DNA of 64,000 nucleotides from an uncultured virus (IMG/VR IMGVR_UViG_3300044959_000200) (lineage: Duplodnaviria > Heunggongvirae > Uroviricota > Caudoviricetes): IMG/VR virus record IMGVR_UViG_3300044959_000200, positions 1 through 64,000 of that record. One strand, 5' to 3'. This document shows positions 1 to 64,000 of this stretch, in pieces. The position numbers and the translations under genes are program-made. Below the pieces are notes generated by a model. That model searched no databases. It saw only the letters and a program-made list of their open reading frames with translations, and was not told where the DNA came from. Positions within the stretch are counted from its first letter, which is position 1. Every line of letters starts with the position of its first letter.

Positions 1-4
1 CACC

Positions 5-39
5 AAAAAACACGACCAGGTTGGCCCTGGTCGTTTTTA
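5..39. terminator. Intrinsic terminator hairpin
   Basis: ACGACCAGG (12-20) / CCTGGTCGT (26-34) stem flanked by A and T runs, just past the stop of 42..368(-). Confidence 0.7.
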
Positions 40-41
40 TC

Positions 42-368
42 TTATCGCAGCAGGCCTCGCAGGCCTGCCACGAGCGCCGCCGCGCCAGCGGCGATTGCTG
101 CGCCACCAAGAAGCTTTTCAAATTTACGTTTCGTCCTGACAGCTGCGATATTTTTTCGCAGCCATCTGTCTACCATCAGAAGACTTACATTTCTAATACT
201 TACATTTTTGTCTGTAACAATACGTGCGCTCCATTTATTGGTAGATGGATCATACGTAACATACGCGTCGTAGTCACGCGTGAAACGCACAAACGTTACA
301 GGTTTGGTTTCAAAAAGGATAAAGCGCCGACCAGCCAATTCAATTTGCATCTGCTTCTGCTTCTTCAT
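42..368 (-). CDS. Hypothetical protein with C-terminal hydrophobic Ala/Gly helix
   Basis: 108 aa ORF, strong AAGGAGG RBS, terminator downstream. Confidence 0.8.
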   Translation of the reverse strand: MKKQKQMQIELAGRRFILFETKPVTFVRFTRDYDAYVTYDPSTNKWSARIVTDKNVSIRNVSLLMVDRWLRKNIAAVRTKRKFEKLLGGAAIAAGAAALVAGLRGLLR

Positions 369-543
369 TGTTTCCTCCTTGTAGCGGGGGTTATTCCGCT
401 ACATATTCTTTTACCCCTCCCCAAGGGGGATTTTATAAAACACCCCCCTCTAAACCCCTCTAGAATACCCCTCCAAAACCCCTCCCTTTAGAAGATTAGA
501 AACCAAAAGAAAGCACCTAGGTTTTGTACCCTAGGGCTCTCTT

Positions 544-825
544 TTATGAGAGCGAAAAGAGCTGTCGAAGCTCCTCCCGCTCTCTGCCATATCGTTTGAG
601 CGCCGCTAGTGCAGCGCCAACGTCTCGCGCATATATACGTATCGGAAATAACCCCCCTTCAACCTCGATCGTAATAGGTGTCTCACGATCGAGAAGATCA
701 ATATACGCTTCACAACGTAGGCGTCCAGAGCGCACAACAAGCACATCGTCACGGCGAACAAGACGCTTACGTGACACAGACCTAAGCGCCGCTCCAAGAG
801 CGACAAAACGTGGGTCTATTTTCAT
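544..825 (-). CDS. Hypothetical protein
   Basis: 93 aa ORF, ATGA overlap with upstream gene, GGTGG RBS-like. Confidence 0.7.
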   Translation of the reverse strand: MKIDPRFVALGAALRSVSRKRLVRRDDVLVVRSGRLRCEAYIDLLDRETPITIEVEGGLFPIRIYARDVGAALAALKRYGREREELRQLFSLS

Positions 826-1154
826 ATTGCCACCACCTGGTTTAAAGTGGCATGAAGGGCGCGCACATTGCGCGCCACGTCGATATTTCTATCTATCTTC
901 ACTGCAAAACCCCCGGCTTGCACAGCCAAGTAAAGCAACGCAAGCCGTGTAGAAGACTTTGAGTCGTACAAAGCATGCGCAACGTGCGCATCGTAAGCAG
1001 CGCGCACGTTGCGAACGATTTCATCGAGGCTAACAGCTTCTGCTCTAAAGGAGCGTTGTAGCTCCTGCTCCAACGCAGTAATCAATTTGTAATACCGCGC
1101 TAGAGCTCGAATTCGACCCGTCGATCGCATAAAAAACCTCCTTTTGGAGCCCAC
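822..1154 (-). CDS. Hypothetical protein (start probably ATG at 1130)
   Basis: AAGGAGG RBS precedes the internal ATG; coupled to 544..825. Confidence 0.7.
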   Translation of the reverse strand: MGSKRRFFMRSTGRIRALARYYKLITALEQELQRSFRAEAVSLDEIVRNVRAAYDAHVAHALYDSKSSTRLALLYLAVQAGGFAVKIDRNIDVARNVRALHATLNQVVAI

Positions 1155-1260
1155 AGCACGCGGCTCCGCAAACTTGTACCAGTTTCCCCAAGCAATTTAT
1201 GAAAATACGCTGGACTTAAAAACAACCCATACCTTGTCGCTCACAATGCACTCTTAGCAG

Positions 1261-1522
1261 GGTCTCAAACGCCGACGAGCTTGCCGTTGCACAGCGCGCA
1301 CAGCGCGCGCAACGTTCGCAACGTGCGCAACGTGCGCAACGCATACCTGTAAGGTCGCAAACGCCGACGGGCTTGCCGTTGCGCAGCGCGCTCAACGCGC
1401 GCCATTCCCCATTGAGAGCACGACAAAGAGTAAGAAGGGAGTCTCAAACGCCGACGGGCTTTACGCCGTACGACGTGCGCAGCGTGCGTCAAGGTCTCAA
1501 ACGCCGACGGGCTTGACGTTGC
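1261..1522 (+). repeat. Left array: 4 copies of about 30 bp GGTCTCAAACGCCGACGGGCTTG(C/A)CGTTGC
   Basis: Copies start at about 1261, 1353, 1440 and 1493, separated by GCGC-rich linkers. Confidence 0.9.
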
Positions 1523-1570
1523 GCAAAGCGCGCACTTTGCGCGCGTTGTAGGCTAAACAGAGAGTGATGT

Positions 1571-1733
1571 CCACAATGTCAGTTAGTGTGTGTTGTGTAC
1601 TAAGCAGGGAGGACTAACCACAATGTCAGTTAGTGTATGTTGTGTACTAAACAGGGAGCGCTAACCACAATGTCAATTAGTGTATGTTGTGTACTAAACA
1701 GGGAGCGCTAACCACAATGTCAGTTAGTGTATG
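1571..1733 (+). repeat. 47-bp tandem repeat, 3.5 copies
   Basis: CCACAATGTCAGTTAGTGTATGTTGTGTACTAAACAGGGAGCGCTAA units start at 1571, 1618, 1665 and 1712 (partial). Confidence 0.95.
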
Positions 1734-2023
1734 ATATTGTCTACTTTGTTCTAATTGTAATCTTATGTCTTGACAAAACAGATATAACCTCCTATTCACA
1801 CACTGTAACTTATCTTTCTTACCATATCGTACAATTTCTACATATGTGCATAAACAATACCCTAACACACATTATCCGTACATTTCACACTGTGTAGGAC
1901 AATAACTTATTGTAATCTAAATCGATTACATTACGCACATCGTACTACACAGACATCGCTGCTTTATGGCGCACAACTGCACAAAAATTCCAGCAAATTG
2001 GCACAGATTGACACATTTTTTCT

Positions 2024-2431
2024 TTATAATTCGAAAGTGGTTATTTGCCACTAATCGAAAATAAAAATAGACCAGATGTGTATGTGCGTGCGCGTACGCA
2101 TGCGCGTACGCGTGCGCGCGCGCGAGCGCGAGCGCCCCCCCAAAGTCATGGCGGAATACGCCTAACATGTTGAAATCACACGGAAATTTGGCAGGAATAT
2201 TTTTTGCAATCGCGTTCAATCTCTCCCTCTCTCTTTTCCCCACCAAAAACTATATATACGTCACTCGCGAGAAATGTAGGTAAATGTATGACAAACACAT
2301 ACATGCATACTCATGCGGGCGCGTGCACACACCCGTCGCGCACGCGCGTGCGCGCACGCGCACACCCGCATGTGTATGCCTGACCTATTTTTATTTTCGA
2401 TTAGTCGAAAATAACCACTTTCGATTTATAA
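2024..2431. repeat. 47-bp inverted repeat pair (2024-2070 / 2385-2431) enclosing alternating purine-pyrimidine tracts
   Basis: 44/47 identity between the left arm and the reverse complement of the right arm. Confidence 0.95.
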
Positions 2432-2455
2432 TGAACGGCGCACGAGGTGCTCACG

Positions 2456-2851
2456 ATGCTGATCAAAGACCGCGCAATCCCCTTCTCGCTCTCGATCCCG
2501 TACACCAAGCTGGTGCGCCTGGAGCGCGTGCTAAAGCTCGCCGCGCACCAAGGGCGCCTCACAAGCGACCCGAATCGGCCTAACAAGCTCGCAGCCGAAG
2601 CGTTGATGGTGCTGTGCGCTCAGTGGGAGGCTGAGTTCCGCGCCCAAGGCTTGCTCCCCCATGAAGACCCAATCGCGCCTGGAATGGCTTCCGCAAGCGA
2701 GCAGATCGACGCCGCGCGCCTTGCTACCGACCCAGACGCACGCGCACGCGCTCGCGCTGCCCAGGGTTTCGGCCTTCCTCCCAGCAGCCCTGACACCCAA
2801 CCCAATGTCTTCTCAGAACCACCGGGGATCGACTGGGACACGTTACGTTGA
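2456..2851 (+). CDS. Putative ribbon-helix-helix-like DNA-binding protein with Pro-rich tail
   Basis: GAGG RBS before ATG 2456, TATAAT at 2427-2432. Alternating strand FSLSIP, then amphipathic helices TKLVRLERVLKLAA and NKLAAEALMVLCAQW. Fold inferred by eye. Confidence 0.55.
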   Translation: MLIKDRAIPFSLSIPYTKLVRLERVLKLAAHQGRLTSDPNRPNKLAAEALMVLCAQWEAEFRAQGLLPHEDPIAPGMASASEQIDAARLATDPDARARARAAQGFGLPPSSPDTQPNVFSEPPGIDWDTLR

Positions 2852-3021
2852 AACCCTGGCGCCAACGAACGGGAAGGGCCCTTCCGGGCTTTTTATACCC
2901 CCTCAAGCTAGGGGGGTAGCCAGCTGGGCCTTGAGCCGCTTGTAACGCCTGCTAGAGGCCTTCATTTGCCAATCCCTCTTCCGGAGTTCGACAGCGGGCT
3001 CGCCAAAAAATCGTCTAACCC

Positions 3022-3410
3022 CCTCTTGACTTTTACACTGTTTTGTGATTGGCCCGCGCCACTAAACAAAATCCTCTTGACTTTTACGCCGTTTTGTGTC
3101 TAGCGCGCGTCGCTTAGCAAAGCCCAGCGGCGTTTGAGCGCCCTTCCTCGCATTCGCGCGCGTCGCTTAGCAAAGCCCAGCGGCGTTTGAGCGCCCCTCC
3201 TTGTGTGCGCACGCTGCTTAGCCAAGCCCAGCGGCGTTTGAGCGGCCTTTTCGTGTGCGCGTTGCTTAGCAAAGCCCCGCGGCGTTTGAGCGCCTTATGA
3301 GCGCCTTATGAGCGTTGCTTAGCAAAGCCCCGCGGCGTTTGAGCGCCTTATGAGCGCCTTATGAGCGCCTTATGAGCGCCTTATGAGCGCGCTACTTAGC
3401 AAAACCTCGC
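3022..3410 (-). repeat. Right array: 5 copies (+1 degenerate) of GCTTAGCAAAGCCC(A/C)GCGGCGTTTGAGCGCC, two CCTCTTGACTTTTAC units and 11-bp TGAGCGCCTTA micro-repeats
   Basis: Copies at 3112, 3165, 3216, 3264, 3317 (about 50 bp period); CCTCTTGACTTTTAC at 3022 and 3073. Confidence 0.9.
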
Positions 3411-3454
3411 GATGTTTCGCCCCCTATGCCGAGCGCATCAAATTTTTCGGGGTC

Positions 3455-3483
3455 TTGCATCCCCTTGTTGCGATCGGCATAAT
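3455..3483 (+). promoter_or_regulatory. Sigma70-like promoter
   Basis: TTGCAT-N17-CATAAT, 12 nt upstream of ATG 3496. Confidence 0.55.
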
Positions 3484-3495
3484 ATTTTAGTTGTT

Positions 3496-3921
3496 ATGTT
3501 TCATTATCGAACAAAACATGCGGGTATTTCTGTGGACCTTGCAAGCAGACTTCGGCCGTCCTTGACCAAGCGCGCATTTCTTAGCGGTGTTCTGCGCCGT
3601 TTTGGAGATCTTGCTCACAAAAATCCTGCGCGTGCGCTTACGTACACGCACGCAATTGATCAAGGTCTACGTGGTGCGCTTTATGGAGGTTTGATTGGCG
3701 GTGCGGGCGGTATGTTGCTCGCGCACCCTGGAGAGGAAGAAAATATGGCGCTTCGCGGCGCGCTTCTTGGCGCTCTTAGCGGTGGAGTGTACGGCGGGTT
3801 TACTGGGCGACAGGATGCTAAAAAGCTCCTTTCTACACGCGAGGGAATCAATGCCTTGGCTGGGCGCCTCTCGGCTCTGCACTCAGCGGGTAGACCTCTC
3901 TCGTATGCCTTTACGTCGTAA
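3496..3921 (+). CDS. Glycine-zipper protein, possible virion/membrane protein
   Basis: Two GxxxG-rich segments (GALYGGLIGGAGG; GALLGALSGGVYGG); promoter upstream, terminator downstream. Confidence 0.65.
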   Translation: MFHYRTKHAGISVDLASRLRPSLTKRAFLSGVLRRFGDLAHKNPARALTYTHAIDQGLRGALYGGLIGGAGGMLLAHPGEEENMALRGALLGALSGGVYGGFTGRQDAKKLLSTREGINALAGRLSALHSAGRPLSYAFTS

Positions 3922-3941
3922 TTGTTTTTTTCTTACGGCCA

Positions 3942-3985
3942 AAATAAAGCACCACAAGGCTTTGAAGCCCTGTGGTGCTTTATTT
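3942..3985. terminator. Bidirectional terminator
   Basis: AAATAAAGCACCACA / TGTGGTGCTTTATTT stem between convergent genes. Confidence 0.8.
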
Positions 3986-3989
3986 CGTG

Positions 3990-4289
3990 TTAGGTTTGTG
4001 AAAATATGATTTGATTGAGGCGCTCTATATCGCCATCGGCGATAGCGTCGATAACGTCATCTGCGTGTTCGACACGGCAGTTGAGATCTCCCACCCCGGG
4101 CTCAACGTTTCCATTGCGAGTCACGTATAGATCGATGGTGACGTATCCATCTTTGGGTGGGCAGTAAGCGAACAGAGCGCCTACGTTGTCTTTGTCTGGC
4201 AGTACTTCGCGTACGCGGATGTAGTCTTGGCGTAACGCGCAGTTGAAGTTGTATTTGCGGCAAGCGTCGTCAAAGGTGAGTTCATTCAT
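3990..4289 (-). CDS. Hypothetical protein
   Basis: 99 aa ORF at the end of a packed operon. Confidence 0.8.
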   Translation of the reverse strand: MNELTFDDACRKYNFNCALRQDYIRVREVLPDKDNVGALFAYCPPKDGYVTIDLYVTRNGNVEPGVGDLNCRVEHADDVIDAIADGDIERLNQIIFSQT

Positions 4290-4310
4290 GGTTATTTTTC
4301 TTGGTGTTCA

Positions 4311-4904
4311 TTATTGTTCTTCATCGTCATCTGGTTTTTCTGCGGGGATTTCGTGTCCGCAGTTACCGCAGCGATCGCCGTAATGGCGATCAGGCTCCCA
4401 GACAATGCTCTCGCAGTGCTCACAGCGAGTGTGGTCGATCGCGAGCAGAGTTTTGCGTTCTTGCTCTAAGTACGCGTCGAATTCACCGGGTTCTATGAAA
4501 GTTTCGGCGAACTTTATGTACGCTTCAGTTGTTTTTGGGCATTCAGTTGCCCCCCTTAAGACGTGCGCGGCCCAAGAGAACAAACCGTGTTTGTAGGCTA
4601 CGTCAATATCACATGTATTGTTTTCGCAGCCGTAGGTGTGTTCTTTGTATAACGCTTGTTCCAATTTGTTACAAAGTATGTTCCGATGCTCTTTAGCGCA
4701 CGTGCGCAATGTATTCTTCCACGCTATGACATAATCAGCCTCTACGCCGATTTCGATAGCGGTTGTTATGAGGTTGCGTGCACGAGTCGAGGCATGCAGG
4801 TATGCATCGACAAGGTGATTTGTATAGTCTTTGTCTAGGGGTTTTGTGAGCCACTCAATAAATGCTTCGTACAATTCGACGTCGAGATTGTTTTTGTTCT
4901 TCAT
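4311..4904 (-). CDS. Hypothetical protein with C-terminal CxxC-CxxC zinc ribbon
   Basis: AAGGAG RBS; CEHC...CGNC. Confidence 0.8.
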   Translation of the reverse strand: MKNKNNLDVELYEAFIEWLTKPLDKDYTNHLVDAYLHASTRARNLITTAIEIGVEADYVIAWKNTLRTCAKEHRNILCNKLEQALYKEHTYGCENNTCDIDVAYKHGLFSWAAHVLRGATECPKTTEAYIKFAETFIEPGEFDAYLEQERKTLLAIDHTRCEHCESIVWEPDRHYGDRCGNCGHEIPAEKPDDDEEQ

Positions 4905-4927
4905 GCGTGTTCTCCTTGTTATTTGTG

Positions 4928-5599
4928 TTATTTGACAGACTCTCGAACGAATTTTTCCAGCGGCACGCCAGCTCGGTTGAAGGCGTCAACTACGCGTGGG
5001 TCGTTGTTGTAGTCAGCGTCGTAGATGATCTTGGCGACGCGCACTGACAACAACGCTTTGGCGCAATTCCAACAGGGAAAAGTGTTGACGTACACTACGG
5101 TATCTACTAAGGACGCACCGTACTGTGCGGCTTGGTAGATGCCATTTTGTTCGGCGTGCACAGTGCGCACGCAGTTTTCGCGGCCGTCAGTGATTACGAT
5201 GTCGTGACCTACTTCATCGCAGTGCGGGAGTCCTGGAGGGGATCCGTTGTATCCTGTGGCGATGATTCGGTTATCTTTCACGAACACTGCGCCAACGCGT
5301 TTGCGGTCGCACGTTGCGCGTCGTGCGATTAGGTGCGTTATATCTATGAAATACTCGGTCCATTCAAGTCGGGTTAGTGCCGATACCAGTTCAAAGAGAG
5401 GCACTCCAGAAGGGTGCATCCCTTCGAATTCGGTTCGTGGTCGAACCCAGACTTTGGATCCGTGTACTTCTCGGTAGACGACGACTTCTTGTGGAGGGTT
5501 GGAGCTATCGTGAGCAATTTGTTCGACGACGAACTCACCGCCTTTGCAATGACGGTAAACATGTTGAACTTTCGCGATAGTGCTCATAACACGCACCAT
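4928..5599 (-). CDS. dCMP deaminase with N-terminal DUF1653-like domain
   Basis: HAEQN and PCWNC zinc motifs, ATGYNG; N-terminus YRHCKG...VVVYR...WVRP..EF. Confidence 0.9.
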   Translation of the reverse strand: MVRVMSTIAKVQHVYRHCKGGEFVVEQIAHDSSNPPQEVVVYREVHGSKVWVRPRTEFEGMHPSGVPLFELVSALTRLEWTEYFIDITHLIARRATCDRKRVGAVFVKDNRIIATGYNGSPPGLPHCDEVGHDIVITDGRENCVRTVHAEQNGIYQAAQYGASLVDTVVYVNTFPCWNCAKALLSVRVAKIIYDADYNNDPRVVDAFNRAGVPLEKFVRESVK

Positions 5600-6010
5600 C
5601 TATTTGACGATGAAGATGATCTCGGCGTTACCCCAATTATTTGTTTTGAGTTGGATGTTCTTCAGTTGTTTGTGTTTGTTCATGAAAACATGAACGATTG
5701 TGTCTTTGCCGAGCGGTGATTTCTCACTGAGCTCGATAAGTTTGTTGATGACATCCTGTACTTTGAGGGCTGGTGCATGTTGCCAGTAAATTTGTTCTAG
5801 TGCATTTTTGTCGTTGTTTTTCAGTGCTTCTATCTCGCCTGGATAAAATTCAGTTAGCGGTTCCTTTACGGCGTTTTCGCCGAAGTTGTGTTTGATGCGT
5901 AGTTTTGTTGGTGAAAGTCGAGTGCATGCGTGCCACATTGCTTCGCCATCTTCGAGGCTGTGTGGGTGGTTGCAGTATTCTGGGATGTAAAAAGACGTTT
6001 TGGTGTTCAT
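5600..6010 (-). CDS. Hypothetical protein
   Basis: AAGGAGG RBS before ATG at 6010 (shorter than the ORF-track call). Confidence 0.75.
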   Translation of the reverse strand: MNTKTSFYIPEYCNHPHSLEDGEAMWHACTRLSPTKLRIKHNFGENAVKEPLTEFYPGEIEALKNNDKNALEQIYWQHAPALKVQDVINKLIELSEKSPLGKDTIVHVFMNKHKQLKNIQLKTNNWGNAEIIFIVK

Positions 6011-6030
6011 TGTTGCCTCCTTGTGATTAC

Positions 6031-6474
6031 CTAAAAGGTGTAGATTGTTGCTTCCCAATGTTCTCGGGGCAACGAGGGGTCGTCGGCTAGTTGTCGCGCG
6101 AGGGCAACGAACTGGCGGGGCAGTGTGTAATCGCGCTGTGTGTGCTCGTAGCGTACTGGCGATGTTTCGCTGCGCGGGTCGCGGACAGCGCAATGAAAGC
6201 CAGTTAAGCTAACGGTAAATTCAACACGCACGATTACTGTTGTCCTGCCAGTTTGCCGAGTCGCTGCGACTTCTTGCCTCCATGAGACGGTTGAGAGGTC
6301 TTGTCCGGAGCCGGGACCGACGCGAGATACGACTCGGGGATCGGGTAAGTTGCTTGCAAGGAGCAATTCAGTTAGAGCTACACTGTAGCGATCTAAAGCG
6401 TGCTCCATGCGGGCATAGCGTTCTTGTAGTATTGCCCGGTACTGCTTGATTAGCTCAGCTGGGGACATGTTCAT
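6031..6474 (-). CDS. Hypothetical protein
   Basis: 147 aa ORF, first gene of a packed run. Confidence 0.7.
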   Translation of the reverse strand: MNMSPAELIKQYRAILQERYARMEHALDRYSVALTELLLASNLPDPRVVSRVGPGSGQDLSTVSWRQEVAATRQTGRTTVIVRVEFTVSLTGFHCAVRDPRSETSPVRYEHTQRDYTLPRQFVALARQLADDPSLPREHWEATIYTF

Positions 6475-6492
6475 TTGTTTGTTGTGGATCTG

Positions 6493-6543
6493 AAAAGAAA
6501 AAGCCCGTTGTCTTCAGTTCCTGACGCCGAAGACAACGGGCTT
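6493..6543 (-). terminator. Intrinsic terminator
   Basis: 15-bp stem AAGCCCGTTGTCTTC / GAAGACAACGGGCTT followed by TTTTCTTTT on the minus strand. Confidence 0.8.
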
Positions 6544-6722
6544 GTGGGGGTGAAGGGCTCCCGTACCGTTTACGGTATCTCAACAAGTTTTCTTGTCAAG
6601 GGAACATGTACTCGTGTGGTCTTGTGCAAGCTCCGTTTGTTGTGGGTCTTGACGGCGTTGAAGCCACATGGACCCACAACCTAATCTTGTACCTTGTTAT
6701 CTGAATAATTTAGAATTTTTCC

Positions 6723-7046
6723 ATGCGATATACGGGAGAGTCTATTGAGCGTGCAATCCGACTTGCACTTATTGAACATCGGTGCGCACCTTCGGCGTCA
6801 ACTGCAACAAAGCTAGCGAAGCTGCGCGCGTTGCGCGCTCTTTATGAGACGAGCGTGTATGCGAACATTGCGCTCCCTGGGTTAGGTACAGCACAACGCT
6901 CGTTACGTGAGGCAACTGAGTGTTATCGAATACTGCGAAAGCTGCCGCCGGATGTACAGAGATCGGAGAGACGTGCGCTCAAGCGTGCGATCGCAGAGGC
7001 ACGTAAAGTGCCTATGGAGTTGCCTGAAGTAGATTTTACGGTGTAA
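6723..7046 (+). CDS. Hypothetical basic helical protein
   Basis: 107 aa ORF; TAGAAT 6 nt before the ATG. Confidence 0.65.
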   Translation: MRYTGESIERAIRLALIEHRCAPSASTATKLAKLRALRALYETSVYANIALPGLGTAQRSLREATECYRILRKLPPDVQRSERRALKRAIAEARKVPMELPEVDFTV

Positions 7047-7536
7047 ATGAATTGCCTTCATTCGTTTCGTTAAACGCCGCTGCGCGGCGCATGATTGCGG
7101 TCTGAAGGCGTTGTATAGTGCGCAGGTAATTTGCGGCTCGAATGCGCACAAGGGTGTTAGTAGTTTGGCGGCGTGGATTACATAGGCCCACGCGAAAACG
7201 CATGATTGCCCCATCGATGTTGCCGCACACTGCAAGGCTACGGTGCAGTGCGCCGGCTGCATGTAGATGAGTGCCGGCAGTATGTCGGCGATTACGAGAG
7301 ATCGGTGCACCCCAATTGCCCCCCTCTCCCTTATCGCAACCTAAGTGCGTTTCGGCAAAGGCGACAGCAGCTAGTACCTCGCGAGGTACGTCTGGATAGC
7401 GAGCAAAGGCCTCATCGAGCTGCGCTTCAATATGTGCACGGTTTTGTTCTATGCACGCTCGATTATTGCCAGACATATATGGAAAAAGATCGAGGATGAT
7501 GGAGATAATCAGAGCTGAAGTCAAAGTTGAAGACAT
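7036..7536 (-). CDS. Lytic transglycosylase/lysozyme-like protein with hydrophobic N-terminus
   Basis: VPREVLAAVAFAETHLG resembles the SLT catalytic-Glu helix; start uncertain. Confidence 0.5.
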   Translation of the reverse strand: MSSTLTSALIISIILDLFPYMSGNNRACIEQNRAHIEAQLDEAFARYPDVPREVLAAVAFAETHLGCDKGEGGNWGAPISRNRRHTAGTHLHAAGALHRSLAVCGNIDGAIMRFRVGLCNPRRQTTNTLVRIRAANYLRTIQRLQTAIMRRAAAFNETNEGNSFTP

Positions 7537-7576
7537 GGACGTGAGGCGTAGCGCAACGTAACAATCCTGACAACAC

Positions 7577-7825
7577 TTAAGTTTGTGTTTGCCTGTTGTC
7601 ATATCGTTGCATTGCTCGCTGTAGATCCATGCCAATAGCTTGAATATCTGAGTGAAGTGCTTTCACAACCTGATCAAACCATGAATGCGAAATGGTTTCG
7701 GAAGTTTCATCATTTTCTTGCAACGCTAAACAGTAAGCATCGTGTACTAGTTGATCAGTACCTAAAACAAAACATTCATAGCACCAGCGAAGAAGAGGAT
7801 GATTAGTAGTTGTGTGTCTCGACAT
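7577..7825 (-). CDS. Hypothetical protein
   Basis: ORF from ATG 7825. Confidence 0.55.
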   Translation of the reverse strand: MSRHTTTNHPLLRWCYECFVLGTDQLVHDAYCLALQENDETSETISHSWFDQVVKALHSDIQAIGMDLQRAMQRYDNRQTQT

Positions 7826-7867
7826 GTTTACTTTGTATGAGTAATGTGTTCGTAAGGAGACCGGCAC

Positions 7868-8173
7868 ATGAAGAAGTTGAGTACGGGCACTTGCACCACA
7901 GTGGAGTACGTGATTGTTGACTCAAATGGTGTTCGTATTCCGAATCTTACGCCATTTACGGATATTGTTGCTGCTTTGAAGAAGGCGCGCGCTCTAGGGA
8001 CATGCAATACTGTCATGAAGGTAGCTGGCACAACGCAGATACCTATGGCACATCAAGGTCCTGGGGGTTGGTGCCCGAAAGTAAAAATTAAAGAACATAG
8101 GGGAGATCCTTGTAGTCGAGCAGCGCGTGCGCGATCACGGTTACGCCGTCGACGTCGGCGTTGGATTTGTTGA
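7868..8173 (+). CDS. Hypothetical protein with Arg-rich C-terminus
   Basis: TAAGGAG RBS; terminator downstream. Confidence 0.7.
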   Translation: MKKLSTGTCTTVEYVIVDSNGVRIPNLTPFTDIVAALKKARALGTCNTVMKVAGTTQIPMAHQGPGGWCPKVKIKEHRGDPCSRAARARSRLRRRRRRWIC

Positions 8174-8195
8174 TGTTTTGCACTATGTGATAGCT

Positions 8196-8250
8196 AAAAA
8201 AACCTAAACTCTATGGACACATAGGCCCATAGAGTTTAGGTTTCGTGTTT
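8196..8250. terminator. Bidirectional terminator
   Basis: 17-bp stem 8200-8216 / 8227-8243 between convergent genes. Confidence 0.8.
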
Positions 8251-8255
8251 ATTTT

Positions 8256-8807
8256 TTATTTGTTTTCACGGTGTGATTTGTTTGGGCCTTTGAATTTATT
8301 TTGTTTGTAGTGTTTTACTTTTCGCTTTGGTGGCAGTTTACCAGTGCGGTTAAAGTATTTCATCATGTGCTGGATCCAGCCGGCTATATTCAGTGCGCGA
8401 ACTTCTTTTGCTGTAGCTACGATAGCGCCGCCACTGAATTCGTCATTTCGCAATTTGTCGATAGTTGGAGACCAACTTATTGCCCAGATGGCTGTTGGTC
8501 GAAACGTTTTTAAGAATGCGCGTGCTAATTGACCCGCTGCCCAGGGATTGCCGTAGGCTTTAGAGTAGATATGTAGGCAGTTCTTGTTTTCTTCGTCGTA
8601 GTCAAAGTAGTACTGGAAGTTTGGGGCGAGGTAGGGGTCATTTTTATTTCGCCAGGGTTCATCGGCGATCAGCTTTTTGATCGTTTCTTCATTTTTGTCG
8701 CCAGCTAGTTGGACTGACACGTCACGGAGCGCATGCAATAACCAGCGCTCTTCATCAGCTGTAAGATGCGTGAATTTACCGGCGAATTGAGCGTAGTTGA
8801 TTATCAT
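8256..8807 (-). CDS. Hypothetical protein
   Basis: 183 aa ORF. Confidence 0.8.
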   Translation of the reverse strand: MIINYAQFAGKFTHLTADEERWLLHALRDVSVQLAGDKNEETIKKLIADEPWRNKNDPYLAPNFQYYFDYDEENKNCLHIYSKAYGNPWAAGQLARAFLKTFRPTAIWAISWSPTIDKLRNDEFSGGAIVATAKEVRALNIAGWIQHMMKYFNRTGKLPPKRKVKHYKQNKFKGPNKSHRENK

Positions 8808-8851
8808 GGTTTGTTTTACTTCTTATGGTGAATGGGTTGAGTAGTATATCC

Positions 8852-9583
8852 CTAGGAAGCCAGTATCTTTGGACCGAACCATCGAACCATGTCAGCTTCA
8901 AATACTGGCATAAGTCGTGGCAAACGCTCTTTTAGCCATGGGGTGATGGTGGCATCCACAGCTATTTCGCATTGGCGAACCCAGTTTCGGTGCCGTTGTC
9001 GTACAACCTTTGGTTCGTTGTATGGGTCGTTACTATCGGGCTCGCGAGGCATTTCGGGTACTGCTGGAAGCGTGTCGTTGTCGAGGGCTCCAAAGACGAT
9101 CGTTGCTTTGAAGTGATCGAGGGCTACTGGTTCATCTTTTGAGTCCCACCACCAATCGACAGGTGGTGGGAGCACTTTTATATGGCGTAGGTACTTTTTG
9201 TACCAGAAAAGGCTGTTGGCAATGTAATGTGGTGGTCCGTCTTTCACGTTGAACATGTGCCACCGCAATAGTGATGGGACGATTGCGTCGCGTTCGTTGA
9301 GAAGTCCGCGTTTTTCGAGCGCTACGAGTAAGTCGTGGAGACACCCAGCGGATTCTAGACATCGTTGTCCTTGAATCCACGTTGCGCCTTTTATTGTGAA
9401 GTACGCAGGTTGAAGGTCGTTGTCGCTTGGTTTATAGAGGCGGACTTCCCACCGTACTCGAAGCTTTCGTTGACCGGATGCGAGATCTTCTGGAACAGGG
9501 TATGTTGCTGTATAGGTAGTCTTGCTGATGTCGCGAACTGGCATTGTGATTTTTACCCAGCCTTTGAATAGGTAGAGGCGCAC
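8852..9583 (-). CDS. Hypothetical protein
   Basis: 243 aa ORF. Confidence 0.8.
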   Translation of the reverse strand: MRLYLFKGWVKITMPVRDISKTTYTATYPVPEDLASGQRKLRVRWEVRLYKPSDNDLQPAYFTIKGATWIQGQRCLESAGCLHDLLVALEKRGLLNERDAIVPSLLRWHMFNVKDGPPHYIANSLFWYKKYLRHIKVLPPPVDWWWDSKDEPVALDHFKATIVFGALDNDTLPAVPEMPREPDSNDPYNEPKVVRQRHRNWVRQCEIAVDATITPWLKERLPRLMPVFEADMVRWFGPKILAS

Positions 9584-9619
9584 GATTACTTGTCGAAGAT
9601 TTCGACAGGCTTCGATTCT

Positions 9620-10252
9620 TTACGCGCGAGGCATTGCGACGTAAACATCGCAGACTTCATACGGCTCTTCGCGCATTACTATGCCGGTGATAATGATTGC
9701 TGTACCAAATGGCCCTGTTTCGTAGTAAATACCGTCAATTTCTGCTGTGCCTCCGGGTGTGTCAGGAATAGTTGCTGTGCCTGTAATTGGCCGATAGACC
9801 ATTGGCATCCCGCACCCAGGACAGTACGACGCCGAAAGCGTCGTTAGTAATACGCGACGGCATTTTTCACAGTGCGCTTCGCGCAATGGCAATGGGGATT
9901 TAAGTTTTCCATGAGGATTTTTTGGTGTGTGTTGTGTTGTTTTTGAGTCACTGTTTTTGGGTGAAGAGTGTGCGGTTTTTGGTTCGTTGTTCTTGGATAC
10001 CTCCTTCGTACTTCGCTTAGGGGATGGTATATCGATGTTTGGTGGCAACCAATCGACTGCGTCAGGCGATCCGTGCTTGGCGCATGCGTAGTTTGCTACA
10101 TGCCCAGTAGACGTGAGTTGGGCATGATTGACTTTGCCACGTTTGCATTGGTGGCATGTTTGGGTTACTTCACATGGGCAGATACGCCGAATTAGGTTGT
10201 CGTCTTGATCTCTAATTAATTTGTACTCTGTGCCGCACTTGTCGCACTTCAT
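9620..10252 (-). CDS. Multi-zinc-finger protein
   Basis: CDKC, CPC, CHQC, CAKH, CEKC, CPGC. Confidence 0.75.
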   Translation of the reverse strand: MKCDKCGTEYKLIRDQDDNLIRRICPCEVTQTCHQCKRGKVNHAQLTSTGHVANYACAKHGSPDAVDWLPPNIDIPSPKRSTKEVSKNNEPKTAHSSPKNSDSKTTQHTPKNPHGKLKSPLPLREAHCEKCRRVLLTTLSASYCPGCGMPMVYRPITGTATIPDTPGGTAEIDGIYYETGPFGTAIIITGIVMREEPYEVCDVYVAMPRA

Positions 10253-10283
10253 GTGTGTTCTTTACGGCGTACATAGTTGTTGG

Positions 10284-11138
10284 TTAGACTTTGATGTACT
10301 TCGACGTAGCGCTGATGCTTCCGTCTTGCAGTGTTTCAAATGAGAAGTCTGCAAACAGTTCTGGCACAGTGTTCTGAAGCACCTTGAGCACTGGCACCAT
10401 TGCGCGACGTATTGCTACGTCTGCGGATTTTGCGCAGCGCATGAAGAGAACGTGGCGCCATGCGCGAACGTTGCCTGTGATCACGATCGGTGCTTCTACC
10501 CAGTTAGGCAGCACACGGCGCGCCGCACTTAGGAGTCGCTTTCGCCACTCCGTATTTGATTCTCCGTCTAGCTGAGGGTACTTGGTTCGGTATGCTTCAA
10601 TCCAGCGCCTATAGCGGTATAGGTCGTACGCCATGTCCTCTAGGGCGTCATGGACAAGTTCTGGATCGTTTTGAATGTCGTACGGTAAACAGAAGCGCAG
10701 CTTATCTTCGCCTACGTATCGTTGAGACACTTGTGAGTAGGCCATGCCAGCGCGGTGCCGTACAATCTCGTGAGTGACGGCGCGATCGACACCCCATATC
10801 AAGAATGTGTAGTTTGCGTGTTCTAGGATGGAGCCATGACCTTGTGTCATGATGCGCGTGAAGTATTTGTCAGCTTCAGCGTGCGGGGTGTGCAGTTGGC
10901 CTAGCGAGAGGTAGCAGATCTGGCCGGAGAATTTTGACAGCAAACCTCCATCGCTGATTAAGCTTCGTTCTAGCGCGTCCACTGATTCTTCGTAGTAAGC
11001 GTCGAAACCGTAGTCGTTGAGAAAAGGTTTTATTTCCTCAACGTTCACGCGTGTTTCAGCGATCATGGACACGCTCGGTGCGGTTGAGTAACGCACTCCG
11101 TTAGGAGCTTTGATAGTGGGGTATGTGATGCTTTTCAT
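10284..11138 (-). CDS. thyX: Flavin-dependent thymidylate synthase
   Basis: GHGSILEH, RHRx7S signature (RHRAGMAYSQVSQRY), GNVRAWRH. Confidence 0.95.
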   Translation of the reverse strand: MKSITYPTIKAPNGVRYSTAPSVSMIAETRVNVEEIKPFLNDYGFDAYYEESVDALERSLISDGGLLSKFSGQICYLSLGQLHTPHAEADKYFTRIMTQGHGSILEHANYTFLIWGVDRAVTHEIVRHRAGMAYSQVSQRYVGEDKLRFCLPYDIQNDPELVHDALEDMAYDLYRYRRWIEAYRTKYPQLDGESNTEWRKRLLSAARRVLPNWVEAPIVITGNVRAWRHVLFMRCAKSADVAIRRAMVPVLKVLQNTVPELFADFSFETLQDGSISATSKYIKV

Positions 11139-11165
11139 GGTTTGTTGAATCCTTTGAAATGGTGT

Positions 11166-11624
11166 TTAGACAAACGGTTCTTTGCAGACGCAACACCGCA
11201 AGTCTTCATCTTTGATTGAGTACAGAGCTTTCAGTGTGATGAGTTCGGGGTGCTTATCAAAGCACGCTCCAGGATGGACAAGGGCGTAGTCTCGAAGGAC
11301 GTATGCAACAGGCGCAGGGAATTTGACGCCGTATACGGCAGTACGTATCAAATTGATTTCGTGTGCGAAGCGCTCGCTCAAAGTGTGTCGGACGGATGCT
11401 TTGTCGAATTTGCCTACGACACGAAGTGCGGAAGGATTGTTTGGTCGGATAACGGCGTATTGTCCTGTTGCAAGGGGACGCACTTGATAAAACGATTTCT
11501 CATTGATTGTGACTGTCTCCCCGTTCAGGACCACAGTCATCGTATCCGAATTTGAAAACCAGCTGCGAAACCTTTTGGGTATTTCTACGGACACTTTTGT
11601 CGGAGGAAACGGAAACGACAGCAT
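11166..11624 (-). CDS. Hypothetical protein with C-terminal Cys/His cluster
   Basis: GAGGA RBS before ATG 11624. Confidence 0.65.
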   Translation of the reverse strand: MLSFPFPPTKVSVEIPKRFRSWFSNSDTMTVVLNGETVTINEKSFYQVRPLATGQYAVIRPNNPSALRVVGKFDKASVRHTLSERFAHEINLIRTAVYGVKFPAPVAYVLRDYALVHPGACFDKHPELITLKALYSIKDEDLRCCVCKEPFV

Positions 11625-11895
11625 GTGTTTTCCTCGGCGGTAAAGGTTTGCGTGGTTCAAACTGTTCATCTCGTTCGACGATGGCTACCCAGCTCCACGA
11701 GCCTTCTCCGAAAGCGTTGAGCTCGATGATTCGATACAGGCATTGGTGTTGTGGTTGTCCAACCACCACCCGTAGCCAGTCCCCCAAAAAGACACGGGGC
11801 CCGGTGCCCCGTATCACACCGTCGGTGCCGTTGACATCGACTTCGTGATGCGGAGCGTCGGGCCCTGTTAAATCATGTATGACATATCGTGGCAT
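11500..11895 (-). CDS. Hypothetical protein
   Basis: 131 aa ORF whose 3' part overlaps the next gene. Confidence 0.55.
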   Translation of the reverse strand: MPRYVIHDLTGPDAPHHEVDVNGTDGVIRGTGPRVFLGDWLRVVVGQPQHQCLYRIIELNAFGEGSWSWVAIVERDEQFEPRKPLPPRKTHAVVSVSSDKSVRRNTQKVSQLVFKFGYDDCGPERGDSHNQ

Positions 11896-11917
11896 GGCAG
11901 AGTTAACTCTGCCATAC

Positions 11918-12271
11918 TTACCTATCTAGGTAAAGTCTTTTTTGTTTACGGCGTGAAGGCCAGTGTTCAGGATGTTGTACTAACCATGCTTCATCATAAG
12001 GAGGTAGTCGTCCCCGTAGTTGGAACAACTTTACGTATGAGTCGGAGTCAAGTTCAAGTACTTTTGCAAGCTTGTCTAGGCGTTTGGGACTGATTGCGCG
12101 TTTCCCACGTTCCAGATCACTCAGATACGGTACTGATACTCCTGCACTTTTAGCGACTTCGCTGAGTACTTTTTCTCGTTGTTGTCGTGCTTCTCGTAAC
12201 AGTTTACCAAGCGCCACGCGGCGCATTTTCGCGTCGTCGGGGAGCCCTTCCCGTTCGGCGCGTTTGTTCAT
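11918..12271 (-). CDS. XRE-family helix-turn-helix regulator
   Basis: LGKLLREAR...LSEVAKSAGVSVPYLSDLERGKR. Confidence 0.9.
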   Translation of the reverse strand: MNKRAEREGLPDDAKMRRVALGKLLREARQQREKVLSEVAKSAGVSVPYLSDLERGKRAISPKRLDKLAKVLELDSDSYVKLFQLRGRLPPYDEAWLVQHPEHWPSRRKQKRLYLDR

Positions 12272-12633
12272 GGTCGCTCCTTGTATGAGAACTGTCCGTT
12301 ATAGAATGCTTCCCAGTCTTCGAACGAAAGAAACTCAGGTTCAGGTACTCCGTCGAGGCGCCACCATCCGCCTGCCATTTCAGATAGCTGATGCAGTTCG
12401 CCGACTTCTTCTTCAGTAAGTCTTTCAGGGCCGTTTATAATGGCATACCAAAGAGCGTAATCTAGTCCTGGCGCATTTTCAGTTTGAAGGTACTTTACGC
12501 CAAGGTAACGCATGTAATCTAATAGACGCTCACTTGCGAGGCTACGCACAAGGTCAACAAGTTTGCGTACAATTTCGTCGTCGTGAGCTTCGAGTTTAAG
12601 TAGCTCGTCGTTGTTAAAGTAATGGTTTCGCAT
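12268..12633 (-). CDS. Hypothetical protein
   Basis: 121 aa ORF, ATGA-coupled to the XRE gene. Confidence 0.8.
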   Translation of the reverse strand: MRNHYFNNDELLKLEAHDDEIVRKLVDLVRSLASERLLDYMRYLGVKYLQTENAPGLDYALWYAIINGPERLTEEEVGELHQLSEMAGGWWRLDGVPEPEFLSFEDWEAFYNGQFSYKERP

Positions 12634-12676
12634 TACTCAAAAATAACATACGTCAGAGACTGCGTCTAAACGTAGA

Positions 12677-13048
12677 TTATTTAGTGTTGTGCTCTTGTCT
12701 TTGTGTGTCTGAGCGTCTAGTGAGTGCAGCGGCAACTTGTTCTTGATTTACAGGGCGCCGTTCAGTAGTTGTCGGAGCGACCGCTTGTACTTCGATTTCA
12801 TTGTTCATGTATTTTACTCGTTCAGCGGTCAGTTCATCAATTTGTGCTTGAAGTGCTGCAATATGTGCATCAATGGCAGCGCATCTTGCAGCGCAAGCGT
12901 CCTCAAGGGAGGTGTAAAGATTACGCCGTGAAACAGGGTTGACGAGCAACCCTGGCAAAACAAGCGCTTCTTTTTCAGCGTCTTCGTCACTTACGGTGAA
13001 TTCTTTGATGCCGTTACGTCCGTCAATGTAATAAAGCTTGGTGGCCAT
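12677..13048 (-). CDS. Hypothetical coiled-coil protein
   Basis: 123 aa ORF with heptads IDAHIAALQAQIDEL. Confidence 0.75.
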   Translation of the reverse strand: MATKLYYIDGRNGIKEFTVSDEDAEKEALVLPGLLVNPVSRRNLYTSLEDACAARCAAIDAHIAALQAQIDELTAERVKYMNNEIEVQAVAPTTTERRPVNQEQVAAALTRRSDTQRQEHNTK

Positions 13049-13110
13049 ACCGGAAGTCTAATGAGGACTTCCGGTATGGCCAAGGGTTCTTTACGTCGTT
13101 GAATTAGAGA

Positions 13111-14121
13111 TCAGTCTACGTTGCCGCCTGCACGCCAGCTATTGGCTGCACGGTTTTTTACTACTTTGAACCAGGTTTTGCCGTTGCCAAGTTTGAGCGT
13201 GCTGTGATCGACGTCATATAGCATTCCACTAACGTATACACCATCGTCGCACACCATTCGCGTTGCGCGATGTCGGTTGTGCCGACGGTATATTAATCCG
13301 TCTACCCCTTGCATGTACTCAAACTGTATTTTAGCGTTGTCCGATAATATTGGAACTCCCTTTTTGTATTCTTTAATGTTGCTTTTTGAAATTTCTTGCC
13401 AATTTTTTATGATTTGATCTGCTTTGAATTTCTTTTCTGGCATTGGAACCAGAAACCACTCGCCCTGTCGCAGTGCATCTTTAGGCACATCTTTCGGACA
13501 CAATAATGCGAGTGCCTCGTCGACGGTTGTGGGATCAGGGCGAGCGCTTGGCAGTTGCACTAGGAAGAAATTGCGACGTTCAGGGTCGTCGTTCCGGTCC
13601 AGTCCGGATACATAATAGACGTAGCTTGTAAAGTATTTGTTTTTAGTGCTGTCCCACGTCTCTCGTTTTATGCGAAACAGCGTTTCGCCAAGGAAATGCT
13701 TTTTTTGCAGATGTTTATGCGGAGTGCCGGTTTGAGCACACTTTTTGTTTCGACAGGGAACAAGCGTTTCAATTTCACGATCTGGAGTGACGTCTACGAG
13801 TATGACGTCGTCTGGAATAAGCCCTGCTGCACGAAGTGCTGAGTAGGGAATGTACGCGACTTTTGACAGTCCGTGTCGCTTGATTGCTTCACGGAGTTCT
13901 TTTTGTTGTTCTCTGGTTGTCTTCGATGGACCTTCGTCCGCGTTGACGAGCAGTATGCCGTTTGGTAACCAGCGAGCAAGTTGTATAACTTCGTATGACC
14001 AGAGTACGCCGTATTCGTCATATGAGAAGCGCGCTCGGTCAGAGAGTTTTGAGAGTAAGCGCGTATTGAGTGGTTTCCCTAAAACATAATCGTTGGCGAT
14101 CGCGCTGTTGAGTTTGCTCAT
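13111..14121 (-). CDS. Hypothetical protein
   Basis: 336 aa ORF, GAGGA RBS. Confidence 0.85.
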   Translation of the reverse strand: MSKLNSAIANDYVLGKPLNTRLLSKLSDRARFSYDEYGVLWSYEVIQLARWLPNGILLVNADEGPSKTTREQQKELREAIKRHGLSKVAYIPYSALRAAGLIPDDVILVDVTPDREIETLVPCRNKKCAQTGTPHKHLQKKHFLGETLFRIKRETWDSTKNKYFTSYVYYVSGLDRNDDPERRNFFLVQLPSARPDPTTVDEALALLCPKDVPKDALRQGEWFLVPMPEKKFKADQIIKNWQEISKSNIKEYKKGVPILSDNAKIQFEYMQGVDGLIYRRHNRHRATRMVCDDGVYVSGMLYDVDHSTLKLGNGKTWFKVVKNRAANSWRAGGNVD

Positions 14122-14675
14122 GGCAATGATTCCTCGTTGTCGTTGTTGTCGTCAACGTCACGGTACTCAACGGCAAGCAGATATGCTCCGTCGCCCTCGC
14201 TTGGCTCTAAAGTCAGGCCTACAGCGTTGAGCGCGGTTTCTGCCGCTTTGTACCATTTTTCGTCATCCCACGCTTCATGGGAGCCCAGTCCCATGCAACG
14301 CGGGCACTTTCCATCTCCGCGCGCGACAAGTGCGTTGAGGCGCTCTGATGCTGCGCGGATATGAGCGGGCCAGTTGAGTGCTGGACCATATTGAGAGATC
14401 CATCGTTGGCGTTGTCGCCGGTTACGATTTTCCCATTTTATGCGTACGCGTCGTTTTACGCGACAGCGCACTTTACCTGTGCCCTTGCAGTTAGGGCAGA
14501 CGTTGAGGTTGTCGCACGCAAATGGTGCGTAATATTTGCCGCTCGGTGTAAGGGTTGTAACAGAGCCTAGGATTATCGAGCGGCGTTCTTGTCCTGGCTC
14601 GTCTAATATCCACCTTTCACGGTTTACGAGTTTTCGTACAATTTGTGGGTCAAATCCGAGTTTGATCTTAGCCAT
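14118..14675 (-). CDS. Protein with DnaJ-type CxxCxGxG zinc finger
   Basis: CPNCKGTG and CPRCMGLG. Confidence 0.75.
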   Translation of the reverse strand: MAKIKLGFDPQIVRKLVNRERWILDEPGQERRSIILGSVTTLTPSGKYYAPFACDNLNVCPNCKGTGKVRCRVKRRVRIKWENRNRRQRQRWISQYGPALNWPAHIRAASERLNALVARGDGKCPRCMGLGSHEAWDDEKWYKAAETALNAVGLTLEPSEGDGAYLLAVEYRDVDDNNDNEESLP

Positions 14676-14715
14676 GGTTACCTATTAGGGGTTAGAGTTG
14701 AGATGAATATGGAAC

Positions 14716-15096
14716 TCAGGCTGCGACTTTTTTGAGTTGTCGTTCAAATAGGTCGAGTGCAGCGATCAGTGCGCCGGTGCCGGCTTTTTTGCCGATGGCG
14801 TACAGTGTGTTGCTTGCCTTCGCTGCTAATACGAGTTGCTCACTTTGAGCATGTGAAACCAGTTCATTGAGAATGATCATGGCTACGTAGCGACCGTTAC
14901 GCAGCTGTCGGCATGCATTTGCGCATTCGACGTCGCCTGAGCCATTTCTTTCATTAGAAATCCATTCGAACTTTAGCCCTGTGCGACGTTCTATTGCGTT
15001 TTGTTTCTTAGGTATCGCAAACCCCCCGAACAACATGATTGGACGACCGTCTTGTTTGAGACTGGTGTATGTATCAGTAGTTTTCGGCAACAACAT
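14716..15096 (-). CDS. DUF2325-like small alpha/beta protein
   Basis: IMLFGG ... IILNELVSH pattern; GAGGA RBS before ATG 15096. Confidence 0.55.
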   Translation of the reverse strand: MLLPKTTDTYTSLKQDGRPIMLFGGFAIPKKQNAIERRTGLKFEWISNERNGSGDVECANACRQLRNGRYVAMIILNELVSHAQSEQLVLAAKASNTLYAIGKKAGTGALIAALDLFERQLKKVAA

Positions 15097-15110
15097 GATA
15101 ACTTCCTCAC

Positions 15111-15171
15111 AAAAAAACTCCTCCCTTGTTCTCTGCGATCGCTGTGGCAATCACAGGGAACAAGGGAGGAG
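15111..15171 (-). terminator. Intrinsic terminator after the helicase gene
   Basis: 14-bp stem 15118-15131 / 15158-15171 followed by T7 on the minus strand. Confidence 0.8.
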
Positions 15172-15212
15172 CACAGACAACAGTATCCTCCCCCTTTTAC
15201 CTCAATTTGTTT

Positions 15213-16709
15213 TTACTTTATTACTGCGTCGTTTTCGAACGCTTTGAGTTGCTCTAATGCGATGCTCTTTGGAACTACGCCGTCTGCACGCGGAATTTGT
15301 ACGAGATATAGTTCTCGTTGTGCGCGTGTTACGGCTACATAATATAGATTTTCACCTTCAGTAGAGTCCACACGGAATGTGGATTCAAACATCCACACGC
15401 GTTCGAATTCGAGGCCTTTTGCTTTGTGGACTGTCATGAAGGGGATAATCCCTTTGTCAGCGACGCTTTCGTCGTCATCAAATAGTTCTGCAACTTTACG
15501 ACGTAGTGTTTCGACGCTATTAGTGTCTTCGCTGATAGCCCGTAGCGCTTCTAAATTGTCTTTTAGTTCTTCAGCTTTGTCGTCTTTGCCCGCTGCGATC
15601 AAGCGGTCGGATTCTTCGGCTACGTATTCACTTAGCTCTTCGAGAGCGACCCGCACATTGTTAGTGCGTGTGCGTGCTAGTAGTGCATCAAGTTTGGAGT
15701 TAAGATCGCGTCCGATAATGCGGGCGCGGCGCCCTTTTCCTAATAAGAGCATGCAATATTTCGAAAGCGCTGCGTTGGTACGACTGATTACTGCGTCGCC
15801 TTCAGTAACTTTCGTTAGGAATTCTTTTTCAGACACACATGCTACGGTACCTTCAATTGCGTTGGGTGCTGCTTCGAAGTCGTTCACGATGCGCCGTGCG
15901 AGGTTGACGACTGCACGCGGGCATCGGTACGTTACTGATAGTGGCAGCACGGTAGCGTTGAGGTCCGCTTGAAATTTTGCCAGCGCGTTTGCGTCTGCGC
16001 CTCGGAAAGCATAGATCGCTTGACGATCATCGCCGACAGCAAATATCCGTCCGGTCGCAGGCTTTACGGCGTTCATAACGATACGATATTGGCATGCGTT
16101 GAGATCTTGCGCTTCGTCGACGATAACGATGTCGTATGAGCCAGTAGTGAGATTGAATCGTGCGGGCAGATAGACTTGTTCGTCGAAGCTGATCGTCAGT
16201 GATGGACGTTCTGAAAAAGCTAGCGTTGCTTCTGTCCACTTGCGATACAAGTCTTCTTGTTTTGGATCTACTGGGCGCAGGTCATAGTAATACATAGTTT
16301 GCGTGATGCTTTCGGCATCTACTGCAAGATTTGCCATGCACATTGTGACGAGTTTTATTACGTCACTGCGTGCTTCTTTGTATTCATCCGGGATCAATCG
16401 TCGGACGAAGTCGCGTATCCTGTAGCGATCAACTTTTAGTTTTTGCCCCCGAAAACGTATCATTGCGCCAAAGCCAATTTGATTCAGACCTTTGACTTGT
16501 ACGTGGCGCAAGTTTTGTAACTTTTGTGATAGTTCGTCACGTATTTTGTTATTAAATGCGCAGACGAGGATTCGCGAACGTGACAAACGTCGGCACAGTT
16601 CTTTGATTGTAGTTGTTTTACCGCATCCGGCGCGTGCGATGACTACGAGGTGACCGCGCTCTTTTTCGCCGAAGCGAAAAATATCTTCTTGGTAACGACT
16701 CCAGACCAT
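15213..16709 (-). CDS. UvrD/Rep-like SF1 DNA helicase
   Basis: ARAGCGKTT, VDEAQD, VGDDRQAIYAFRGA, TYRCP, TVHKAKGLEF, YVAVTRA. Confidence 0.95.
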   Translation of the reverse strand: MVWSRYQEDIFRFGEKERGHLVVIARAGCGKTTTIKELCRRLSRSRILVCAFNNKIRDELSQKLQNLRHVQVKGLNQIGFGAMIRFRGQKLKVDRYRIRDFVRRLIPDEYKEARSDVIKLVTMCMANLAVDAESITQTMYYYDLRPVDPKQEDLYRKWTEATLAFSERPSLTISFDEQVYLPARFNLTTGSYDIVIVDEAQDLNACQYRIVMNAVKPATGRIFAVGDDRQAIYAFRGADANALAKFQADLNATVLPLSVTYRCPRAVVNLARRIVNDFEAAPNAIEGTVACVSEKEFLTKVTEGDAVISRTNAALSKYCMLLLGKGRRARIIGRDLNSKLDALLARTRTNNVRVALEELSEYVAEESDRLIAAGKDDKAEELKDNLEALRAISEDTNSVETLRRKVAELFDDDESVADKGIIPFMTVHKAKGLEFERVWMFESTFRVDSTEGENLYYVAVTRAQRELYLVQIPRADGVVPKSIALEQLKAFENDAVIK

Positions 16710-16712
16710 GTT

Positions 16713-17336
16713 TTAGCCCTCTTGTAGTAGTTCTAGTGCTGTGCTGGCGTCGGGTAGTTGGCGTATGACTGTGCTGAATGCAGTGTGTACATTCGTTCGA
16801 TTTGTGGGTGTGTCTTCACATATCAGTGAGAGCACAGCTGCGCACAATTCGACTATTTCGGTTAGGCGTACGGCTTCAGGGGTAGGCGCGTCTTTGAGTT
16901 TTTCGAGTTCAGCGCCAATGCGTGTTGCTAGGTCTATGATCTCAGGATCATCTTGTGTGATCCGTTCTGTACTGTTGGGGTTTTGTCCGATTTCAATAGC
17001 GCGTTTGAGTTGTGCATAAATGGCTTCGTAGACGCCTCCATGTAAATTCAAGTACTTGTACAGAAGTACGTGTGTTAGATCAGCCAATTTCCATGGCGCG
17101 TCATGTTCGATACGGTTATTTAAGACTAGTTGGACGAGCTGTTGTCCAAGCGAGATAATGCTCGGGACAATTTGCTGTAGATCGGCGTGTTGTTGGTAAA
17201 CTGTCGAACGCAACACATCCCAGTCTTCTTTGTCGAGCGCGTTGGCCATTGTGTCGAGATGACCAACGAGCATCTTGGCGTCGAATTGGATGTGTGCGAT
17301 TTTGCGGCGTAGATCTTCTTTTGTTTTCTTGTCCAT
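16713..17336 (-). CDS. Hypothetical helical protein
   Basis: 207 aa ORF. Confidence 0.8.
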   Translation of the reverse strand: MDKKTKEDLRRKIAHIQFDAKMLVGHLDTMANALDKEDWDVLRSTVYQQHADLQQIVPSIISLGQQLVQLVLNNRIEHDAPWKLADLTHVLLYKYLNLHGGVYEAIYAQLKRAIEIGQNPNSTERITQDDPEIIDLATRIGAELEKLKDAPTPEAVRLTEIVELCAAVLSLICEDTPTNRTNVHTAFSTVIRQLPDASTALELLQEG

Positions 17337-17424
17337 GTTTAAATAGTTGCGGGCGCCGAGACTGTTATCTCGGCGCCCGCATTGTATACAGAGCTAGAGG
17401 TGCGAAGTTAATTTTGAAAGTTTA

Positions 17425-17601
17425 CTAGACCTTTTCATCGAAGAGGCCCAGTTCACGGGCGATGTCCGGGTGAGCCTCTGTAAGCATACGAAGCTTCTTC
17501 ATTGTATACTTGTAATCCATATTAGCCATGTCTCGCATGGCTTTGTGATTCTTTGCTTCAGCGATCAGCGCTTGCATCTTGGCTTTGATTGCGTCAGTCA
17601 T
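17425..17601 (-). CDS. Small protein (58 aa, MTDAIKAKMQAL...), absent from the ORF track
   Basis: AAGGAGG RBS before ATG 17601; open to TAG at 17425. Confidence 0.75.
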   Translation of the reverse strand: MTDAIKAKMQALIAEAKNHKAMRDMANMDYKYTMKKLRMLTEAHPDIARELGLFDEKV

Positions 17602-17649
17602 GGCAGTGAATCCTCCTTTGTTTTTTGTTTACTACTGTGGGTAAAGAAG

Positions 17650-17847
17650 TCAAGGTTTAAGAACAGATTGGAGCCATACAATCACTTTGCGCTCCAAAGA
17701 CTGAAGTAAGATTTCTTCGTGCTCAGGGAAGTGCCCTTCTTCGTTGCGATGTGTACGCATCGCTTCGTCGTATACGCGGTAAGCTTCGACTACTTCGCGG
17801 AACTTAGCAAGCGACACGCGTCCAGGCGTTATTTTTATTTCTGCCAT
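17650..17847 (-). CDS. Hypothetical protein (MAEIKITP...)
   Basis: AAGGGA RBS-like before ATG 17847. Confidence 0.6.
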   Translation of the reverse strand: MAEIKITPGRVSLAKFREVVEAYRVYDEAMRTHRNEEGHFPEHEEILLQSLERKVIVWLQSVLKP

Positions 17848-18550
17848 GAGCGTTACTTCCCTTGTGTTGATCAACCATACAACAGATCTTATTAGTGAGT
17901 ACGATCTTGCGCGTTTTGTCAATGCTTTGGATGTACAATTTCGGCACGACGTTACCCCTGTTTGGGGGCGCTACTTGCTGCCGTGGGTTGCGCGCGACAC
18001 TCAGAACCTAGATCCTAAGGTGTGGCAGCTTCATCTTTGGAGAAGTCCGCGTGAAGCACCTGAAGCTGGATTCTTAGGGCGCCACTCGACTCAAGGTGCT
18101 GATTATGTACCGATCGGACATGTTTTCATTGAAAACTGTCTGATCAACAAGGTGCCTTGGACGCATGTCGCCTCACACGAGGCCATTGAAATGGCTGGCA
18201 ACGAATGGCTCAACTTGGAGGTAGCACGCGTTCTTGATGACAGCACTGTGGAGCTGTGGCCTAGGGAGCTGTGTGACGCTGTTCAGGGAGTGGGTTACGC
18301 CGTAAACGGCGTTGAGCTTTCTGACTTTGTATACCCTGAGTTTTTCATTGAAAAAGCAGACGGTCCGTATGATCACTGCCGCGTGCTTGATAAGCCTTTT
18401 TCGATACATAAGACTGGGTACGCTTCTATCCTATTTATCAAAAATGGCTACGCACGGCGGCGTGATTATTATGGTGCTGCCTGCCCTGAGTGGTGTAGGG
18501 CTATGCACTCTCTAACACGTAAACACGCACATTGGAGAGCTGTCAAATGA
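17846..18550 (+). CDS. Zincin-like protein with HExxE motif
   Basis: LGRH...SHEAIEM...ELCDAV...SDFVYP. Confidence 0.6.
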   Translation: MSVTSLVLINHTTDLISEYDLARFVNALDVQFRHDVTPVWGRYLLPWVARDTQNLDPKVWQLHLWRSPREAPEAGFLGRHSTQGADYVPIGHVFIENCLINKVPWTHVASHEAIEMAGNEWLNLEVARVLDDSTVELWPRELCDAVQGVGYAVNGVELSDFVYPEFFIEKADGPYDHCRVLDKPFSIHKTGYASILFIKNGYARRRDYYGAACPEWCRAMHSLTRKHAHWRAVK

Positions 18551-19014
18551 AAATGAAAAAACTACTGTATGGAGTATTGTTTGCTCTTGTTGTTTCAACT
18601 AGCGGTTGCGCTGCATGGTTTGAACAGCTGCGCACTAATCCAGTAGCTGGAATTTTGACTAGTGTGAATTACATCCAAACTGCGCTTTCTTTGGCTCGCA
18701 GCGCCTTTGAAATTTGGGCGACTACGAGTGGAGCGCCTGATGTAGAACTCACGCGTGCACGTTTCAACACGCTAGTAGCTAATGTAGATCGTGCGTTGTT
18801 TGTTGTGCAGGATGGACTGCGTCTTGCGGCGCATGCAGGGAGTCCTGCTCCAGATGTTCGTACGGTGTTGCGCGATGCACAACAAGCTATTGGTACAGTT
18901 CACGCATTCCTTGCTGGGCTTCCCGGTAATGGCCCTGGACGTGCATCGCATCCATCAATGCGTGACGCCCTCGACGCGACTGAACTCGCGTCGAGGGCGT
19001 CGTTTACTAATTAA
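18547..19014 (+). CDS. Predicted lipoprotein
   Basis: MKMKK + hydrophobic stretch + lipobox TSGC; ATGA-coupled. Confidence 0.8.
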   Translation: MKMKKLLYGVLFALVVSTSGCAAWFEQLRTNPVAGILTSVNYIQTALSLARSAFEIWATTSGAPDVELTRARFNTLVANVDRALFVVQDGLRLAAHAGSPAPDVRTVLRDAQQAIGTVHAFLAGLPGNGPGRASHPSMRDALDATELASRASFTN

Positions 19015-19244
19015 GAAAGATTGCGTGCATCGCGGATCAAATCGCGTAGTTGTTTACCTAATGTAAATGCGCTCAAAAACAATTTTACCCATTCTAAAGG
19101 GTTCGTTGTTTTGCGCATTTCTTCAATATCGCGATCGCTGAGCTTTTCTAGCTCTTTTTTGATTTGTTCGATTTGAGGGTCTAGTTGCCCGTCAAGCGAT
19201 GCGTTCGCATATTCTTCAATAGCATTGAGTACTTCGTCCAGCAT
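19011..19244 (-). CDS. Hypothetical protein
   Basis: 77 aa, GGAG RBS. Confidence 0.75.
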   Translation of the reverse strand: MLDEVLNAIEEYANASLDGQLDPQIEQIKKELEKLSDRDIEEMRKTTNPLEWVKLFLSAFTLGKQLRDLIRDARNLS

Positions 19245-19318
19245 GATTTTGCTCCGCTGCTGATAATTCCGCGCTGTACTATAACTTAGTACACGGCGCG
19301 GGAGAACAAGCCCGCCGC

Positions 19319-19738
19319 TTACGCTGCGACGGGCTTGTTCCTAAGCGCGGAGCTTTTCTGGAAAAACTGAATGAGTGCGTTGCTGACGCGTCGTAGCTCA
19401 GCGCGTGTCATTGCGCTATCGAGCATACGCAGTGTGAAGCGTCGTTCTGCACGTACTGTGCTTGGCCAGCTATACCAGCTAATGCCGGCAAGCTGGTCAT
19501 GCACATGCAAGAACGCGTCTGCAATGCGTTCAAGTGCAAGACGAGCTTTTTTGCTATCTGTTTCGTCAATCGCTGCGATCGCTGTATTTGCATATAGTAA
19601 AGCGCGGCAGCGCATTGCGGTTAGAGGGTCGAGTCCAATGAGTACTACCCCAGAGCGGCAGCGCTTTCGGCAGATTGAGACGAGCTTCGGGAAACTAACT
19701 GTCGGTTTGATTACAGGCAGTTTGACGAGGTTGCTCAT
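19319..19738 (-). CDS. Hypothetical protein
   Basis: 139 aa, AAGGA RBS. Confidence 0.7.
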   Translation of the reverse strand: MSNLVKLPVIKPTVSFPKLVSICRKRCRSGVVLIGLDPLTAMRCRALLYANTAIAAIDETDSKKARLALERIADAFLHVHDQLAGISWYSWPSTVRAERRFTLRMLDSAMTRAELRRVSNALIQFFQKSSALRNKPVAA

Positions 19739-19755
19739 GTGACTATCCTTTCGGT

Positions 19756-20166
19756 ATGGAACACTCGTGTACGTCAGTTAGTGCTTTCCTGATTCGTAAT
19801 CAGGACTTGATCATGGGCCTACTTGTTTGGCCGTTTATTACGGCCATTCTAAATGTGGCCCTGCGAAAAAAGACGCCCGAGCAGTGGGAGGCCTGGGCGT
19901 TGTCGAAACCAGCGCTCGCATTTGTGGTTGAAGTAATGCGTGCGAGCGGTGTCGATTTGTTTAAGGTGTTGCAAGCATTTCACCGCTTTGCACAGCGTCG
20001 AGCTGGAATGATTCCAGCAGATGCGGTGCGAGTATCAAGCTTGCCGGAACCACTGAAGGCGGCGCTGCGCAATCCGGAGATAGTTAAGTTATTGGTTGAA
20101 GCAGCTGCTAAGTTCCAAGAGGCACAGACGTCTGATTCGATGACGCCCGAGCCCACAGAGAATTGA
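19756..20166 (+). CDS. Small membrane protein, holin-like candidate
   Basis: TM segment LIMGLLVWPFITAILNVAL followed by RKK. Confidence 0.5.
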   Translation: MEHSCTSVSAFLIRNQDLIMGLLVWPFITAILNVALRKKTPEQWEAWALSKPALAFVVEVMRASGVDLFKVLQAFHRFAQRRAGMIPADAVRVSSLPEPLKAALRNPEIVKLLVEAAAKFQEAQTSDSMTPEPTEN

Positions 20167-21439
20167 TCACGGCTTCATTGATTTTGTGAATGGCTGCGAT
20201 ATGCGAGACTGTTCCATCTTCGCCGAAGTCGTGTGCGAATTCATGCACAAGTAATGTGACTAGCTTACCGAAATTGCTGAGCGTGGACCGTGCAATGGAG
20301 ATTTGATTTCCGTTGTGCAGGCCTTCGACTTTTTCTGACGCAAAACGCACAATTGCAACGCGATTTATGGCGTCTTTGACGTATGGTCGAATAAGGTCTA
20401 GTGCAGCGAATAGATTGCTGCGTTCGTTTTCCGTTAGAGCATACAGAGGGAAACGTGTTTCGATTTTTTCGCTGTATTCTTTACTTATTTGTTCAGGTGT
20501 TGGCAGTCGATAGCGCAGTAAGTTCACCAATTTGGGGGCGAGAGGGACGGGTGTGTATCCGAGGTGTTCTAAGCTAGATCCCTCAGCTGTGCCAACAACT
20601 GGTACGGCGTTTTCACCGTATTCTTTTCGAAATTGACTGAGCATTGCGTCAATAAGACTTTCTGGTGCGATGTATGCAAAAACTTCTTGTTCGGCTGCTT
20701 CTTGTTCGAAGCTCTTATACATGCGCGCGATGAGTTTACTGTCTTCGCGCTTTGCTATTTCGTTCCACATTTTGCTGATCGCTAAGTTGATGTCGTAATT
20801 CGACGGTATACGTCGATCGCGACCAGTATCAACGTTGAAGAAATTGTATCCGAAGGTGTATTTGTTGCGTGTAGTGACGTAAACACCTCGGACATAAATT
20901 TTTCCGATGAAGCGCGAGTCGTCGATTAGCTCCCCCGCTGACGTTTTGTGTACGCTGTTTGGTGGACTCAAACGTAGAAACCAACTTTGAATCATCTCCC
21001 AAAATTCTTTATTGATTCCATGGATGATGACTTCGAAGTTGTTGGTTGTTCGTTTGGTTTTGGTGATGTTAATACAAAGTGTCTCAACGCCAAGGTTGTC
21101 TTTCTCAATTAAAGGTTTCCATGTTTCGTCGCCGTTTTTGATCGTGACGTCGATACCATCGCGCGCAAATACTAGCATTGCTAGTTTGAGACCTTCACCG
21201 TACTGACCGATGTAGTGCACACCTCGTTTTGAGGATTCACCGAAGTACAGTGATTTAGGGTTTATTTTTATATTTTCGTTACGTACTGTGAGCTGGGATT
21301 TGTCAGCGTCGTATTTTACGCTGAAGTTTGCGCCGTGCTCAGTTTCTGAGTCAATGGCGTTAGCTATTATCTCGCGCACCGCGTGCGCTAGTTTCCATTC
21401 AGCAACATAGTTGCTTGTGATGGGGTAGCGGAATTTCAT
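20108..21439 (-). CDS. GHKL-family ATPase with C-terminal HExxH
   Basis: REIIANAID, GESSK, IGQYGEGLK; LVHEFAH. Confidence 0.85.
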   Translation of the reverse strand: MKFRYPITSNYVAEWKLAHAVREIIANAIDSETEHGANFSVKYDADKSQLTVRNENIKINPKSLYFGESSKRGVHYIGQYGEGLKLAMLVFARDGIDVTIKNGDETWKPLIEKDNLGVETLCINITKTKRTTNNFEVIIHGINKEFWEMIQSWFLRLSPPNSVHKTSAGELIDDSRFIGKIYVRGVYVTTRNKYTFGYNFFNVDTGRDRRIPSNYDINLAISKMWNEIAKREDSKLIARMYKSFEQEAAEQEVFAYIAPESLIDAMLSQFRKEYGENAVPVVGTAEGSSLEHLGYTPVPLAPKLVNLLRYRLPTPEQISKEYSEKIETRFPLYALTENERSNLFAALDLIRPYVKDAINRVAIVRFASEKVEGLHNGNQISIARSTLSNFGKLVTLLVHEFAHDFGEDGTVSHIAAIHKINEAVINSLWARASSNQTSVPLGT

Positions 21440-21509
21440 GGCAAAACCTCCCGTGTTGAACCCACAATGGGTCCAACAACAGAGGCTTTTACCACTTAAT
21501 AACGAATCT

Positions 21510-21875
21510 TTACGACGTACGAAGCTCTCCTGGTATTTCAGGAGCAGGTTCGGCGTAGGCGAGGTATTCGCACCATCCGCGTTCGCGGATTACGGCGGGT
21601 ACAACGGTGTATGTGCCAGGGAAAAAGATGTGTTGCGTGCGCCGTACAAGATCAGTTCGATCGACGCCATCATCGCGGTGGCGTAGCCGCAGTATTAGTG
21701 CATCAGTACCATTAGGCTGTATAGGACGGAGTACAGCTTGCGCTTCAAGCCCCGAAGATAACGGCGTAAATGTGTCAGCTGGAAAAAATTCTTCGCCTTC
21801 TTCAGCTGCACGGCGCGACATTTTCTGAATTTCTTGTGCGCGCAATAGTAGATAAAGGTATTCTGAATGTTCCAT
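21510..21875 (-). CDS. Hypothetical protein
   Basis: 121 aa, TAATG-coupled. Confidence 0.7.
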   Translation of the reverse strand: MEHSEYLYLLLRAQEIQKMSRRAAEEGEEFFPADTFTPLSSGLEAQAVLRPIQPNGTDALILRLRHRDDGVDRTDLVRRTQHIFFPGTYTVVPAVIRERGWCEYLAYAEPAPEIPGELRTS

Positions 21876-22285
21876 TAGCGTACAGGTTTTGGATCAGGCA
21901 CAAGAGGAAGTGATGCTACGAAGTATTCGTATGCTGCTTTACGCGCATCATTAATTTCTTCGGCTGAAGCTGGGATGTCCTTAGCATTGAAGATGTTGAG
22001 TGCCATCAGCTCAGCAGCGAACATTGCAGCGCGTGGTGAAAGCCTGTAGTCCTGTACACATAGAGCAAAGAACTTCGTAAGTTTTACAGCTACGTGTTTG
22101 GCGACATCATAATCATCAGTGAGTTCATACGGCTCATTGAAGCCAAAAGGGTCGTTTGGGTCGCGTTCAACACGTTCAGCAGTACGTTCAGCGAACGTTG
22201 AACCATTGAGCTGTTCATATAGTTCGTTGAGCTTGTCTGCTTCTCGGTTTTGCCCTGGAACATAAATTTTGGGTTGGACTGTCAT
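21875..22285 (-). CDS. Hypothetical protein
   Basis: 136 aa in operon. Confidence 0.8.
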   Translation of the reverse strand: MTVQPKIYVPGQNREADKLNELYEQLNGSTFAERTAERVERDPNDPFGFNEPYELTDDYDVAKHVAVKLTKFFALCVQDYRLSPRAAMFAAELMALNIFNAKDIPASAEEINDARKAAYEYFVASLPLVPDPKPVR

Positions 22286-22291
22286 GGTACG

Positions 22292-22540
22292 TTATTTTTT
22301 TACAGCATCAGTACAAGAAATTAGTATTTTCGAACCATCAACAATGAAGGGTTTGGCAATTGGTTCGTCTTCACTTACACGTTGCACGCCTTCGGGAATG
22401 ATTTGTCCGTCGGGTGTTTTATGTGGGTAGATTGATTTTTTGGTACACCAGCCATACCACGCTTCTTTGAGGCCTTTGGGCGTAAATTTGAATTGAGGGT
22501 CGTAGTAGACGCAGTCTTGGCATTTAATGGTGTTGCTCAT
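22292..22540 (-). CDS. Small Cys-rich protein
   Basis: CQDC..Y ... GWC ... C. Confidence 0.75.
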   Translation of the reverse strand: MSNTIKCQDCVYYDPQFKFTPKGLKEAWYGWCTKKSIYPHKTPDGQIIPEGVQRVSEDEPIAKPFIVDGSKILISCTDAVKK

Positions 22541-23043
22541 GTAGTTTTCCTTACGATATCAAGGTAATGCTCAGCCATCAGCTTATCAAAATTTGGGATT
22601 GTAAGTCGAGCTTGTGTAAGTACAAGAGCAAGTCGATCAACTGCCATTGCTTGTGCAAGTTTGGCATCATGTGAACTTGCGGCAGCATATAGCTTGACTG
22701 GTCCGAGTTCAAATATGACGCGCGGGCCGAGGATTGCTTCTTCTTTGAGTGAAAGCTTTTGCTTTGCGAGCAGTTCTATGAATTCTCTGGTTGCAGCTCG
22801 CGATAAGAATTCACCAAACACGTGCATTGCTGCCGTTTTAGCGTTGTTCACAGCAGAGTCATCGCGTTTGAAGCTAATGGGCAGCGTTATGAGTAAGTGA
22901 TATTGGCGCCCTTGTATTGCAACTGGCGTTCGGCCGGGGCGCATCTTTTCGCGCAACTGTTCTTCAACAGTCTGCGCGGGCTCTTCACGCGTGAGGCTCC
23001 ATGGGCTGATAATGCCTTTTGGGGATTCCTTTTCGCGTGTCAT
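22537..23043 (-). CDS. Hypothetical protein
   Basis: 168 aa, ATGA-coupled on both sides. Confidence 0.8.
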   Translation of the reverse strand: MTREKESPKGIISPWSLTREEPAQTVEEQLREKMRPGRTPVAIQGRQYHLLITLPISFKRDDSAVNNAKTAAMHVFGEFLSRAATREFIELLAKQKLSLKEEAILGPRVIFELGPVKLYAAASSHDAKLAQAMAVDRLALVLTQARLTIPNFDKLMAEHYLDIVRKTT

Positions 23044-23528
23044 GTTGAATTATTGCCACTACTCATGATGATGAGTGGAGCGCCGCCATTGAGACCTTTT
23101 GGATCATTGCAGTCTTTGTGTGCGGTTTCATAACCTGCACTGCATCGCATTGCTGGGATTTTGTCGGAGTCTAAGGCGGGTCCTTCGGTGCGCAGGATTT
23201 CAACAATCCGGTCACCACGTTCATAAACCTTACCGCAAAATAGACACTGGTAATCTGGGGCTCGGGCTGGCACGAAATCCGGATCTCCAACTTTGAGTTT
23301 ACTACGAGGGATTTCACGATGCATCCATTTTACATCGGGGGTTGCACAACGTGCATGCGCTAATTCAATTACTTCGTTTACATAAACGGTGCGAGCCAAA
23401 CCAGCGCCTGGTCCTATGCCGGCAACCGTTAGGACTTTGATCACAGCGTGACCAGGACCTAACGGTTGCCGGCAAGTAACGCAGTGTGTGGTTGGGACGC
23501 GATCGGGGACGTCAGGAAACACAAACAA
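23040..23528 (-). CDS. Protein with duplicated CxxC...HxxC zinc-binding module
   Basis: CVTC..G..V...AHARC and CLFC..G..I...AHKDC. Confidence 0.75.
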   Translation of the reverse strand: MFVFPDVPDRVPTTHCVTCRQPLGPGHAVIKVLTVAGIGPGAGLARTVYVNEVIELAHARCATPDVKWMHREIPRSKLKVGDPDFVPARAPDYQCLFCGKVYERGDRIVEILRTEGPALDSDKIPAMRCSAGYETAHKDCNDPKGLNGGAPLIIMSSGNNST

Positions 23529-23579
23529 ACGTAATTCTACGCAAGGTACGGCGTCAATATTTGAGGAACTTTACGCCGT

Positions 23580-25655
23580 TTACAATGCGTTGGGATAATC
23601 ACGTTTCTTTACGATGGGTACGATCGTAGAGGAAGTTGTGTTCTCAGGTGTTACTTTATCGGCAAGCATTGTGAGAAAGCGGAGCACTTTGTTTTTTTCG
23701 TAGGTTGTGGGCATTGGTAAGGCGTTGCGCACCTTACTAGAGTATTTTTTGGTATTCCCGTAAGCGCGTTTGTCAAGCAGGGCGACGACACCCATATCTG
23801 TCTCAGTGCGGATTAAGCGACCAGCACCTTGTTTCAGATCCATGATTGCTTCTTGTAAATCGAAGTCTTCCCATGTTTGGATTTGAGCACGGCCCTGTTC
23901 ATACCCTTGCTCTATGAGACGTTCAACAACTGCTTCTTTGCGCGCTCGTAGTACGACGTCACTTACGTTTGGGAACGGTAGTCGAGGAATGATGACTAGA
24001 CGTAGACCAAGACCTGGTTGGTCGACGCCCTCCCAAAATGTTTTCACTGCAAATAGCGCTCCTCGCGGTGTTTTACGAAACCACTCTAACATCGATTCGG
24101 GAGAGCTTGTTTGTGTTGCAATAATGTATGGTGTTGTTCCGTTTTTTGGTTCTTGGCGCAACAGCTCACGGCACCCATCTGCTAGGTTATTCATGTCGTC
24201 GTAAGATGCGCAAAGTACAAATGCGCCTCCTCGTGACGCGACGAGTAGTTCGTGGATTTCGCTGCTCAGGGCCGCGTAGTATTCGTCTCCGCGAGACGAA
24301 GGATCTGGTGCCGTAGGTGAAATGTACGCTGTTGAGCGAGATTTGTAATCAAATGGAGATGGCAGTGTAGTTTTGATGGTGATTTGACTAGCATGAAGGC
24401 CGTATTCACGGGCCATGTAGTCCATTCCGTTAGCTGTTGCGAGAGTCGCGCTCGTTATAACAACTCGCTTAATTCCAATGAGCGCGGGTGCAATTATCGG
24501 TCCTATTTCAATTGGTGTGACGACGATTTCTGGTACTTCACCACGACCGCGTTTCTCAACGTAGCATAAGTAGTCGGTTTCATCGCCGTCGATGATATCG
24601 CCTTCTTCGTTACGTATTACATGCTTCCCGAGCACAATCTTGACGAGTTTGCGGCATTTTTCGATTAGTACTGCACCAGCTTTAAGTTTTGCGCGTGCTG
24701 TCGCTATAATGCTGTCTGTTGTTTCGGCTGCGTCGTCTTCATTAAGTAACCCCTTTGCAGCTAACCTATCGTAGATGCGGTCAAGTTCTTCGTGTAAATC
24801 TTCAAATACTTGTATCAACTCAGGAGTTAAATTGAGCTTATCGTTCTTTTCCGGCACCTTTGTAAAAATTGTGTTATAGATGTGGTCGAGGATCTCGTGC
24901 GGTTCATATTCAGTACCGTTGAACAAACGCCGGAGCATTTCAGGGTGTTTGTGATGCAGTTTTAGTGAGACTGCTTCGCGAAAATATTTTGGTGCTTGAT
25001 GCGCTTCGTCGATTACTAGTGCGTCGTATTTGCCAAGAATTTTGCCACCACCAACCGAAAGATCATAAGCAAGGAGTGCGTGGTTTACGACGACAATTTG
25101 AGCATTAAGCGCAGCATCGCGTGCAGCGATGTAGCCGCACCCGTTTTCAGCGTACGGGCAACTTTTGCGTACACATTCAGCAACGCGTATAAGATTTTCT
25201 AATGTGAATGGTGGGGTCAGTTCTGAGAGATCGTTAACTGCGCTTTGCTCTATCCATTCTTCGATGGTGTTGCGCTCATACTGCGGTAACTGTTTGTATG
25301 CGTCGGTTGTGATCAGCTCCTTGAAACGGAGCATGCAAGCGTAGTTGTTTTTGCCTTTTAGCAAGGCGTATGTTGTTGGCTTTATCTTGCTGGTAAGAAA
25401 TGGCAGATCTTTTTCTATGAGCTGAGTTTGAAGCGTTTTCTTTGCGGTTGAGATAACTACACGCTTGTTGCTTAACAGAGCAGGGATTAGATATGCGAAG
25501 CTTTTGCCTGTTCCAGTGCCAGCTTCTAAAAACGCGATGCCTCCTGCTTCGCTTGTCAAAATCTCTTCTACGAGGCGCGCCATTGTGATTTGTCCTGGAC
25601 GGACTGTGCGTACGACGCCGGCTTGAGGGTTGCTCAACCAATCAGTTGCTGCCAT
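23580..25655 (-). CDS. DinG/YoaA-family SF2 helicase with Fe-S cysteines
   Basis: EAGTGTGKS, KGKNNYAC, CVRKSCPY..C, NHALL, DEAH, SATL, FWEGVD, QGAGRLIR. Confidence 0.95.
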   Translation of the reverse strand: MAATDWLSNPQAGVVRTVRPGQITMARLVEEILTSEAGGIAFLEAGTGTGKSFAYLIPALLSNKRVVISTAKKTLQTQLIEKDLPFLTSKIKPTTYALLKGKNNYACMLRFKELITTDAYKQLPQYERNTIEEWIEQSAVNDLSELTPPFTLENLIRVAECVRKSCPYAENGCGYIAARDAALNAQIVVVNHALLAYDLSVGGGKILGKYDALVIDEAHQAPKYFREAVSLKLHHKHPEMLRRLFNGTEYEPHEILDHIYNTIFTKVPEKNDKLNLTPELIQVFEDLHEELDRIYDRLAAKGLLNEDDAAETTDSIIATARAKLKAGAVLIEKCRKLVKIVLGKHVIRNEEGDIIDGDETDYLCYVEKRGRGEVPEIVVTPIEIGPIIAPALIGIKRVVITSATLATANGMDYMAREYGLHASQITIKTTLPSPFDYKSRSTAYISPTAPDPSSRGDEYYAALSSEIHELLVASRGGAFVLCASYDDMNNLADGCRELLRQEPKNGTTPYIIATQTSSPESMLEWFRKTPRGALFAVKTFWEGVDQPGLGLRLVIIPRLPFPNVSDVVLRARKEAVVERLIEQGYEQGRAQIQTWEDFDLQEAIMDLKQGAGRLIRTETDMGVVALLDKRAYGNTKKYSSKVRNALPMPTTYEKNKVLRFLTMLADKVTPENTTSSTIVPIVKKRDYPNAL

Positions 25656-25748
25656 CTTGGGCTTCTCCTTGGGGCTTCTCCCCGGTTACATACAAACTTG
25701 GTACGATTTATATCTATATACCATTATTAGGTAAAGGAGTTAGACAAA

Positions 25749-26513
25749 ATGGCTGAAGAGATCCGTCGCCCTGGTGAATACGGCGTAAAGACCTCTACGA
25801 CAGTTGCTGCACCCGCAACGCCTGCAACGCCATCTTCAACAACTTCATCTGCGACAACGTCGCCGGCAACTATGCCTGGTGTACCTCCTGCACCACCTTT
25901 GCCACCGTCTGCACCGGTGTTTGATCCACGCAATCCTGCTGATCAACTTGCACAAGAAATACTCAATGCGACGCCACCAGCGGCGACACCTGAAGAGCGC
26001 CTCAAGCAGATTGAAGAAGCGCGAGCCAAGGCTAAGGAGTATTTAAGTCTGACACCTGCTGAGCGGTGGTTGCGCAATATCAAGAACGCAGGCCTGACCG
26101 AAGCTGAGGCTAACGAAATTCTCGATAAGGTGTTGGAACAGGGTTATTGGGAAAAAGAGTACGCGCTTTACAACGGGCGACTTAAGATCACACTTCGATC
26201 GCGTGATGCTGCTGCCAATCAACGTGTTGCTAATGCGCTTGATGAAGTACGTTCATTCGATCAACGTGTGCTTGATCAAGCGCGGCTGCGTGTGCAGCTT
26301 GCGTGTTCGCTTGTTCGTTTTCGGGATAAAATTCTCCCAACTGCTGCGCCTGATGAGGATCCGGCGAAACATGAAGCCGCTTTTCGCGCACGATTGACAT
26401 TTTGTGATCAGTACATTGCGGGGCCAATTGTTGAGGCTGTTTATCGTGCGTTGATCGACTTCGATGCTAAAACCTACGCTGCGCTGAGTGAGGGTGCTCC
26501 AGCGGGTTTTTGA
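25749..26513 (+). CDS. Tail assembly chaperone (gpG-like)
   Basis: Two ORFs upstream of the tape measure; ends in slippery G GGT TTT TGA. Confidence 0.75.
   Translation: MAEEIRRPGEYGVKTSTTVAAPATPATPSSTTSSATTSPATMPGVPPAPPLPPSAPVFDPRNPADQLAQEILNATPPAATPEERLKQIEEARAKAKEYLSLTPAERWLRNIKNAGLTEAEANEILDKVLEQGYWEKEYALYNGRLKITLRSRDAAANQRVANALDEVRSFDQRVLDQARLRVQLACSLVRFRDKILPTAAPDEDPAKHEAAFRARLTFCDQYIAGPIVEAVYRALIDFDAKTYAALSEGAPAGF
26504..26510 (+). other. Predicted -1 ribosomal frameshift site GGGTTTT
   Basis: XXXYYYZ heptamer immediately before the stop; next ORF is in the -1 frame. Confidence 0.75.
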
Positions 26514-26935
26514 TCCGCCCGTCGGGGATTGTACGCGCCAAAGCGGTGGCAGCAGGTGTGCCGCTTCCTCGGGCGGGCTCGTTTCAAGACGCAGTGCTCC
26601 AGGAAATGCTTTTTCGTGAACAAAATCTTAGATATTCAGAAGTAACACTATTTACACGGCTTCTTGAGTTAGTGATTTGGCAACTCGTAGAATTAACGAC
26701 AGCACCGGATAAAATCGCTAAGCGTAAAGCATTACTACACGAGGACATCAACGTCTGGTTACGTCTTTACGAAGCGGAGCTGTATCAGGACCGTTACACG
26801 CCTGAGCACCAGCGTGCTGAGCGAGAACGTTTACGCCGTGAGGCGCAAGCTGAAGCTGAGCGCAAGGTGCGCGAGGCGCAGGCTATTAAAAAAGTTGCGA
26901 GTTTTAGTGACGACGGAGCTCCGCGTAAGCGATAG
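26510..26935 (+). CDS. Tail assembly chaperone frameshift extension (gpT-like)
   Basis: No own ATG at its 5' end; -1 frame relative to the upstream ORF. Confidence 0.7.
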   Translation: MIRPSGIVRAKAVAAGVPLPRAGSFQDAVLQEMLFREQNLRYSEVTLFTRLLELVIWQLVELTTAPDKIAKRKALLHEDINVWLRLYEAELYQDRYTPEHQRAERERLRREAQAEAERKVREAQAIKKVASFSDDGAPRKR

Positions 26936-26944
26936 ACTTCTTGT

Positions 26945-29900
26945 ATGCCCTCGAACGAGGATTTGTCTCCGTTTGATCTACAGTACAACTCAATGCAACA
27001 GCAGGCCGGGCTTCTTCCGGCTGTAGCGGTTCCTCCTCCCGTAATTTTTCCGGGACAAGTTAGCGCTATGCTCGCTGCTGGTGGTCCTGGTGCGGCGATG
27101 AGTGCGCTGTCGCAGACGTTTCCAGGCAGCACTTATCAAACGGTTACGGGAATGCCCCCGATGTACCAGGGGCCCACTGGCGTGCTACAGCCACAGATGC
27201 CAAGCGCGCCATATAACCCTTATCCTAGCCCTAATCCTTATGCAAGTTTTAGTAATGTAGGGCCGCCGTCAATCTTCTCGCCGCCATATGCGTCGCCTCC
27301 TCCCATTTACGCCGGGTTACAGGGTGGACATGTTGTGCCATTTGGGCCGGCGGCGCCGCCTTCGATGTTCGATACACCATATGCCAATCAGATTGCGCAA
27401 GCGCAAGCTGCTGAGGAACGTGCGTTTTCTTTACATACGGCTAGCCGCGGAATCTTTGCGCGTATTGGTACCAATGCTCTTGCAGGTCTTGTAGGAGCTA
27501 CGATAGGTGGAAATTTGGGCGGTGGCTGGGGCGCAGCGATTGGTGGCGCGCTTGGCTTTTTCGGCTCGGAGTTCGGTGGCCTCGGACAAGCTGGGCAGAA
27601 TGCATACATGAATTATGTCATGGGGCCGTCGATTCAGCAGCGTGCACTTGCCGGTGGCATTGAGCACCTTTCGACGCATTTTGTGCCGTTTGGTAGTAGT
27701 CTGCACGCTTCAGGCGCCGGTTTCAGCCATCATGCTGCATTAGAAGCGGCGACTGCTCTGGTTGACCTTGGTAACTCGGCGGCGTTTCGTCGTGAAACCT
27801 TTGATCGGTTTAACACACAAGATCTGGCCAAAATTACGCAAATTAGTGCGCATGCTGGTTTGATGACAGGGGTTACTAACCCTGAGGACATGGTCAGCCG
27901 TGTGCGAGACATTGCAAAGAGTGTCAATGCATTTATGGAGCTGGCCAAAGAGCCTGATATCCAGCGCGCAATTGAGACAATGGGCTCGCTTCGTGTGAGT
28001 GGGTTGAATCTAAGCGAAACCCTCAGCGCAGTACAAAGCGGGCGTTTGTTTGCGCGCATGGCAGGCATGACGTTTCAAGAACTTTCGGAAGCGGGCGGTG
28101 GCATGGGCTCAGCGACATTTCAGTCAATGGGATTGAGCCAAGGCCTTGGTTTCCGACTCGGCGAGGCCAACTTTGGTATCGCGATGGCGTCTCAAAATGC
28201 TGGCATTCTGAGCCCGCAGATGTTGTCATTAGTTGGCGGGGTACAAGGGCTTGCGAATCTCAATAACATGTTCAGCGCAGGCCTACTCCAGTTGCCAATG
28301 TTGGCGCCTGGTATGATGTCTGTGAGTGGCGGCCTTAATCAGCTCGCGATCGAAAATTTGCTGGCGGGTCGTGCAGATCTGTTTTCGATGACTGGACGTG
28401 GTTCAAATGTGTTGACGGGTATGTCTGGTCGCTATGGCATTGAAGGTCTTGGAATGGCTATTGCGATGCAGCCATTTCTTCAGGATCAGATTGGCCGTCT
28501 TATTGCTGCTCAAGGTCCGTTCTCTCAGCGCAACGTGGAGGACATCCAAATCATAAACCTCATGCGACAGATGAACATGCGGGGGTCAGCTGGTTTCATG
28601 ACAGCTGCGCAAGCGTTGGGTATGTCTCAGTCGCAAGCTTTGGCCCGTGCACAAGAGTTGTCTTCTGCGGGGTATTTTGAAGGGCAACGACAGCAGATCA
28701 ATGTAATGCGTCGCGAAGCGCGCGCAGCAGAACTGCGGCAACGAGAAGCAGAGGCACCAGGTATATTTGACACTCTTGCTCGTGAAACGGGAGTTGAAGA
28801 AGGACTTTACGGCATACGATCGGGAATCAAAAAAGCTCGTCTAGGCATTGAGCATGCCCTGCACATTGAGCATTTGATTGATGCTGCGCCGTTGACTGAC
28901 GCAGAACGTCGGCGTGTACGGCGTCGACGAGCGTCTGCGCAGTTCGATACATTTATGGAGATGGTGGGGCAAGAGGCTGTAGAGCGCAACAAAAATACAG
29001 GCGGCGTTATGAATGCGTTGCGCGATAGCTACGACCTAGCAGAAATGCGAGGAGGGTCGAGTCTGCTAAATGTGTTTGCAGCTCCGATTATTGCAGCGAC
29101 TACTTCACGTGCAGAACGACGAGGAGAGCTTCGTGATTACGCAGAAGGGCGCCGTTTGTCAGGCTTGGTTGTGAGTACGACAGACCTAGAACGGCAGCGT
29201 CTTGGCGCATCGGTATCTTGGCTGTTTGGTCAAGGCGAAGCTGGTATTCGTGCGCAACAAGAATTTGGTCAAGCTTTGGCTGACCTTGCAGGTGGTGCAG
29301 GACGAACGCCCGTAGGTAGTTTGGGAATAAGTATCAACGCAGGGTTCCGTATTGGAACAATGGCCCTGACACGTGGCATTATTGACTCTGGAAATATTCT
29401 TGGATCTGGCGCTACTTCAGGAGAGCAGATCAGAAATGCGTATATCAATGCTCTTCGACGCGCTGGAATGTCGCAAGCTGAAATTGAAGCGCGATTGGCT
29501 CAAGGTGGTTTGTCGCTTGCGGTGCAGGCAAGTTCTGGTGCTGCACTTGACGTAATGACGCCCGAGCAGCGACAACGGCTATATCAGGATTTGGAACGCA
29601 CAAATACTGGTGGTCGTGGAGGGGGCTTCAATGCAGTCCTAAAAGAGCGTGAAACTGCTGCGGTATCTAGACTTCTTGGTACTAGTGCGTCGGTAGAAGA
29701 TGCAACGAAGTTTTTGCATCAATTTGAAAACATCGAAGGGATTGGGCGAGAAGGCACAGCAAAGCATGAGTTTTCTCGCCGTTATATGATGGTACGTGCG
29801 CAACTTGTTGCAGTCGCTGGTCTAGGTGGGGAACGAGGGCAACGCGCACGGCGTTATCTACGAGAACTATCTGTCGAAGCTATAAGAAATGGGCTTAGTC

Positions 29901-30643
29901 CAACTGAATTGGCTCAGTTGGATAACCGCGCAAGAGGGATGGCTTCTTTGATGACAGATGAAGATAGAGATAATGCTCGTAGGTTTGTAGATGCAGCAGG
30001 TCGGAGTTCAGCGCGAGATATGCTGACTACGCTTGAGCAATCAATAGGCACATTGCAAGACGCACGTAGTGCTCGCAATATACGATTTGGTGTGCTCGCT
30101 ATGGCACAAGGCGGGGGCGCTATGGCACACATTCTACGAGGGATTACTGGCGAAAACTTTTCTGAGGCTGAAGTACGCGATCGACTTTTGGGTGCTTATC
30201 GTGAAGATATTGATCGGCTTGCTGAAAGTAATCCAGAGTTGGCTCGTGCAATTCGTAGATATCAACAGAGTAGTGGACTGGATACTCGTGCTTACGCCGT
30301 AATTCGCGAATATTTTGCACGACGAGGTGAGCGCGGGGAAGAAGAGCGACGACGATATCGCGAAGAACGTGGATTTATGGGTACCATTTTGGATGCGTTG
30401 TTTTCTGGTCGTGAGGACGAACAAGTTCTTGCAAGACTTCGTCGAACAACGCGAGCAGATACTGTCGCAGATACACAAGAAGACCAAAATATAAACATGG
30501 AAGACACTGCACGTCGTTCAGGGATTGGAGCAAGTGCAGATGCACTGCTAGATGCAAGTAGGGAGCTTCGACAAGTTTCTGCGAATTTGCGCGATGTACT
30601 GCAAGGCTATAGTTTAGATAATCTTGTTGGAGGTATGCGATGA
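26945..30643 (+). CDS. Tape measure protein
   Basis: 1232 aa Ala/Gly/Met-rich helical protein between chaperones and baseplate genes; Pro-rich N-terminus. Confidence 0.75.
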   Translation: MPSNEDLSPFDLQYNSMQQQAGLLPAVAVPPPVIFPGQVSAMLAAGGPGAAMSALSQTFPGSTYQTVTGMPPMYQGPTGVLQPQMPSAPYNPYPSPNPYASFSNVGPPSIFSPPYASPPPIYAGLQGGHVVPFGPAAPPSMFDTPYANQIAQAQAAEERAFSLHTASRGIFARIGTNALAGLVGATIGGNLGGGWGAAIGGALGFFGSEFGGLGQAGQNAYMNYVMGPSIQQRALAGGIEHLSTHFVPFGSSLHASGAGFSHHAALEAATALVDLGNSAAFRRETFDRFNTQDLAKITQISAHAGLMTGVTNPEDMVSRVRDIAKSVNAFMELAKEPDIQRAIETMGSLRVSGLNLSETLSAVQSGRLFARMAGMTFQELSEAGGGMGSATFQSMGLSQGLGFRLGEANFGIAMASQNAGILSPQMLSLVGGVQGLANLNNMFSAGLLQLPMLAPGMMSVSGGLNQLAIENLLAGRADLFSMTGRGSNVLTGMSGRYGIEGLGMAIAMQPFLQDQIGRLIAAQGPFSQRNVEDIQIINLMRQMNMRGSAGFMTAAQALGMSQSQALARAQELSSAGYFEGQRQQINVMRREARAAELRQREAEAPGIFDTLARETGVEEGLYGIRSGIKKARLGIEHALHIEHLIDAAPLTDAERRRVRRRRASAQFDTFMEMVGQEAVERNKNTGGVMNALRDSYDLAEMRGGSSLLNVFAAPIIAATTSRAERRGELRDYAEGRRLSGLVVSTTDLERQRLGASVSWLFGQGEAGIRAQQEFGQALADLAGGAGRTPVGSLGISINAGFRIGTMALTRGIIDSGNILGSGATSGEQIRNAYINALRRAGMSQAEIEARLAQGGLSLAVQASSGAALDVMTPEQRQRLYQDLERTNTGGRGGGFNAVLKERETAAVSRLLGTSASVEDATKFLHQFENIEGIGREGTAKHEFSRRYMMVRAQLVAVAGLGGERGQRARRYLRELSVEAIRNGLSPTELAQLDNRARGMASLMTDEDRDNARRFVDAAGRSSARDMLTTLEQSIGTLQDARSARNIRFGVLAMAQGGGAMAHILRGITGENFSEAEVRDRLLGAYREDIDRLAESNPELARAIRRYQQSSGLDTRAYAVIREYFARRGERGEEERRRYREERGFMGTILDALFSGREDEQVLARLRRTTRADTVADTQEDQNINMEDTARRSGIGASADALLDASRELRQVSANLRDVLQGYSLDNLVGGMR

Positions 30644-30894
30644 ATGCGCCGTTTACAGCCTTCAGTCCGACTGATCCTCCAGTCAGAGAGTTACCGCCAT
30701 TGCGTTTGAGTGTTATTCCTGGCACTGCGTTTGATGTGCTCAACGCAATGCACGAGAATATCATCGAAAACTTTCGTAACGCGACGGCGCCTAACCTTGT
30801 TTTTCCATCGCTTTGGCGTCTCGCTAAGCACATATGCAATGAGCGAGGACCCTTGTTCGTTTATCGTTATTTTGAGGAACCGCATACCACATGA
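30640..30894 (+). CDS. Hypothetical protein
   Basis: ATGA-coupled on both sides, GGAGG RBS. Confidence 0.7.
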   Translation: MNAPFTAFSPTDPPVRELPPLRLSVIPGTAFDVLNAMHENIIENFRNATAPNLVFPSLWRLAKHICNERGPLFVYRYFEEPHTT

Positions 30895-32066
30895 CTACTA
30901 TCTACGCTCCTGGTCGTGATCGCCCTCCGTCTTCAGGTAACAGGGGTGGTACATCGTATTCACCGTCCCGCGGTGCGGGCGGTGTGTTTGCTGAGTACCT
31001 TCAAGGCTTTACGCCGAAATATGCTGTTAATCGTGGTTTTCGTAGCGATCTGTTTCGCAATACACTTGCGCGTATTTTTGTTCGTGTTGACGCGTCAGAG
31101 ATGAACCTTTTTCTTGCGTCGATCGCGGATGTACATACGCAGCAACAGCTTGCTCCGCGTATTGCTGGTGATCCGACGCAGCGTCAACGTAATCGTACAC
31201 GCGGTGGAGCGGGTGCGCAGGATTCGCATGTCCGCGCTAATCAGACATTTGCGACGAATGGGTATCTTGATTTTTTCATTTCACAAGCGTCGATGCCGCT
31301 CCAGGAAAAGGTCGATATTAAAGACACACTTGCTGATAACTATGTTGCATTTTTCTTTGGGCAACAACCTCCGGTTTGGTCGTTTACGGGGTGGTTGCTA
31401 AATACTGTGCAGGACGATCAAACAACTAATTTTCTACGTCTTTATTTAGAGATTCTGCGTGGTACGCAGCTCGCGCGTCGACAAAAGATTATCAATTTGA
31501 AGATTGATTCGTATGTAATTACCGGCGCGATGATTGGTGTGAGTTTCACACTAAATGCAGCGTCTGAAATATATGTTCCATTTGCGTTCCAGTTATTGGT
31601 CAAGCGCATTGATTTCGTAAATTACACTATTGGGTGGGTACCTACTCGTGCCTTTACGCCGTTTGCTGCCGATCCAAATGCGATTCCGTATGATGGACGC
31701 CCGCGCAATTCCGGTGCACGTATTGCTATAGCAGGACGTATCCCACCTGACACTGAAGAGGTTACGCCAGTACCGGACCGTACAGTGGACCCACGTGTCA
31801 ATCAGGCTGCTGTTAGTTCCGATCCACTGGCTTCAGTACCGCCATTGTTGCGGCGTTTGGATCCTAACGATCCTTCGTTAAATCAGTCGTACGTTGAGTC
31901 AGTTATAAACGGCATTCCTGGACTCGCTCAAAGTAGCACAGTTCGTGTACCGTTGCGCGATCCACAGCCTCCTGAAGCTTCGGTTTACTCCTCTCAGCCC
32001 GAGACGCTCAATTACACTCCAATCGACCAAAATCAGTCACGTATGCCCCCTCCTGTGAGTCGCTAA
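30891..32066 (+). CDS. Putative tail tube initiator/baseplate protein
   Basis: Beta-rich protein just downstream of the tape measure. Confidence 0.5.
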   Translation: MTTIYAPGRDRPPSSGNRGGTSYSPSRGAGGVFAEYLQGFTPKYAVNRGFRSDLFRNTLARIFVRVDASEMNLFLASIADVHTQQQLAPRIAGDPTQRQRNRTRGGAGAQDSHVRANQTFATNGYLDFFISQASMPLQEKVDIKDTLADNYVAFFFGQQPPVWSFTGWLLNTVQDDQTTNFLRLYLEILRGTQLARRQKIINLKIDSYVITGAMIGVSFTLNAASEIYVPFAFQLLVKRIDFVNYTIGWVPTRAFTPFAADPNAIPYDGRPRNSGARIAIAGRIPPDTEEVTPVPDRTVDPRVNQAAVSSDPLASVPPLLRRLDPNDPSLNQSYVESVINGIPGLAQSSTVRVPLRDPQPPEASVYSSQPETLNYTPIDQNQSRMPPPVSR

Positions 32067-33181
32067 TGACTACACTTACGGTTTCATTACAGGACAAGGA
32101 GCTATGGAGTGCGCCGTATCGATTTACGGTGCGTGTAGATGGCATTGACTTCTCTGTGCCAAATAAATCGCTTGTCATTTTTAGTGGACAATCGTTGTTT
32201 TATTCATGGATTGACAATACGATTTTTACGCAGTCAGGCATTGAGCAAGAGACTGTCGTAGGTAATGATTATTTGTTTGTAACGATTACGGTTATCGACG
32301 CACCTCCTCCTGGCGTTGTCATCAAGTTATTCGTTATTTACAAAGATGACGAGACGTCCGACATTGTTGTTACGCGCGAGGTGTGTGTTGGTAACATCGT
32401 GATTTTTGCACAGAGTCCAACACCTAATCAAATCGATGTGCCTGTAATTGCTCCACTTATTCTTGCTGCCCGAGTTGATCCTGGTTTACAGTTTGTAAGT
32501 AGTGCGTTGACGCTCAACAGCATACCAATCAATGATTCTATTACTGGTACGTTTTTGAGACCTGACTTTACAGGCTACAGTAACATTGTTGGCAATGCGC
32601 TCTCAGTTAAAGTTGTTCCACGACGCGCTTACGATAATGACGCATCTGTTAGTGTAAATTGGAAAATTGAAGTTAGTCCTGATTCTGAGCGTCGCTTTGC
32701 TTCGGCGTTTACATGGACGTTCTATACTGTGAAACGCGCTACGCGCGTACTGAATCCTGCGCTACAGCGCACAGCACTTGATCGTCCGGCAGCAGTAGAT
32801 ATCGTAGAAATCTTTCGGCAGGCAGCATTTGACGCCCTTGTACCGCCGCGCTCAACAGCACCTACAGCTGTTGTGTTTTACGCTGCTGTGCAACAGTCAA
32901 GTCTTGCGTCGCTTGCACCGATGCTACCTGGTGCTGCTGTTCTCGCTGTTGAGACGCCGCACTTACTTGCGCATGACATAGCGTCGCCAGTTGAGGTAGC
33001 GGCTAAGCTTGACGCTGTAAAGATTTTTTGGCCTGGCTTACTTCAAGTTCTTGTGCGTGATGCGAATATATCACCGCAAATTGCAGAGTTGCTCGATCGC
33101 GCGTGGCATTCAGAGTATCCAGCCGATCGAGGCGGTGCCATTGCTGCGGCATTGCTGTACGCCGTACACATTGCTATTTAA
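32066..33181 (+). CDS. Putative virion structural protein
   Basis: 371 aa, Ig-like beta pattern, in tail operon. Confidence 0.55.
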   Translation: MTTLTVSLQDKELWSAPYRFTVRVDGIDFSVPNKSLVIFSGQSLFYSWIDNTIFTQSGIEQETVVGNDYLFVTITVIDAPPPGVVIKLFVIYKDDETSDIVVTREVCVGNIVIFAQSPTPNQIDVPVIAPLILAARVDPGLQFVSSALTLNSIPINDSITGTFLRPDFTGYSNIVGNALSVKVVPRRAYDNDASVSVNWKIEVSPDSERRFASAFTWTFYTVKRATRVLNPALQRTALDRPAAVDIVEIFRQAAFDALVPPRSTAPTAVVFYAAVQQSSLASLAPMLPGAAVLAVETPHLLAHDIASPVEVAAKLDAVKIFWPGLLQVLVRDANISPQIAELLDRAWHSEYPADRGGAIAAALLYAVHIAI

Positions 33182-33193
33182 GATCAAAGAGCA

Positions 33194-36100
33194 ATGACCT
33201 TTGATCCTACCGCCACACGTTCCGGCAGTATTTTCTCTGATGTTCCTAATTACGCTGCTGCGTGGGTTTGCTACATTAACGGACGCGAAGTCCCAATCCT
33301 CGGTTTCGAAGTTTCGTATGGTGTTTGGCAAATTCCAACATTTCGCATTCATTGCGTTCCGGATGTAACGATCCAGCGTCTTGGTCATGAGGATCGTGTA
33401 CCGGTACAGATTTTTTATTTAGACGAATGGGCTAACGATACACCGACGTTCCGTTTACTTGTTGATGGTGAGATCGTAGGTTGGAGTTTTTCATCGTCGT
33501 CGGGTTCTCGTGCAATTGTATTTAGTTGCATTGCAAACATTCATATATTTCAGCAATTGTACTTTTTTTACATGACGAACGTTGATGACATCGTTGCGTC
33601 GCGTTCGCCAGAAGTACTTGCGCAAGGGTTTTCAACGCCAGGGCTACTCTATCCATATGCGATCTTCCACCAAGGTTTACTCACGACCGCTGCGCAAGCT
33701 GAAGCAGTTACGCCCCGTACGCAAGATCAGCAAGCTGCGTCTAATGCTTTAGCTGCAAGTGAAGACGCGGCTGATACGCAGGAAGCGACGGCACTTATCA
33801 AAGCGCCGTATGAATTGGTTACTAACGTTATTAAGGGATGTATTTCATCGGATGTTCCGAACGATCGGCGTGCCGTGCCTATGATGAATTTTTTTGCACG
33901 CTACATCCGCAAGATGCGTTTTCATAATCGTTGGGTGCGATTGCCGATTTTTGAAGATGCTGCAACGCTAGTCGATCGTCAGGGAGTTTTCCCTATTTTC
34001 AATGCTGCACGTAGTGATCAAGCTTTGATTGCAATGCAGCGACAAGTTGTGTCGCAAGTTGGCAACTCGGGTCCTGTTTGGAATCTCTTCCAGCAAGTGC
34101 TTGGACTTGTCTACATGGACATTGCGATGATTCCAAACCCTGCGTGCGTACAAGTTCAACTTGCACCAGCGGGGCCTAATCAGCCTGAGGAAGGCAAAAT
34201 TTTGCGTTTGTTAGATGACCGCGCAGCAACGATAACGACACGAAGAAGCGTAAATCAGCAGCAGTTGCGTGAGCGCGCCAATCAAATTGCTGACGAATTG
34301 CGCCGTGTGCTTGACTCCCAGGTCGAAATTGGCCCAAATCTTCCTATTGATCCAGCATTACTTGAAGAAGCTGGATTAACTTCAACGCCAGCTAATTCGT
34401 CCGTAATTGACGAAGAACAGATTTTTCAGACGTTACTGCGACGTGCAAATGAAGCTGCGGCTCGCAATGGCGATACCGACAGAACGATAGTAAACCCAAT
34501 GGAGCCGATTCGATTGGCTCAATACGCCGTAAAGCCGCAGTTCCTATTTGGTGAGGTTCCGGCGTGTAACGTTATTATGCCGTCTATGATCGACTCGTGG
34601 ACGTATGACGAGTCGTATATTAATCAGCCAACGCGAATCTACGTTAATGACAGCGTTATGACGCGATTGCTGCGTGCACAAGGTAGCAATCGCGAATTCA
34701 TGCTTCATGCGCTTACTGTAGGCTACCCTGAGGAGGCCGATGCCTTAATGCACCATCGTGTTGCATCAAGTGCAAATGAGGGTGCAGGAGGTGCACCAGG
34801 TGCGACTGAATCGGGACGTAATTTGTTGATTTGGCCAGAAGAGTTTTACAAGGGTCCTGTTACGGCGCGTATGTCACTGCCGTCATGGTTTCAAATGCTT
34901 CGGCAGTTCGCAAACAGCCAAGGTGCTGAGGAAACTTCGACATCGCAGTCATCGACGAGTGGACAGAGTGCCCAGTTACCTGCGAACATTGTTCCACTTA
35001 CAACGCGCTCTGTTGAAATTCCGCGATCGACAACTTACGACATTAACAACGCGTTAATTGCGTCAACGACTGATCAAACGCAGGCAACTTATGCGTCCCG
35101 AGTATCTTTAGGTAACATTGTTCGCGTTTCACTTAATGGTTCACCCGCACCCCGTTTTTGGCTACAAACTGGTGGTGGCCTTGATCCAGCGAATTATGTG
35201 ATTGCACAGCAAACGGCCCTTTGGCCATTGCCTCCTCCACGCACTACAAACAGACGTGGACGGCAAGCGCAGAGTGATACGGCGTTTGAACGCCGTTCAA
35301 CAGTGCAAAAGATGGCGCAAATGATGCGCCTGTTGTTACCTATTTGTCGACAAGCGTTTAGTGGTTTAACTGAAGATCAGCTTTTTGCAGTGACGTTTGC
35401 TCTGTACTGGGTATCATTCAACGAGCAGGGCGTTACAGGCTACGTTTCATGGGCTCTCGGTAATCAAAAGCAGTACGCTACTTCACCAGTCGGACATTGG
35501 ACAATCAATCCGTGGGATCGGCAGCCCTATGTCGCTGCTACAAGTCCGCAAGAAGGTGCGCAGCGATTTGTCAATTGGCTGCTTCATAATCAGCAGATGG
35601 CGTTGCGTGTACTGCTTACGGGGCGTGGTAGCGCAGAATTTAACGCTTTTGCTGCATCGCGCGGTTATACAACTAATCCGTTTTGGCAGGATTATGCACC
35701 TATCCGTCCGGATCTTTATTACATCGCGCTTGGCTATGGCGGTTACTACAACACTGAAAAAGTTTCAGATCCTGAACAACGGGGCGATATAGGCTTTGCA
35801 CGCACGCGATCGCAAGCAAGCTTCTTTACACGCATTCGTTCGCTGTTTCGCGAAAATAAGATTCCTCCTGATGTCATTTCGGAACGACCTTTTGCAGGTG
35901 CCGTTTACCGCCCATTGATTCGAGAAGAGGATCGCCCGTTGTTGAATTGGGGCCGTCCGCGTGCGCAGGAAACTGTTGTTACGCGTCGTATTCCAAGAAT
36001 TGCTGCAAGTGGGCAAACAGCGCTACCTGGCACGGCTAACGTAGGTGCTACACAGCCTAATCGTGAAGGTGTTCCTAGTGGCACTGCACAGCAAACTGTG

Positions 36101-37318
36101 CAGGGAGTGACATACGGGGACGTAGTCAACGCGCAAGAAGAAACTGAAGGCAACCAGTTTGCCAGACTTTTTCGGCTATATGCGCAATACGAGTATCTCA
36201 AACAACGCTATTCACAGCGTAATGCAGGAGCGAATCTGCGTTTCAATCCATATCTTGTTCCTGGCTTTCCTGCAATGCTGTTTGATTCGATGCGTACACG
36301 TATGCATTGTGTTGGATACATCCAAACGATTGTGCATACAGGTTTTGCTACGTCTGGTGGAGTATCGATGGCAACGACTGTGCAAATGTCGTTTTGCCGT
36401 ACGATACATGAATTTATCAACGATGTACGCAATGATGCTAATCGCTTTGCTGGACGTGTTACATCAGCGCCAGCTGAAATTATCGATGAAATCCGCGTAA
36501 TCATTCAAGACGAAAATCGCGCCGAAGAATTCTATCAGCGATTCTTTTACGGCGGCGCGCGACCTAACCGCGTACCAGCAGTGTTTCGCTGGGATCGTGT
36601 TTTGGGTTACGCGCGCGGCCTTGACGTTGAAGAGATCCAGATCATTGGAGACTCTGTTGAAACTCTTGTGGCGCGTCAGCAAGCTGTTGATGCCGCTATA
36701 CGTGCACAAGCCAATGAAGAAGCCACAGCTGGTGCTGAGAATACGCAGCCGAATCCGGCAAGCGCAAATTCGTCAGCGCGAGCTGGAGGTGTTTCATCTG
36801 AGGGTCAACAAACAGTGCGACATAATCTTGACCCAAATGAAGAACTTGCACCTAATCCTCGCACTGTTTACGCCGATGCGTTTGACAATTACCACGTGGC
36901 AATGCAGCTTGCAGCGCGTCCTGTGTGCACGTTAGAGCAGTACATTCGCTTTTGGCATGGTGGTCGGACAATTAACGACTTGCTTGTGACTGGTGACGTT
37001 GAAACGCCAAAATTTGATTTTGCGTACTATAACGAAACCGTCAACGACGTAGTCGCAACTGGACAGGCAGGCACTGAGATTCGTGCGCCGACAAGTCGCG
37101 CGTCTGCTGTGTACTACGAGCGAATTTTTCGGCTGCGACCTGGTCCTGGTTCTGAACCGACTGTTGAGCAACGTGGTTATACTGATCCTCCCAATATACA
37201 ACCAAGCTCAACAACGTCAGGTGTACCTGCTGATTATCCGCAGACCCGTGCTGACTGGGACAGCGTGCTTGAACTTTACGTCCAAAAGGTACGTCGCATG
37301 CTTAGTCCAGGAACATGA
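33194..37318 (+). CDS. Baseplate hub-like protein with internal muramidase-like segment
   Basis: 1374 aa; hub-like termini (FNPYLVPGFP...GYIQTIVH); central E-G...LGN.K...GYY.T segment. Confidence 0.6.
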   Translation: MTFDPTATRSGSIFSDVPNYAAAWVCYINGREVPILGFEVSYGVWQIPTFRIHCVPDVTIQRLGHEDRVPVQIFYLDEWANDTPTFRLLVDGEIVGWSFSSSSGSRAIVFSCIANIHIFQQLYFFYMTNVDDIVASRSPEVLAQGFSTPGLLYPYAIFHQGLLTTAAQAEAVTPRTQDQQAASNALAASEDAADTQEATALIKAPYELVTNVIKGCISSDVPNDRRAVPMMNFFARYIRKMRFHNRWVRLPIFEDAATLVDRQGVFPIFNAARSDQALIAMQRQVVSQVGNSGPVWNLFQQVLGLVYMDIAMIPNPACVQVQLAPAGPNQPEEGKILRLLDDRAATITTRRSVNQQQLRERANQIADELRRVLDSQVEIGPNLPIDPALLEEAGLTSTPANSSVIDEEQIFQTLLRRANEAAARNGDTDRTIVNPMEPIRLAQYAVKPQFLFGEVPACNVIMPSMIDSWTYDESYINQPTRIYVNDSVMTRLLRAQGSNREFMLHALTVGYPEEADALMHHRVASSANEGAGGAPGATESGRNLLIWPEEFYKGPVTARMSLPSWFQMLRQFANSQGAEETSTSQSSTSGQSAQLPANIVPLTTRSVEIPRSTTYDINNALIASTTDQTQATYASRVSLGNIVRVSLNGSPAPRFWLQTGGGLDPANYVIAQQTALWPLPPPRTTNRRGRQAQSDTAFERRSTVQKMAQMMRLLLPICRQAFSGLTEDQLFAVTFALYWVSFNEQGVTGYVSWALGNQKQYATSPVGHWTINPWDRQPYVAATSPQEGAQRFVNWLLHNQQMALRVLLTGRGSAEFNAFAASRGYTTNPFWQDYAPIRPDLYYIALGYGGYYNTEKVSDPEQRGDIGFARTRSQASFFTRIRSLFRENKIPPDVISERPFAGAVYRPLIREEDRPLLNWGRPRAQETVVTRRIPRIAASGQTALPGTANVGATQPNREGVPSGTAQQTVQGVTYGDVVNAQEETEGNQFARLFRLYAQYEYLKQRYSQRNAGANLRFNPYLVPGFPAMLFDSMRTRMHCVGYIQTIVHTGFATSGGVSMATTVQMSFCRTIHEFINDVRNDANRFAGRVTSAPAEIIDEIRVIIQDENRAEEFYQRFFYGGARPNRVPAVFRWDRVLGYARGLDVEEIQIIGDSVETLVARQQAVDAAIRAQANEEATAGAENTQPNPASANSSARAGGVSSEGQQTVRHNLDPNEELAPNPRTVYADAFDNYHVAMQLAARPVCTLEQYIRFWHGGRTINDLLVTGDVETPKFDFAYYNETVNDVVATGQAGTEIRAPTSRASAVYYERIFRLRPGPGSEPTVEQRGYTDPPNIQPSSTTSGVPADYPQTRADWDSVLELYVQKVRRMLSPGT

Positions 37319-37327
37319 GTTATTGCT

Positions 37328-38026
37328 ATGGACGACACAAAGAATCGCGATCTAGAACTGTGGCGGCAGTGGAAACGAACGCAGTCGCCAGCTGATCTTG
37401 AAGCTCTGATCAAGCAGATGTGGCCGGTAATTAGGCGAGAGACTATGCGCTGGTCTGCCATTGTGCCACAGACAATGCTTGAAAATGAAGCAAAGCTGTT
37501 AGCTATCAAAGCGTTTCAAACTTATAGCCCAACAGCAGGAGCGTCACTTTCAACGCATTTGACTAATCAACTTCAAAAGCTTTCACGTACGGCGTACGCG
37601 AGGCAGTCGACGCTTGGTGTGCCTGAGCAAAAACGGTTGCTGTTTAACAACTACAACAGGGCATACCGTGAGCTCGAAGATTTACATGGTAGGCCTCCAT
37701 CACTCAACGATATCGCCGATTACATGAGAGTACCGCCATCAAAGCTTCGTGAAGTTGTAGATTTAGTGGGCAAAAAAGAGTTCATGGAATCAGGTGAAGG
37801 GCCTACCTTCATACAATATATGGACGACCCTGAGGTCGTACACCTCGCTTATCACGATATGACGCCAATACAGAAAAAAATATTCGAGATGCGCACTGGG
37901 TACGGAGGTAGTGCCGTAAAAAGCGGTAAGGAGATCATGCGCGCCACAGGATTGACGCAAGGACAGCTTTCGTATCAGCTTAATCAAATCAAAGCGTTGC
38001 TAGAGAAAGCGCAGCGGTTACGATAA
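37328..38026 (+). CDS. Sigma70-family RNA polymerase sigma factor
   Basis: Region 2 KAFQTYSP..GASLSTH; region 3 HGRPPSLNDIADYM; region 4 EIMRATGLTQGQLS. Confidence 0.85.
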   Translation: MDDTKNRDLELWRQWKRTQSPADLEALIKQMWPVIRRETMRWSAIVPQTMLENEAKLLAIKAFQTYSPTAGASLSTHLTNQLQKLSRTAYARQSTLGVPEQKRLLFNNYNRAYRELEDLHGRPPSLNDIADYMRVPPSKLREVVDLVGKKEFMESGEGPTFIQYMDDPEVVHLAYHDMTPIQKKIFEMRTGYGGSAVKSGKEIMRATGLTQGQLSYQLNQIKALLEKAQRLR

Positions 38027-38029
38027 GGT

Positions 38030-39277
38030 ATGCCCACACCTGCTGATGTACTTAGCGGCGCTCTTACGCGCCTTGCCAATGATCGTCGTCGCCGCGTTAC
38101 GCAGTATGCTAACCTAACGCCTCGTCCGGGCTCTGGAACAATTCCTCAGCGCCTATTGAGTGACATAGGTTTTTTAGAGGCGCTTCAGTTTAGCTATATC
38201 AACGCTAACCCAGCGCATGTTACGCCCCCAGACGATGACAATCCACGGGATATACGTCAAATTGTACTGTGTGCATATGGGCTTCAGCTCGACGCTGCTC
38301 GTTTCTCTGCTCGCAACACAGTTATACGCACGGTGAGGGGACCAGGAATTAGTGGTCTTGCGCCGTTTGCTGCGTTGCCTGATGTACTTGTCTCGGCAGA
38401 ACTAACGGAGGAAACTTACTCAGTACAAAAGAATGACGTTGTTCGTCGCAATATGACACAGCGTCGTAATGGTCCAGCGTACCATTTCTTGATTGATCGC
38501 AACGGGGGGATTGCTGTCGGACCTGCGTTGGACTATCGTACGAGTGTCGTGCCTGCGCGCAGTGAACACGGCATTTTTATTGGACTTGAAGGCGCGCTTG
38601 GCATTGCACGTACAGATTTTGAAGCTGGGCGTACTGACGCATTTTTCGAGTTGCCTTACACGAGTCTTCAGTTGCTTACGTTGGCAATTCTCTTGGCGAA
38701 ACTCTTTACGGCGTATTCAACTATACCACGCACTATCAGTACCCCGACTGATGGTACGACACCAGCTTTAGTCTATACCGCGTCGACTCTAGCTGGTGAA
38801 CTGACTCATCGTAATTTTTCAAATGGTGCATGGAAAAACACTGAACACAATGGTTTCGATTATAGCGCGACTGACGATAGTGCGCTTTCAGTTTCTATTA
38901 TGAACGAAGGGAACTTTGATCTTGCAACTGAGATCTTTCGTCCTGCGCAGGCTCCACGTGCTATTGCTGCACGTGACGTAGCACGTACTGCGATCGGAAC
39001 TGTTGACACAGCTGGTGCGCAGTCACTTTTTCTTGGTGCGTATATTTCGTTGGCTGCGCCTGAGCGTGCTAACGATATAGAGACTCAGACACGCAGGCAG
39101 ATTTTTATCGAGCGACTACGTTCGACTCATACTGAAGCTGACGACACTGGGGCTTTAGCTGCGGAAGTTGCTGAGGGCGGAGTGTCACTCACACCCATCC
39201 ATCCCACAGTTACGAATATTGAGCCTCACACATACAATTACACAACAGGTTTGTGGGGTGACGGAGAGGTGTATTGA
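38030..39277 (+). CDS. Amidase_2/PGRP-like domain protein (tail-associated)
   Basis: AYHFLIDRNG, IFIGLEG, YTSLQLLTL. Confidence 0.6.
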   Translation: MPTPADVLSGALTRLANDRRRRVTQYANLTPRPGSGTIPQRLLSDIGFLEALQFSYINANPAHVTPPDDDNPRDIRQIVLCAYGLQLDAARFSARNTVIRTVRGPGISGLAPFAALPDVLVSAELTEETYSVQKNDVVRRNMTQRRNGPAYHFLIDRNGGIAVGPALDYRTSVVPARSEHGIFIGLEGALGIARTDFEAGRTDAFFELPYTSLQLLTLAILLAKLFTAYSTIPRTISTPTDGTTPALVYTASTLAGELTHRNFSNGAWKNTEHNGFDYSATDDSALSVSIMNEGNFDLATEIFRPAQAPRAIAARDVARTAIGTVDTAGAQSLFLGAYISLAAPERANDIETQTRRQIFIERLRSTHTEADDTGALAAEVAEGGVSLTPIHPTVTNIEPHTYNYTTGLWGDGEVY

Positions 39278-39723
39278 TGGCGAAAGATTTACACATTCAG
39301 CTAATTGACCCTACCGAACAGCGGTATGGCGCCAACTTTACTTTTGGATTCAAAGCACCGATTCTCGTTGATGGAATTCAAAAGCTTGCCAATCAGTGGC
39401 TTAAGATTTTTTTGACGCCGAAAGGATCGCATCCTTGGCGTCGTCTTGAAGGAACTAACTTTGCATATCTTATTGGTGGCAATGTTGATGATGTGGACAC
39501 TATTCAGACAGCTGTCTTGGAATACATCGAAGACGCTACAACTCAACTAAAAGCTATTCAAAGTCGTCAACTGTCACTGCCTGACACTGAACGTTTATTT
39601 ACTGTGAATTTACTTCAGTTTACACAAGTTGATACTCTTGCATTCGATATCTGGGTGCGCATCGTCAACGTGGCACGAAGCACGCTCTCAGTTTTGATTC
39701 CGTACGCTAAGGTGAAAAGCTGA
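39277..39723 (+). CDS. gp25-like baseplate wedge protein
   Basis: GIQKL...FLTPKGS.P....GT pattern, directly before baseplate J. Confidence 0.75.
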   Translation: MAKDLHIQLIDPTEQRYGANFTFGFKAPILVDGIQKLANQWLKIFLTPKGSHPWRRLEGTNFAYLIGGNVDDVDTIQTAVLEYIEDATTQLKAIQSRQLSLPDTERLFTVNLLQFTQVDTLAFDIWVRIVNVARSTLSVLIPYAKVKS

Positions 39724-39724
39724 C

Positions 39725-41794
39725 ATGTCGACGGATTATAAAATCAACGAACGGGACGTTGAGGAGAGTGCGATTCTACTCCGAGACGTTCTTACAACGC
39801 GTAGTCAACAGCGTGGTACTGACAATGATTACAGTGAGGGCTCAGTACTTGGCAGTACGCTGATTGATGGTCATGCGACTGTGTTTGCGTTGCTACGCAA
39901 TCAGATTCGAGAAATTAAAAATCGTTTGTCGCTCCGAGATATTCAGAAGTTACCTGATACCGAGAGCGTGCGTGATGCAGCTGACGCAATCTTGTCGAAT
40001 TTTTATAGAACACGTAAGCAAGGCCGTTTTGCTAAAGGTGTTGCAACGTTACATTTTACACAACGAGTTGATGCGCTGATCCCACGCCGTACACGCTTTT
40101 TCAAAACACCGCAACTAGTGTTTTATATCGATAGCGACGCTGACATTCTTATCAGTGCAAACAGTTTGCGGCCAAATATTGATGCGAGTGGCCGTGTAAT
40201 TGATTACGTTACTCAAGTTAACCTCACCGCTGCGCGTGTGGGTAAAGCGTATAATCAGCCAGCTGGGCGTTTTGTTGCTGTCGATCCATTCAGTCCGTTT
40301 TTTAGTTATGCGGAGAATGTGACGGCATTTGCGTTTGGAGATGATCTTCAATCAACAGCAGAGTTTATTGCAACTAGTGAGAATGCTCTTTCACTACGTG
40401 CTATTGTCAATGCGCGATCAAATGATGCATTGCTGCGTGGTGAGCTATTTCCTGAGATTCAAACGTTGCTTACGGTAAATTACGGCGATCCAGAAATGCA
40501 ACGAGACATCGCGAGTGATCCTGCGACAGGCGTTGAGTTGCATGTGGGAGGGCACGCCGACATCTATATCCGACTTCAAACTCAAGAAGTCGTGGAGCGC
40601 GTTGTTGTACAAGATTTGACACCTCGTCCTGATGGTCTTGTTACAATTTTGCGTGATCCAGCACCTCCAACTGGGTCTTTTATTACGGCAGGTGTTGTGC
40701 CTGGAGATATACTTGTGTTGGTCTCAGGTACGCCCAACGCACCGTTTCAATACGTAGTGAGAGAAGTACGCGCGACTGAGTTAGAGATTTCGTCTCGTGT
40801 GCCGTTTGAAATTGCGACTGACGAGCAAACACCGGTACCAGCGATTGCATACACAGTTGGCAACAACTATCCAGCATTTAACAACAAAGTAATTCATGGG
40901 CCGCTCAACACGATTACAACTTCGCGCCGTATTGCGGAATTCAATCGTGCGATGTTACCTGGTGTACCGGTATACCGTGTAAAGCAGGTTGAGGTACTCA
41001 ATGCGCCACCAGCGCTTGATCCGTACCGTGATCCAGTTACGGGCAACGTCGTATTTACTAATCGCCTCAATTCCTCTGTTGTTAATACTCCTACACCAGG
41101 TACTGCACTCGGTTTTCGTGTAATTTGTAAAAATCCACTAGAAGCTCAATCGCAGCGAGCCGTAACGCTTATCGAAATTGGCTGGCCTGCGTTCAATTTT
41201 GGAGGACTGACGTTAGAAGTTACGTACGAAACTCTCGCTGGATTTGGACCAATTGCTAATTACGTAAAGGACGACTTTAACCGTACACTCGGCGCTAATC
41301 CACTCGTTAGAGCTTTTCATCCAGTGTACTTGTCGTTTTCGCTACCATACCGTGCGAGGATCGTTCCGCGTAACACACTTGATGTATTCAATGCAAACGG
41401 CACATTTACTGTAAACACTGAGGCCGTACAGCGAGCGATTATTGATTACATTGTTAAGACGCCATTCGGTACGCGTCCCGATACAGGGGGCATCGGACAG
41501 GCAGCCAAAAACGCGGACAGTAATATTGCTGCGACGTATCCGTTTACAATCAAGTATGAGTTGCTAGCACCTGACGGGCGAGTCTATCGTTATGCCACTG
41601 ATGATATCGTTTCAGTTGTACCAGATGGCGTGACAACTTCAGCGCGTTTACTCAACCCTGCGGATTTTGGTTTACCTACTACGGGATATTATGCTGCGTT
41701 AGCCCGACAGCTTGTGCGTCAAGGTGTTAGCGACCGTACTGTACGTTATCTTGCAGTTGCTGATCAAGTAGCGTTGGAGCAGCGAGGCGTCTAA
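39725..41794 (+). CDS. Baseplate J-like protein
   Basis: DY.EGS, D.ILSNF...R..G..A.G, A...G..YN. Confidence 0.8.
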   Translation: MSTDYKINERDVEESAILLRDVLTTRSQQRGTDNDYSEGSVLGSTLIDGHATVFALLRNQIREIKNRLSLRDIQKLPDTESVRDAADAILSNFYRTRKQGRFAKGVATLHFTQRVDALIPRRTRFFKTPQLVFYIDSDADILISANSLRPNIDASGRVIDYVTQVNLTAARVGKAYNQPAGRFVAVDPFSPFFSYAENVTAFAFGDDLQSTAEFIATSENALSLRAIVNARSNDALLRGELFPEIQTLLTVNYGDPEMQRDIASDPATGVELHVGGHADIYIRLQTQEVVERVVVQDLTPRPDGLVTILRDPAPPTGSFITAGVVPGDILVLVSGTPNAPFQYVVREVRATELEISSRVPFEIATDEQTPVPAIAYTVGNNYPAFNNKVIHGPLNTITTSRRIAEFNRAMLPGVPVYRVKQVEVLNAPPALDPYRDPVTGNVVFTNRLNSSVVNTPTPGTALGFRVICKNPLEAQSQRAVTLIEIGWPAFNFGGLTLEVTYETLAGFGPIANYVKDDFNRTLGANPLVRAFHPVYLSFSLPYRARIVPRNTLDVFNANGTFTVNTEAVQRAIIDYIVKTPFGTRPDTGGIGQAAKNADSNIAATYPFTIKYELLAPDGRVYRYATDDIVSVVPDGVTTSARLLNPADFGLPTTGYYAALARQLVRQGVSDRTVRYLAVADQVALEQRGV

Positions 41795-41795
41795 G

Positions 41796-44700
41796 ATGCC
41801 GCTTATTCCTGATCCTTCTCGTAATTTTATCAATGCACTTTCGGGATTTTGGACAGCGTTTTTCCGTGATGCTGATGAGCTGACTGCATATTATGAAGGC
41901 GTACAGCTCAATCTTGGGCAAATTTACTTAGAAATGCTTCAGACTATCCTCGGCACAAGTCTTAAAGACATGCCGCTGTTTAGCCGATATTACTATAAGT
42001 ACTTAGAATTGCGACGGGATCGTCTGTTTTACGTCGAGGGGGCATCGCCGTCTGAAGATACTTATGAATTTACACCACCAGATCTTACGCTGGCTGACGT
42101 TTCTAGCATTCTAAATCGTGTTGTAGCACCCACTGCGACGCTAGTTCGAACCCGCGATTATTATGTGCGTGACGGCGCAATTAGATTCAGACGCGATTTA
42201 TTCAATGTTGATGGTAATGGCACAACAGAACCGTTATTTCCAGTTCGTACATTGTCGGTTGTTGAGCCTGCACAGTTTACTGATCCAGTTGGGCGTAATT
42301 GGGCGGCAGCTGGTGTAAAAATTGGTGATTGGTTTTGTCTACGTGTACTTGGTGGTGGTTCACCAATTCTTGTGCGTATTGTTGGCGTTGATGGTTCTAA
42401 ATTACTGCTAGGAGATACTGCGCCAGAATTTGAGCAAAATTTTGCGCGACGTAACGTACGCATTAGTGTTGTACGTACACCTTTTGATCGTGAGAAAATA
42501 GGTGTTTTGTTACCTGCCAACCCACGACTTACGGTTCGCGCATCAAATAATCTTACTGACGCCGCAATCAATCCTGGCACTATGGAGGTAGTTTTCACCA
42601 CTGAACCGTATTTCAAGGGCTTTTGGACGCCGGCAACATCATACACAGCTGGTGACCTTGTACACAACGGAGTTTGGCTACTTTACCGTGCAAAGGTCGA
42701 TCACGTCTCGGGCCCTGTTTTTGATCCTACGATGTGGGATCAAATCACGAATTGTTATATCTATGTAGACGACCCTGAATCTTTTGAGAATAGCGGACTA
42801 TTTTACTGTTTTGGAGGTACGAACTTCGGCACAGTAACTCTATGGCGTCCGCGTAATTTTATTGCGACGCTGAGCAACCGTGCGCGCATAACGTTCGTTT
42901 TTTATTCGGGTACGTTTACTGCGAATATGCAGCCTGAATTGCTGCTACCGCAAACGTTTATTGATGTTGGTAGCCTTTCGATTGTCGCACGTCGTGCCAC
43001 GCCTGTTGTAATAATGAATTCTGATGGTTCGACGACTACGTACCCAGTTGGTGAAAACGTCATTGAAGGCGTTGATTATGTCGTCGATTATGAGGCTGGC
43101 AAAATTATTGTGCGCTCAGCGTGGAGTGATGCATTGCCGGCGCGCGTTAATTACACTTGGATGCGTGCTGTTGCTGTCTACGATTACGTCGATCGCGGTG
43201 AATGGACCGCTTTTACGGCGTATAACGTCGGTGATATCGTAACTCATGGAGGTACAGTTTATATCTGTTTTGCACCGGACCCAGGTAGCCCGGTATTCAG
43301 CATAGCCTTTTTTCGACCTTATATCCCTCCATTTGAATTCAATGTTACAGCTAGCGTGCCAGTTATGGCACTATGGGGTGCGAATACATTAGTAGACGAA
43401 GAAGCGCTTTATAATAATTTTGGGTACTTACTCGGTTATAAAAAACCGACGAGCGAACAGTATCGTACATTTTTGCGTGGCGTCGCGCAGCTTTTTTTGC
43501 TTGGTCCGACGTTAGAACGATTTGAGAGCGCGATGAATGTCATGGCGGGTTTCCCCGTTGTGCGCGACGACGATGAAGTTTTGCGCGGTTATGACAACGG
43601 TATCGTAGCATCAGGTGTAGACGGACAGTTGATTGATTCTGCTGAGGGGCGCGACGGTGTACTAAATGCGGCGCTTGAGCAGTTTTATTCACCTACGGCA
43701 GGATTTTTTCCGTCGGACATTGGTGCAGTAATTCGTGTGCAAAATGGCACATCAGTTGATGAATATACTGTTACTGCTGTACTTTCACCGACAACGGTCG
43801 TTGTAGCGCCAACACCGCCAGATGCAGTTAACGTTACTTGGTCGTATACTCACGTTGCGCTCACTACGCGTTTTCGCGTGACAGCGGGATCGTATCTTTT
43901 TGGGCAAGAGGACGTTAACGGCTCGATTATTGTGCAAGGTTCCGGCTTTGCGCGCAACAATGGCGTCTTTCGCATTCTTGCTGTCGAGAACAACACAACC
44001 GTCATTTTAGAGACGCCATATGGTTTCACTGATCAGTCAGGTCTTACATGGGCTCTTTCACGAACTAATCAACAGCGTGTTATAACGTCACGTGCTACGT
44101 ATAGCTTTCCATTGTTAGTTGCGATGCGGCCGGATGTAGTTGATCCAGCTAGCGTCAATGTACTTAAGTTTCGTGCATTTGAAGCGTTAACTGACGCTTT
44201 TCGAGTTGTTGATTACTTGCGTGACCCAACGTGGTGGCACAACGTCGTTATTCCTAGCGATGTTCTCAAGCTTGATGTTGATGTATCAAGTCGACGCAAA
44301 GTATCGCCAACGCTGATTGAACATATCTATGGAGCACTAGACACACCTGTTTATGGTGATTTTGGCCTTGCTTACGACGTTGACGACGAAGGTCAGCCTG
44401 GCGAAGATCGCGCCGGTAAAGCATGGTGGTACGGCGCGAACAGTATTGTGCTTTCATTTGACCCTGGTGTACCAACTGCGCGGACGCGAGACATCGGTCA
44501 GCATATTATCGTTTCGACGCCTGGTTTTAAGGGATATTTCCCTATTGAAGCAGTACAACCTGATGGCGTCACTCTTACACTTGGTCGTTTTCCCCCGCCC
44601 GAAGCGGAGGGTACAATCCCTCCGGTGCAGATCGATGTAAAGCTGCCACCACTGCTTTATCGTCGTACTGTCGCATTTGTTATGATGGACCGCTTTTTGA

Positions 44701-45362
44701 AGTATCATGCGGTTTTGATTCGCATTGATAAAAACACGCCGTTACCAAGCGAATTTATTCCTGATGTAGTACGCCTAATTAACGAGGCGAAGCCATCACA
44801 TACCTATATCTATCTTGATTCATTGACGGATTTTGTCGATAAGGTCCATTTGAATGAGAATTTTACGCTAGGTTATGGCCCATTTGTGCCTGAGACTATA
44901 AGAATAGTGCATAACAACCTGATCTTTGGACCCCCTGGCATTGTACGACATGGCGACGCATTTCAGTACACTGAGACTACGACGGGAGTGCCAGGCGCGC
45001 CTGGTACATACACATTGCCAGCTACACTACCACCTGGAGATGTGCAGACTACGTTGGTCAAAGCGCGTTTTGACCCCACTGTATTGATCGGTGGTGTACG
45101 ACGACCTGCTGAAGGGGTGGATTACATCGTTAACTACAACACGATGGAAATTACGATCCTTGGCGGTTTTCCGGCTGGTCCTAACATCTTGCACTACGTT
45201 TACTGTATCCGACGTCATCGCAACGATGGGGACCCCCTGGATCCAGGAGAAACGCGCCTTGCGCATGGCGGTACCGATCCAACGATTTATCGCGCAGCGA
45301 CTCAATCTGCGAATGAATTGGGCTTGGTTGATCGAGCAGTGCAGATTACTCTTGGTGCGTGA
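41796..45362 (+). CDS. Baseplate wedge/tail protein with two CBM5/12-like modules
   Basis: WTPATSYTAGDLV and WTAFTAYNVGDIVTHGGTVY; KPSHT motif near the C-terminus. Confidence 0.7.
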   Translation: MPLIPDPSRNFINALSGFWTAFFRDADELTAYYEGVQLNLGQIYLEMLQTILGTSLKDMPLFSRYYYKYLELRRDRLFYVEGASPSEDTYEFTPPDLTLADVSSILNRVVAPTATLVRTRDYYVRDGAIRFRRDLFNVDGNGTTEPLFPVRTLSVVEPAQFTDPVGRNWAAAGVKIGDWFCLRVLGGGSPILVRIVGVDGSKLLLGDTAPEFEQNFARRNVRISVVRTPFDREKIGVLLPANPRLTVRASNNLTDAAINPGTMEVVFTTEPYFKGFWTPATSYTAGDLVHNGVWLLYRAKVDHVSGPVFDPTMWDQITNCYIYVDDPESFENSGLFYCFGGTNFGTVTLWRPRNFIATLSNRARITFVFYSGTFTANMQPELLLPQTFIDVGSLSIVARRATPVVIMNSDGSTTTYPVGENVIEGVDYVVDYEAGKIIVRSAWSDALPARVNYTWMRAVAVYDYVDRGEWTAFTAYNVGDIVTHGGTVYICFAPDPGSPVFSIAFFRPYIPPFEFNVTASVPVMALWGANTLVDEEALYNNFGYLLGYKKPTSEQYRTFLRGVAQLFLLGPTLERFESAMNVMAGFPVVRDDDEVLRGYDNGIVASGVDGQLIDSAEGRDGVLNAALEQFYSPTAGFFPSDIGAVIRVQNGTSVDEYTVTAVLSPTTVVVAPTPPDAVNVTWSYTHVALTTRFRVTAGSYLFGQEDVNGSIIVQGSGFARNNGVFRILAVENNTTVILETPYGFTDQSGLTWALSRTNQQRVITSRATYSFPLLVAMRPDVVDPASVNVLKFRAFEALTDAFRVVDYLRDPTWWHNVVIPSDVLKLDVDVSSRRKVSPTLIEHIYGALDTPVYGDFGLAYDVDDEGQPGEDRAGKAWWYGANSIVLSFDPGVPTARTRDIGQHIIVSTPGFKGYFPIEAVQPDGVTLTLGRFPPPEAEGTIPPVQIDVKLPPLLYRRTVAFVMMDRFLKYHAVLIRIDKNTPLPSEFIPDVVRLINEAKPSHTYIYLDSLTDFVDKVHLNENFTLGYGPFVPETIRIVHNNLIFGPPGIVRHGDAFQYTETTTGVPGAPGTYTLPATLPPGDVQTTLVKARFDPTVLIGGVRRPAEGVDYIVNYNTMEITILGGFPAGPNILHYVYCIRRHRNDGDPLDPGETRLAHGGTDPTIYRAATQSANELGLVDRAVQITLGA

Positions 45363-45868
45363 ACACGTACATCCAGCATCTTCATACCCCAACACTCAAA
45401 CCTGAATTCAAACTCCGAGGAGATCTCCAAATTGAGACATGGCGACCTGGAGATAAACGGCCTTTACGGCGTTATGCTCTTCGAAATCAAATCACATATA
45501 ACGGTTTCAACTCACCACTCTATCTTTGGTCGCAAGATTCGGGTAATCCGTCTGACTGGCGCATAGTCAAATTAGTGCCTGGTACTAACGGAACACCGCC
45601 GACGATCGGAGATCTTGCGCTCGGTAGCCCACTTGGTCCGGCTGATGAAATTCACCTTACTGCGGCGAATCGTACTGTCGTACCTGCGTCTGGGGAACTC
45701 ATTATTACAGGTACGCTTACTACGCTCCAAGCTAACGGACATTCTCTGCGAGAGGTGGGGTTGTTTTTAGGTAACGGCCAGCTCTTCGCTCGACAAGTCT
45801 ATCCTGTAATCGCTAAGACTGGCGCCATTACTGTCACGTATACGTGGCGTATCGCTGTAACTGCATAA
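45359..45868 (+). CDS. Tail fibre attachment/collar-like protein
   Basis: ANGHSLREVGLF...LFAR...I.KT pattern. Confidence 0.65.
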   Translation: MNTYIQHLHTPTLKPEFKLRGDLQIETWRPGDKRPLRRYALRNQITYNGFNSPLYLWSQDSGNPSDWRIVKLVPGTNGTPPTIGDLALGSPLGPADEIHLTAANRTVVPASGELIITGTLTTLQANGHSLREVGLFLGNGQLFARQVYPVIAKTGAITVTYTWRIAVTA

Positions 45869-45880
45869 GGATCTAAAACC

Positions 45881-48673
45881 ATGGCGAACTTCGACGAGAA
45901 CGTAAACTTCAAACAAGGTTCTGATACTGGGCAGGCCGACGCTGCATCAATCCAACCAATTGCCCCAGCGGAAGTAGTCTGGAGTGGCACTACTAACCGA
46001 CCACTCGAAAATTTACGGGCTCGCACGGAGATTCTCCGGCGCTACATGCAGAACGTACTGTACTACTTGGACTATGACCGCTGTTTAATCATCCGTTCAA
46101 ATGCGGCCTTTACGCTGACTGAACCGACACCGGGTAATTTTGCACTATCAATGGTTGGAGATGATCTATGGATCTATCCATCGCTTACACCTGGTAGGAA
46201 TAGTGGGGGTCGCCCGCGCGGTGGGCGCGTTTTTGTCGGGGGCTTGCCATACTCCGGTACGCCTCTCGTCAACGACCTGATATTAACGGCGAGCTCGCAG
46301 TATACAGGACAGCGTGGCTATTTTGACGCTGACGACTTTGCGATCGCTAACAGCCTTTCGCTCGGTGCTAACCGCATACAAGTCGATCTCATTGCCGACC
46401 CTACACTAGCAACCAACGTTGTTCAGTTCTCTGTTACTGAAATTCCGAAGACAAAATGGACGATCCGTTATGGCACTAACGGTGGTGTAACGACGTTGGC
46501 TGCGTTAATCAATGCGATTAACACTGACTATACGTCACAAGGGACATACGGTATTGCAAACTTTTTGCGAGCATCAACAACGGCGGCGTCTCCAGCAGCG
46601 GTGTTTCCGACACCTTTCACCGGGGGCATCGTGCAAGGCGCGTATGATGCAGAAGCACATCAGGTTACAGCAGCACAAATGGCAGCATTTTTTGCTGCTA
46701 CTGAGAACGGCGTACAGGTAAATCTTTTGCGTGAGGGTGAAGGCCTCGCTATTGGCTATCCAAAAGGGCCAGTTGAGAGCGGCGTACCTACCCCACGCGG
46801 AGGACGGCGACAATCGATTTGGGATTTGCCTATTGATCGTGTTGGTGGCAATACGCCAAATATTACGCCAACTGTCGGTTGGGCGCTTTTCTCAACTGGT
46901 CGAGAGCCTGAAAAGATTCCAGGGGCGGTGCCAATTGGTAAAATAATCAACGGCGAATTTGTTTTCATTGACGGCACGCGAGTCGCAGTCGGTGAAACAA
47001 TTCGGTTGGGGGAGAGTCGCGTCATGAGGGCCGCGCTTGCAAGTACTGTATTCGGGTCCTCGGGTGCCACGCTTGTAGGATATGATGGGTCTGGTCTTTG
47101 GCACGCTGATGCTGCGGCTTCGCCTAATCCAAGCATTCCATCTGGCACTGTTGAAGCTGCTATTGATGCGGTTGTTTCGCACCTTGGATCCTCGGTGGCT
47201 GGAAATAGCGGTGCCCGACGAGTTGGCGTAGAAAGCGTTACAGGCAACGCAACAATCGGTAACCGAGCTTTGAGCCGCACAGCAGGTTCACTTCGGCAAG
47301 CGTTGGATGCGTTGCTTAACGCCGTACCTACTGCCACAACTGGTGGCGGTCTGAATTTCCGCGTAAACGAAGATGGACACGAGCTGAAAGGACAAAACCC
47401 AATTAACAAAGACTTTACATTGTTGTCGAACGGTGCGCGGCGTTTCTCAGCTTATTTGCGTAGCACCAATGACACTTATTTGCCTCGTTCTGGCAAGATT
47501 GATTGGGCGGATATCCAGTTTGTGCCTTTTTGGTTTGGCTCAGGTTCAGGGCTTAATGCCACAGAACCAGTTAGTGCTGGTACTACGCCGTCTCGTTTGA
47601 AATTGAGTGCAAGCGATATTGCAGTACGATTTCCGTTTATTTGGCCACTTTTGCCAGCGTACATTTCGTACGACCTTGACGATCCTGCTGATGGAGCTCT
47701 AATTCCGTTGATTTTCGTACGAGTTCAAGGGCTAATTTCGCCTACGGGTGAAGAAAATACGATTTATATATTTGAACGCTTTACGAGCGACACAGGCCCT
47801 ACGCTCGGTGAATTCGTTTTGCGAAAACTTGACAATACGCCCGCTGATTTTTCTTCAGTTACAAGCTATGCTGGGGCGACAGTAAGTTTTCTTACAGGGC
47901 AATATACTGGTAGTACGAATTCATTGACAAAATTTGGTTTTCATCAACCTCCTTCACGTTATCCCGGTGTAGTGATTGGTTCGGCGCTGAACGACACGCC
48001 ATGGCTCGAAGTACTCACTAACGCTGCACCTGGTTTCACGCCAAATTTTGGTCAACAGACTAAGAAAGGAACCATTTTTTGTGGCGATCGTGCGCGTTGG
48101 CGTGTTGGGGAGGTTAATGAACGTAATACTGAGAACATTCTTATCACTGCTGATAAACAGTTACTTGATGGTCTTGAAACTGGTACTCCTGTTGACGCAA
48201 CGAATAACCATCATCATGGGGGTACATATACGCGTACGTATCTTTTTACTAAAGAAGTACAGTTGGTTGATCGCACTGATTTGGATACTTTGCCTCTTGA
48301 TACTTCGTTCTTTTTACCTAATCCAGTGGCCGTTGATCCCGTAACCGCTGCAATCCCTTCTGGATATACAGTTGAGGGCTGGATTTGCCGTATACGAATT
48401 GTGGTGGGAACTAGTGCCGGTGCGCTGATCGCAGGAACGTGCCGTGTACCATTTCGCTCTGATGCGGCTGATCCAAGTCCAATTATTGATGCTGAAGGCT
48501 ATGTTCAGTCATGGAATTCAACAGGTACTAATTATAGTTACTCGGATTATACTCCGATCTTGAAACCAAGTTTGACGTTCGGCGATGTTGAATATCGTGT
48601 TTCGTTTAGATTGTTTATTACGTATGGACGTTTGACGGTCTGGTGTTCAGGCTATATTCTGCGTCGTAGCTAA
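45881..48673 (+). CDS. Tail fibre / receptor-binding protein
   Basis: 930 aa Gly/Thr-rich; N-terminal NRPLENL..RT; last gene of the tail operon. Confidence 0.65.
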   Translation: MANFDENVNFKQGSDTGQADAASIQPIAPAEVVWSGTTNRPLENLRARTEILRRYMQNVLYYLDYDRCLIIRSNAAFTLTEPTPGNFALSMVGDDLWIYPSLTPGRNSGGRPRGGRVFVGGLPYSGTPLVNDLILTASSQYTGQRGYFDADDFAIANSLSLGANRIQVDLIADPTLATNVVQFSVTEIPKTKWTIRYGTNGGVTTLAALINAINTDYTSQGTYGIANFLRASTTAASPAAVFPTPFTGGIVQGAYDAEAHQVTAAQMAAFFAATENGVQVNLLREGEGLAIGYPKGPVESGVPTPRGGRRQSIWDLPIDRVGGNTPNITPTVGWALFSTGREPEKIPGAVPIGKIINGEFVFIDGTRVAVGETIRLGESRVMRAALASTVFGSSGATLVGYDGSGLWHADAAASPNPSIPSGTVEAAIDAVVSHLGSSVAGNSGARRVGVESVTGNATIGNRALSRTAGSLRQALDALLNAVPTATTGGGLNFRVNEDGHELKGQNPINKDFTLLSNGARRFSAYLRSTNDTYLPRSGKIDWADIQFVPFWFGSGSGLNATEPVSAGTTPSRLKLSASDIAVRFPFIWPLLPAYISYDLDDPADGALIPLIFVRVQGLISPTGEENTIYIFERFTSDTGPTLGEFVLRKLDNTPADFSSVTSYAGATVSFLTGQYTGSTNSLTKFGFHQPPSRYPGVVIGSALNDTPWLEVLTNAAPGFTPNFGQQTKKGTIFCGDRARWRVGEVNERNTENILITADKQLLDGLETGTPVDATNNHHHGGTYTRTYLFTKEVQLVDRTDLDTLPLDTSFFLPNPVAVDPVTAAIPSGYTVEGWICRIRIVVGTSAGALIAGTCRVPFRSDAADPSPIIDAEGYVQSWNSTGTNYSYSDYTPILKPSLTFGDVEYRVSFRLFITYGRLTVWCSGYILRRS

Positions 48674-48689
48674 TTGCCATATAGCGGAC

Positions 48690-48740
48690 TAACGTAAAAA
48701 CGGCCTCGGAAGACAACGCTTTCGAGGCCGTTTTACGTTA
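48690..48740. terminator. Bidirectional terminator
   Basis: AACGTAAAAACGGCCTCG / CGAGGCCGTTTTACGTT between convergent genes. Confidence 0.8.
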
Positions 48741-48752
48741 TTTACGTGTTGA

Positions 48753-51131
48753 TTACTGACTAATAGGCAGTTCGCAAATGCCGCCGGAGCACCACTTATC
48801 GTCGGTGTCGTGTTTAACGGTCAGTTCATCCACTTCTGAAATTTTAGCGATTGCTTCTTCGTATTGTTCTTTAGTGCATGGAATATATGGTGCTTGAAGG
48901 AAACCGTGGTTCAAAAGCGGCAGAAATGAAACACATTTCCATTGTCCTTCGAAGCACTTGAGCAAGCGAGCTAACGTATTGGCTTCATGAGGTTGGAAAG
49001 TAAGTGTTGCAGAAACCATGTTATCGCTCCAATAACGTTGAAGCGCTGTAAAAATTTGGGCTTGCTCCCACAAACTCAATTCTTCCGCTATCAGTACCCC
49101 AGGCTTAGTCTTACATGGGAAATACACAACCATCGTGCGAGGCGTTGTGCGATCCTTTTCGACACGGTAACCCGCTTTAGCGAGTTGTTTAACTAGTGGT
49201 GAACGGTAATCAAACCGAACGGTTCGCATATAGTAACGTGCGGTCGGAGCTTTCATACCCCCTTCAACGCCTGCAAGTAATGGCGTTGTACCCCCTGGTT
49301 TAATCGATGTGCGTTTGATTGATGTATTGACACCAAGCCAACTTGAATACTCAATATCCCATTTACAAATTTCGCGGTAACCAGCGTCCCACCAACGGAT
49401 GCACTCTTGCAAACCTAATTTAGAATACTGCTCAATTATACCCGCCATCGACGTACCGATGCGCCTATTGCGCACCATAACGGCGTTAGTGCGCTTATTG
49501 TGGGTCGGTACCAAAGTTACAGCTTTGGCATAACGATACGCATATTTCAGTGTCATCAAGTAATCATCAAGATTTTCGTGCCTTGTTGGGTAAGTTTCGA
49601 CAAGACAACAAAGCTCCATATCGTGCAATGTTTGTTCACCACATGGATTGAAACCTTTAGCGTTTTGATCTTTCCAGTCCGGCGGATCAATCAATCGTCC
49701 GTAGGCGCGAATTACGTCGAGCCATGCGTAACCTGGCTCCCCGTTGAGCACCGTACTGGCGGCAAGTTTTTCATAGTTGTAATTTAGAGGACAAAGTGCA
49801 GTGTTGTTCGAAGCCCAGAGATAGGACATCAGTGGGTGCGCGTCGATCTCAGCATTAAGTGCCTTCCATGCAGGATCACGCTCTAGCAGTGCTTTTTGCT
49901 TTTTTTCTAGTTTATCAATCTTGGCTTGAATAGCAGCGAATTCGGCATCAAGTACGCTGAGCCCTTTGGCTGCACGTTTTTGGCGAAGTTTGTCGATCTT
50001 TTTTTGTAGAGCGCACCACTCTGGGTTAGCTTTTTCAATTTCAGCCAGGCGCGCACGCATAGCATTGAGCTCAGTAGGATCTTTGAGTGTGATAAAATCA
50101 GTGTCCTCTGGATCACCGAGAGCGATTTCTGAGCTACGGCGCACATTACCAGCAACGACACATTTGCCAATCATGTTCATGATTGACGTAATGGTCTTGC
50201 CACTAATAGGCTGCCCAACAACGCTGTACAACATGTTTGTAAGCGTTGTTAGCAACTGCTCTAGCGGTTTTGATCCGCTTGCGGTGCCTCCAAAAGTTTT
50301 GAGAGGAGTGCCTTCTTTTCGAATCTGCGAATAATCCCATGCGCGTGGTAGGGCACCTCGCCCGACAAATGCATTGAGTACGATGCGCACGCACTCAATC
50401 CATCCTTCGCGTGAATCTTCAACAATATGTGTATCAAGCGACGTAGCAGGATAAACAAGTGTGACACGACCTGCGCCACGCAGATCGAATCCCATGCCGA
50501 CCCCAAGCATGGAATAGTCCATGAGCACGCAGAAAGGTTCGGCGAAATCTTGATCGATGTTTTCAGTTGAGACGAAGCCGCAGTTATTTAGGGCCGCGCC
50601 ACCTTTGATCTCCATGGCTTCAGTGCCCATGAACCACAGCCCACGACCAGGGGGCGTGAACTTAAAAAGCCATATACGTTTGAACATCTCTTGTGCGTGA
50701 TGCTGCTCTTCGTCATCACTCCATGGCTGTCCTGTATCGCGCACTTGTTGTTTGAGAATTGAGCTTACGCCTTCCACTACACGCAGTACTGTTTGCCAAT
50801 ATTGCTCGTGTGTTTGTTTACTCTTTTTCGCGTATTCATCTGCAGCCTGCTCACTCATACCTCGGTACAACATGGCTTGCTCTTTAAGGAGCTTTTTCGA
50901 TACAGGCCGCGCGTAGGTGCGTTCGTAGATGATTCGGCTGAGAAGCCCAAAACCCCATGGAGGTTGCTTGTCGACGTAATTAGCGACGAACGCAGGGTCG
51001 AGGCGGAAACGATTTTCATCACGAATGACGAAGACCTGGTCTTCTTTCTTACTCACGCGATGTTGTGATGTTTTAGATACCGAGTTGATTGGAGTTGAAA
51101 CAATAGACGATGTTGTGGGAGACCCTTCCAT
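48753..51131 (-). CDS. nrdJ: Class II (B12-dependent) ribonucleotide reductase, RTPR-like
   Basis: PPGRGLW, LNNC, GNVRRS, NPCGEQ, SIKPGGT, C-terminal CSGGIC; no beta subunit nearby. Confidence 0.92.
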   Translation of the reverse strand: MEGSPTTSSIVSTPINSVSKTSQHRVSKKEDQVFVIRDENRFRLDPAFVANYVDKQPPWGFGLLSRIIYERTYARPVSKKLLKEQAMLYRGMSEQAADEYAKKSKQTHEQYWQTVLRVVEGVSSILKQQVRDTGQPWSDDEEQHHAQEMFKRIWLFKFTPPGRGLWFMGTEAMEIKGGAALNNCGFVSTENIDQDFAEPFCVLMDYSMLGVGMGFDLRGAGRVTLVYPATSLDTHIVEDSREGWIECVRIVLNAFVGRGALPRAWDYSQIRKEGTPLKTFGGTASGSKPLEQLLTTLTNMLYSVVGQPISGKTITSIMNMIGKCVVAGNVRRSSEIALGDPEDTDFITLKDPTELNAMRARLAEIEKANPEWCALQKKIDKLRQKRAAKGLSVLDAEFAAIQAKIDKLEKKQKALLERDPAWKALNAEIDAHPLMSYLWASNNTALCPLNYNYEKLAASTVLNGEPGYAWLDVIRAYGRLIDPPDWKDQNAKGFNPCGEQTLHDMELCCLVETYPTRHENLDDYLMTLKYAYRYAKAVTLVPTHNKRTNAVMVRNRRIGTSMAGIIEQYSKLGLQECIRWWDAGYREICKWDIEYSSWLGVNTSIKRTSIKPGGTTPLLAGVEGGMKAPTARYYMRTVRFDYRSPLVKQLAKAGYRVEKDRTTPRTMVVYFPCKTKPGVLIAEELSLWEQAQIFTALQRYWSDNMVSATLTFQPHEANTLARLLKCFEGQWKCVSFLPLLNHGFLQAPYIPCTKEQYEEAIAKISEVDELTVKHDTDDKWCSGGICELPISQ

Positions 51132-51141
51132 ATGACTCCTC

Positions 51142-51714
51142 TTAGATGTTGGTAGTGGATTTACGCCGTGTCCGTTGCATACGCTGCTTTGGAGACGACG
51201 TAACTAATGCATGTACAACTTCAGCTTGCGCTCGTGTTTGACAGCGAATGCGCTGATGAACGGCGCGAGCGATTTGTGCTAAGACTACTGCGTCAGCCTC
51301 GTTATCATCTGTGAGTGCCGTACCCCATTGCCGATTTACGGCGTTTAGAACATCATCTTTGTTAGCGGCGCCGTAACCGGAGGCGAAAAGCTTAAGCTGA
51401 GACGGCGCGACGATAAGAGGTTCCACGGCGGATAAATGATAGATTGTAAAGCGAACGACCCCACTTACCTCGCCGAGGGCAAATTCACGATGCACGCTGC
51501 CAAAGCTTGGACCTTCGATCGCAGCATGGAGAACGCGCCCGTTGCGCGAGGTGAGCGTGTCGGCGATAAAGCGATAGATCGCACCTAAGCGTTCGGCACC
51601 TCGGAGTTTTTCGCCTACCTTAGTGATAGCAGTGTACACTACAGTACCATCAGGTGCTACAAGCGCAAGGCCTGGTCGCTGAAGCGATTGATCGACGCCA
51701 AGGTAGAGTTGCAT
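51142..51714 (-). CDS. ruvC: RuvC-like Holliday junction resolvase
   Basis: LGVDQS, AIEG, P.QLK...GYG.ANK, DNEADA. Confidence 0.88.
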   Translation of the reverse strand: MQLYLGVDQSLQRPGLALVAPDGTVVYTAITKVGEKLRGAERLGAIYRFIADTLTSRNGRVLHAAIEGPSFGSVHREFALGEVSGVVRFTIYHLSAVEPLIVAPSQLKLFASGYGAANKDDVLNAVNRQWGTALTDDNEADAVVLAQIARAVHQRIRCQTRAQAEVVHALVTSSPKQRMQRTRRKSTTNI

Positions 51715-52624
51715 GTCTATACCTGTGACCATACGCATCCGCCAACAAGGCTATGTCCGCATCACTGGGTACCAAGCTACGCAGTGGGCTGTTACGGTGC
51801 CGGTAAGTGATCCACCATCTGATCCACCAATCGCTACGGATCCGCTATCATATGCACAGCTCTTCGTTGTGCGCAACGTTGGTGGATTTGACAGCTTTGA
51901 ACGTATTGCGACTCTCTCCGACTTCGCCACATTGCCGGTTAGTGAGTTGAAGTACTTCGATGTACGTGGTGCTGGTGGAGACTCCTTCTTTTTAGGAGCA
52001 TTGCCTGGAGATACACTACGCATTACAACTTCACTTCCGCATTGGCTTCAAAATCAAGCGCCGTACACGGATCAAGACTTCATCATTGCGCAAATTGCAA
52101 ATCGTGTACAAGGAACTGCTGCAAGTTGTTTTACAGGGTCTCAGCTGCAACTGCCTGGCTATACGTTCACTAACGATGATATTGGGCGGTGGGTTTTACT
52201 GAGTGGTTTTGCGAACCCTGCAAACAACGGTTACGCTCAGATCCTTGGTTACACAGGGTCTACAGCGCGAGTTAACAAGACGTTTACTAACGACACTGGC
52301 GGTACATGGGCTTTCCCGTGGGTGCGTGTGCAGGAAAGCTTTGCTGGGTTAGAGCCCCGCTATTTTCCGACGCGAGAACGAGGTCTTTCGTGGGAACTAC
52401 GGCGGGGCGGTGCTTTAATAGCGGCTGGAGGTGGCGGTGCGACGATGCGTGAGATCGAAGCACCATTAGTCCGTAGTGTGCGCAATACAACCATTTCACC
52501 TACACTTGATGCAGCACTTGATTTGTTCAACGTTGTGCGCCACGAAATTGCAAATCTTCAACGTGCTGCGACGCGAAACAATACTGCGTTCACCGTTTTG
52601 ATTACTACTACTGTGGGGCCTTGA
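51713..52624 (+). CDS. Putative virion structural protein
   Basis: 303 aa; FT..DIG.W motif like the repeats in 41796..45362. Confidence 0.6.
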   Translation: MSIPVTIRIRQQGYVRITGYQATQWAVTVPVSDPPSDPPIATDPLSYAQLFVVRNVGGFDSFERIATLSDFATLPVSELKYFDVRGAGGDSFFLGALPGDTLRITTSLPHWLQNQAPYTDQDFIIAQIANRVQGTAASCFTGSQLQLPGYTFTNDDIGRWVLLSGFANPANNGYAQILGYTGSTARVNKTFTNDTGGTWAFPWVRVQESFAGLEPRYFPTRERGLSWELRRGGALIAAGGGGATMREIEAPLVRSVRNTTISPTLDAALDLFNVVRHEIANLQRAATRNNTAFTVLITTTVGP

Positions 52625-52626
52625 AG

Positions 52627-53019
52627 ATGTCTTGGATTGTTGTCACTCAAAAAGAGATCGTAGTGCCACGTATTCCACCTGAAGTTACTACCTATATAGT
52701 GACAACGACGATTGATCAAGCAAGTGTTATCCCACGTGAATTATTTGTTTTTGCAACTGATACTGATGAATTTAGTAACGTTGCTCTCGTACGCGACATT
52801 GAAAGTTGGCCTGCCACTAAAGAAGAAGCTATTGCACGATATCTTGATTTTTATCGGAAGGCGGAGGTTACGCGTGAATTTACGATTAAAGAAAAGGCCG
52901 CTGCATTTGCTGCCGATGTGAGGCGACGTTTAGAAGCCGTTAACCGTGATTATGCAGGTGAAACTGGTGTGTTATTCGGTGGACAACATACTTTTGTATA
53001 CTCTACAGAAAGTCGATGA
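52627..53019 (+). CDS. Putative structural protein
   Basis: LFVF...F..VA...D motif also seen in both neighbouring genes. Confidence 0.6.
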   Translation: MSWIVVTQKEIVVPRIPPEVTTYIVTTTIDQASVIPRELFVFATDTDEFSNVALVRDIESWPATKEEAIARYLDFYRKAEVTREFTIKEKAAAFAADVRRRLEAVNRDYAGETGVLFGGQHTFVYSTESR

Positions 53020-54023
53020 GCACTATTCCACAAGTTATACAACAACGGCGTCCGATCACTCTAGTTGACGGTACACAAAAATTTGAAATCACAACGATTG
53101 TTGTTGATAAAGGAGATTTGCCTTTCAAAGATTTATTTGTCTTATCGATCTCCGACGCCAATGATCCAAAAGATGATGTGCTCGTGCGTGTTGCAACTCC
53201 ATATGACATACGGCAGACTGATCCGAATTCACCAAAATATGTAAAAGTCAAAGCTAATGATTTAATTGTGATTCCACCCGATACGTTCGCGCGAGTTGCT
53301 AATATCGATGAACTTACGGGCTTATTTCGCGACCGCACCACTGCTGTGCGTAACGGTCGCACTGAATATCTTTCGTCAGTTATGACAGTCGTTTACGATA
53401 CGCTTACAACGGCTGACGCAGCGTACAAGCAAATTCTGGCGCGGCTTTCAGCGCTAGTTGAAGACTGGCGCGCAGTCTTTACGCCGTTTGCCACTAATCC
53501 GACGCAATCTTACGACTTGCCTGTACCTGGTGTTTCTGTTGAAGATGAGCGCAAAAGAGCATACATCGCTGCGCGCAACGCACGGATTAAAGCTGAAGCA
53601 GACCGTGATGCAGCACAAGCCGCTGCAAACGCGTGTGAATCTGCTTGTGCAACAGACAAAGCAATTTACGATTTTTTAGTTGCTGACGTAGCGTTTCTCG
53701 AAGCTGCGCGCACAATCGTTGTTAATCTTCAGGATACGAGCATTCCGCCTGGTACACCACTTACGACTAATGTAAAAGATTTTGTACTCCAACAAGGAGC
53801 ATTTGCTGGCGACAATCGTTCATACCAAGCACTGCTTACTGCCAAAAAAGCCGCGCGCGATGAGTATGCAGCAAAAATCGCAGCATGCAGCGCTAACTGC
53901 GAACGCCTTGCAGCGGCTGTACTTGAAGCACAACGCATCGTCGATAACGCACGCGCTGCTGAGCGTGATGCGCTTTCTCGTGTTTATGAGGTCTGTCCCA
54001 CATTCGATCCTAACAGCGTATGA
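53016..54023 (+). CDS. Putative structural protein with Cys-containing coiled coil
   Basis: CESAC, CSANC and VCP in Ala-rich heptads. Confidence 0.6.
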   Translation: MSTIPQVIQQRRPITLVDGTQKFEITTIVVDKGDLPFKDLFVLSISDANDPKDDVLVRVATPYDIRQTDPNSPKYVKVKANDLIVIPPDTFARVANIDELTGLFRDRTTAVRNGRTEYLSSVMTVVYDTLTTADAAYKQILARLSALVEDWRAVFTPFATNPTQSYDLPVPGVSVEDERKRAYIAARNARIKAEADRDAAQAAANACESACATDKAIYDFLVADVAFLEAARTIVVNLQDTSIPPGTPLTTNVKDFVLQQGAFAGDNRSYQALLTAKKAARDEYAAKIAACSANCERLAAAVLEAQRIVDNARAAERDALSRVYEVCPTFDPNSV

Positions 54024-54034
54024 TTGAGGGCGTC

Positions 54035-55081
54035 ATGTACGACCTGTACAACGATCCCGGCCATAGTTTGCTTTCTTATCTGCTTGATCGCCACCCAGGT
54101 GCGGTAGCATTTGTTAAGGGCGCAGAATTTGAAGATAGACGCGACCAAATACCAGCTACAGCATTTGCGTGGCCTGAACGCGAAATGTTTCCGGTGCACA
54201 CTCCAGCACATGCGGTGGTTTCATACCTGTACGCCAAACATGGCGCAGCGCAGACAAAGGTTGCGGCGTCAGGACGCATTGTGCCCCTCGTACCGTCGAC
54301 TGTTGTAGCAGCGATTGAAGAGGCGCTCGATGCTTACGGTATTAAACGTTCAAAGCTTGCTGCCGTTCAAGAGAAAGTAGCTGAACTCCGTGAAGAGGAT
54401 TGTCTATTTCCAGAAACTAAGTCTTATCCTGTGCGCGACGCTAATGAGATTAAGATTGCTGAAGAACGTTTGTTGGAGCAAATCCGCAAGCTACGTCCTG
54501 AAACACGTGCCGCTGCATTCAGTAAGCTTGCAGCAGCAGCTGATGCGCACGGAGTAGAACTACGTACCGAGTCGTATCGCTGGGCAGGCCGAGCTTCAAC
54601 GGATCCGTACGCACTAGCTTCGACATTGGAAGTTCGTGCGATGCTTGCTAATGATGAGGAAGTGAAATCTGGTTATAGCAAGTTAGCTGAAGCTGTGCTC
54701 ACTGATCGGCATGGGCTGCGTAATTATGAAACGCGAGTGAAAATTGCAGCAGCAATCAATGAGCTAGATGAACTCGCTGGGCTCGCTAAATACTACGATC
54801 GCAAAATCCCTGATCCAATAGCGACTGTTTTCAACGCTGAGAAAGTTGCTGACGATGCGATCGATCTTGGTGGTGTATTTGTTCGTCCGATTCATTTGGA
54901 GCGTTTGCCCTTGACATTCTATTCCGATGCACTTGGTTCAGACGTAATCCGTGAAATTGCTCCAAATGGGCAACTAGATATTCAAAAAGTAGTAGAGATT
55001 GTCAACACATTACCAGCTGACATGAAAGCAGATTTTGCTAGGCAGCTTCGCGCAGCAGGTGTACCTGTTACTCAAGGCTGA
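54035..55081 (+). CDS. Putative head-associated protein rich in K-x-A
   Basis: GAGGG RBS before ATG 54035; two F.P....[FY]PV modules; near terminase. Confidence 0.55.
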   Translation: MYDLYNDPGHSLLSYLLDRHPGAVAFVKGAEFEDRRDQIPATAFAWPEREMFPVHTPAHAVVSYLYAKHGAAQTKVAASGRIVPLVPSTVVAAIEEALDAYGIKRSKLAAVQEKVAELREEDCLFPETKSYPVRDANEIKIAEERLLEQIRKLRPETRAAAFSKLAAAADAHGVELRTESYRWAGRASTDPYALASTLEVRAMLANDEEVKSGYSKLAEAVLTDRHGLRNYETRVKIAAAINELDELAGLAKYYDRKIPDPIATVFNAEKVADDAIDLGGVFVRPIHLERLPLTFYSDALGSDVIREIAPNGQLDIQKVVEIVNTLPADMKADFARQLRAAGVPVTQG

Positions 55082-55083
55082 AA

Positions 55084-55767
55084 ATGTCACATGCGATAGA
55101 GTTGCTCCGGAATCCTGAAGTTGAGCTGAGTGTAGCATGGCAAGCTGCAATGCATGCACTTGGCACTACGATTGGAGTTTGGGAACCAGATACTATTCGC
55201 ATTGAACTAGAACGGCACAAAGTACCTGCGACTGACTCGTTGATGGCGAAGCTATTAGCTGCGCAGACTATTGTGACGGGGTCTGTTTGGACTTACGACC
55301 ATGATGTGTTTTTTTCTATGGCGTTGGCTTGCGACGGTATCCCAGCTGCTGCTAACGCAATTCCTCATCCGACACCTGAGCAACTTTGCTGGGCTGTTTT
55401 GGAGATTGAGCGATTAACGGGTGAGCGTATCACTGAGGATCACGGCTTTGATCCAGATACAATCGATCCTGCTGTTGCCGCTGTGCTACATGATGAAGGT
55501 ATGGTATTGGCGCCGGATCCGTTGAGCTTTGCTCAAGATGTGCTTGATAAATTTACAAAACTTGACTGGGACTTCGTAAATCGCGTCGAGCAAGTGTGGC
55601 TTGAAAAGAAAAAGCTGCCTTACGAGGCTTTACAGCGTATACTTCGTGAAGAGCCGACTACAGCGCTCGACGTACAAATTCATCATTTGGCCATGTGCCG
55701 TGTACATTGCGACGAGCGTATGGAACGGCGTGTGCGTCAAAATGCAATCTTACAATACTCCGTCTAA
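55084..55767 (+). CDS. Hypothetical protein upstream of terminase
   Basis: 227 aa, overlaps the terminase start. Confidence 0.8.
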   Translation: MSHAIELLRNPEVELSVAWQAAMHALGTTIGVWEPDTIRIELERHKVPATDSLMAKLLAAQTIVTGSVWTYDHDVFFSMALACDGIPAAANAIPHPTPEQLCWAVLEIERLTGERITEDHGFDPDTIDPAVAAVLHDEGMVLAPDPLSFAQDVLDKFTKLDWDFVNRVEQVWLEKKKLPYEALQRILREEPTTALDVQIHHLAMCRVHCDERMERRVRQNAILQYSV

Positions 55768-57475
55768 TCAATCGAAGCGTTGTATTGAAGGGACACGTTC
55801 ATACTTTGCCGAACGTCTCCTAATGTGGGAGGGGAAACCATTTAGCCTGGAAGACTACCCAATGTTCCGGGCGATTTATGATGAGTCCCCTCAAAAAATG
55901 CTACTCAAAACTTGCCGGCAAGTCGGCAAGAGCATGACGCTCGCGACATTTGCAATTAGTGAGTGCGTTGTGATTCCGCACTTTAAAACATTTTTTATTG
56001 CGCCGACTAAAGAACAAACTCAAATTTTTTCAGTTTCTCGTGTCGGCAAATTAATGCAGTTTTCGCCGCTTATTCGTGACATATTTGTCAATGAGGAAAC
56101 CACAAATCGTGTGTTAGCGCGTTACTTTGCGCATGGGTCACAAATTGAATTTAGCTATGCCTCTGATGATGCGGATCGTTGTCGTGGCCGTTCTTGTGAT
56201 CGTCTGATGCTAGACGAAGTACAAGATATGCTGCTTGATGTTGTTCGCCCCGTTATCAAAGAATGTCTTGCAATGTCAAAAAAGGGGGGCTACCTCGTCC
56301 TTTGCGGTACACCGAAAACGATGGAGAACGGCATTGAGCAGATGTTCCAAGAATCAACGCAAACTGAGTGGGCGATTAAATGCGACAGTTGCGGCAGGTA
56401 CTCCATTTTGTTGAGTGAAACTCAGTGCGGTAAGCGGGGCCCAATCTGCACGAAGTGTAAATCATATTTGAATCCTCGTAATGGTGTTTGGGTTGATATG
56501 AATCCACAGCCACCAGATGAGGATGGGCACATTCGTCAAACCAAAGGTTACCACATATCACGGCCAATGATGCCTCAGTTTGTGCCTGCGGCATGGCCCA
56601 TAGGACCATTGCGTGATGCAGCGCTTGAAAAATGGAAAACTGATGTCTTATACAATCTCGAAGGACCTGAAGCTTACCCAATCTCAGTTTTTAGAAATGA
56701 GGTTATGGGGGTAAGTGACTCTCAAGGTCGTCGACTTGTTACTAAGGAAGTACTTCAAGCTGCGTGCGATGGTCCGCTGATTAGTCGAACGCCGACACGC
56801 GATAATCTCACAGGAGTTACTAAGATTGCTGCGGGTATTGATTGGTCTGGCGGCGGTATGGCAACAAAGTCGGGACCTGAAGGCGCAGTTACAATCAAAT
56901 CCCGCACAGTGCTCACAATCATCGGTAAACTTGGTCTTGGCCGTACACGTTTACTTTACTACAAGATATTTCCAGGCACATCGCCACTTCAAGAATTTGA
57001 AGAGATCTTTGATACCTTGATGCTCTACGATAAGGTTACTCACTACCGTATGTTTATCGGTGGCGATGCGGGTGAAGGTAATATGTCGATGGACATGTTA
57101 CGCAATAAAATCCAAAACCCGCAGCGTGTAATAAAGTTTCGCTACTCAGGTACGGCAGCAGCGTATCTATCGTGGAATAACAAAGGTAAGTTTGTAACGG
57201 TAAACCGTACAGTTTCTATTGACTCTCTTATGACAGCTCTCCTTCGCAAGGAGTTTCAATTTCCGCGTGAGTCTGACACGATCATGGAACAGCCCTTCAA
57301 GGACATCCTCGCGGAGTATGAAGAAGTGATCGGACAAACGGGAGCAACGCGTAAGGTTTGGCGCCACGCACCGAATCAACCCGATGACTTCTTGCACTCA
57401 CTGAACTTTGCACGTATGGCTCTACAAATTGGTAATCAAGAGGTGAACTTGACGTCATCCATTGACGATGACTAA
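55742..57475 (+). CDS. terL: Terminase large subunit (GpA-like, with Zn finger)
   Basis: CRQVGKS Walker A, LMLDEVQD Walker B, GTP coupling motif, CDSC..CTKC, AGIDWS nuclease, PDDFLHS. Confidence 0.9.
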   Translation: MQSYNTPSNQSKRCIEGTRSYFAERLLMWEGKPFSLEDYPMFRAIYDESPQKMLLKTCRQVGKSMTLATFAISECVVIPHFKTFFIAPTKEQTQIFSVSRVGKLMQFSPLIRDIFVNEETTNRVLARYFAHGSQIEFSYASDDADRCRGRSCDRLMLDEVQDMLLDVVRPVIKECLAMSKKGGYLVLCGTPKTMENGIEQMFQESTQTEWAIKCDSCGRYSILLSETQCGKRGPICTKCKSYLNPRNGVWVDMNPQPPDEDGHIRQTKGYHISRPMMPQFVPAAWPIGPLRDAALEKWKTDVLYNLEGPEAYPISVFRNEVMGVSDSQGRRLVTKEVLQAACDGPLISRTPTRDNLTGVTKIAAGIDWSGGGMATKSGPEGAVTIKSRTVLTIIGKLGLGRTRLLYYKIFPGTSPLQEFEEIFDTLMLYDKVTHYRMFIGGDAGEGNMSMDMLRNKIQNPQRVIKFRYSGTAAAYLSWNNKGKFVTVNRTVSIDSLMTALLRKEFQFPRESDTIMEQPFKDILAEYEEVIGQTGATRKVWRHAPNQPDDFLHSLNFARMALQIGNQEVNLTSSIDDD

Positions 57476-57514
57476 GAAGGTGTTTGAATAAGAACCTGTA
57501 CAAGGTTCTCTAGC

Positions 57515-58423
57515 ATGAACACCACACGGTCTACTAACGGAACACGCACAACTGGAAGCATTCACTTCGCTGAGAATCTTGAGTTTATTCAAACACTACC
57601 GTCAGCTTCTGTAGATCTCATTTACATCGATCCTCCATTTAATACAGGGAAGATCCAGCAACGAACGCAACTTAAGACAGTAAGCTCCGTTGAAGGTGAT
57701 CGCACAGGATTTCAAGGTCGTCGCTATAAGAGCATCGTTGTCGGCACAAAACGCTTCAGCGACATCTTCGACGACTATCTAGCCTTCTTAGAGCCACGAC
57801 TTGTTGAAGCGCATCGCGTTCTAGCCCCTCATGGATGTCTCTATTTCCATATAGACTACCGTGAAGTTCATTATTGCAAAATACTACTAGACGGTATTTT
57901 TGGGCGTGATGCGTTTCTTAACGAAATTATTTGGGCGTACGATTATGGCGGTCGGCCAAAAAACAAATGGCCTCCAAAACACGATAATATTTTGCTCTAC
58001 GCTAAAGATCCATCCAACTATATTTTCAATGTCGATGAAATTGAGCGTATCCCGTATATGACCCCAGGACTTGTTGGACCGGAGAAGGCTGCGCGCGGAA
58101 AACTCCCAACCGATACGTGGTGGCATACGATTGTTCCAACGAACGGTTCAGAAAAAACGGGCTATCCAACGCAGAAACCTCTCGGTATTCTTCGTCGAAT
58201 AATTCAAGCATCAACACGACCAGACGCCTTAGTACTAGACTTTTTTGCTGGAAGTGGGACTACAGGCGCTGCGGCACTTGAACTAGGTCGCCGATTTATT
58301 CTTGTCGACAATAATTTAGATGCTTTAGTAGTAATGGCTAAGCGGTTTGAAAACGTTGAAGGTATTGAGTGGGTAGGATTTAATCCTGAACCATACCAGA
58401 AAAACAAAAAGGAGCATAAATAA
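57515..58423 (+). CDS. N6-adenine/N4-cytosine DNA methyltransferase, beta class, orphan
   Basis: DPPF precedes YPTQKP and DFFAGSGTT. Confidence 0.95.
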   Translation: MNTTRSTNGTRTTGSIHFAENLEFIQTLPSASVDLIYIDPPFNTGKIQQRTQLKTVSSVEGDRTGFQGRRYKSIVVGTKRFSDIFDDYLAFLEPRLVEAHRVLAPHGCLYFHIDYREVHYCKILLDGIFGRDAFLNEIIWAYDYGGRPKNKWPPKHDNILLYAKDPSNYIFNVDEIERIPYMTPGLVGPEKAARGKLPTDTWWHTIVPTNGSEKTGYPTQKPLGILRRIIQASTRPDALVLDFFAGSGTTGAAALELGRRFILVDNNLDALVVMAKRFENVEGIEWVGFNPEPYQKNKKEHK

Positions 58424-58431
58424 TCAAAGCC

Positions 58432-58492
58432 AAAAAAACGCCCCGTTTACTCCGTAAACCTTCTAATTTTACGAAGCGTAACTACGGGGCGT
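58432..58492. terminator. Probable terminator between convergent genes
   Basis: ACGCCCCGT / ACGGGGCGT stem with adjacent A run. Confidence 0.55.
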
Positions 58493-60107
58493 CAGTTGTG
58501 TTCTCGCCGTGACCGTGTATCACGGCGAGAACTTGATCGAGAAGAGCTTGGCAGCTCTTCGAAGGCGCCGTGTTCCGGCGCCCATAGTGCTGGGCAACGG
58601 TGTACGTACCGTTGCCCAGAGGACGCAGTTCGACGGTACTTCGCGTACCGTCGTCCGTACGCAACGCAAGGATTACTGATTCCCTGCGCTGCACATATGG
58701 AGCATAGCCCCCCACGCAATGCTCCATGTCTTTGCCCTCCTCTACGAGGGCGCGAGAGGTGCGCAACACGCGCACTCCCTTCGGGAGCTTCGCCTCCCAC
58801 GGAGGCGCAGGGGCGAGCTCCCTGTTCTCCTCTGCGAGGGCGGCAAGACGTGCCGCCGCCACACGCGCAATTGCGCGCCGCATAACGGCATCCACACCTG
58901 TGCCGCCCTCGCCGTTCAAATCCTCAGGCGCTACCTCGCCGAGGTAATCGAGATAGCGCCCGCGGACAACTTCGCCGTGCGGCCCGCGAAATTCGCGGTA
59001 CCGCACAAGCGCAGCTTCCTGTTCCGGTCTCCGCGCAATTTTTAGAATCCAGCGCGCTACCGGAACTGATCGCACCAGCCGTGCCGCGGCCCACAAATCG
59101 GAGTCGCGGAAGGCTTCATCTCTTTCCAAGAGCCAGCGTGGCAGCTGGTTCTCAGAAATTCCCTCTTTGAGGGAGGCGACCGCCTCCCCCCTAGTGAGAC
59201 CTGGGCGAACGGCCTCAGGTGCCTCGCCCAGGACGAGCCGCGCAATCGTGCGCGGCTCCAAGTACGGAGAGAAGGCAGGACAAAGGGCCCCGCCTTTTGC
59301 GATGGCGTGATCGCGCAAACGCGCAACCCATCGCACATCGAGATCGTAAACCTCGGCGAGCGCCCAAGCGATCGCCGGGCGGCGCTCAGGTGGCGCCGCC
59401 GAGATCTTTCGGTCCGCTTCAATCGCGGCATCGAGGTTAAGATGCCGCGTGCGGACCGTAGTGATGTGATCCGGATCGGACACCCCCCGTGCCCGATCCT
59501 CCTGTCGGGCGCGATCTAGCGCGCCCTGGAGCGCGATTGCTCGCGGCACTGCCGCAAGCCGCCCCAGCGTCGCAAGAGCGCGCGCTGAGACATAGTATGT
59601 GCCTGCGTGAGCTGCACGAAGCGCCCACACAGCCTGGGAAGCACTAAGGCCTCCCACGTTCGGCAACGGTGCGCCAGGGTGGCGCCGATACCAGAGAAGC
59701 AGCGCCACAAACCGACGCACTGATCCTGCTGAACGGTACCACGCATTCACCAGAATGCGTGCAGATGGGCCGTAATGACCCATCGCGTCCCAACCCCCAC
59801 GCCAAGCGTGGGGATTGCATCGCCGCTCAGCGTCGCGCGCGAGCGCAACAGCGGCAGCGGCTAAAGCCCTCGCAGGCACCTCCCACGGGGGCATAAAAGG
59901 CGGTATTCGCAGCTTATGCTGCGGAGCATACCGCCTAAAGATCGCGCGCCATCGCGCGATTCGCTCACTCCGGTCAGTGATCGGAGTGCCGCGGGGCTCA
60001 AGGCCCCGCCGTGCTCTTTCGGCGACGCATCGGAAGGCACGTGCCGTTGGCGCGCACCCCCATTCGTCGGCCGATTGTAAAATTATTTGTTTGGTCTCGA
60101 CGTTCAT
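58482..60107 (-). CDS. PcfJ-like domain protein, GC-rich
   Basis: C-terminal LVEEGKDMEHCVGGY...ILALR...TVEL...Q..G..N. Confidence 0.8.
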   Translation of the reverse strand: MNVETKQIILQSADEWGCAPTARAFRCVAERARRGLEPRGTPITDRSERIARWRAIFRRYAPQHKLRIPPFMPPWEVPARALAAAAVALARDAERRCNPHAWRGGWDAMGHYGPSARILVNAWYRSAGSVRRFVALLLWYRRHPGAPLPNVGGLSASQAVWALRAAHAGTYYVSARALATLGRLAAVPRAIALQGALDRARQEDRARGVSDPDHITTVRTRHLNLDAAIEADRKISAAPPERRPAIAWALAEVYDLDVRWVARLRDHAIAKGGALCPAFSPYLEPRTIARLVLGEAPEAVRPGLTRGEAVASLKEGISENQLPRWLLERDEAFRDSDLWAAARLVRSVPVARWILKIARRPEQEAALVRYREFRGPHGEVVRGRYLDYLGEVAPEDLNGEGGTGVDAVMRRAIARVAAARLAALAEENRELAPAPPWEAKLPKGVRVLRTSRALVEEGKDMEHCVGGYAPYVQRRESVILALRTDDGTRSTVELRPLGNGTYTVAQHYGRRNTAPSKSCQALLDQVLAVIHGHGENTTDAP

Positions 60108-60176
60108 GAGACTCCACGTACTTATACTGTGGAGTATCTGTTTTTTTATTTACTCATATAGATGAGTCTACATTTT

Positions 60177-63100
60177 TCATAAGTCGCTTGTATCGCTCGT
60201 GTACAAAGATGCTCTTTTTGACTTAGTTACCGGCGAGAGTTCGTGTTCATCTGGATCACGCAAATCTTCGAAGATTTCTTCTTCGGTGTAACCGTCTAGC
60301 TCAGCGATTGGAAGCGGTGGCGGAAGTTGAGCAAGATATTTATCTGCGCTCATCAATTCGCCATAGTTTGGGCCAAGCTCAACATCCCATCGATATGGCA
60401 CGGGAAGCCATGGACACTCACGTGCCACACGTTCGGTACCGTACTTTTTGAAAATTTCTGGCACTTGATGCGCGTACTTTTTCGGTACTTGAAAACCAAT
60501 TGAGTCATGTACGGTGAGTAGAATCCTCCCCTTGAGATCACGTTCAATTACGTCAGCAACCCAACACAGCACTGTCAAAACAATATCGCTGTTAGTCGCT
60601 TGTATTTTGAAGTTGACAGCTTGCCTTTCCGCTTTGGCGCGAAGAGCACTAGGAGCATACTTACCGAGCAAAAAACGGCGACGCCGTCCATGGTAAGTTT
60701 CTACAATGCCGAAAGTACGCATCTCCCAGATTGTCTGGTTGATGAACGTCTCTAATGTTGGAAACTTAGTAAATAGTAATTTCTTGATTTGCTGCGCCAA
60801 ATTGAGGTTGATGCCAGCAATTTCAGCGATTTTCTTCACACCGGCACCGTAAAGCAGCCCAAAGACAAGACGTTTGATATTGTCACGTAAAGCTTTGAGC
60901 CGCCTACCATACGCTTTATCTTCCAGCAAATCATCTTTGCCTTTGAGGAAATCGTCGTACGACCACGCATGTTCATCGTCAATGGCAGCGTTCGCCAATG
61001 CGATGCGTCGTTCTTCTCCGTGTAATCCGGCGGCAACGAGATCAGGATTAAGGCATTGTGATGCGAAAAAGCAGTGCGGATCCATGCCTTCAAGCAGGGC
61101 GTTGATCAATTCAGTATCTTTGGCATAACCCGCAAAAATTGAAATTTCAGCGCCTTTAGCGTCAGCATTACCAAAACAATAACTGTCATCGTCAGGAATG
61201 AAGAGCTTTTTACATTTCACACCTTCAAAGACAGGTTTGCCATCTGAGCCGAGCACAAGATTTCCGCGCATATCGCGCAGAGCTCCAATTTGGCCCTTGA
61301 TAATGTTTTGATTGTTGAAGCCGATGCCTTCAACGCCCGAGGACGATGAGAGGCGTCCAGTGGACGTACCTGTAATGTTGTAACCAGGATGAATGTGTCC
61401 ATCCCCGAACATATTGGACAAGATGCCGATGTTTTTGAAGAAGCTGTTTTTGGCTTTATCAGCTTTCTTCAGTGTCATCAGCAAATTCGCAAGCGGGCAC
61501 TTGTACCGTGTGACGAGACTCTTGAGTACAGCTTCGCTAGTTTGCATCTGCCCCTTTACGGTGTAATGCTCGGGGCGATACATGATTCGTCCGCCGACAT
61601 AGCGAACAGTATCAGGGTTTTCACGCGCAATTTGTTCAGCGAGCTCTGGATCTGGATGCTTGTAACCTACGCCTCCATAGAAAAGGTAGTGAGCTAATTT
61701 CTTCGGGCTATTCAATGGAAACTTCTCACCGCACAATTCGAAAATTTTTTCAGTAGTTGCAGTAATTGTGTTATCCAGCGCGCGGTTGCCCCATTCTAAG
61801 TAATCTTGGTCAATGTTGATGCCTAGATATTCGATCTTCGCAAGCTGTGTTTGTCGTGGAAGGTAGTCCTCTTTTACCAATCGGTGTAACGGCGCAGGAT
61901 GATTGCACAGAACTTCAACGCGATATTTTGACAGCTCACTATTTGGCGGCCCTGAAACAATTTCTTCATGGACTTGACGACGCCAGCGATCAAACTTGTC
62001 ATCTTCATCATACATACGTGCACTTTGTTTGATGGCAAGGCGTCGTGTAGCGTCAGCGTCAACAGCGGCGTAGAAGTAAAGCTCATCAAGGGAAATATTT
62101 TCGAAACCTCCTTTATGCTTACGCTCCTTAGCGGCTTCGCGCTCAGCCTTACCTGTAAATTCGCCGTTAGTTTTGGCGGCGAGCAACAAATTTAGATCGT
62201 CTAATTGCTGCTGAATGTGAGCTTGGTCAACTTTTCCTAAGGGTAGTTGTTTGAGCTTTTCTATGGCTTTCTTAATTGTTTCAGTACGAAAGCGGGCATT
62301 CTTAACGTGTCCAGCAGCAATGGCACGTTCAAGTGCTGCCGCAACCGTAGCTGGTAGTTTAACTGCACGTTTCGTCGAAACTTGCACTTCCGTAAAACGC
62401 GCAACGTCAGTTTTTACTAGTTCATCATGCAAGCGGTCTTCATAACCAGCGAGAAAGGGCAAGAATTGTTTAGTCAAATACTTGAGGTTGTATTGCCCTT
62501 TTTTGTCTTCTTCGAGCACATGTTCAGCACAAAATACATCCCACGCAATTTTTCCTACCTCACCAAGAGGCCAACCCAAACGCCAGAAAACTTTGAAATC
62601 GTACTTGGCATTGAACCAAATACACGGTTTACCACTTCGCAATAGCCAAACAATGTGTTCGTATGCTGCGGATGGATCATACGGCGTATCTTTGTGCCAA
62701 AGAGGCACTGTAGCCGCTTTACCATCATCCCATGCGAATGAAACGGCGATCAGTTTAGTGCCAGTCCAATGTGGATGTAGTGTATTAGTTTCGGTATCGA
62801 ACGAAATTTTCCAATCAAGAGGATCGATGCCAGGTCGCGTATAATCAAAAACATGCCGTACGAGAGCTTTCACCTCGGCAATGGTTTTTGGATAGATGTA
62901 ATCTTTTTCAATTTCTGCTCGCGTAAGTACACGAATTTCGGCGTGTGCCGCAATTCGCATAGCCCGCTCAACGTCGGCTAATACAGAACTATATTTGCCG
63001 ACCGCAGCGGCGAGGGACTTAAGCGACTGTGTAAAGACAACTGTGAGATACGCATCACCAAATTTCACATTTTCGAAAACGCGCCCAATAGCTTCTTTTT

Positions 63101-63626
63101 CAGACCGCACTGGGATACCAAGCGCATGAAGCGATGGTACACCACACGCGATAACTGTAAGCGAACGCTCTGGCGCGTTAGCCTGACGCATAGCCGCTAA
63201 CCGAGTAACTTCAGTTTTGAGCGGTGTGCGACATGCTGTGATGATTGCTTTACTAGGTGCGTCGACAGCACACTTTACGGCGTACACATATCGAAAGTTC
63301 AGCACAGCAAATTCTGGATGCCGGCGCTGTACTTCTTTGATTGCATTCTTCAGAACGCGTGCACCGTCCTCACGGAACGGTTGATGAAACAGCGAATTGT
63401 CTGGAATGGTTTGACCGCCGACAATTGACAGACGAGGTGCAATCGGCGCGTCACCGATAACGAGGATGTCCGCGTAATCTGGGCCATCCGAGTAGGGAAA
63501 GTAGTGTGTACCCTTAAAGGCAGGGCACGACGTACACCCCGGACCTGCTTTGTAAGCAAATTCGGGGCGCGCGCAAATATCACAGTGAAACGGAGGGGGC
63601 GCTTCCGATAGCGAGATTGACGCCAT
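60177..63626 (-). CDS. polA: Family A DNA polymerase with N-terminal UDG-like domain and 3'-5' exonuclease
   Basis: FDTET, FNAKYD, YAAVDA (exo I-III); TGRLSS; DAKGAE; KRLVFGLLYG; VHDS. Confidence 0.95.
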   Translation of the reverse strand: MASISLSEAPPPFHCDICARPEFAYKAGPGCTSCPAFKGTHYFPYSDGPDYADILVIGDAPIAPRLSIVGGQTIPDNSLFHQPFREDGARVLKNAIKEVQRRHPEFAVLNFRYVYAVKCAVDAPSKAIITACRTPLKTEVTRLAAMRQANAPERSLTVIACGVPSLHALGIPVRSEKEAIGRVFENVKFGDAYLTVVFTQSLKSLAAAVGKYSSVLADVERAMRIAAHAEIRVLTRAEIEKDYIYPKTIAEVKALVRHVFDYTRPGIDPLDWKISFDTETNTLHPHWTGTKLIAVSFAWDDGKAATVPLWHKDTPYDPSAAYEHIVWLLRSGKPCIWFNAKYDFKVFWRLGWPLGEVGKIAWDVFCAEHVLEEDKKGQYNLKYLTKQFLPFLAGYEDRLHDELVKTDVARFTEVQVSTKRAVKLPATVAAALERAIAAGHVKNARFRTETIKKAIEKLKQLPLGKVDQAHIQQQLDDLNLLLAAKTNGEFTGKAEREAAKERKHKGGFENISLDELYFYAAVDADATRRLAIKQSARMYDEDDKFDRWRRQVHEEIVSGPPNSELSKYRVEVLCNHPAPLHRLVKEDYLPRQTQLAKIEYLGINIDQDYLEWGNRALDNTITATTEKIFELCGEKFPLNSPKKLAHYLFYGGVGYKHPDPELAEQIARENPDTVRYVGGRIMYRPEHYTVKGQMQTSEAVLKSLVTRYKCPLANLLMTLKKADKAKNSFFKNIGILSNMFGDGHIHPGYNITGTSTGRLSSSSGVEGIGFNNQNIIKGQIGALRDMRGNLVLGSDGKPVFEGVKCKKLFIPDDDSYCFGNADAKGAEISIFAGYAKDTELINALLEGMDPHCFFASQCLNPDLVAAGLHGEERRIALANAAIDDEHAWSYDDFLKGKDDLLEDKAYGRRLKALRDNIKRLVFGLLYGAGVKKIAEIAGINLNLAQQIKKLLFTKFPTLETFINQTIWEMRTFGIVETYHGRRRRFLLGKYAPSALRAKAERQAVNFKIQATNSDIVLTVLCWVADVIERDLKGRILLTVHDSIGFQVPKKYAHQVPEIFKKYGTERVARECPWLPVPYRWDVELGPNYGELMSADKYLAQLPPPLPIAELDGYTEEEIFEDLRDPDEHELSPVTKSKRASLYTSDTSDL

Positions 63627-63716
63627 TTAACAGCTCCATTTCGGAAAGGGTTTGAGTTCGACCGTTTTGTAATACTGGAACTTAGATGTTCGTTTGTCTT
63701 TCAGTATCTACGGCTT

Positions 63717-64000
63717 TTATAAGTTGTTATTGAGAATATGATTGCGACGTACTAGTCCAGGTGGACCATCGTCGATTGAACCATTGACCTGATTACGGTC
63801 AACGTTGGGTTGCCGTTCGACAAACGATTTACGAAGATCAGAAACGACCTTTGAAACATCTATAACGGTAATTTCGTCAGTCCGCATTACACCGCCAAAA
63901 GAGCGCAAAGCGGACAAAACTTTAGCTGTGTCATATTGATGTTCGCGTTTAGAAAGAGGGTGCTGATCAAGCTGGTGCTTAAGTAAGTTTGGCGGAGTAC
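63717..64000 (-). CDS. 3' end of a gene truncated by the window edge
   Basis: Frame of 63717..63917 stays open to position 64000. Confidence 0.7.
   Translation of the reverse strand, partial: TPPNLLKHQLDQHPLSKREHQYDTAKVLSALRSFGGVMRTDEITVIDVSKVVSDLRKSFVERQPNVDRNQVNGSIDDGPPGLVRRNHILNNNL

Follow-up and report, generated by a model that had tools for sequence, protein, structure and literature searches.

A conserved locus of mirrored 19-nt sites, a long inverted repeat and a small RHH-like protein gene: a candidate replication origin in an uncultured hot-spring phage

The DNA analyzed here (the window) comprises 64 kb of a 78,550-bp record of an uncultured hot-spring phage. At about 1155-3495 it contains approximately 2.3 kb with hardly any genes, which we call the hub. 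The analysis covered the records G000 and G001, which are 98% identical (G001 is the 123-kb relative mentioned below), a diverged, GC-rich relative of 77.6 kb (G004) and the related loci L037, L038, L039 and L040. No match to a known phage was obtained by megablast of 1000-4000, and a relative was encoded in none of 50 candidate stretches of cellular genomes. Rfam gave no match at gathering scores in the 64 kb and, at E ≤ 1 over 1100-3600, just low-complexity miRNA noise far under the cut-offs, and an RNA gene was rejected. The features of the locus are:

1261-1542, plus strand: left array, four units of about 50 nt (1261, 1353, 1440, 1493) with cores at 1264-1282, 1356-1374, 1443-1461 and 1496-1514
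1289-1341, no strand assigned: 9-bp micro-repeats inside the left array, GCACAGCGC in 2.2 and GCGCAACGT in 3.9 copies
1553-1733, plus strand: lineage-specific 47-bp tandem repeat, 3.9 copies, 90% matches
1728-1930, no strand assigned: AT-rich stretch, candidate unwinding element; within it, 1728-1827 is the 100-bp duplex of lowest stability in the window
1969-2013, plus strand: short GCACA-type repeats adjoining the inverted repeat on its left
2020-2142, no strand assigned: left arm of the inverted repeat; its outer part has a leftward -35/-10-like TGGCAA-16-TATAAA (2050 to 2023, minus strand), found by eye
2076-2124, no strand assigned: perfect alternating purine-pyrimidine run of 49 nt, Z-DNA-prone, the longest in the window
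2143-2313, plus strand: asymmetric central segment, kept in all relatives according to the alignment of loci
2314-2435, no strand assigned: right arm, with a rightward promoter-like TCGAAA-16-TATAAT (2405-2432; 10 of 12 consensus positions)
2456-2851, plus strand: gene for a 131-aa protein, alternative GTG start at 2447
2870-2893, plus strand: hairpin with a T run behind the gene, resembling an intrinsic terminator, from a consensus scan that gave 4 sites versus 5.1 expected in shuffles
2852-3495, no strand assigned: sign change of both GC and AT skew at third codon positions; GC skew is negative in 4/4 genes to the left and positive in 12/12 to the right, on both gene strands
3016-3088, plus strand: two TTGAC...GTTTTGTG boxes (3016-3037 and 3067-3088; repeat family D8)
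3104-3438, minus strand: right array, five good units and a degenerate one of about 53 nt, with cores at 3120-3138, 3173-3191, 3224-3242, 3272-3290 and 3325-3343
3496-3921, plus strand: downstream gene for a glycine-zipper-like small protein, its start moved from 3412 to 3496 by comparison with L039 6659-7111

The 19-nt core CTCAAACGCCGNNGGGCTT has nine matches with at most two mismatches in the window, where 0.01 are expected by chance, and none of 100 shuffles reached this number. Four cores lie on the plus strand (from 1264, 1356, 1443 and 1496) and five on the minus strand (from 3120, 3173, 3224, 3272 and 3325). They converge across a gap of 1.6 kb (1514 to 3120), which bears out the opposed arrays described in the first-pass annotation. 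Further copies were absent from the whole 78,550-bp record at up to four mismatches. The homologous units exceed the core, with four units of 50 nt on the left, spaced 92, 87 and 53 nt apart, and six of 53 nt on the right, spaced 53, 51, 48, 53 and 77 nt apart, the sixth (3386-3438) being degenerate. In the right array, 11-bp TGAGCGCCTTA tandems are interleaved at 3287-3314 and 3340-3390. The copy number of the 9-bp micro-repeats varies between strains, as a close relative and the X3, X4 and X7 contigs have one extra unit. Folding of array units as RNA was no better than that of shuffled sequences for all 12 units (eight of the window, four of relatives; |z| < 1.7), which leaves nut-like RNA hairpins in the arrays unsupported. 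The repeats themselves are not an assembly artefact, a doubt raised at the outset, since their layout recurs in a second assembly (98% identical), apart from one additional 9-bp unit and one right-array unit fewer, and independent contigs from public runs bridge 1693-3132 and 1693-3314.

The 47-bp tandem repeat (1553-1733) and the AT-rich stretch were also correctly recognized at first pass. The duplex at 1728-1827 (GC 0.29) has a mean nearest-neighbour energy of -1.155, compared with a window mean of -1.416 (sd 0.076); the fifth least stable duplex of the 64 kb is found at 1983-2082. The AT-rich stretch, which relatives lack, borders the 47-bp repeat, and 1.1-1.7 kb separate it from the skew flip described below. 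The GCACA-type repeats are represented in relatives by four to six GGCACA(G) copies, several of them 20-23 bp apart. In L037, L039 and L040, a single TTGAC box occupies the equivalent place, and L038 has a weaker copy there. Searching with a DnaA-box consensus gave one hub site versus seven in the 64 kb at up to one mismatch, and 10 versus 148 at up to two; four of these 10 are copies within the 47-bp repeat, and the number is not significant.

Between the arrays lies a long inverted repeat. The 47-bp inverted repeat reported previously is real (43 of 47 positions complementary), but it is merely the best-matching outer part of a longer one, whose arms of 99 nt (2020-2118 and 2337-2435) are 76% complementary and can be extended to 2020-2142 and 2314-2435 (99-121-nt arms). 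The arms co-evolve in relatives, with changes on both sides in 42 of 112 consensus pairs. No wobble bias was observed (G:T versus A:C mismatches of 9:9, 2:5, 1:2, 0:2 and 0:2 in five loci), and a strand-specific RNA helix formed from the inverted repeat was rejected. The second-longest alternating purine-pyrimidine run of the window (29 nt, 2337-2365) is in the right arm, followed by one of 20 nt elsewhere, and the sole homopyrimidine/homopurine run of at least 16 nt in the 64 kb falls within 2143-2313. The two longest alternating runs and this homopyrimidine run sit between the promoter-like sites of the arms, and the hub concentrates the strongest Z-DNA-, triplex- and cruciform-prone sequences of the window.

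The relatives' inverted repeat surrounds a conserved (CT)n/TACGT centre, and the central segment has the same orientation in all five loci. Its motifs, each occurring once in the 123-kb relative, are TTGCAAT (2204-2210), the homopyrimidine run (2220-2241), TATATACGTCAC (2253-2264), AATGTAGGT (2273-2281) and ACAC...CATG. Neither the core nor the TTGAC box, TATATACGTCAC or AATGTAGGT recurs across that relative, in which the TTGAC box has only three near-matches, two of them at the hub; a role of these elements as general promoter motif was therefore rejected. The promoters of the hub are consensus matches only. When L037, L038 and L039 were scanned for promoters, the arm sites did not pass; the scan instead picked out a leftward site at the centre in L037 and L038 and, in L039, one that overlies the core. 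Another by-eye match, TTGCAT-17-CATAAT at 3455-3483, precedes the gene at 3496-3921.

The open reading frame at 2456-2851, previously called a plausible gene, is a real one, because 12 homologue clusters were found down to 40% identity. The 131-aa protein consists of an RHH-like N-terminal domain (approx. residues 4-66), a low-complexity linker and a conserved C-terminal motif RLATDPDARARARAAQGF ... EPPGxDW. Sequence searches did not assign it to a family: none of the 12 family members matched any Pfam model at E up to 5, no PHROG matched, and a PDB sequence-profile search gave six chance-level rows, none of them RHH. An exhaustive profile search of 1.84 billion proteins returned eight at E ≤ 0.001, including a repetitive 1156-aa artefact and a 1276-aa protein (E 9.9e-05), and built no bridge to a named family. 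Atlas leads were MetJ (0.87) and RHH_6 (0.86), under the lead level of 0.9.

Structure prediction was more informative. In the AF2 model (pLDDT 80-90 over residues 11-70), residues 1-15 are extended and followed by helices at 16-31 and 42-64, which fits the RHH pattern of an N-terminal strand and two helices; the inter-helix loop of RHH domains is usually shorter than the 10 residues seen here. Foldseek found nothing for the monomer model at E ≤ 0.001. A structural search against 48,161 chains placed rows titled RHH domain (PutA, PrpA), Arc, NikR, ParD2, TacA, AmrZ, the TraM N-terminal domain and ParB of pCXC100 in the top 50, matching model residues 4-69, with all Z scores ≤ 4.2, tied and weak in absolute terms. 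The top row, the plasmid centromere-binding ParB 3no7_B (Z 4.2, rmsd 5.2, 59 residues aligned), is itself tied with other rows. A homodimer model of two copies of residues 1-70 reached an ipSAE of 0.72 (runs 0.72, 0.73 and 0.72; best control 0.00); among proteins solved as pairs, 20 of 30 attain this mark, as does one of 23 solved as single chains. The model has 128 contacts, at least 95% of them common to the runs, a partner pLDDT of 86 and residues 4-19 of both copies in the interface, although this pass may reflect likeness to already solved RHH dimers. In these models the protein looks RHH-like and dimeric, in agreement with the RHH-like N-terminus proposed at first pass, and we infer that it may bind the core sites and possibly the symmetric arms.

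The core module of the relatives has the order GCACA-type repeats, inverted repeat, RHH-like gene, TTGAC box and one or two core sites. The latter lie 3′ of the gene in L037, L038, L039 and L040, whereas a left array is absent from the equivalent place in all four. L037 and L038 carry one inverted far-left core copy at a homologous position, embedded in coding sequence whose protein product is poorly conserved, giving convergent single copies 3.3-3.5 kb apart; no left copy was detected in L039 and L040 at up to two mismatches. L039 is syntenic with the window on both flanks. Judging from this comparison, the right array marks the ancestral core site(s); the inverted repeat and the gene belong to the ancestral part too, as does, in two relatives, the far-left inverted copy. 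Being lineage-specific, three elements (left array, 47-bp repeat, AT-rich stretch) cannot be essential to the conserved function. Taken as sequence evidence, conservation supports the hub as a unique, conserved, presumably cis-acting locus with a co-conserved small gene.

Strand asymmetry changes at this locus. Counted in plus-strand letters, third-codon GC skew is -0.18, -0.26, -0.16 and -0.21 in the four genes at 42-2851 (three on the minus strand, one on the plus strand) and +0.11 to +0.68 in the twelve genes from 3496 to 11138 (ten minus, two plus). For AT skew at the same positions, all four genes on the left have positive values and 10 of the 12 on the right negative ones. Skew thus flips between 2851 and 3496, whatever the gene strand, and the right array falls inside this interval. 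The excess of G over C and of T over A to the right of the flip is the usual signature of the leading strand. In the 123-kb relative, third-codon GC skew starts at about +0.3 for both gene strands (3.5-30 kb), is about 0 over 40-70 kb and reaches -0.34 to -0.44 for both strands over 100-123 kb; the terminus-type change is gradual, at approx. 40-70 kb. G004 carries homologues of G001 73-122 kb, then about 19 kb, then homologues of G001 526-726 and then the hub, and at the level of gene order the phage map is seen to close on itself. It follows from this order that the negative arm enters the hub from the left and that there is just one, abrupt skew jump. Only one lineage (G000 and G001) provides the skew evidence; no comparable jump was found in G004 and L039, where skew is flat or tracks gene strand, which counts neither as support nor as contradiction. 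Placing origins by GC skew has a precedent in at least one published account of large phages (PMC7162821).

We see about an even chance that the hub is the primary bidirectional replication origin, merged with an early control region. The dimeric RHH-like protein would bind the 19-nt cores, with the conserved unit AAGCC-N2-3-CGGCGYTTGAG, and possibly the symmetric arms. Each arm would contain an outward-facing promoter driving transcription away from the centre, and the negative supercoiling arising between the two promoters might be absorbed by the non-B-prone centre and aid its opening. The opposed arrays, which present the same orientation to outward-moving machines on both sides, would bracket this domain and could serve as landing pads of an initiator or regulator, or as handcuffing or barrier elements. 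Leading-strand synthesis would begin in or near the right array and the TTGAC-box interval.

An origin was one of three functions suggested at first pass, besides a centromere-like site and a packaging site, and it is the one that gained independent support, from the skew flip and the least stable duplex; the other two did not. As in iteron origins, an array of repeated sites (the right array) lies where replication would start, judged by skew, and an origin-type switch of strand asymmetry is present in one lineage. The units, on the other hand, are not 17-22 bp long at about two helical turns, with spacings of 48-53 bp on the right (77 bp to the degenerate unit) and 53-92 bp on the left. No known initiator (Rep_3, lambda O, DnaA) was recognized among 13 hub-flanking ORFs (Pfam), 60 window ORFs (PHROGs) and 83 further ORFs (Pfam), the scan of G001 leaving out three ORFs that cross piece borders, and RHH proteins are not known to act as initiators. 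The parts of the hub may not function together, because the flip, located at the right array, is separated from the AT-rich stretch by 1.1-1.7 kb and from the inverted repeat by 0.5-1 kb. A mosaic boundary could also mimic the skew jump.

Several known systems resemble the hub in part. In mini-F incB-repE-incC and P1 incC-repA-incA, the gene of a small DNA-binding protein lies between two arrays of the same site, one of them at the replication start, with opposed orientations and copy numbers of the same order as the 4 and 5 found here. However, their units are about 22 bp apart rather than 48-92 bp, whereas here the protein is RHH-like without a Pfam match (Rep_3 included), a long inverted repeat with non-B-prone tracts separates the arrays, and the host is a large, lytic-looking phage. 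The ori/crr of phage P4 likewise has two separate, inverted clusters of one protein-binding site acting in cis around a replication gene, and its opposed initiator sites are bridged by looping; the P4 binder is a large primase-helicase, while the sole co-conserved protein here has 131 aa. Repeats beside easily melted DNA with promoters nearby are also known from phages, in the lambda origin (four iterons and an AT-rich region, activated by transcription) and the transcription-primed origins of T4 and T7. The lambda origin, however, lies inside its initiator gene, O/P-like proteins were not found here, and the AT-rich stretch is lineage-specific and 1.1-1.7 kb from the flip. By analogy only, oriS and oriL of herpes simplex virus combine a large dyad between divergent units with inverted binding sites on both sides, but viruses and proteins are unrelated, and the arms here are 171-277 nt apart with an asymmetric conserved segment between them.

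Another reading, possible though clearly less probable, is that the hub serves early transcription control only. The protein would then be an RHH-like repressor of the Arc/Mnt/CopG type acting on back-to-back arm promoters, with the cores as operators or polar roadblocks and the skew jump as an artefact of mosaicism or selection. RHH proteins are typically repressors, the right-arm promoter-like site (10/12) is mirrored by one found by eye in the left arm, the orientation of the arrays matches outward transcription, and the core of L039 overlaps the -35 of a promoter-like site 5′ of the next gene. In P22 immI (the RHH repressors Arc and Mnt, with overlapping divergent promoters) and the lambda immunity region, a small gene of RHH type also adjoins back-to-back promoter-like sites, with mirrored elements downstream; here, by contrast, the search for lysogeny genes was negative, a nut-like role lacks support because the arrays do not fold as RNA, and the locus sits at a switch of strand asymmetry. 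Control alone leaves unexplained both the gene-strand-independent jump with its genome-long gradient and the inverted core copy that L037 and L038 keep within coding sequence some 3 kb away. The two readings are not exclusive, and early control is compatible with an origin.

A packaging site or physical end (pac/cos or a terminal-repeat boundary) in the right array, with the arrays as small-terminase-type sites, is unlikely. Three contigs end 1.2-1.7 kb from the module, public-run contigs break in the right array, and a sawtooth skew would equally be expected on a circular drawing of a linear genome whose replication proceeds inward from the ends. But these right-array breaks coincide with repeats, and the contig's left end is a break inside a variable small gene that contains repeats, at which a 13.9-kb contig joins; G004 and L039 continue through the equivalent place. 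A physical end at the contig start is ruled out by alternative flanks joining at 363-366, one of them the 13.9-kb contig. The 30-nt loose end of that contig occurs in neither G000 nor G001. Further, the sole terminase match (large subunit, 55601-57475) is 52 kb away, with none within 10 kb of the hub, and the family A polymerase with helicases alongside (PHROG scan) would not suggest end-primed replication. We consider it quite improbable that the convergent sites (4 versus 5) form a Ter-like polar fork trap or loop anchor that stops translocases independently of the replication start. Convergence is kept as single copies in L037 and L038, one in a coding region, but L039 and L040 have no detectable left copy at up to two mismatches, Tus- or RTP-like family matches are absent among the scanned ORFs, and the polarity of the flip is of origin rather than terminus type under the G-rich leading-strand rule.

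There is slim likelihood of a plasmid-like partition site, at which a ParR/ParG-type RHH protein would bind two centromere arrays. The predicted RHH dimer, the arrays on both sides of the gene and the tied top structural row, the centromere-binding ParB 3no7_B (Z 4.2), recall ParR of R1 and pSK41, ParG and ParB of pCXC100. ParR consists of an N-terminal DNA-binding domain, a linker and a conserved C-terminal peptide, an architecture similar to that of the 131-aa protein. Nevertheless, the low Z is shared with other RHH proteins, the cores lie in 48-92-bp units with variable spacers that are neither contiguous nor helical-turn-sized, and no partner NTPase appeared among 60 PHROG-scanned or 96 Pfam-scanned ORFs. 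Six-frame searches of G001 (123 kb) and G004 (77.6 kb), incomplete records that cover most of the map, found no CbiA/ParA-type (PF01656; control matched in 14/14 genomes) or tubulin-type gene (PF00091; 13/14) in either; the lack of PF06406 (ParM) in both carries no weight, as no control genome matched either. The phage also looks lytic and has its own polymerases (ORF profile scans). Least probable of all, with hardly any chance in our judgement, is a cassette, invertible or mobile, with the inverted repeat or the inverted cores as its boundaries. The long inverted repeats here do evolve in concert, and inverted cores bracket the module, but the central segment keeps one orientation in 5/5 loci, L039 is syntenic on both sides, ORF scans found no recombinase or transposase match near the hub, and contigs from four runs of one sample, which drop rare variants, give one arrangement without an inversion joint.

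Returning to the origin, a more specific version is speculative and, in our view, doubtful: the hub might represent a new origin type, marked by a tiny, family-less RHH-type protein in place of a winged-helix, DnaA-like or helicase-type initiator, through convergent polar 19-nt sites, in which divergent transcription from a co-evolving inverted repeat drives supercoil-dependent opening (Z-DNA, triplex or cruciform) and the convergent sites act as topological or translocase barriers around the origin domain. If they are barriers, the coding-region copy of two relatives would owe its retention to selection on the DNA rather than on the protein.

The origin of a large uncultured phage is hardly ever located. 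In this case, the skew jump pins a candidate origin to approximately 650 bp and ties it to cis elements and one small protein. Should the RHH-like protein prove to be an origin-recognition factor, the repertoire of replication initiators would be wider, and the convergent sites conserved at the DNA level would offer a compact model for polar barrier elements. Even if the hub were a control region only, it would still be a useful marker of the earliest transcription unit of this phage group.

A 19-nt core site occurs nine times at up to two mismatches in the window (0.01 copies expected by chance; none of 100 shuffles reached nine). The copies lie in a hub at approximately 1155–3495, on both sides of the small gene 2456–2851.

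Core copies in the window (at most two mismatches)
1264, 1356, 1443, 1496; plus strand; left cores
3120, 3173, 3224, 3272, 3325; minus strand; right cores

The converging arrays of four and five copies proposed by the first-pass annotation are thus confirmed, and no core was found elsewhere in the 78.5 kb at up to four mismatches. The homologous units exceed the core: the left array has four of 50 nt and the right array six of 53 nt, the sixth degenerate, with complementarity of up to 39 nt between left and right units. The proposed 47-bp tandem repeat was also found (3.9 copies), and 9-bp and 11-bp micro-tandems are present in the hub as well. The 11-bp tandem, TGAGCGCCTTA (2.5 copies at 3287–3314 and 4.6 at 3340–3390, 100% matches), interleaves with the last right-array units; since short contigs of 3340–3390 have 4–5 times the depth of their neighbors in two runs, the assembly may show too few copies of it. 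A single DnaA-type box, TTATGCACA (1845–1853, minus strand), which fits TTATNCACA, lies in the AT-rich stretch, and each copy of the 47-bp repeat carries a DnaA-box-like CTAACCACA (7/9 positions). Neither is statistically significant, and DnaA boxes are not enriched in the hub beyond the repeats.

Assembly artefacts as the source of the repeats were ruled out, because two kinds of sequence show one layout. The close relative G001 (123,104 bp, 97.6–98% identity to the window) has this layout with one 9-bp unit more and one right-array unit less, and public-run contigs from one sample bridge 1693–3132 and 1693–3314 in unchanged arrangement, breaking only at the 47-bp tandem and inside the right array. 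Positions 1551–2727 are identical between the window strain and G001, genomes which differ by about 2.4% overall, and this identity hints at constraint. At the left end of the contig, at least three different flanks (that of the window, one resembling G001 and that of a 13.9-kb contig) join at 363–366 within one sample. The joint falls in a small variable gene (42–368, minus strand) with a Lys-rich N-terminus and CTTCTT-type repeats. Judging from these sequences, the contig end beside the hub is not a genome end. A 12-bp repeat of the AAACCCCTCCAG type occupies 452–485 and, in G001, the first 80 nt.

The inverted repeat between the arrays, annotated as 47 bp, is present (its outer 47 nt match at 43 positions) but much longer than described, as the arms comprise 99 nt with 76% complementarity and are extendable to 121–123 nt. 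Among 100-bp duplexes in the 64 kb, the one at 1728–1827 has the lowest stability, confirming the annotated AT-rich stretch, and that at 1983–2082 the fifth lowest; a GC content of 0.29–0.30 agrees with these energies. Two runs within the inner arms, of 49 and 29 nt, are the longest with perfect purine-pyrimidine alternation (20 nt in the third longest), and the only homopyrimidine run of at least 16 nt in the 64 kb, 22 nt long, lies in the center of the inverted repeat. The right arm contains a promoter-like TCGAAA-16-TATAAT detected by a consensus scan, and the left arm its mirror image, TGGCAA-16-TATAAA, read by eye. At homologous arm positions of two relatives (L037, L038), TCGAAA-16-TGTAAT was read by eye and rejected by the promoter scan. 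If the arm promoters fire outward, negative supercoils would gather in the segment between them, which contains the Z-DNA-, triplex- and cruciform-prone sequences. A small dyad surrounds the invariant ATGTAGGT in the conserved center (window 2253–2300; L037 4777–4825). In L037 it reads TACGTCAC, about 23 nt, GTGACGTA, with a weaker version in the window, and here the consensus scan called a promoter-like site pointing left in L037 and L038.

For ORF 2456–2851, which encodes a protein of 131 aa, 294 scored candidates yielded 12 homolog clusters with 100 to 40% identity, and an exhaustive profile search of 1.84 billion representatives returned only eight proteins at E ≤0.001. The family has an invariant N-terminal pattern (DR..PF..S ... 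R....L..A...G.L.....RPNKLAAE.L), a variable Pro/Ala linker and a conserved C-terminal motif (RLA.DP.AR..AR...GF ... P.G.DW). None of the 12 family members matched Pfam, PHROGs or PDB sequences, and Foldseek found nothing for the AF2 model, which has an extended N-terminus and confident helices at 16–31 and 42–64. A structural search of 48,161 chains placed many ribbon-helix-helix (RHH) proteins within the top 50 over residues 4–69, with low, tied Z values of at most 4.2. Among them are pCXC100 ParB, TacA, NikR, ParD2, the RHH domains of PutA and PrpA, TraM, AmrZ and Arc, several of which we take to be RHH proteins, some by their entry titles. Two copies of residues 1–70 were predicted to form an intertwined dimer whose interface includes residues 4–19 of both chains (score 0.72, best control 0.00; 128 contacts, at least 95% shared between runs; partner pLDDT 86); 20 of 30 proteins with structures solved as pairs, and 1 of 23 with single-chain structures, attain this mark. 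Model, structural neighbors and predicted dimer agree with the suggested RHH-like N-terminus, and on these predictions the protein is likely an RHH-like dimer.

Homologs of this gene are carried by five loci: L037 (G004, a diverged relative; 77.6 kb, GC 0.67–0.68), L038, L039, L040 and L041, a short, more distant contig in which no core site was found. Comparison of the locus architecture revealed an ordered module in four of them.

Module shared by L037, L038, L039 and L040, in order
1. Short GGCACA(G)- or GTGCACA-type repeats
2. Inverted repeat; arms 75–110 nt, 82–95% complementary, 234–277 nt apart
3. Asymmetric center: TTGCAAT, (CT)6–9 run, A(T/C)TACGT, ATGTAGGT, ACAC..CATG
4. RHH-like gene
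5. TTGAC...GTTTTGTG box
6. One or two sites AAGCC-N2–3-CGGCGYTTGAG
7. Next gene, plus strand

The arm sequences vary between loci, and within each locus the arms remain complementary, with changes on both sides in 42 of 112 consensus pairs and no bias of G:T over A:C mismatches; therefore, the symmetry is maintained either as DNA or through concerted evolution. Only the window's lineage has the left array, the 47-bp tandem and the AT-rich stretch; in their place, the relatives have a gene of 213–308 aa with unassigned function. In L037 as in L038, a single inverted core copy is retained 2.7–2.9 kb upstream of the RHH-like gene, and thus the convergence of sites is older than the arrays. This copy lies at a homologous spot in homologous proteins (37% identity), where the protein alignment is gapped and the DNA motif stands out. 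No left copy was found in L039 and L040 at up to two mismatches. Synteny of L039 with the window extends to both sides of the hub. A conserved neighboring gene (4311–4904, minus strand) with a C-terminal zinc-ribbon-like CxxC...CxxC motif retains its synteny in this GC-rich relative (L039 8393–9166).

In the window's orientation, the first 48.6 kb of G004 are colinear with G001 73.2–122.1 kb, followed by about 19 kb of unmatched sequence, a homolog of G001 526–726 and the hub. Therefore, the map is a closed one, from which G001 is missing no more than a variable stretch of perhaps 14–20 kb. Across the approximately 49 kb colinear region (G001 73–122 kb, L050–L053), amino-acid identity is 70–88% at 68% GC in G004 and 49% in G001, a striking compositional shift of about 20 points inside one phage group. 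On this map, strand asymmetry was calculated at third codon positions.

GC3 skew, in plus-strand letters
42–2851; four genes (three minus, one plus); −0.16 to −0.26
3496–11138; 12 genes (ten minus, two plus); +0.11 to +0.68
3.5–30 kb; both gene strands; about +0.3
40–70 kb; both gene strands; about 0
70–100 kb; both gene strands; about −0.13 to −0.27, one lone minus-strand gene +0.33
100–123 kb; both gene strands; −0.34 to −0.44

Together with the closed map, these values describe a sawtooth with one abrupt jump, reversed gradually on the opposite side of the map. The jump falls in 2852–3495, the interval of the right array and TTGAC boxes. All four left genes have a positive AT3 skew, and 10 of 12 right genes a negative one. 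Leading strands usually show G over C and T over A; since this signature lies on the right, the jump has origin polarity. The gradient would fit replication that starts at a fixed point and terminates variably, or later replication independent of the origin. GC skew is an accepted origin guide for large phages, and a bidirectional pattern is seen in about 30% of huge-phage genomes (PMC7162821). GC-rich relatives showed no comparable signal, so the skew evidence comes from one lineage.

The window covers bases 1–64,000 of a linear IMG/VR record of 78,550 bp, which is 46% complete by CheckV, and runs containing its sequence are labeled as hot-spring or microbial-mat metagenomes. Among 60 scanned ORFs are a family A DNA polymerase, two helicases, ribonucleotide reductase, thymidylate synthase, dCMP deaminase, a RuvC-like resolvase, the large terminase, a methyltransferase and a sigma-like protein. 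G001 (83 ORFs scanned) adds a multisubunit RNA polymerase piece (Rpb1 domain 5; 83508–85313, L046:3508–5313, E 5e-16), a ParB_N-domain protein, an SNF2 helicase and PD-(D/E)XK nucleases. Several very large ORFs (1232, 1374 and 1188 aa) had no family match. Given the Rpb1 fragment and a sigma-70 region 3-like protein encoded at 37328–38026, the phage may bring transcription machinery of its own. The 352-aa ParB N-terminal-domain protein (G001 70341–71399; approx. 70500–71558 in the window's record, minus strand; E 2.9e-06, just above the cut-off) is a candidate second DNA-binding protein for repeated sites. A local GC peak at 58001–60000 (0.594 versus about 0.48) spans a PcfJ-like gene (58482–60107) and may be recently acquired DNA.

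Three functions had been offered for the hub. A centromere-like segregation site is disfavored, as neither ParA-type nor tubulin-type partition genes were found in G001 or G004, with good controls. A packaging or terminus site is likewise disfavored by the large terminase, which lies 52 kb away, and by the contig end, which is not a genome end. The origin is favored by the skew jump with its polarity. No RNA elements were found in the 64-kb window or the array units. An invertible segment was also considered and is very unlikely, as no inversion was seen in the relatives' loci or in public-run contigs. The main rival is a control region without origin function, which we regard as rather unlikely; control-region and origin readings are not mutually exclusive. 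Based on these results, the hub most likely combines a replication origin with an early control region, at which the small RHH-like protein would recognize the repeated sites, a reading to which we give about an even chance.

Follow-up and report, generated by a model that had tools for sequence, protein, structure and literature searches.

The window, a 64,000-nt stretch of DNA from an uncultured Caudoviricetes virus, contains an over-represented dispersed word, TTTACGSCGT, that is conserved among relatives, evenly spaced, and present in clade-specific variants. The copies are best explained as pseudo-palindromic double-strand DNA sites that selection would keep roughly every 2 to 3 kb along the whole phage chromosome, regardless of genes and orientation. 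Based on sequence comparisons, we consider it probable that they are parS/OB-like loading sites, tiling the chromosome, for the phage's own partner-less ParB-family protein. In the mechanism we propose, ParB dimers joined through their C termini would bind a site, close into a clamp in a CTP-dependent manner, and then slide, and with sites every ∼2 kb the whole genome would stay coated with ParB. The purpose of such a coat is speculative; it could organize or condense replicating phage DNA, exert KorB-like transcriptional control genome-wide, or mark the phage DNA as self. An earlier note on this DNA had read the copies as DNA-level genome-wide sites of the parS/NBS kind for a phage-encoded protein, and the analysis supports that reading.

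An exact-match scan of the window found 20 copies of TTTACGSCGT, 16 on the plus strand and 4 on the minus strand, and each coordinate and strand listed in the earlier note was correct. The expectation from 100 dinucleotide-preserving shuffles was 0.53 copies (sd 0.77, largest 3), and none of the 100 reached 20. The whole contig (78,550 bp) contains 23 copies (18 plus, 5 minus). A synonymous-codon shuffle of the contig, which preserves every protein and codon usage, gave a mean of 4.76, including three untouchable intergenic copies, and a maximum of 9 in 100 runs. By gene context, the 23 copies divide into 10 in sense orientation, 10 in antisense, and 3 between genes; all three frames are used, and the encoded peptides vary (FTP/FTA, LRR, YGV, AVK, RRK, and others). 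The enrichment thus outlasts both shuffles and is not due to one frame or peptide; therefore, the two objections that the earlier note had foreseen, loss of enrichment on shuffling and a single-frame or single-peptide origin, both fall away. Its view that the copies are not promoters also stands, and copies are present in both gene orientations. TTTACGWCGT is far more weakly enriched than the S-centered word, with 5 copies in the contig versus 0.92 expected. The central-A/T variants noted earlier are present at 3910, 13090, and 21509, and the fourth lies at 15495 rather than at 15485.

The best general form of the site is C-TTTAC-SSS-GT-a.., in which TTTAC/GTAAA arms flank a 3-bp G/C spacer and one arm is perfect while the other is degenerate. 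In the window (copies on the plus strand unless marked minus), CTTTACGGCGTACA at 10261 to 10270, which is intergenic, and the minus-strand copy at 18297 to 18306 (GTTACGCCGTAAA on plus) each fall one mismatch short of the 13-mer palindrome. The window also holds a variant of the TTTAC-SSS-GT class, TTTACGGGGT (31383–31392, plus), and three near-cognate 13-mers. Two have one mismatch, namely TTTACGGTGTAAA at 7035 to 7047 and TTTACTCCGTAAA at 58446 to 58458, the latter as noted earlier and within the longest gap between exact sites; the third (3910–3922) has a central T. Further 13-mers with two mismatches start at 11323, 12920, 17301, 30291, 31008, 33009, 33156, 55629, and 61555. Many copies lie within genes. 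CTTTACGGCGT (5865–5874) is antisense in the ORF at 5600 to 6193, the copy at 16063 to 16072 is antisense in a UvrD-like helicase gene, and that at 21761 to 21770 (minus) is sense in the ORF at 21510 to 21875, while the copy at 23570 to 23579 is intergenic and adjoins an XPD-like helicase gene. Two further copies lie in a repeat locus at 1.2 to 3.4 kb, as the earlier note had said: CTTTACGCCGT (1460–1469) within the left array's third repeat copy, and TTTTACGCCGT (3083–3092), an intergenic copy on the margin of the right array. The proposed link between the word and this locus is not supported, since TRF found no such arrays in the complete relative G004 despite its 61 copies of the word.

TTTACGSCGT is enriched in every close relative, with 61 copies in G004, 43 in G001, 31 in G003, 27 in G002, 17 in G005, and 11 in G006, whereas a reversed-pattern control gave 0 to 1. 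The window's phage has a GC content of 49% versus 62 to 66% in these relatives, the word-bearing relatives at large reach 69%, and a sister clade of similar GC has no copies in 400 kb. Between G003 and G001, 11 of 15 orthologous 10-mers match exactly, versus 3.1% of random 10-mers (P = 3e-14); between G001 and G004, 6 of 18 do, versus 4.5%. At silent third positions, identity is 87 to 91% inside sites and 42% elsewhere, so the conservation at synonymous sites that the earlier note had suggested checking is indeed found. The orthologous place in G001 is identical (10/10) for the copy at 31653 to 31662, and G001 is likewise identical at 34524 to 34533 (minus; in a 1374-aa ORF), 38705 to 38714, 45463 to 45472, and 53478 to 53487. 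The antisense copy in the PolA gene (63274–63283) is identical in G001 and has its S flipped in G004, and the copy at 25780 to 25789 (minus) also has an orthologous copy in G004 with the central S flipped. Of the two antisense copies in a RuvC-like gene, that at 51335 to 51344 is identical in G001 and G004, and that at 51160 to 51169 is absent at the G001 equivalent. The copy in the ORF at 26510 to 26935 (26830–26839) is not retained in G001, and TTTTACGGCGTATA (43212–43221) is TTTTGCGGCGT in the near-identical strain G003, a gain or loss of one base. The spacing is even as well. In G001, TTTACSSSGT marks 56 sites that lie 2.1 kb apart on average and at most 4.2 kb apart (CV 0.40 vs 0.97). G004 has 94 such sites (CV 0.63), and none of 5000 simulations matched the evenness of either genome. 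On the window's contig, the CV is 0.64 to 0.67 (P = 0.02).

The candidate reader that we favor is encoded 6.5 kb past the end of the window, at contig positions 70,500 to 71,558 on the minus strand. This gene encodes the contig's one ParB/Noc/KorB-family protein (352 aa). Its Pfam matches are to ParB_N (3e-6) and HTH_ParB (3e-4), the latter with a score of 21.2 bits, slightly below the Pfam cut-off of 22.6. A profile search against the PDB returned Noc as the best match (2e-18), then Spo0J/ParB, and then KorB (1e-6), and one homolog has a Pfam KorB domain. The AF2 model (pLDDT 79.5) matches ParB/Noc/KorB structures with TM scores of 0.64 to 0.73 to the target. Among 22 homologs, GRRR is present in 21 and ENxxR in all; a ParA-binding motif is found in none, and no match to the ParA family was found in G004, G003, or G001. 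Residues 1 to 30 are Lys-rich and predicted to be disordered. A homodimer model scored 0.49 versus 0.00 for the best of three controls. Of 30 proteins solved as one-chain pairs, 20 reached the pass mark, as did 1 of 23 single-chain proteins. Contact agreement between the runs is at least 57%, with a partner pLDDT of at least 72 and a predicted interface at residues 283 to 345. This pass may, however, stem from likeness to solved ParB dimers.

ParB and the sites also vary together. We fetched 78 loci around the phage RNA polymerase gene and counted those of at least 15 kb. All 11 loci whose ParB is of this type (at least 149 bits) carry the dispersed array, compared with 0 of 24 with weak ParB-like matches only and 0 of 19 ParB-less loci with full flank; absence of ParB was judged within 10 kb of the polymerase gene in most array-less loci, and over the whole 158 kb in the array-less sister genome G009. 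Three sister groups share a common core, A-CGSCG-T, with differing arms (TTTA-, GTA-, and TTCA-CGSCG). TTTA arms characterize group A, to which the window's phage belongs. In group B the site is the perfect palindrome GTACGSCGTAC, with 38, 24, and 9 sites versus 0 in G004, and group C has the perfect palindrome TTCACGSCGTGAA, with 40, 14, and 22 strand hits versus 2 in G004. The similarity of ParB to that of the window's phage is 515 bits (52% identity) within group A, 266 to 315 bits (34%) in group C, and 150 to 174 bits (31%) in group B, and the HTH helices of ParB are group-specific. We infer the link between ParB and the sites from co-occurrence and co-variation within one phage clade, in which other clade-specific proteins co-vary too; 24 of 47 core genes, the XRE gene included, have no match in G009. 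The distant ParB-bearing phage record MT835476 shows no dispersed word, so a ParB gene alone does not predict an array. The lopsidedness of group-A sites is unusual for a symmetric ParB dimer and counts against the ParB reading. Of 135 sites, 81% have a C at −1 of the perfect arm, the opposite arm is degenerate, and the perfect 13-mer is rare (0 of the 135 sites with a CG-S-CG core; 2 among 94 sites in G004).

Alternatively, the copies could be operators of another phage DNA-binding protein acting as a genome-wide regulator, either an unannotated core protein or the XRE-family HTH protein (117 aa; 11918–12271, minus), which we consider unlikely. The XRE protein is the sole classical HTH regulator found in the window, its orthologs occur in array groups A, B, and C with no match in array-less G009, and 5-bp arms with a 3-bp spacer would suit a Cro/CI-type dimer. 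In two groups the 3' end of the XRE gene holds a site: TTTACGGCGTGAA (11945–11954), a hybrid of A-type and C-type arms, in the window, and GTACGCCGTAC at the aligned place in the group-B genome G013. However, XRE similarity does not track the motif variants as ParB similarity does. Identity to the window's XRE protein is 51% in group B but 42% in group A, despite the shared motif, and 30% in group C. Moreover, all but 3 of the 23 copies lie within genes, and their orientation is independent of gene strand. For 60 to 100 evenly spaced intragenic sites there is precedent in the ParB family, and we know of none among small XRE repressors. The earlier note's suggestion of an XRE or RHH product as the reader thus gives way to the likelier ParB-family protein outside the window. 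Less likely still, the word could mark an enzymatic DNA transaction, such as a site-specific nick or base modification, rather than a binding coat. Localized nicks in T5-like, phiKMV-like, and tf phages occur at short conserved dispersed words, two PD-(D/E)XK nucleases are encoded beside parB in the phage family, and the window's strain encodes an N6/N4 methyltransferase. The methyltransferase has no ortholog in G001 or G004 and so cannot read a family-wide word, and a Tet/JBP dioxygenase was looked for and is absent. Even spacing that ignores orientation, together with the perfect palindromes of groups B and C, points to a symmetric binder, not to a strand-specific nick, and a 40-fold enrichment of modification targets would be left unexplained.

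Strand-polar signals for replication, repair, or translocation (Chi-, KOPS-, or primase-site-like) are largely refuted and, in our judgment, very improbable. The 16:4 count suggested such polarity to the earlier note, the ∼2-kb spacing is near the size of Okazaki fragments, and across 135 sites orientation is weakly associated with whether local GC skew is positive or negative (Fisher P = 0.012). The count was right, but strand-specific Markov models already predict a plus share of 0.66 to 0.71 for the window, under which at least 16 of 20 plus has a probability of ∼0.12 to 0.24. The bias is mostly base composition, so polarity is unsupported. Ratios in relatives are mixed (22:21, 23:38, and 20:11), runs tests are not significant and switches are random, and a test for a flip between the skew-positive and skew-negative parts of G003 gave 12:4 versus 5:7 (P = 0.12). 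Evenness exists only in the combined set, either orientation alone being no more even than random labels, and the perfect palindromes of groups B and C have no polarity. A host-derived word (uptake sequence, host Chi, or host regulator site) or a codon or peptide by-product has a negligible chance of being correct. Host-type words can abound in phages of competent hosts, but here one word is shared by phages of such different GC content, individual copies are kept at orthologous positions, none occurs in the sister clade of similar GC, and the frames, peptides, and shuffles described above speak against a coding origin.

The arrangement favored here, dispersed loading sites for a ParB-family protein, has precedents in a plasmid and in a factor of bacterial cell division, and we found no description of it for such phages. 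Chi and KOPS are asymmetric words oriented with replication. Like the stoperators of Cluster A mycobacteriophages, they are short words over-represented genome-wide. Stoperators are asymmetric and oriented with transcription (PMC4351075), whereas the phage sites point either way regardless of gene strand, as randomly assigned labels would. Cluster O mycobacteriophages (Corndog) carry >30 copies of a 17-bp dyad repeat in a ∼70-kb genome, with reader and function left unassigned by the authors (PMC4351075). The Corndog repeats resemble the present sites in being inverted repeats with a 3-bp spacer, in being often intragenic and conserved in position among relatives, and in not being tied to promoters or transcription direction; they differ in the word itself, the 7-bp arms, the A/T spacer, and the invariance of the arms. 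Cluster O phages likewise encode a ParB-domain protein, although Corndog gp90 matches only ParB_N in Pfam and no ParB HTH, and within that text the authors draw no link between gp90 and the repeats and give no spacing statistics or co-variation (PMC4351075).

Chromosomal and plasmid ParB-parS centromeres share with the phage protein, as predicted, an N-terminal domain with GxRR and ENxxR, a ParB-type HTH, and a C-terminal dimer. The arms of the group C site match those of chromosomal parS. Centromeres comprise one or a few ParA-dependent sites clustered near the origin, unlike the phage sites, which tile the genome with no ParA found. NBS, the palindrome recognized by Noc, has an even length and sits on a cellular chromosome, while the phage palindrome is odd-length and on a virus. 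ParB specificity can be changed by a few residues (PMC7333895), which would fit three site variants in three ParB subgroups. Noc of Bacillus subtilis is a partner-less ParB paralog with many dispersed chromosomal sites and CTP-dependent spreading (PMC12704722, PMC7333895). Among PDB entries the phage ParB profile matches Noc best, but the N-terminal amphipathic helix of Noc tethers DNA to the membrane, unlike the Lys-rich phage N terminus. The IncP-1 plasmid RK2 has about a dozen OB sites. These are mostly near promoters, whereas the phage sites are mostly intragenic and evenly spaced, with 23 exact copies on a 78.5-kb fragment and 60 to 100 per complete relative. RK2 also has KorA/TrbA partners and the ParA homolog IncC, and the replicon here is instead a phage with its own RNA polymerase. 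KorB is a ParB-family CTPase whose clamp slides and acts at kilobase distances from sites scattered round the replicon (PMC11790492), and its operator is the 13-bp TTTAGCGGCTAAA (PMC11790492, PMC5577506). Operator and phage site share the TTTA-NN-S-NN-TAAA plan, a 13-bp odd palindrome centered on G/C, and differ in the inner dinucleotide (GC in KorB, CG in the phage). KorB (358 aa; N domain, DNA-binding domain, and C-terminal dimer) is similar in size to the phage ParB and in layout to what is predicted for it, and the phage ParB model matches 8qa9_B with a TM score of 0.72.

All 20 copies of the word TTTACGSCGT claimed in the earlier note for this window of the phage contig IMGVR_UViG_3300044959_000200 are exact at their positions, with 16 on the plus strand and four, read as ACGSCGTAAA, on the minus strand. 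Across 100 runs of a dinucleotide-preserving shuffle, the expected number was 0.53 and the largest value was 3. The whole 78,550-bp contig (48.8% GC, CheckV completeness estimate 46%) contains 23 copies, 18 plus and 5 minus. These fall in all three reading frames (10 sense, 10 antisense, and 3 intergenic) and encode unrelated peptides. A synonymous-codon shuffle within each ORF, which preserves proteins and codon usage, yielded a mean of 4.76 and a maximum of 9 copies (n = 100) versus the 23 observed, where the mean includes the three intergenic copies that the shuffle cannot alter. Applied to relatives, the same shuffle gave means of 15.1 versus 61 observed and 4.7 versus 43 observed. Because the enrichment survives the synonymous shuffle and occurs in all frames, it is a signal at the DNA level, and an origin in a shared peptide, as considered in the earlier note, or in codon usage is ruled out. 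The 10-mer is also abundant in the IMG/VR relatives G004 (61 copies), G001 (43), G003 (31), G002 (27), G005 (17), and G006 (11), where a reversed-pattern control occurs 0–1 times; apart from G003, these relatives have a GC content of 62–66%. The whole contigs of a sister clade, G007–G009 (400 kb in total), contain zero copies. The top k-mers of G009 are instead due to its long 102-, 111-, and 297-bp tandem arrays, which are GGN/CCN-rich and lie within one large gene at 52.7–56.5 kb.

The copies are conserved in place. Between G003, a near-identical strain, and G001, 11 of 15 sites in reciprocal-best orthologues are identical, versus 3.1% of random 10-mers from the same alignments (P = 3e-14). 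For G001 and the complete relative G004, 6 of 18 orthologous sites are identical against a background of 4.5% (P = 1e-4), and for G003 and G004 the number is 2 of 14, with five others one base off, three of those by the central S alone. The conservation at synonymous sites that the earlier note proposed to look for is present between G003 and G001: where the encoded amino acid is unchanged, third codon positions are 87–91% identical in sites versus 42% elsewhere (P ∼1e-9 to 1e-14), which means that coding sequence can bear a dense second layer of selection. The G001–G004 contrast is weaker (75–76% in sites versus 60% elsewhere, P = 0.05–0.10). At 43212, the window and G003 differ by the gain or loss of one base.

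Among all TTTAC-NNNN-T words in G004, the inner letters GGCG (39), GCCG (22), CGCG (13), and GCGG (11) prevail, each with an expectation below 0.6. As four inner letter sets are permitted, TTTAC-SSS-GT is the better form of the site, which consists of the arms TTTAC and GTAAA around a 3-bp G/C spacer. Outside the word, conservation is limited to a preceding C, present in 81% of the 135 sites from three genomes, and a preference for A/T on the other side. The second arm is under selection and seldom perfect; of the 94 sites in G004, 49 depart from the AAA arm at a single base and two are perfect 13-mers. Central A/T variants are mildly enriched (5 versus 0.9 expected), and near-cognate 13-mers, for example at 55629, 58446, and 61555, occupy long gaps between exact copies. 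A general avoidance of perfect palindromes was considered and softened, since these are rare in group A, the group of array-bearing relatives to which this phage belongs, but are the rule in its sister groups B and C.

The sites tile the genome evenly. The coefficient of variation (CV) of 10-mer spacing is 0.57–0.81 versus ∼0.96 for the null (P = 0.0006 to 0.057). With TTTACSSSGT, G001 has 56 sites at a mean spacing of 2.1 kb, a largest gap of 4.2 kb, and a CV of 0.40, and G004 has 94 sites with a CV of 0.63; in each genome, 0 of 5000 simulations were as even. This evenness is a property of the combined set, as sites of a single orientation are only as even as randomly labelled subsets. The 16:4 orientation reported in the earlier note holds as a count and fails as a sign of polarity, given that strand-specific Markov models put the expected plus share at 0.66–0.71 (P ∼0.12–0.24) because the plus strand is T-rich. 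Orientation switches along the genome occur in chance number, runs tests are nonsignificant, and orientation shows no relation to gene strand and only a weak one to local GC skew. The combined-set evenness, the chance-like orientation, and the composition-explained 16:4 ratio therefore indicate that the sites are double-strand, orientation-blind elements. Polarity of the Chi/KOPS kind, tied to the direction of replication or transcription, is not supported, and the random relation to gene strand rules out a promoter or terminator role. Taken together, the copies make up a selected, evenly tiled, orientation-blind, and pseudo-palindromic site family.

A tie of the word to the repeat locus at 1261–3440 had also been proposed, and it lapses, as no locus of this type was found in the complete relative G004. 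The locus itself is complex. It comprises four ∼50-nt repeats at 1261–1542, a 47-bp ×4 tandem array at 1545–1733, a 99-nt imperfect inverted repeat with arms at 2020–2118 and 2337–2435, six 53-nt repeats at 3104–3440 in the opposite orientation to the left array, and an 11-bp unit repeated 4.6 times at 3340–3390. GC skew switches from negative to positive here, and the locus is therefore a likely replication origin. Nearby, a 21-nt inverted repeat at 3942–3985 (95% complementary, 2-nt loop) lies between converging ORFs and looks like a terminator.

PHROG and Pfam scans of the window identified a dCMP deaminase, ThyX, an XRE-type HTH protein, UvrD-like and XPD-like helicases, a sigma-like protein, a class II ribonucleotide reductase, a RuvC-like resolvase, the large terminase, an N6/N4 DNA methyltransferase, and a family A DNA polymerase. 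Beyond the window, the same scans identified a primase-like protein, two PD-(D/E)XK nucleases, an SNF2 helicase, a ParB-family protein, and a multisubunit RNA polymerase with fused beta/beta'. The polymerase lies in the stretch from contig 77.9 kb to the end and in the sequences L031 (763–5271) and L021 (3508–5313). Its 1502-aa protein is beta (Rpb2 domains) fused to the N-terminal part of beta' (Rpb1 domains 1–2), a 601-aa protein contains Rpb1 domains 4–5, and the polymerase is shared by 78 or more IMG/VR contigs, with lengths that reach ∼198 kb. A megablast of 10 kb against cultured phages gave no match, the closest cultured-phage terminases are ∼30% identical, and when bacterial genome contigs were scanned for the terminase, no relative turned up and hence no host. 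Terminase relatives in IMG/VR include G004 (complete, 172,374 bp, with terminal repeats) and G003 (123 kb). The nine listed sequencing runs in which the stretch occurs carry the labels hot springs or microbial mat metagenome, and the two that contain it in full may be the source sample.

Within the clade, base composition has shifted, such that this phage and G003 are at 49% GC versus 62–66% in relatives at a mean protein identity of 78% (window versus L002, L007, and others). A plus-strand run of very large ORFs (1232, 1374, 689, 1188, and 930 aa) at 26945–48673 is kept in relatives, and its only family matches are a CBM_5_12 module (41796–45362) and the sigma-like protein (37328–38026). The methyltransferase (57515–58423) and a PcfJ-like protein (58482–60107) are without a reciprocal-best orthologue in G001 and G004, and 57515–60107 looks like an apparently strain-specific insertion between the terminase and polymerase genes. 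The lack of an orthologue in G001 or G004 rules out the methyltransferase as the reader of the sites.

The candidate reader on which we focus is the 352-aa ParB-family protein encoded outside the window (contig 70,500–71,558, minus strand). It matches PF02195 (ParB_N) at 3e-6 and 27.6 bits, above the cut-off of 26.3, and PF17762 (HTH_ParB) at 3e-4 and 21.2 bits, just below the cut-off of 22.6. Its sequence is alignable to Spo0J/ParB/Noc, with the signatures GRRR at residue 110 (kept in 21 of 22 homologues) and ENLKR at 145 (ENxxR kept in 22 of 22). A profile of the 22 homologues matched solved structures of Noc (2e-18), Spo0J/ParB, and KorB (1e-6) and covers the DNA-binding domains of Noc, ParB, and KorB. 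The AlphaFold2 model (pLDDT 79.5) has a fold that matches ParB, Noc, and KorB chains (6t1f_D, 8qa9_B, and 6y93_B). By sequence and model, the protein thus has the features of the family, a predicted nucleotide-binding N domain with GxRR and ENxxR and a ParB-type HTH. Its homodimer model scored 0.49 versus 0.00 for the best of three controls, with contacts in residues 283–345, contact agreement of at least 57%, and partner pLDDT of at least 72; in calibration, 20 of 30 proteins with structures solved as one-chain pairs and 1 of 23 solved as single chains reached the mark used. The model is consistent with C-terminal dimerization, although this result may reflect likeness to solved ParB dimers.

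ParA was sought with PF13614, and no match was present in G004, G003, or G001; a control matched in 14 of 14 genomes. The ParA-binding motif given in PMC12704722, (L/F/I)G(K/R)G(L/F/I), occurs in 0 of the 22 ParB homologues. The phage protein accordingly appears to be a partner-less ParB with intact nucleotide-pocket signatures, a predicted ParB-type DNA-binding domain, and a modelled C-terminal dimer. A strongly conserved peptide, PLGFEYEFLPLP, at residues 32–43 (locus L030, 6500–7558) precedes the ParB_N domain; since it occupies the place of the ParA-binding motif in other ParBs, it may by analogy be a docking peptide for some other partner. The annotation of the record ON073792.1 ("Aphanizomenon phage Yong-DA") lists ParA, ParB, a replication protein, and numerous genes of polysaccharide synthesis but no phage structural genes, and the record looks like a plasmid with ParAB.

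Using the fused RNA polymerase gene as a query, we collected 78 related loci; parB lies 6–7 kb upstream of the polymerase gene. ParB and arrays were counted in loci of at least 15 kb, with scans mostly of ±10 kb around the polymerase gene. An array on the core A-CGSCG-T is present in all 11 loci whose ParB is of the phage type, scoring 149 bits or more against the profile, compared with 0 of 24 loci with only weak ParB-like matches (20–112 bits). Loci with the full upstream flank and no ParB match carry neither an array (0 of 19) nor any other strongly enriched 9- or 10-mer. The arms of the sites vary between groups. Group A sites have TTTA arms. Group B sites are the perfect palindrome GTACGSCGTAC, present 38 times in a complete 187-kb genome and 24 and 9 times in others, compared with 0 in G004 and 1 in one group C genome. 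Group C sites are the perfect palindrome TTCACGSCGTGAA, with 40, 14, and 22 strand hits, almost all of them in palindromic pairs, compared with 2 each in G004 and the group B genome G013. Some sites are hybrids that combine arms of two types, for example in loci L081 and L087 and in the window at 11945; those in L081 and L087 (such as TTTCA-CGCCG-TAAAA and GTA-CGCCG-TAAAG) are possible intermediates in a change of specificity.

Within the window, the earlier note had named the XRE product (11918–12271, minus strand) as a possible reader. Its identity to that of the window's phage is 42% within group A, 51% to B, and 30% to C, and so fails to track the site variants. ParB similarity does track them, with identities of 52% inside group A, 34% to group C, and 31% to group B, and the regions of its recognition helix are group-specific. 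The 3' end of the XRE gene bears the A/C hybrid site of the window, aligned with a group B site in G013, which suggests that the site type was converted in place. A word copy also lies 376–391 bp upstream of parB, in the orientation of the gene, in G000, G001, G004, and six metagenome loci; this is weak evidence because copies are positionally conserved in general. Several observations weaken the case for ParB: many other clade-specific genes co-vary with the arrays, XRE is present in all three groups, group A sites are lopsided, and MT835476, a distant ParB-bearing phage record, has no array, as no dispersed word was found in it. G009 does not single out ParB either. A search of the whole genome with positive controls found no ParB, and a sigma factor and small ORFs fill its syntenic slot between a 470-aa protein and the PD-(D/E)XK nuclease; however, 24 of 47 core genes are likewise without a match in G009. 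What the sequences do display is a clade-wide co-occurrence of arrays with ParB and a three-way co-variation of site arms with ParB. We therefore retain the genome-wide parS/NBS-like array of the earlier note, without its polarity, its tie to the repeat locus, or a reader inside the window; the likelier reading is a binding-site array of this kind with ParB as the candidate reader.

If ParB is the reader, its dimers would load at TTTACGSCGT-type sites and, in the manner of KorB and Noc, use CTP to close as a clamp on the DNA and slide along it, and sites every ∼2 kb would let sliding ParB coat the whole phage chromosome. Such a coat could serve to organize or condense replicating genomes, to control transcription globally, or to mark the DNA as self. 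Our broader proposal, which we put forward tentatively and as less likely than not, is that a ParB-CTP clamp without a partner serves as virus-specific chromatin throughout this clade of large phages, which are uncultured and encode their own RNA polymerase. Loading sites every ∼2 kb, coding sequence included, would keep the entire chromosome coated or condensed and distinct from host DNA, and reader and sites would co-evolve to mutually exclusive specificities (arms TTTA, GTA, and TTCA), which could also stop co-infecting relatives from reading each other's genomes. A centromere protein would then have turned into a genome-wide coat in a phage with no detected partition ATPase, and the KorB and Noc paradigms would extend to viruses. 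The three natural site variants and three ParB variants (31–52% identity) constitute a ready system for the evolution of ParB-family DNA specificity, the even spacing translates into a measurable prediction of clamp sliding distance, and the word is a strong signature for spotting contigs of the clade.

Compared with known systems, Chi, KOPS, and stoperators have orientations tied to replication or transcription, whereas the phage sites have no such tie. ParABS differs in that the phage is without a detected ParA or ParA-binding motif and its sites tile the genome rather than cluster near an origin. Phage ParB-like proteins paired with thymine dioxygenases (5mYOX/Tet-JBP) are described as lacking a DNA-binding domain (PMC13229309); such a pairing was rejected here, as G000, G003, G001, and G004 have no PF12851 match and the phage ParB has an HTH domain. 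In the parts of the literature retrieved, no description was found of an orphan phage ParB linked to sites across a genome. Cluster O mycobacteriophages have a 17-bp dyad repeat with no assigned function, dispersed in more than 30 copies, along with a ParB-domain protein, a link not drawn by the authors in the relevant passages (PMC4351075). No ParB HTH was detected by Pfam in that protein, Corndog gp90; if ParB reads the sites, it offers a candidate explanation for these repeats. Noc is partner-less with many dispersed sites, and is cellular and binds the membrane (PMC12704722, PMC7333895). It does so with an N-terminal amphipathic membrane-targeting helix. Residues 1–30 of the phage ParB have a pLDDT of ∼32 and no predicted helix.

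The plasmid RK2 carries about a dozen promoter-linked KorB sites, plus the clamp-locking partners KorA/TrbA and IncC. The phage sites resemble KorB operators in being odd-length palindromes with a central G/C at many places, with perfect 11- and 13-mers in the sister groups, and differ in that the copies are not at promoters, 20 of 23 being within ORFs in either orientation. The KorB operator is the 13-bp TTTAGCGGCTAAA (PMC11790492, PMC5577506), which has the same plan as the phage TTTACGSCGTAAA, and KorB slides from its operator and silences promoters at a distance (PMC11790492). Direct binding of ParB to the phage sites in the manner of KorB and its operator, with CTP-dependent sliding, is a candidate mechanism, and what speaks for it is the co-variation of sites and protein.
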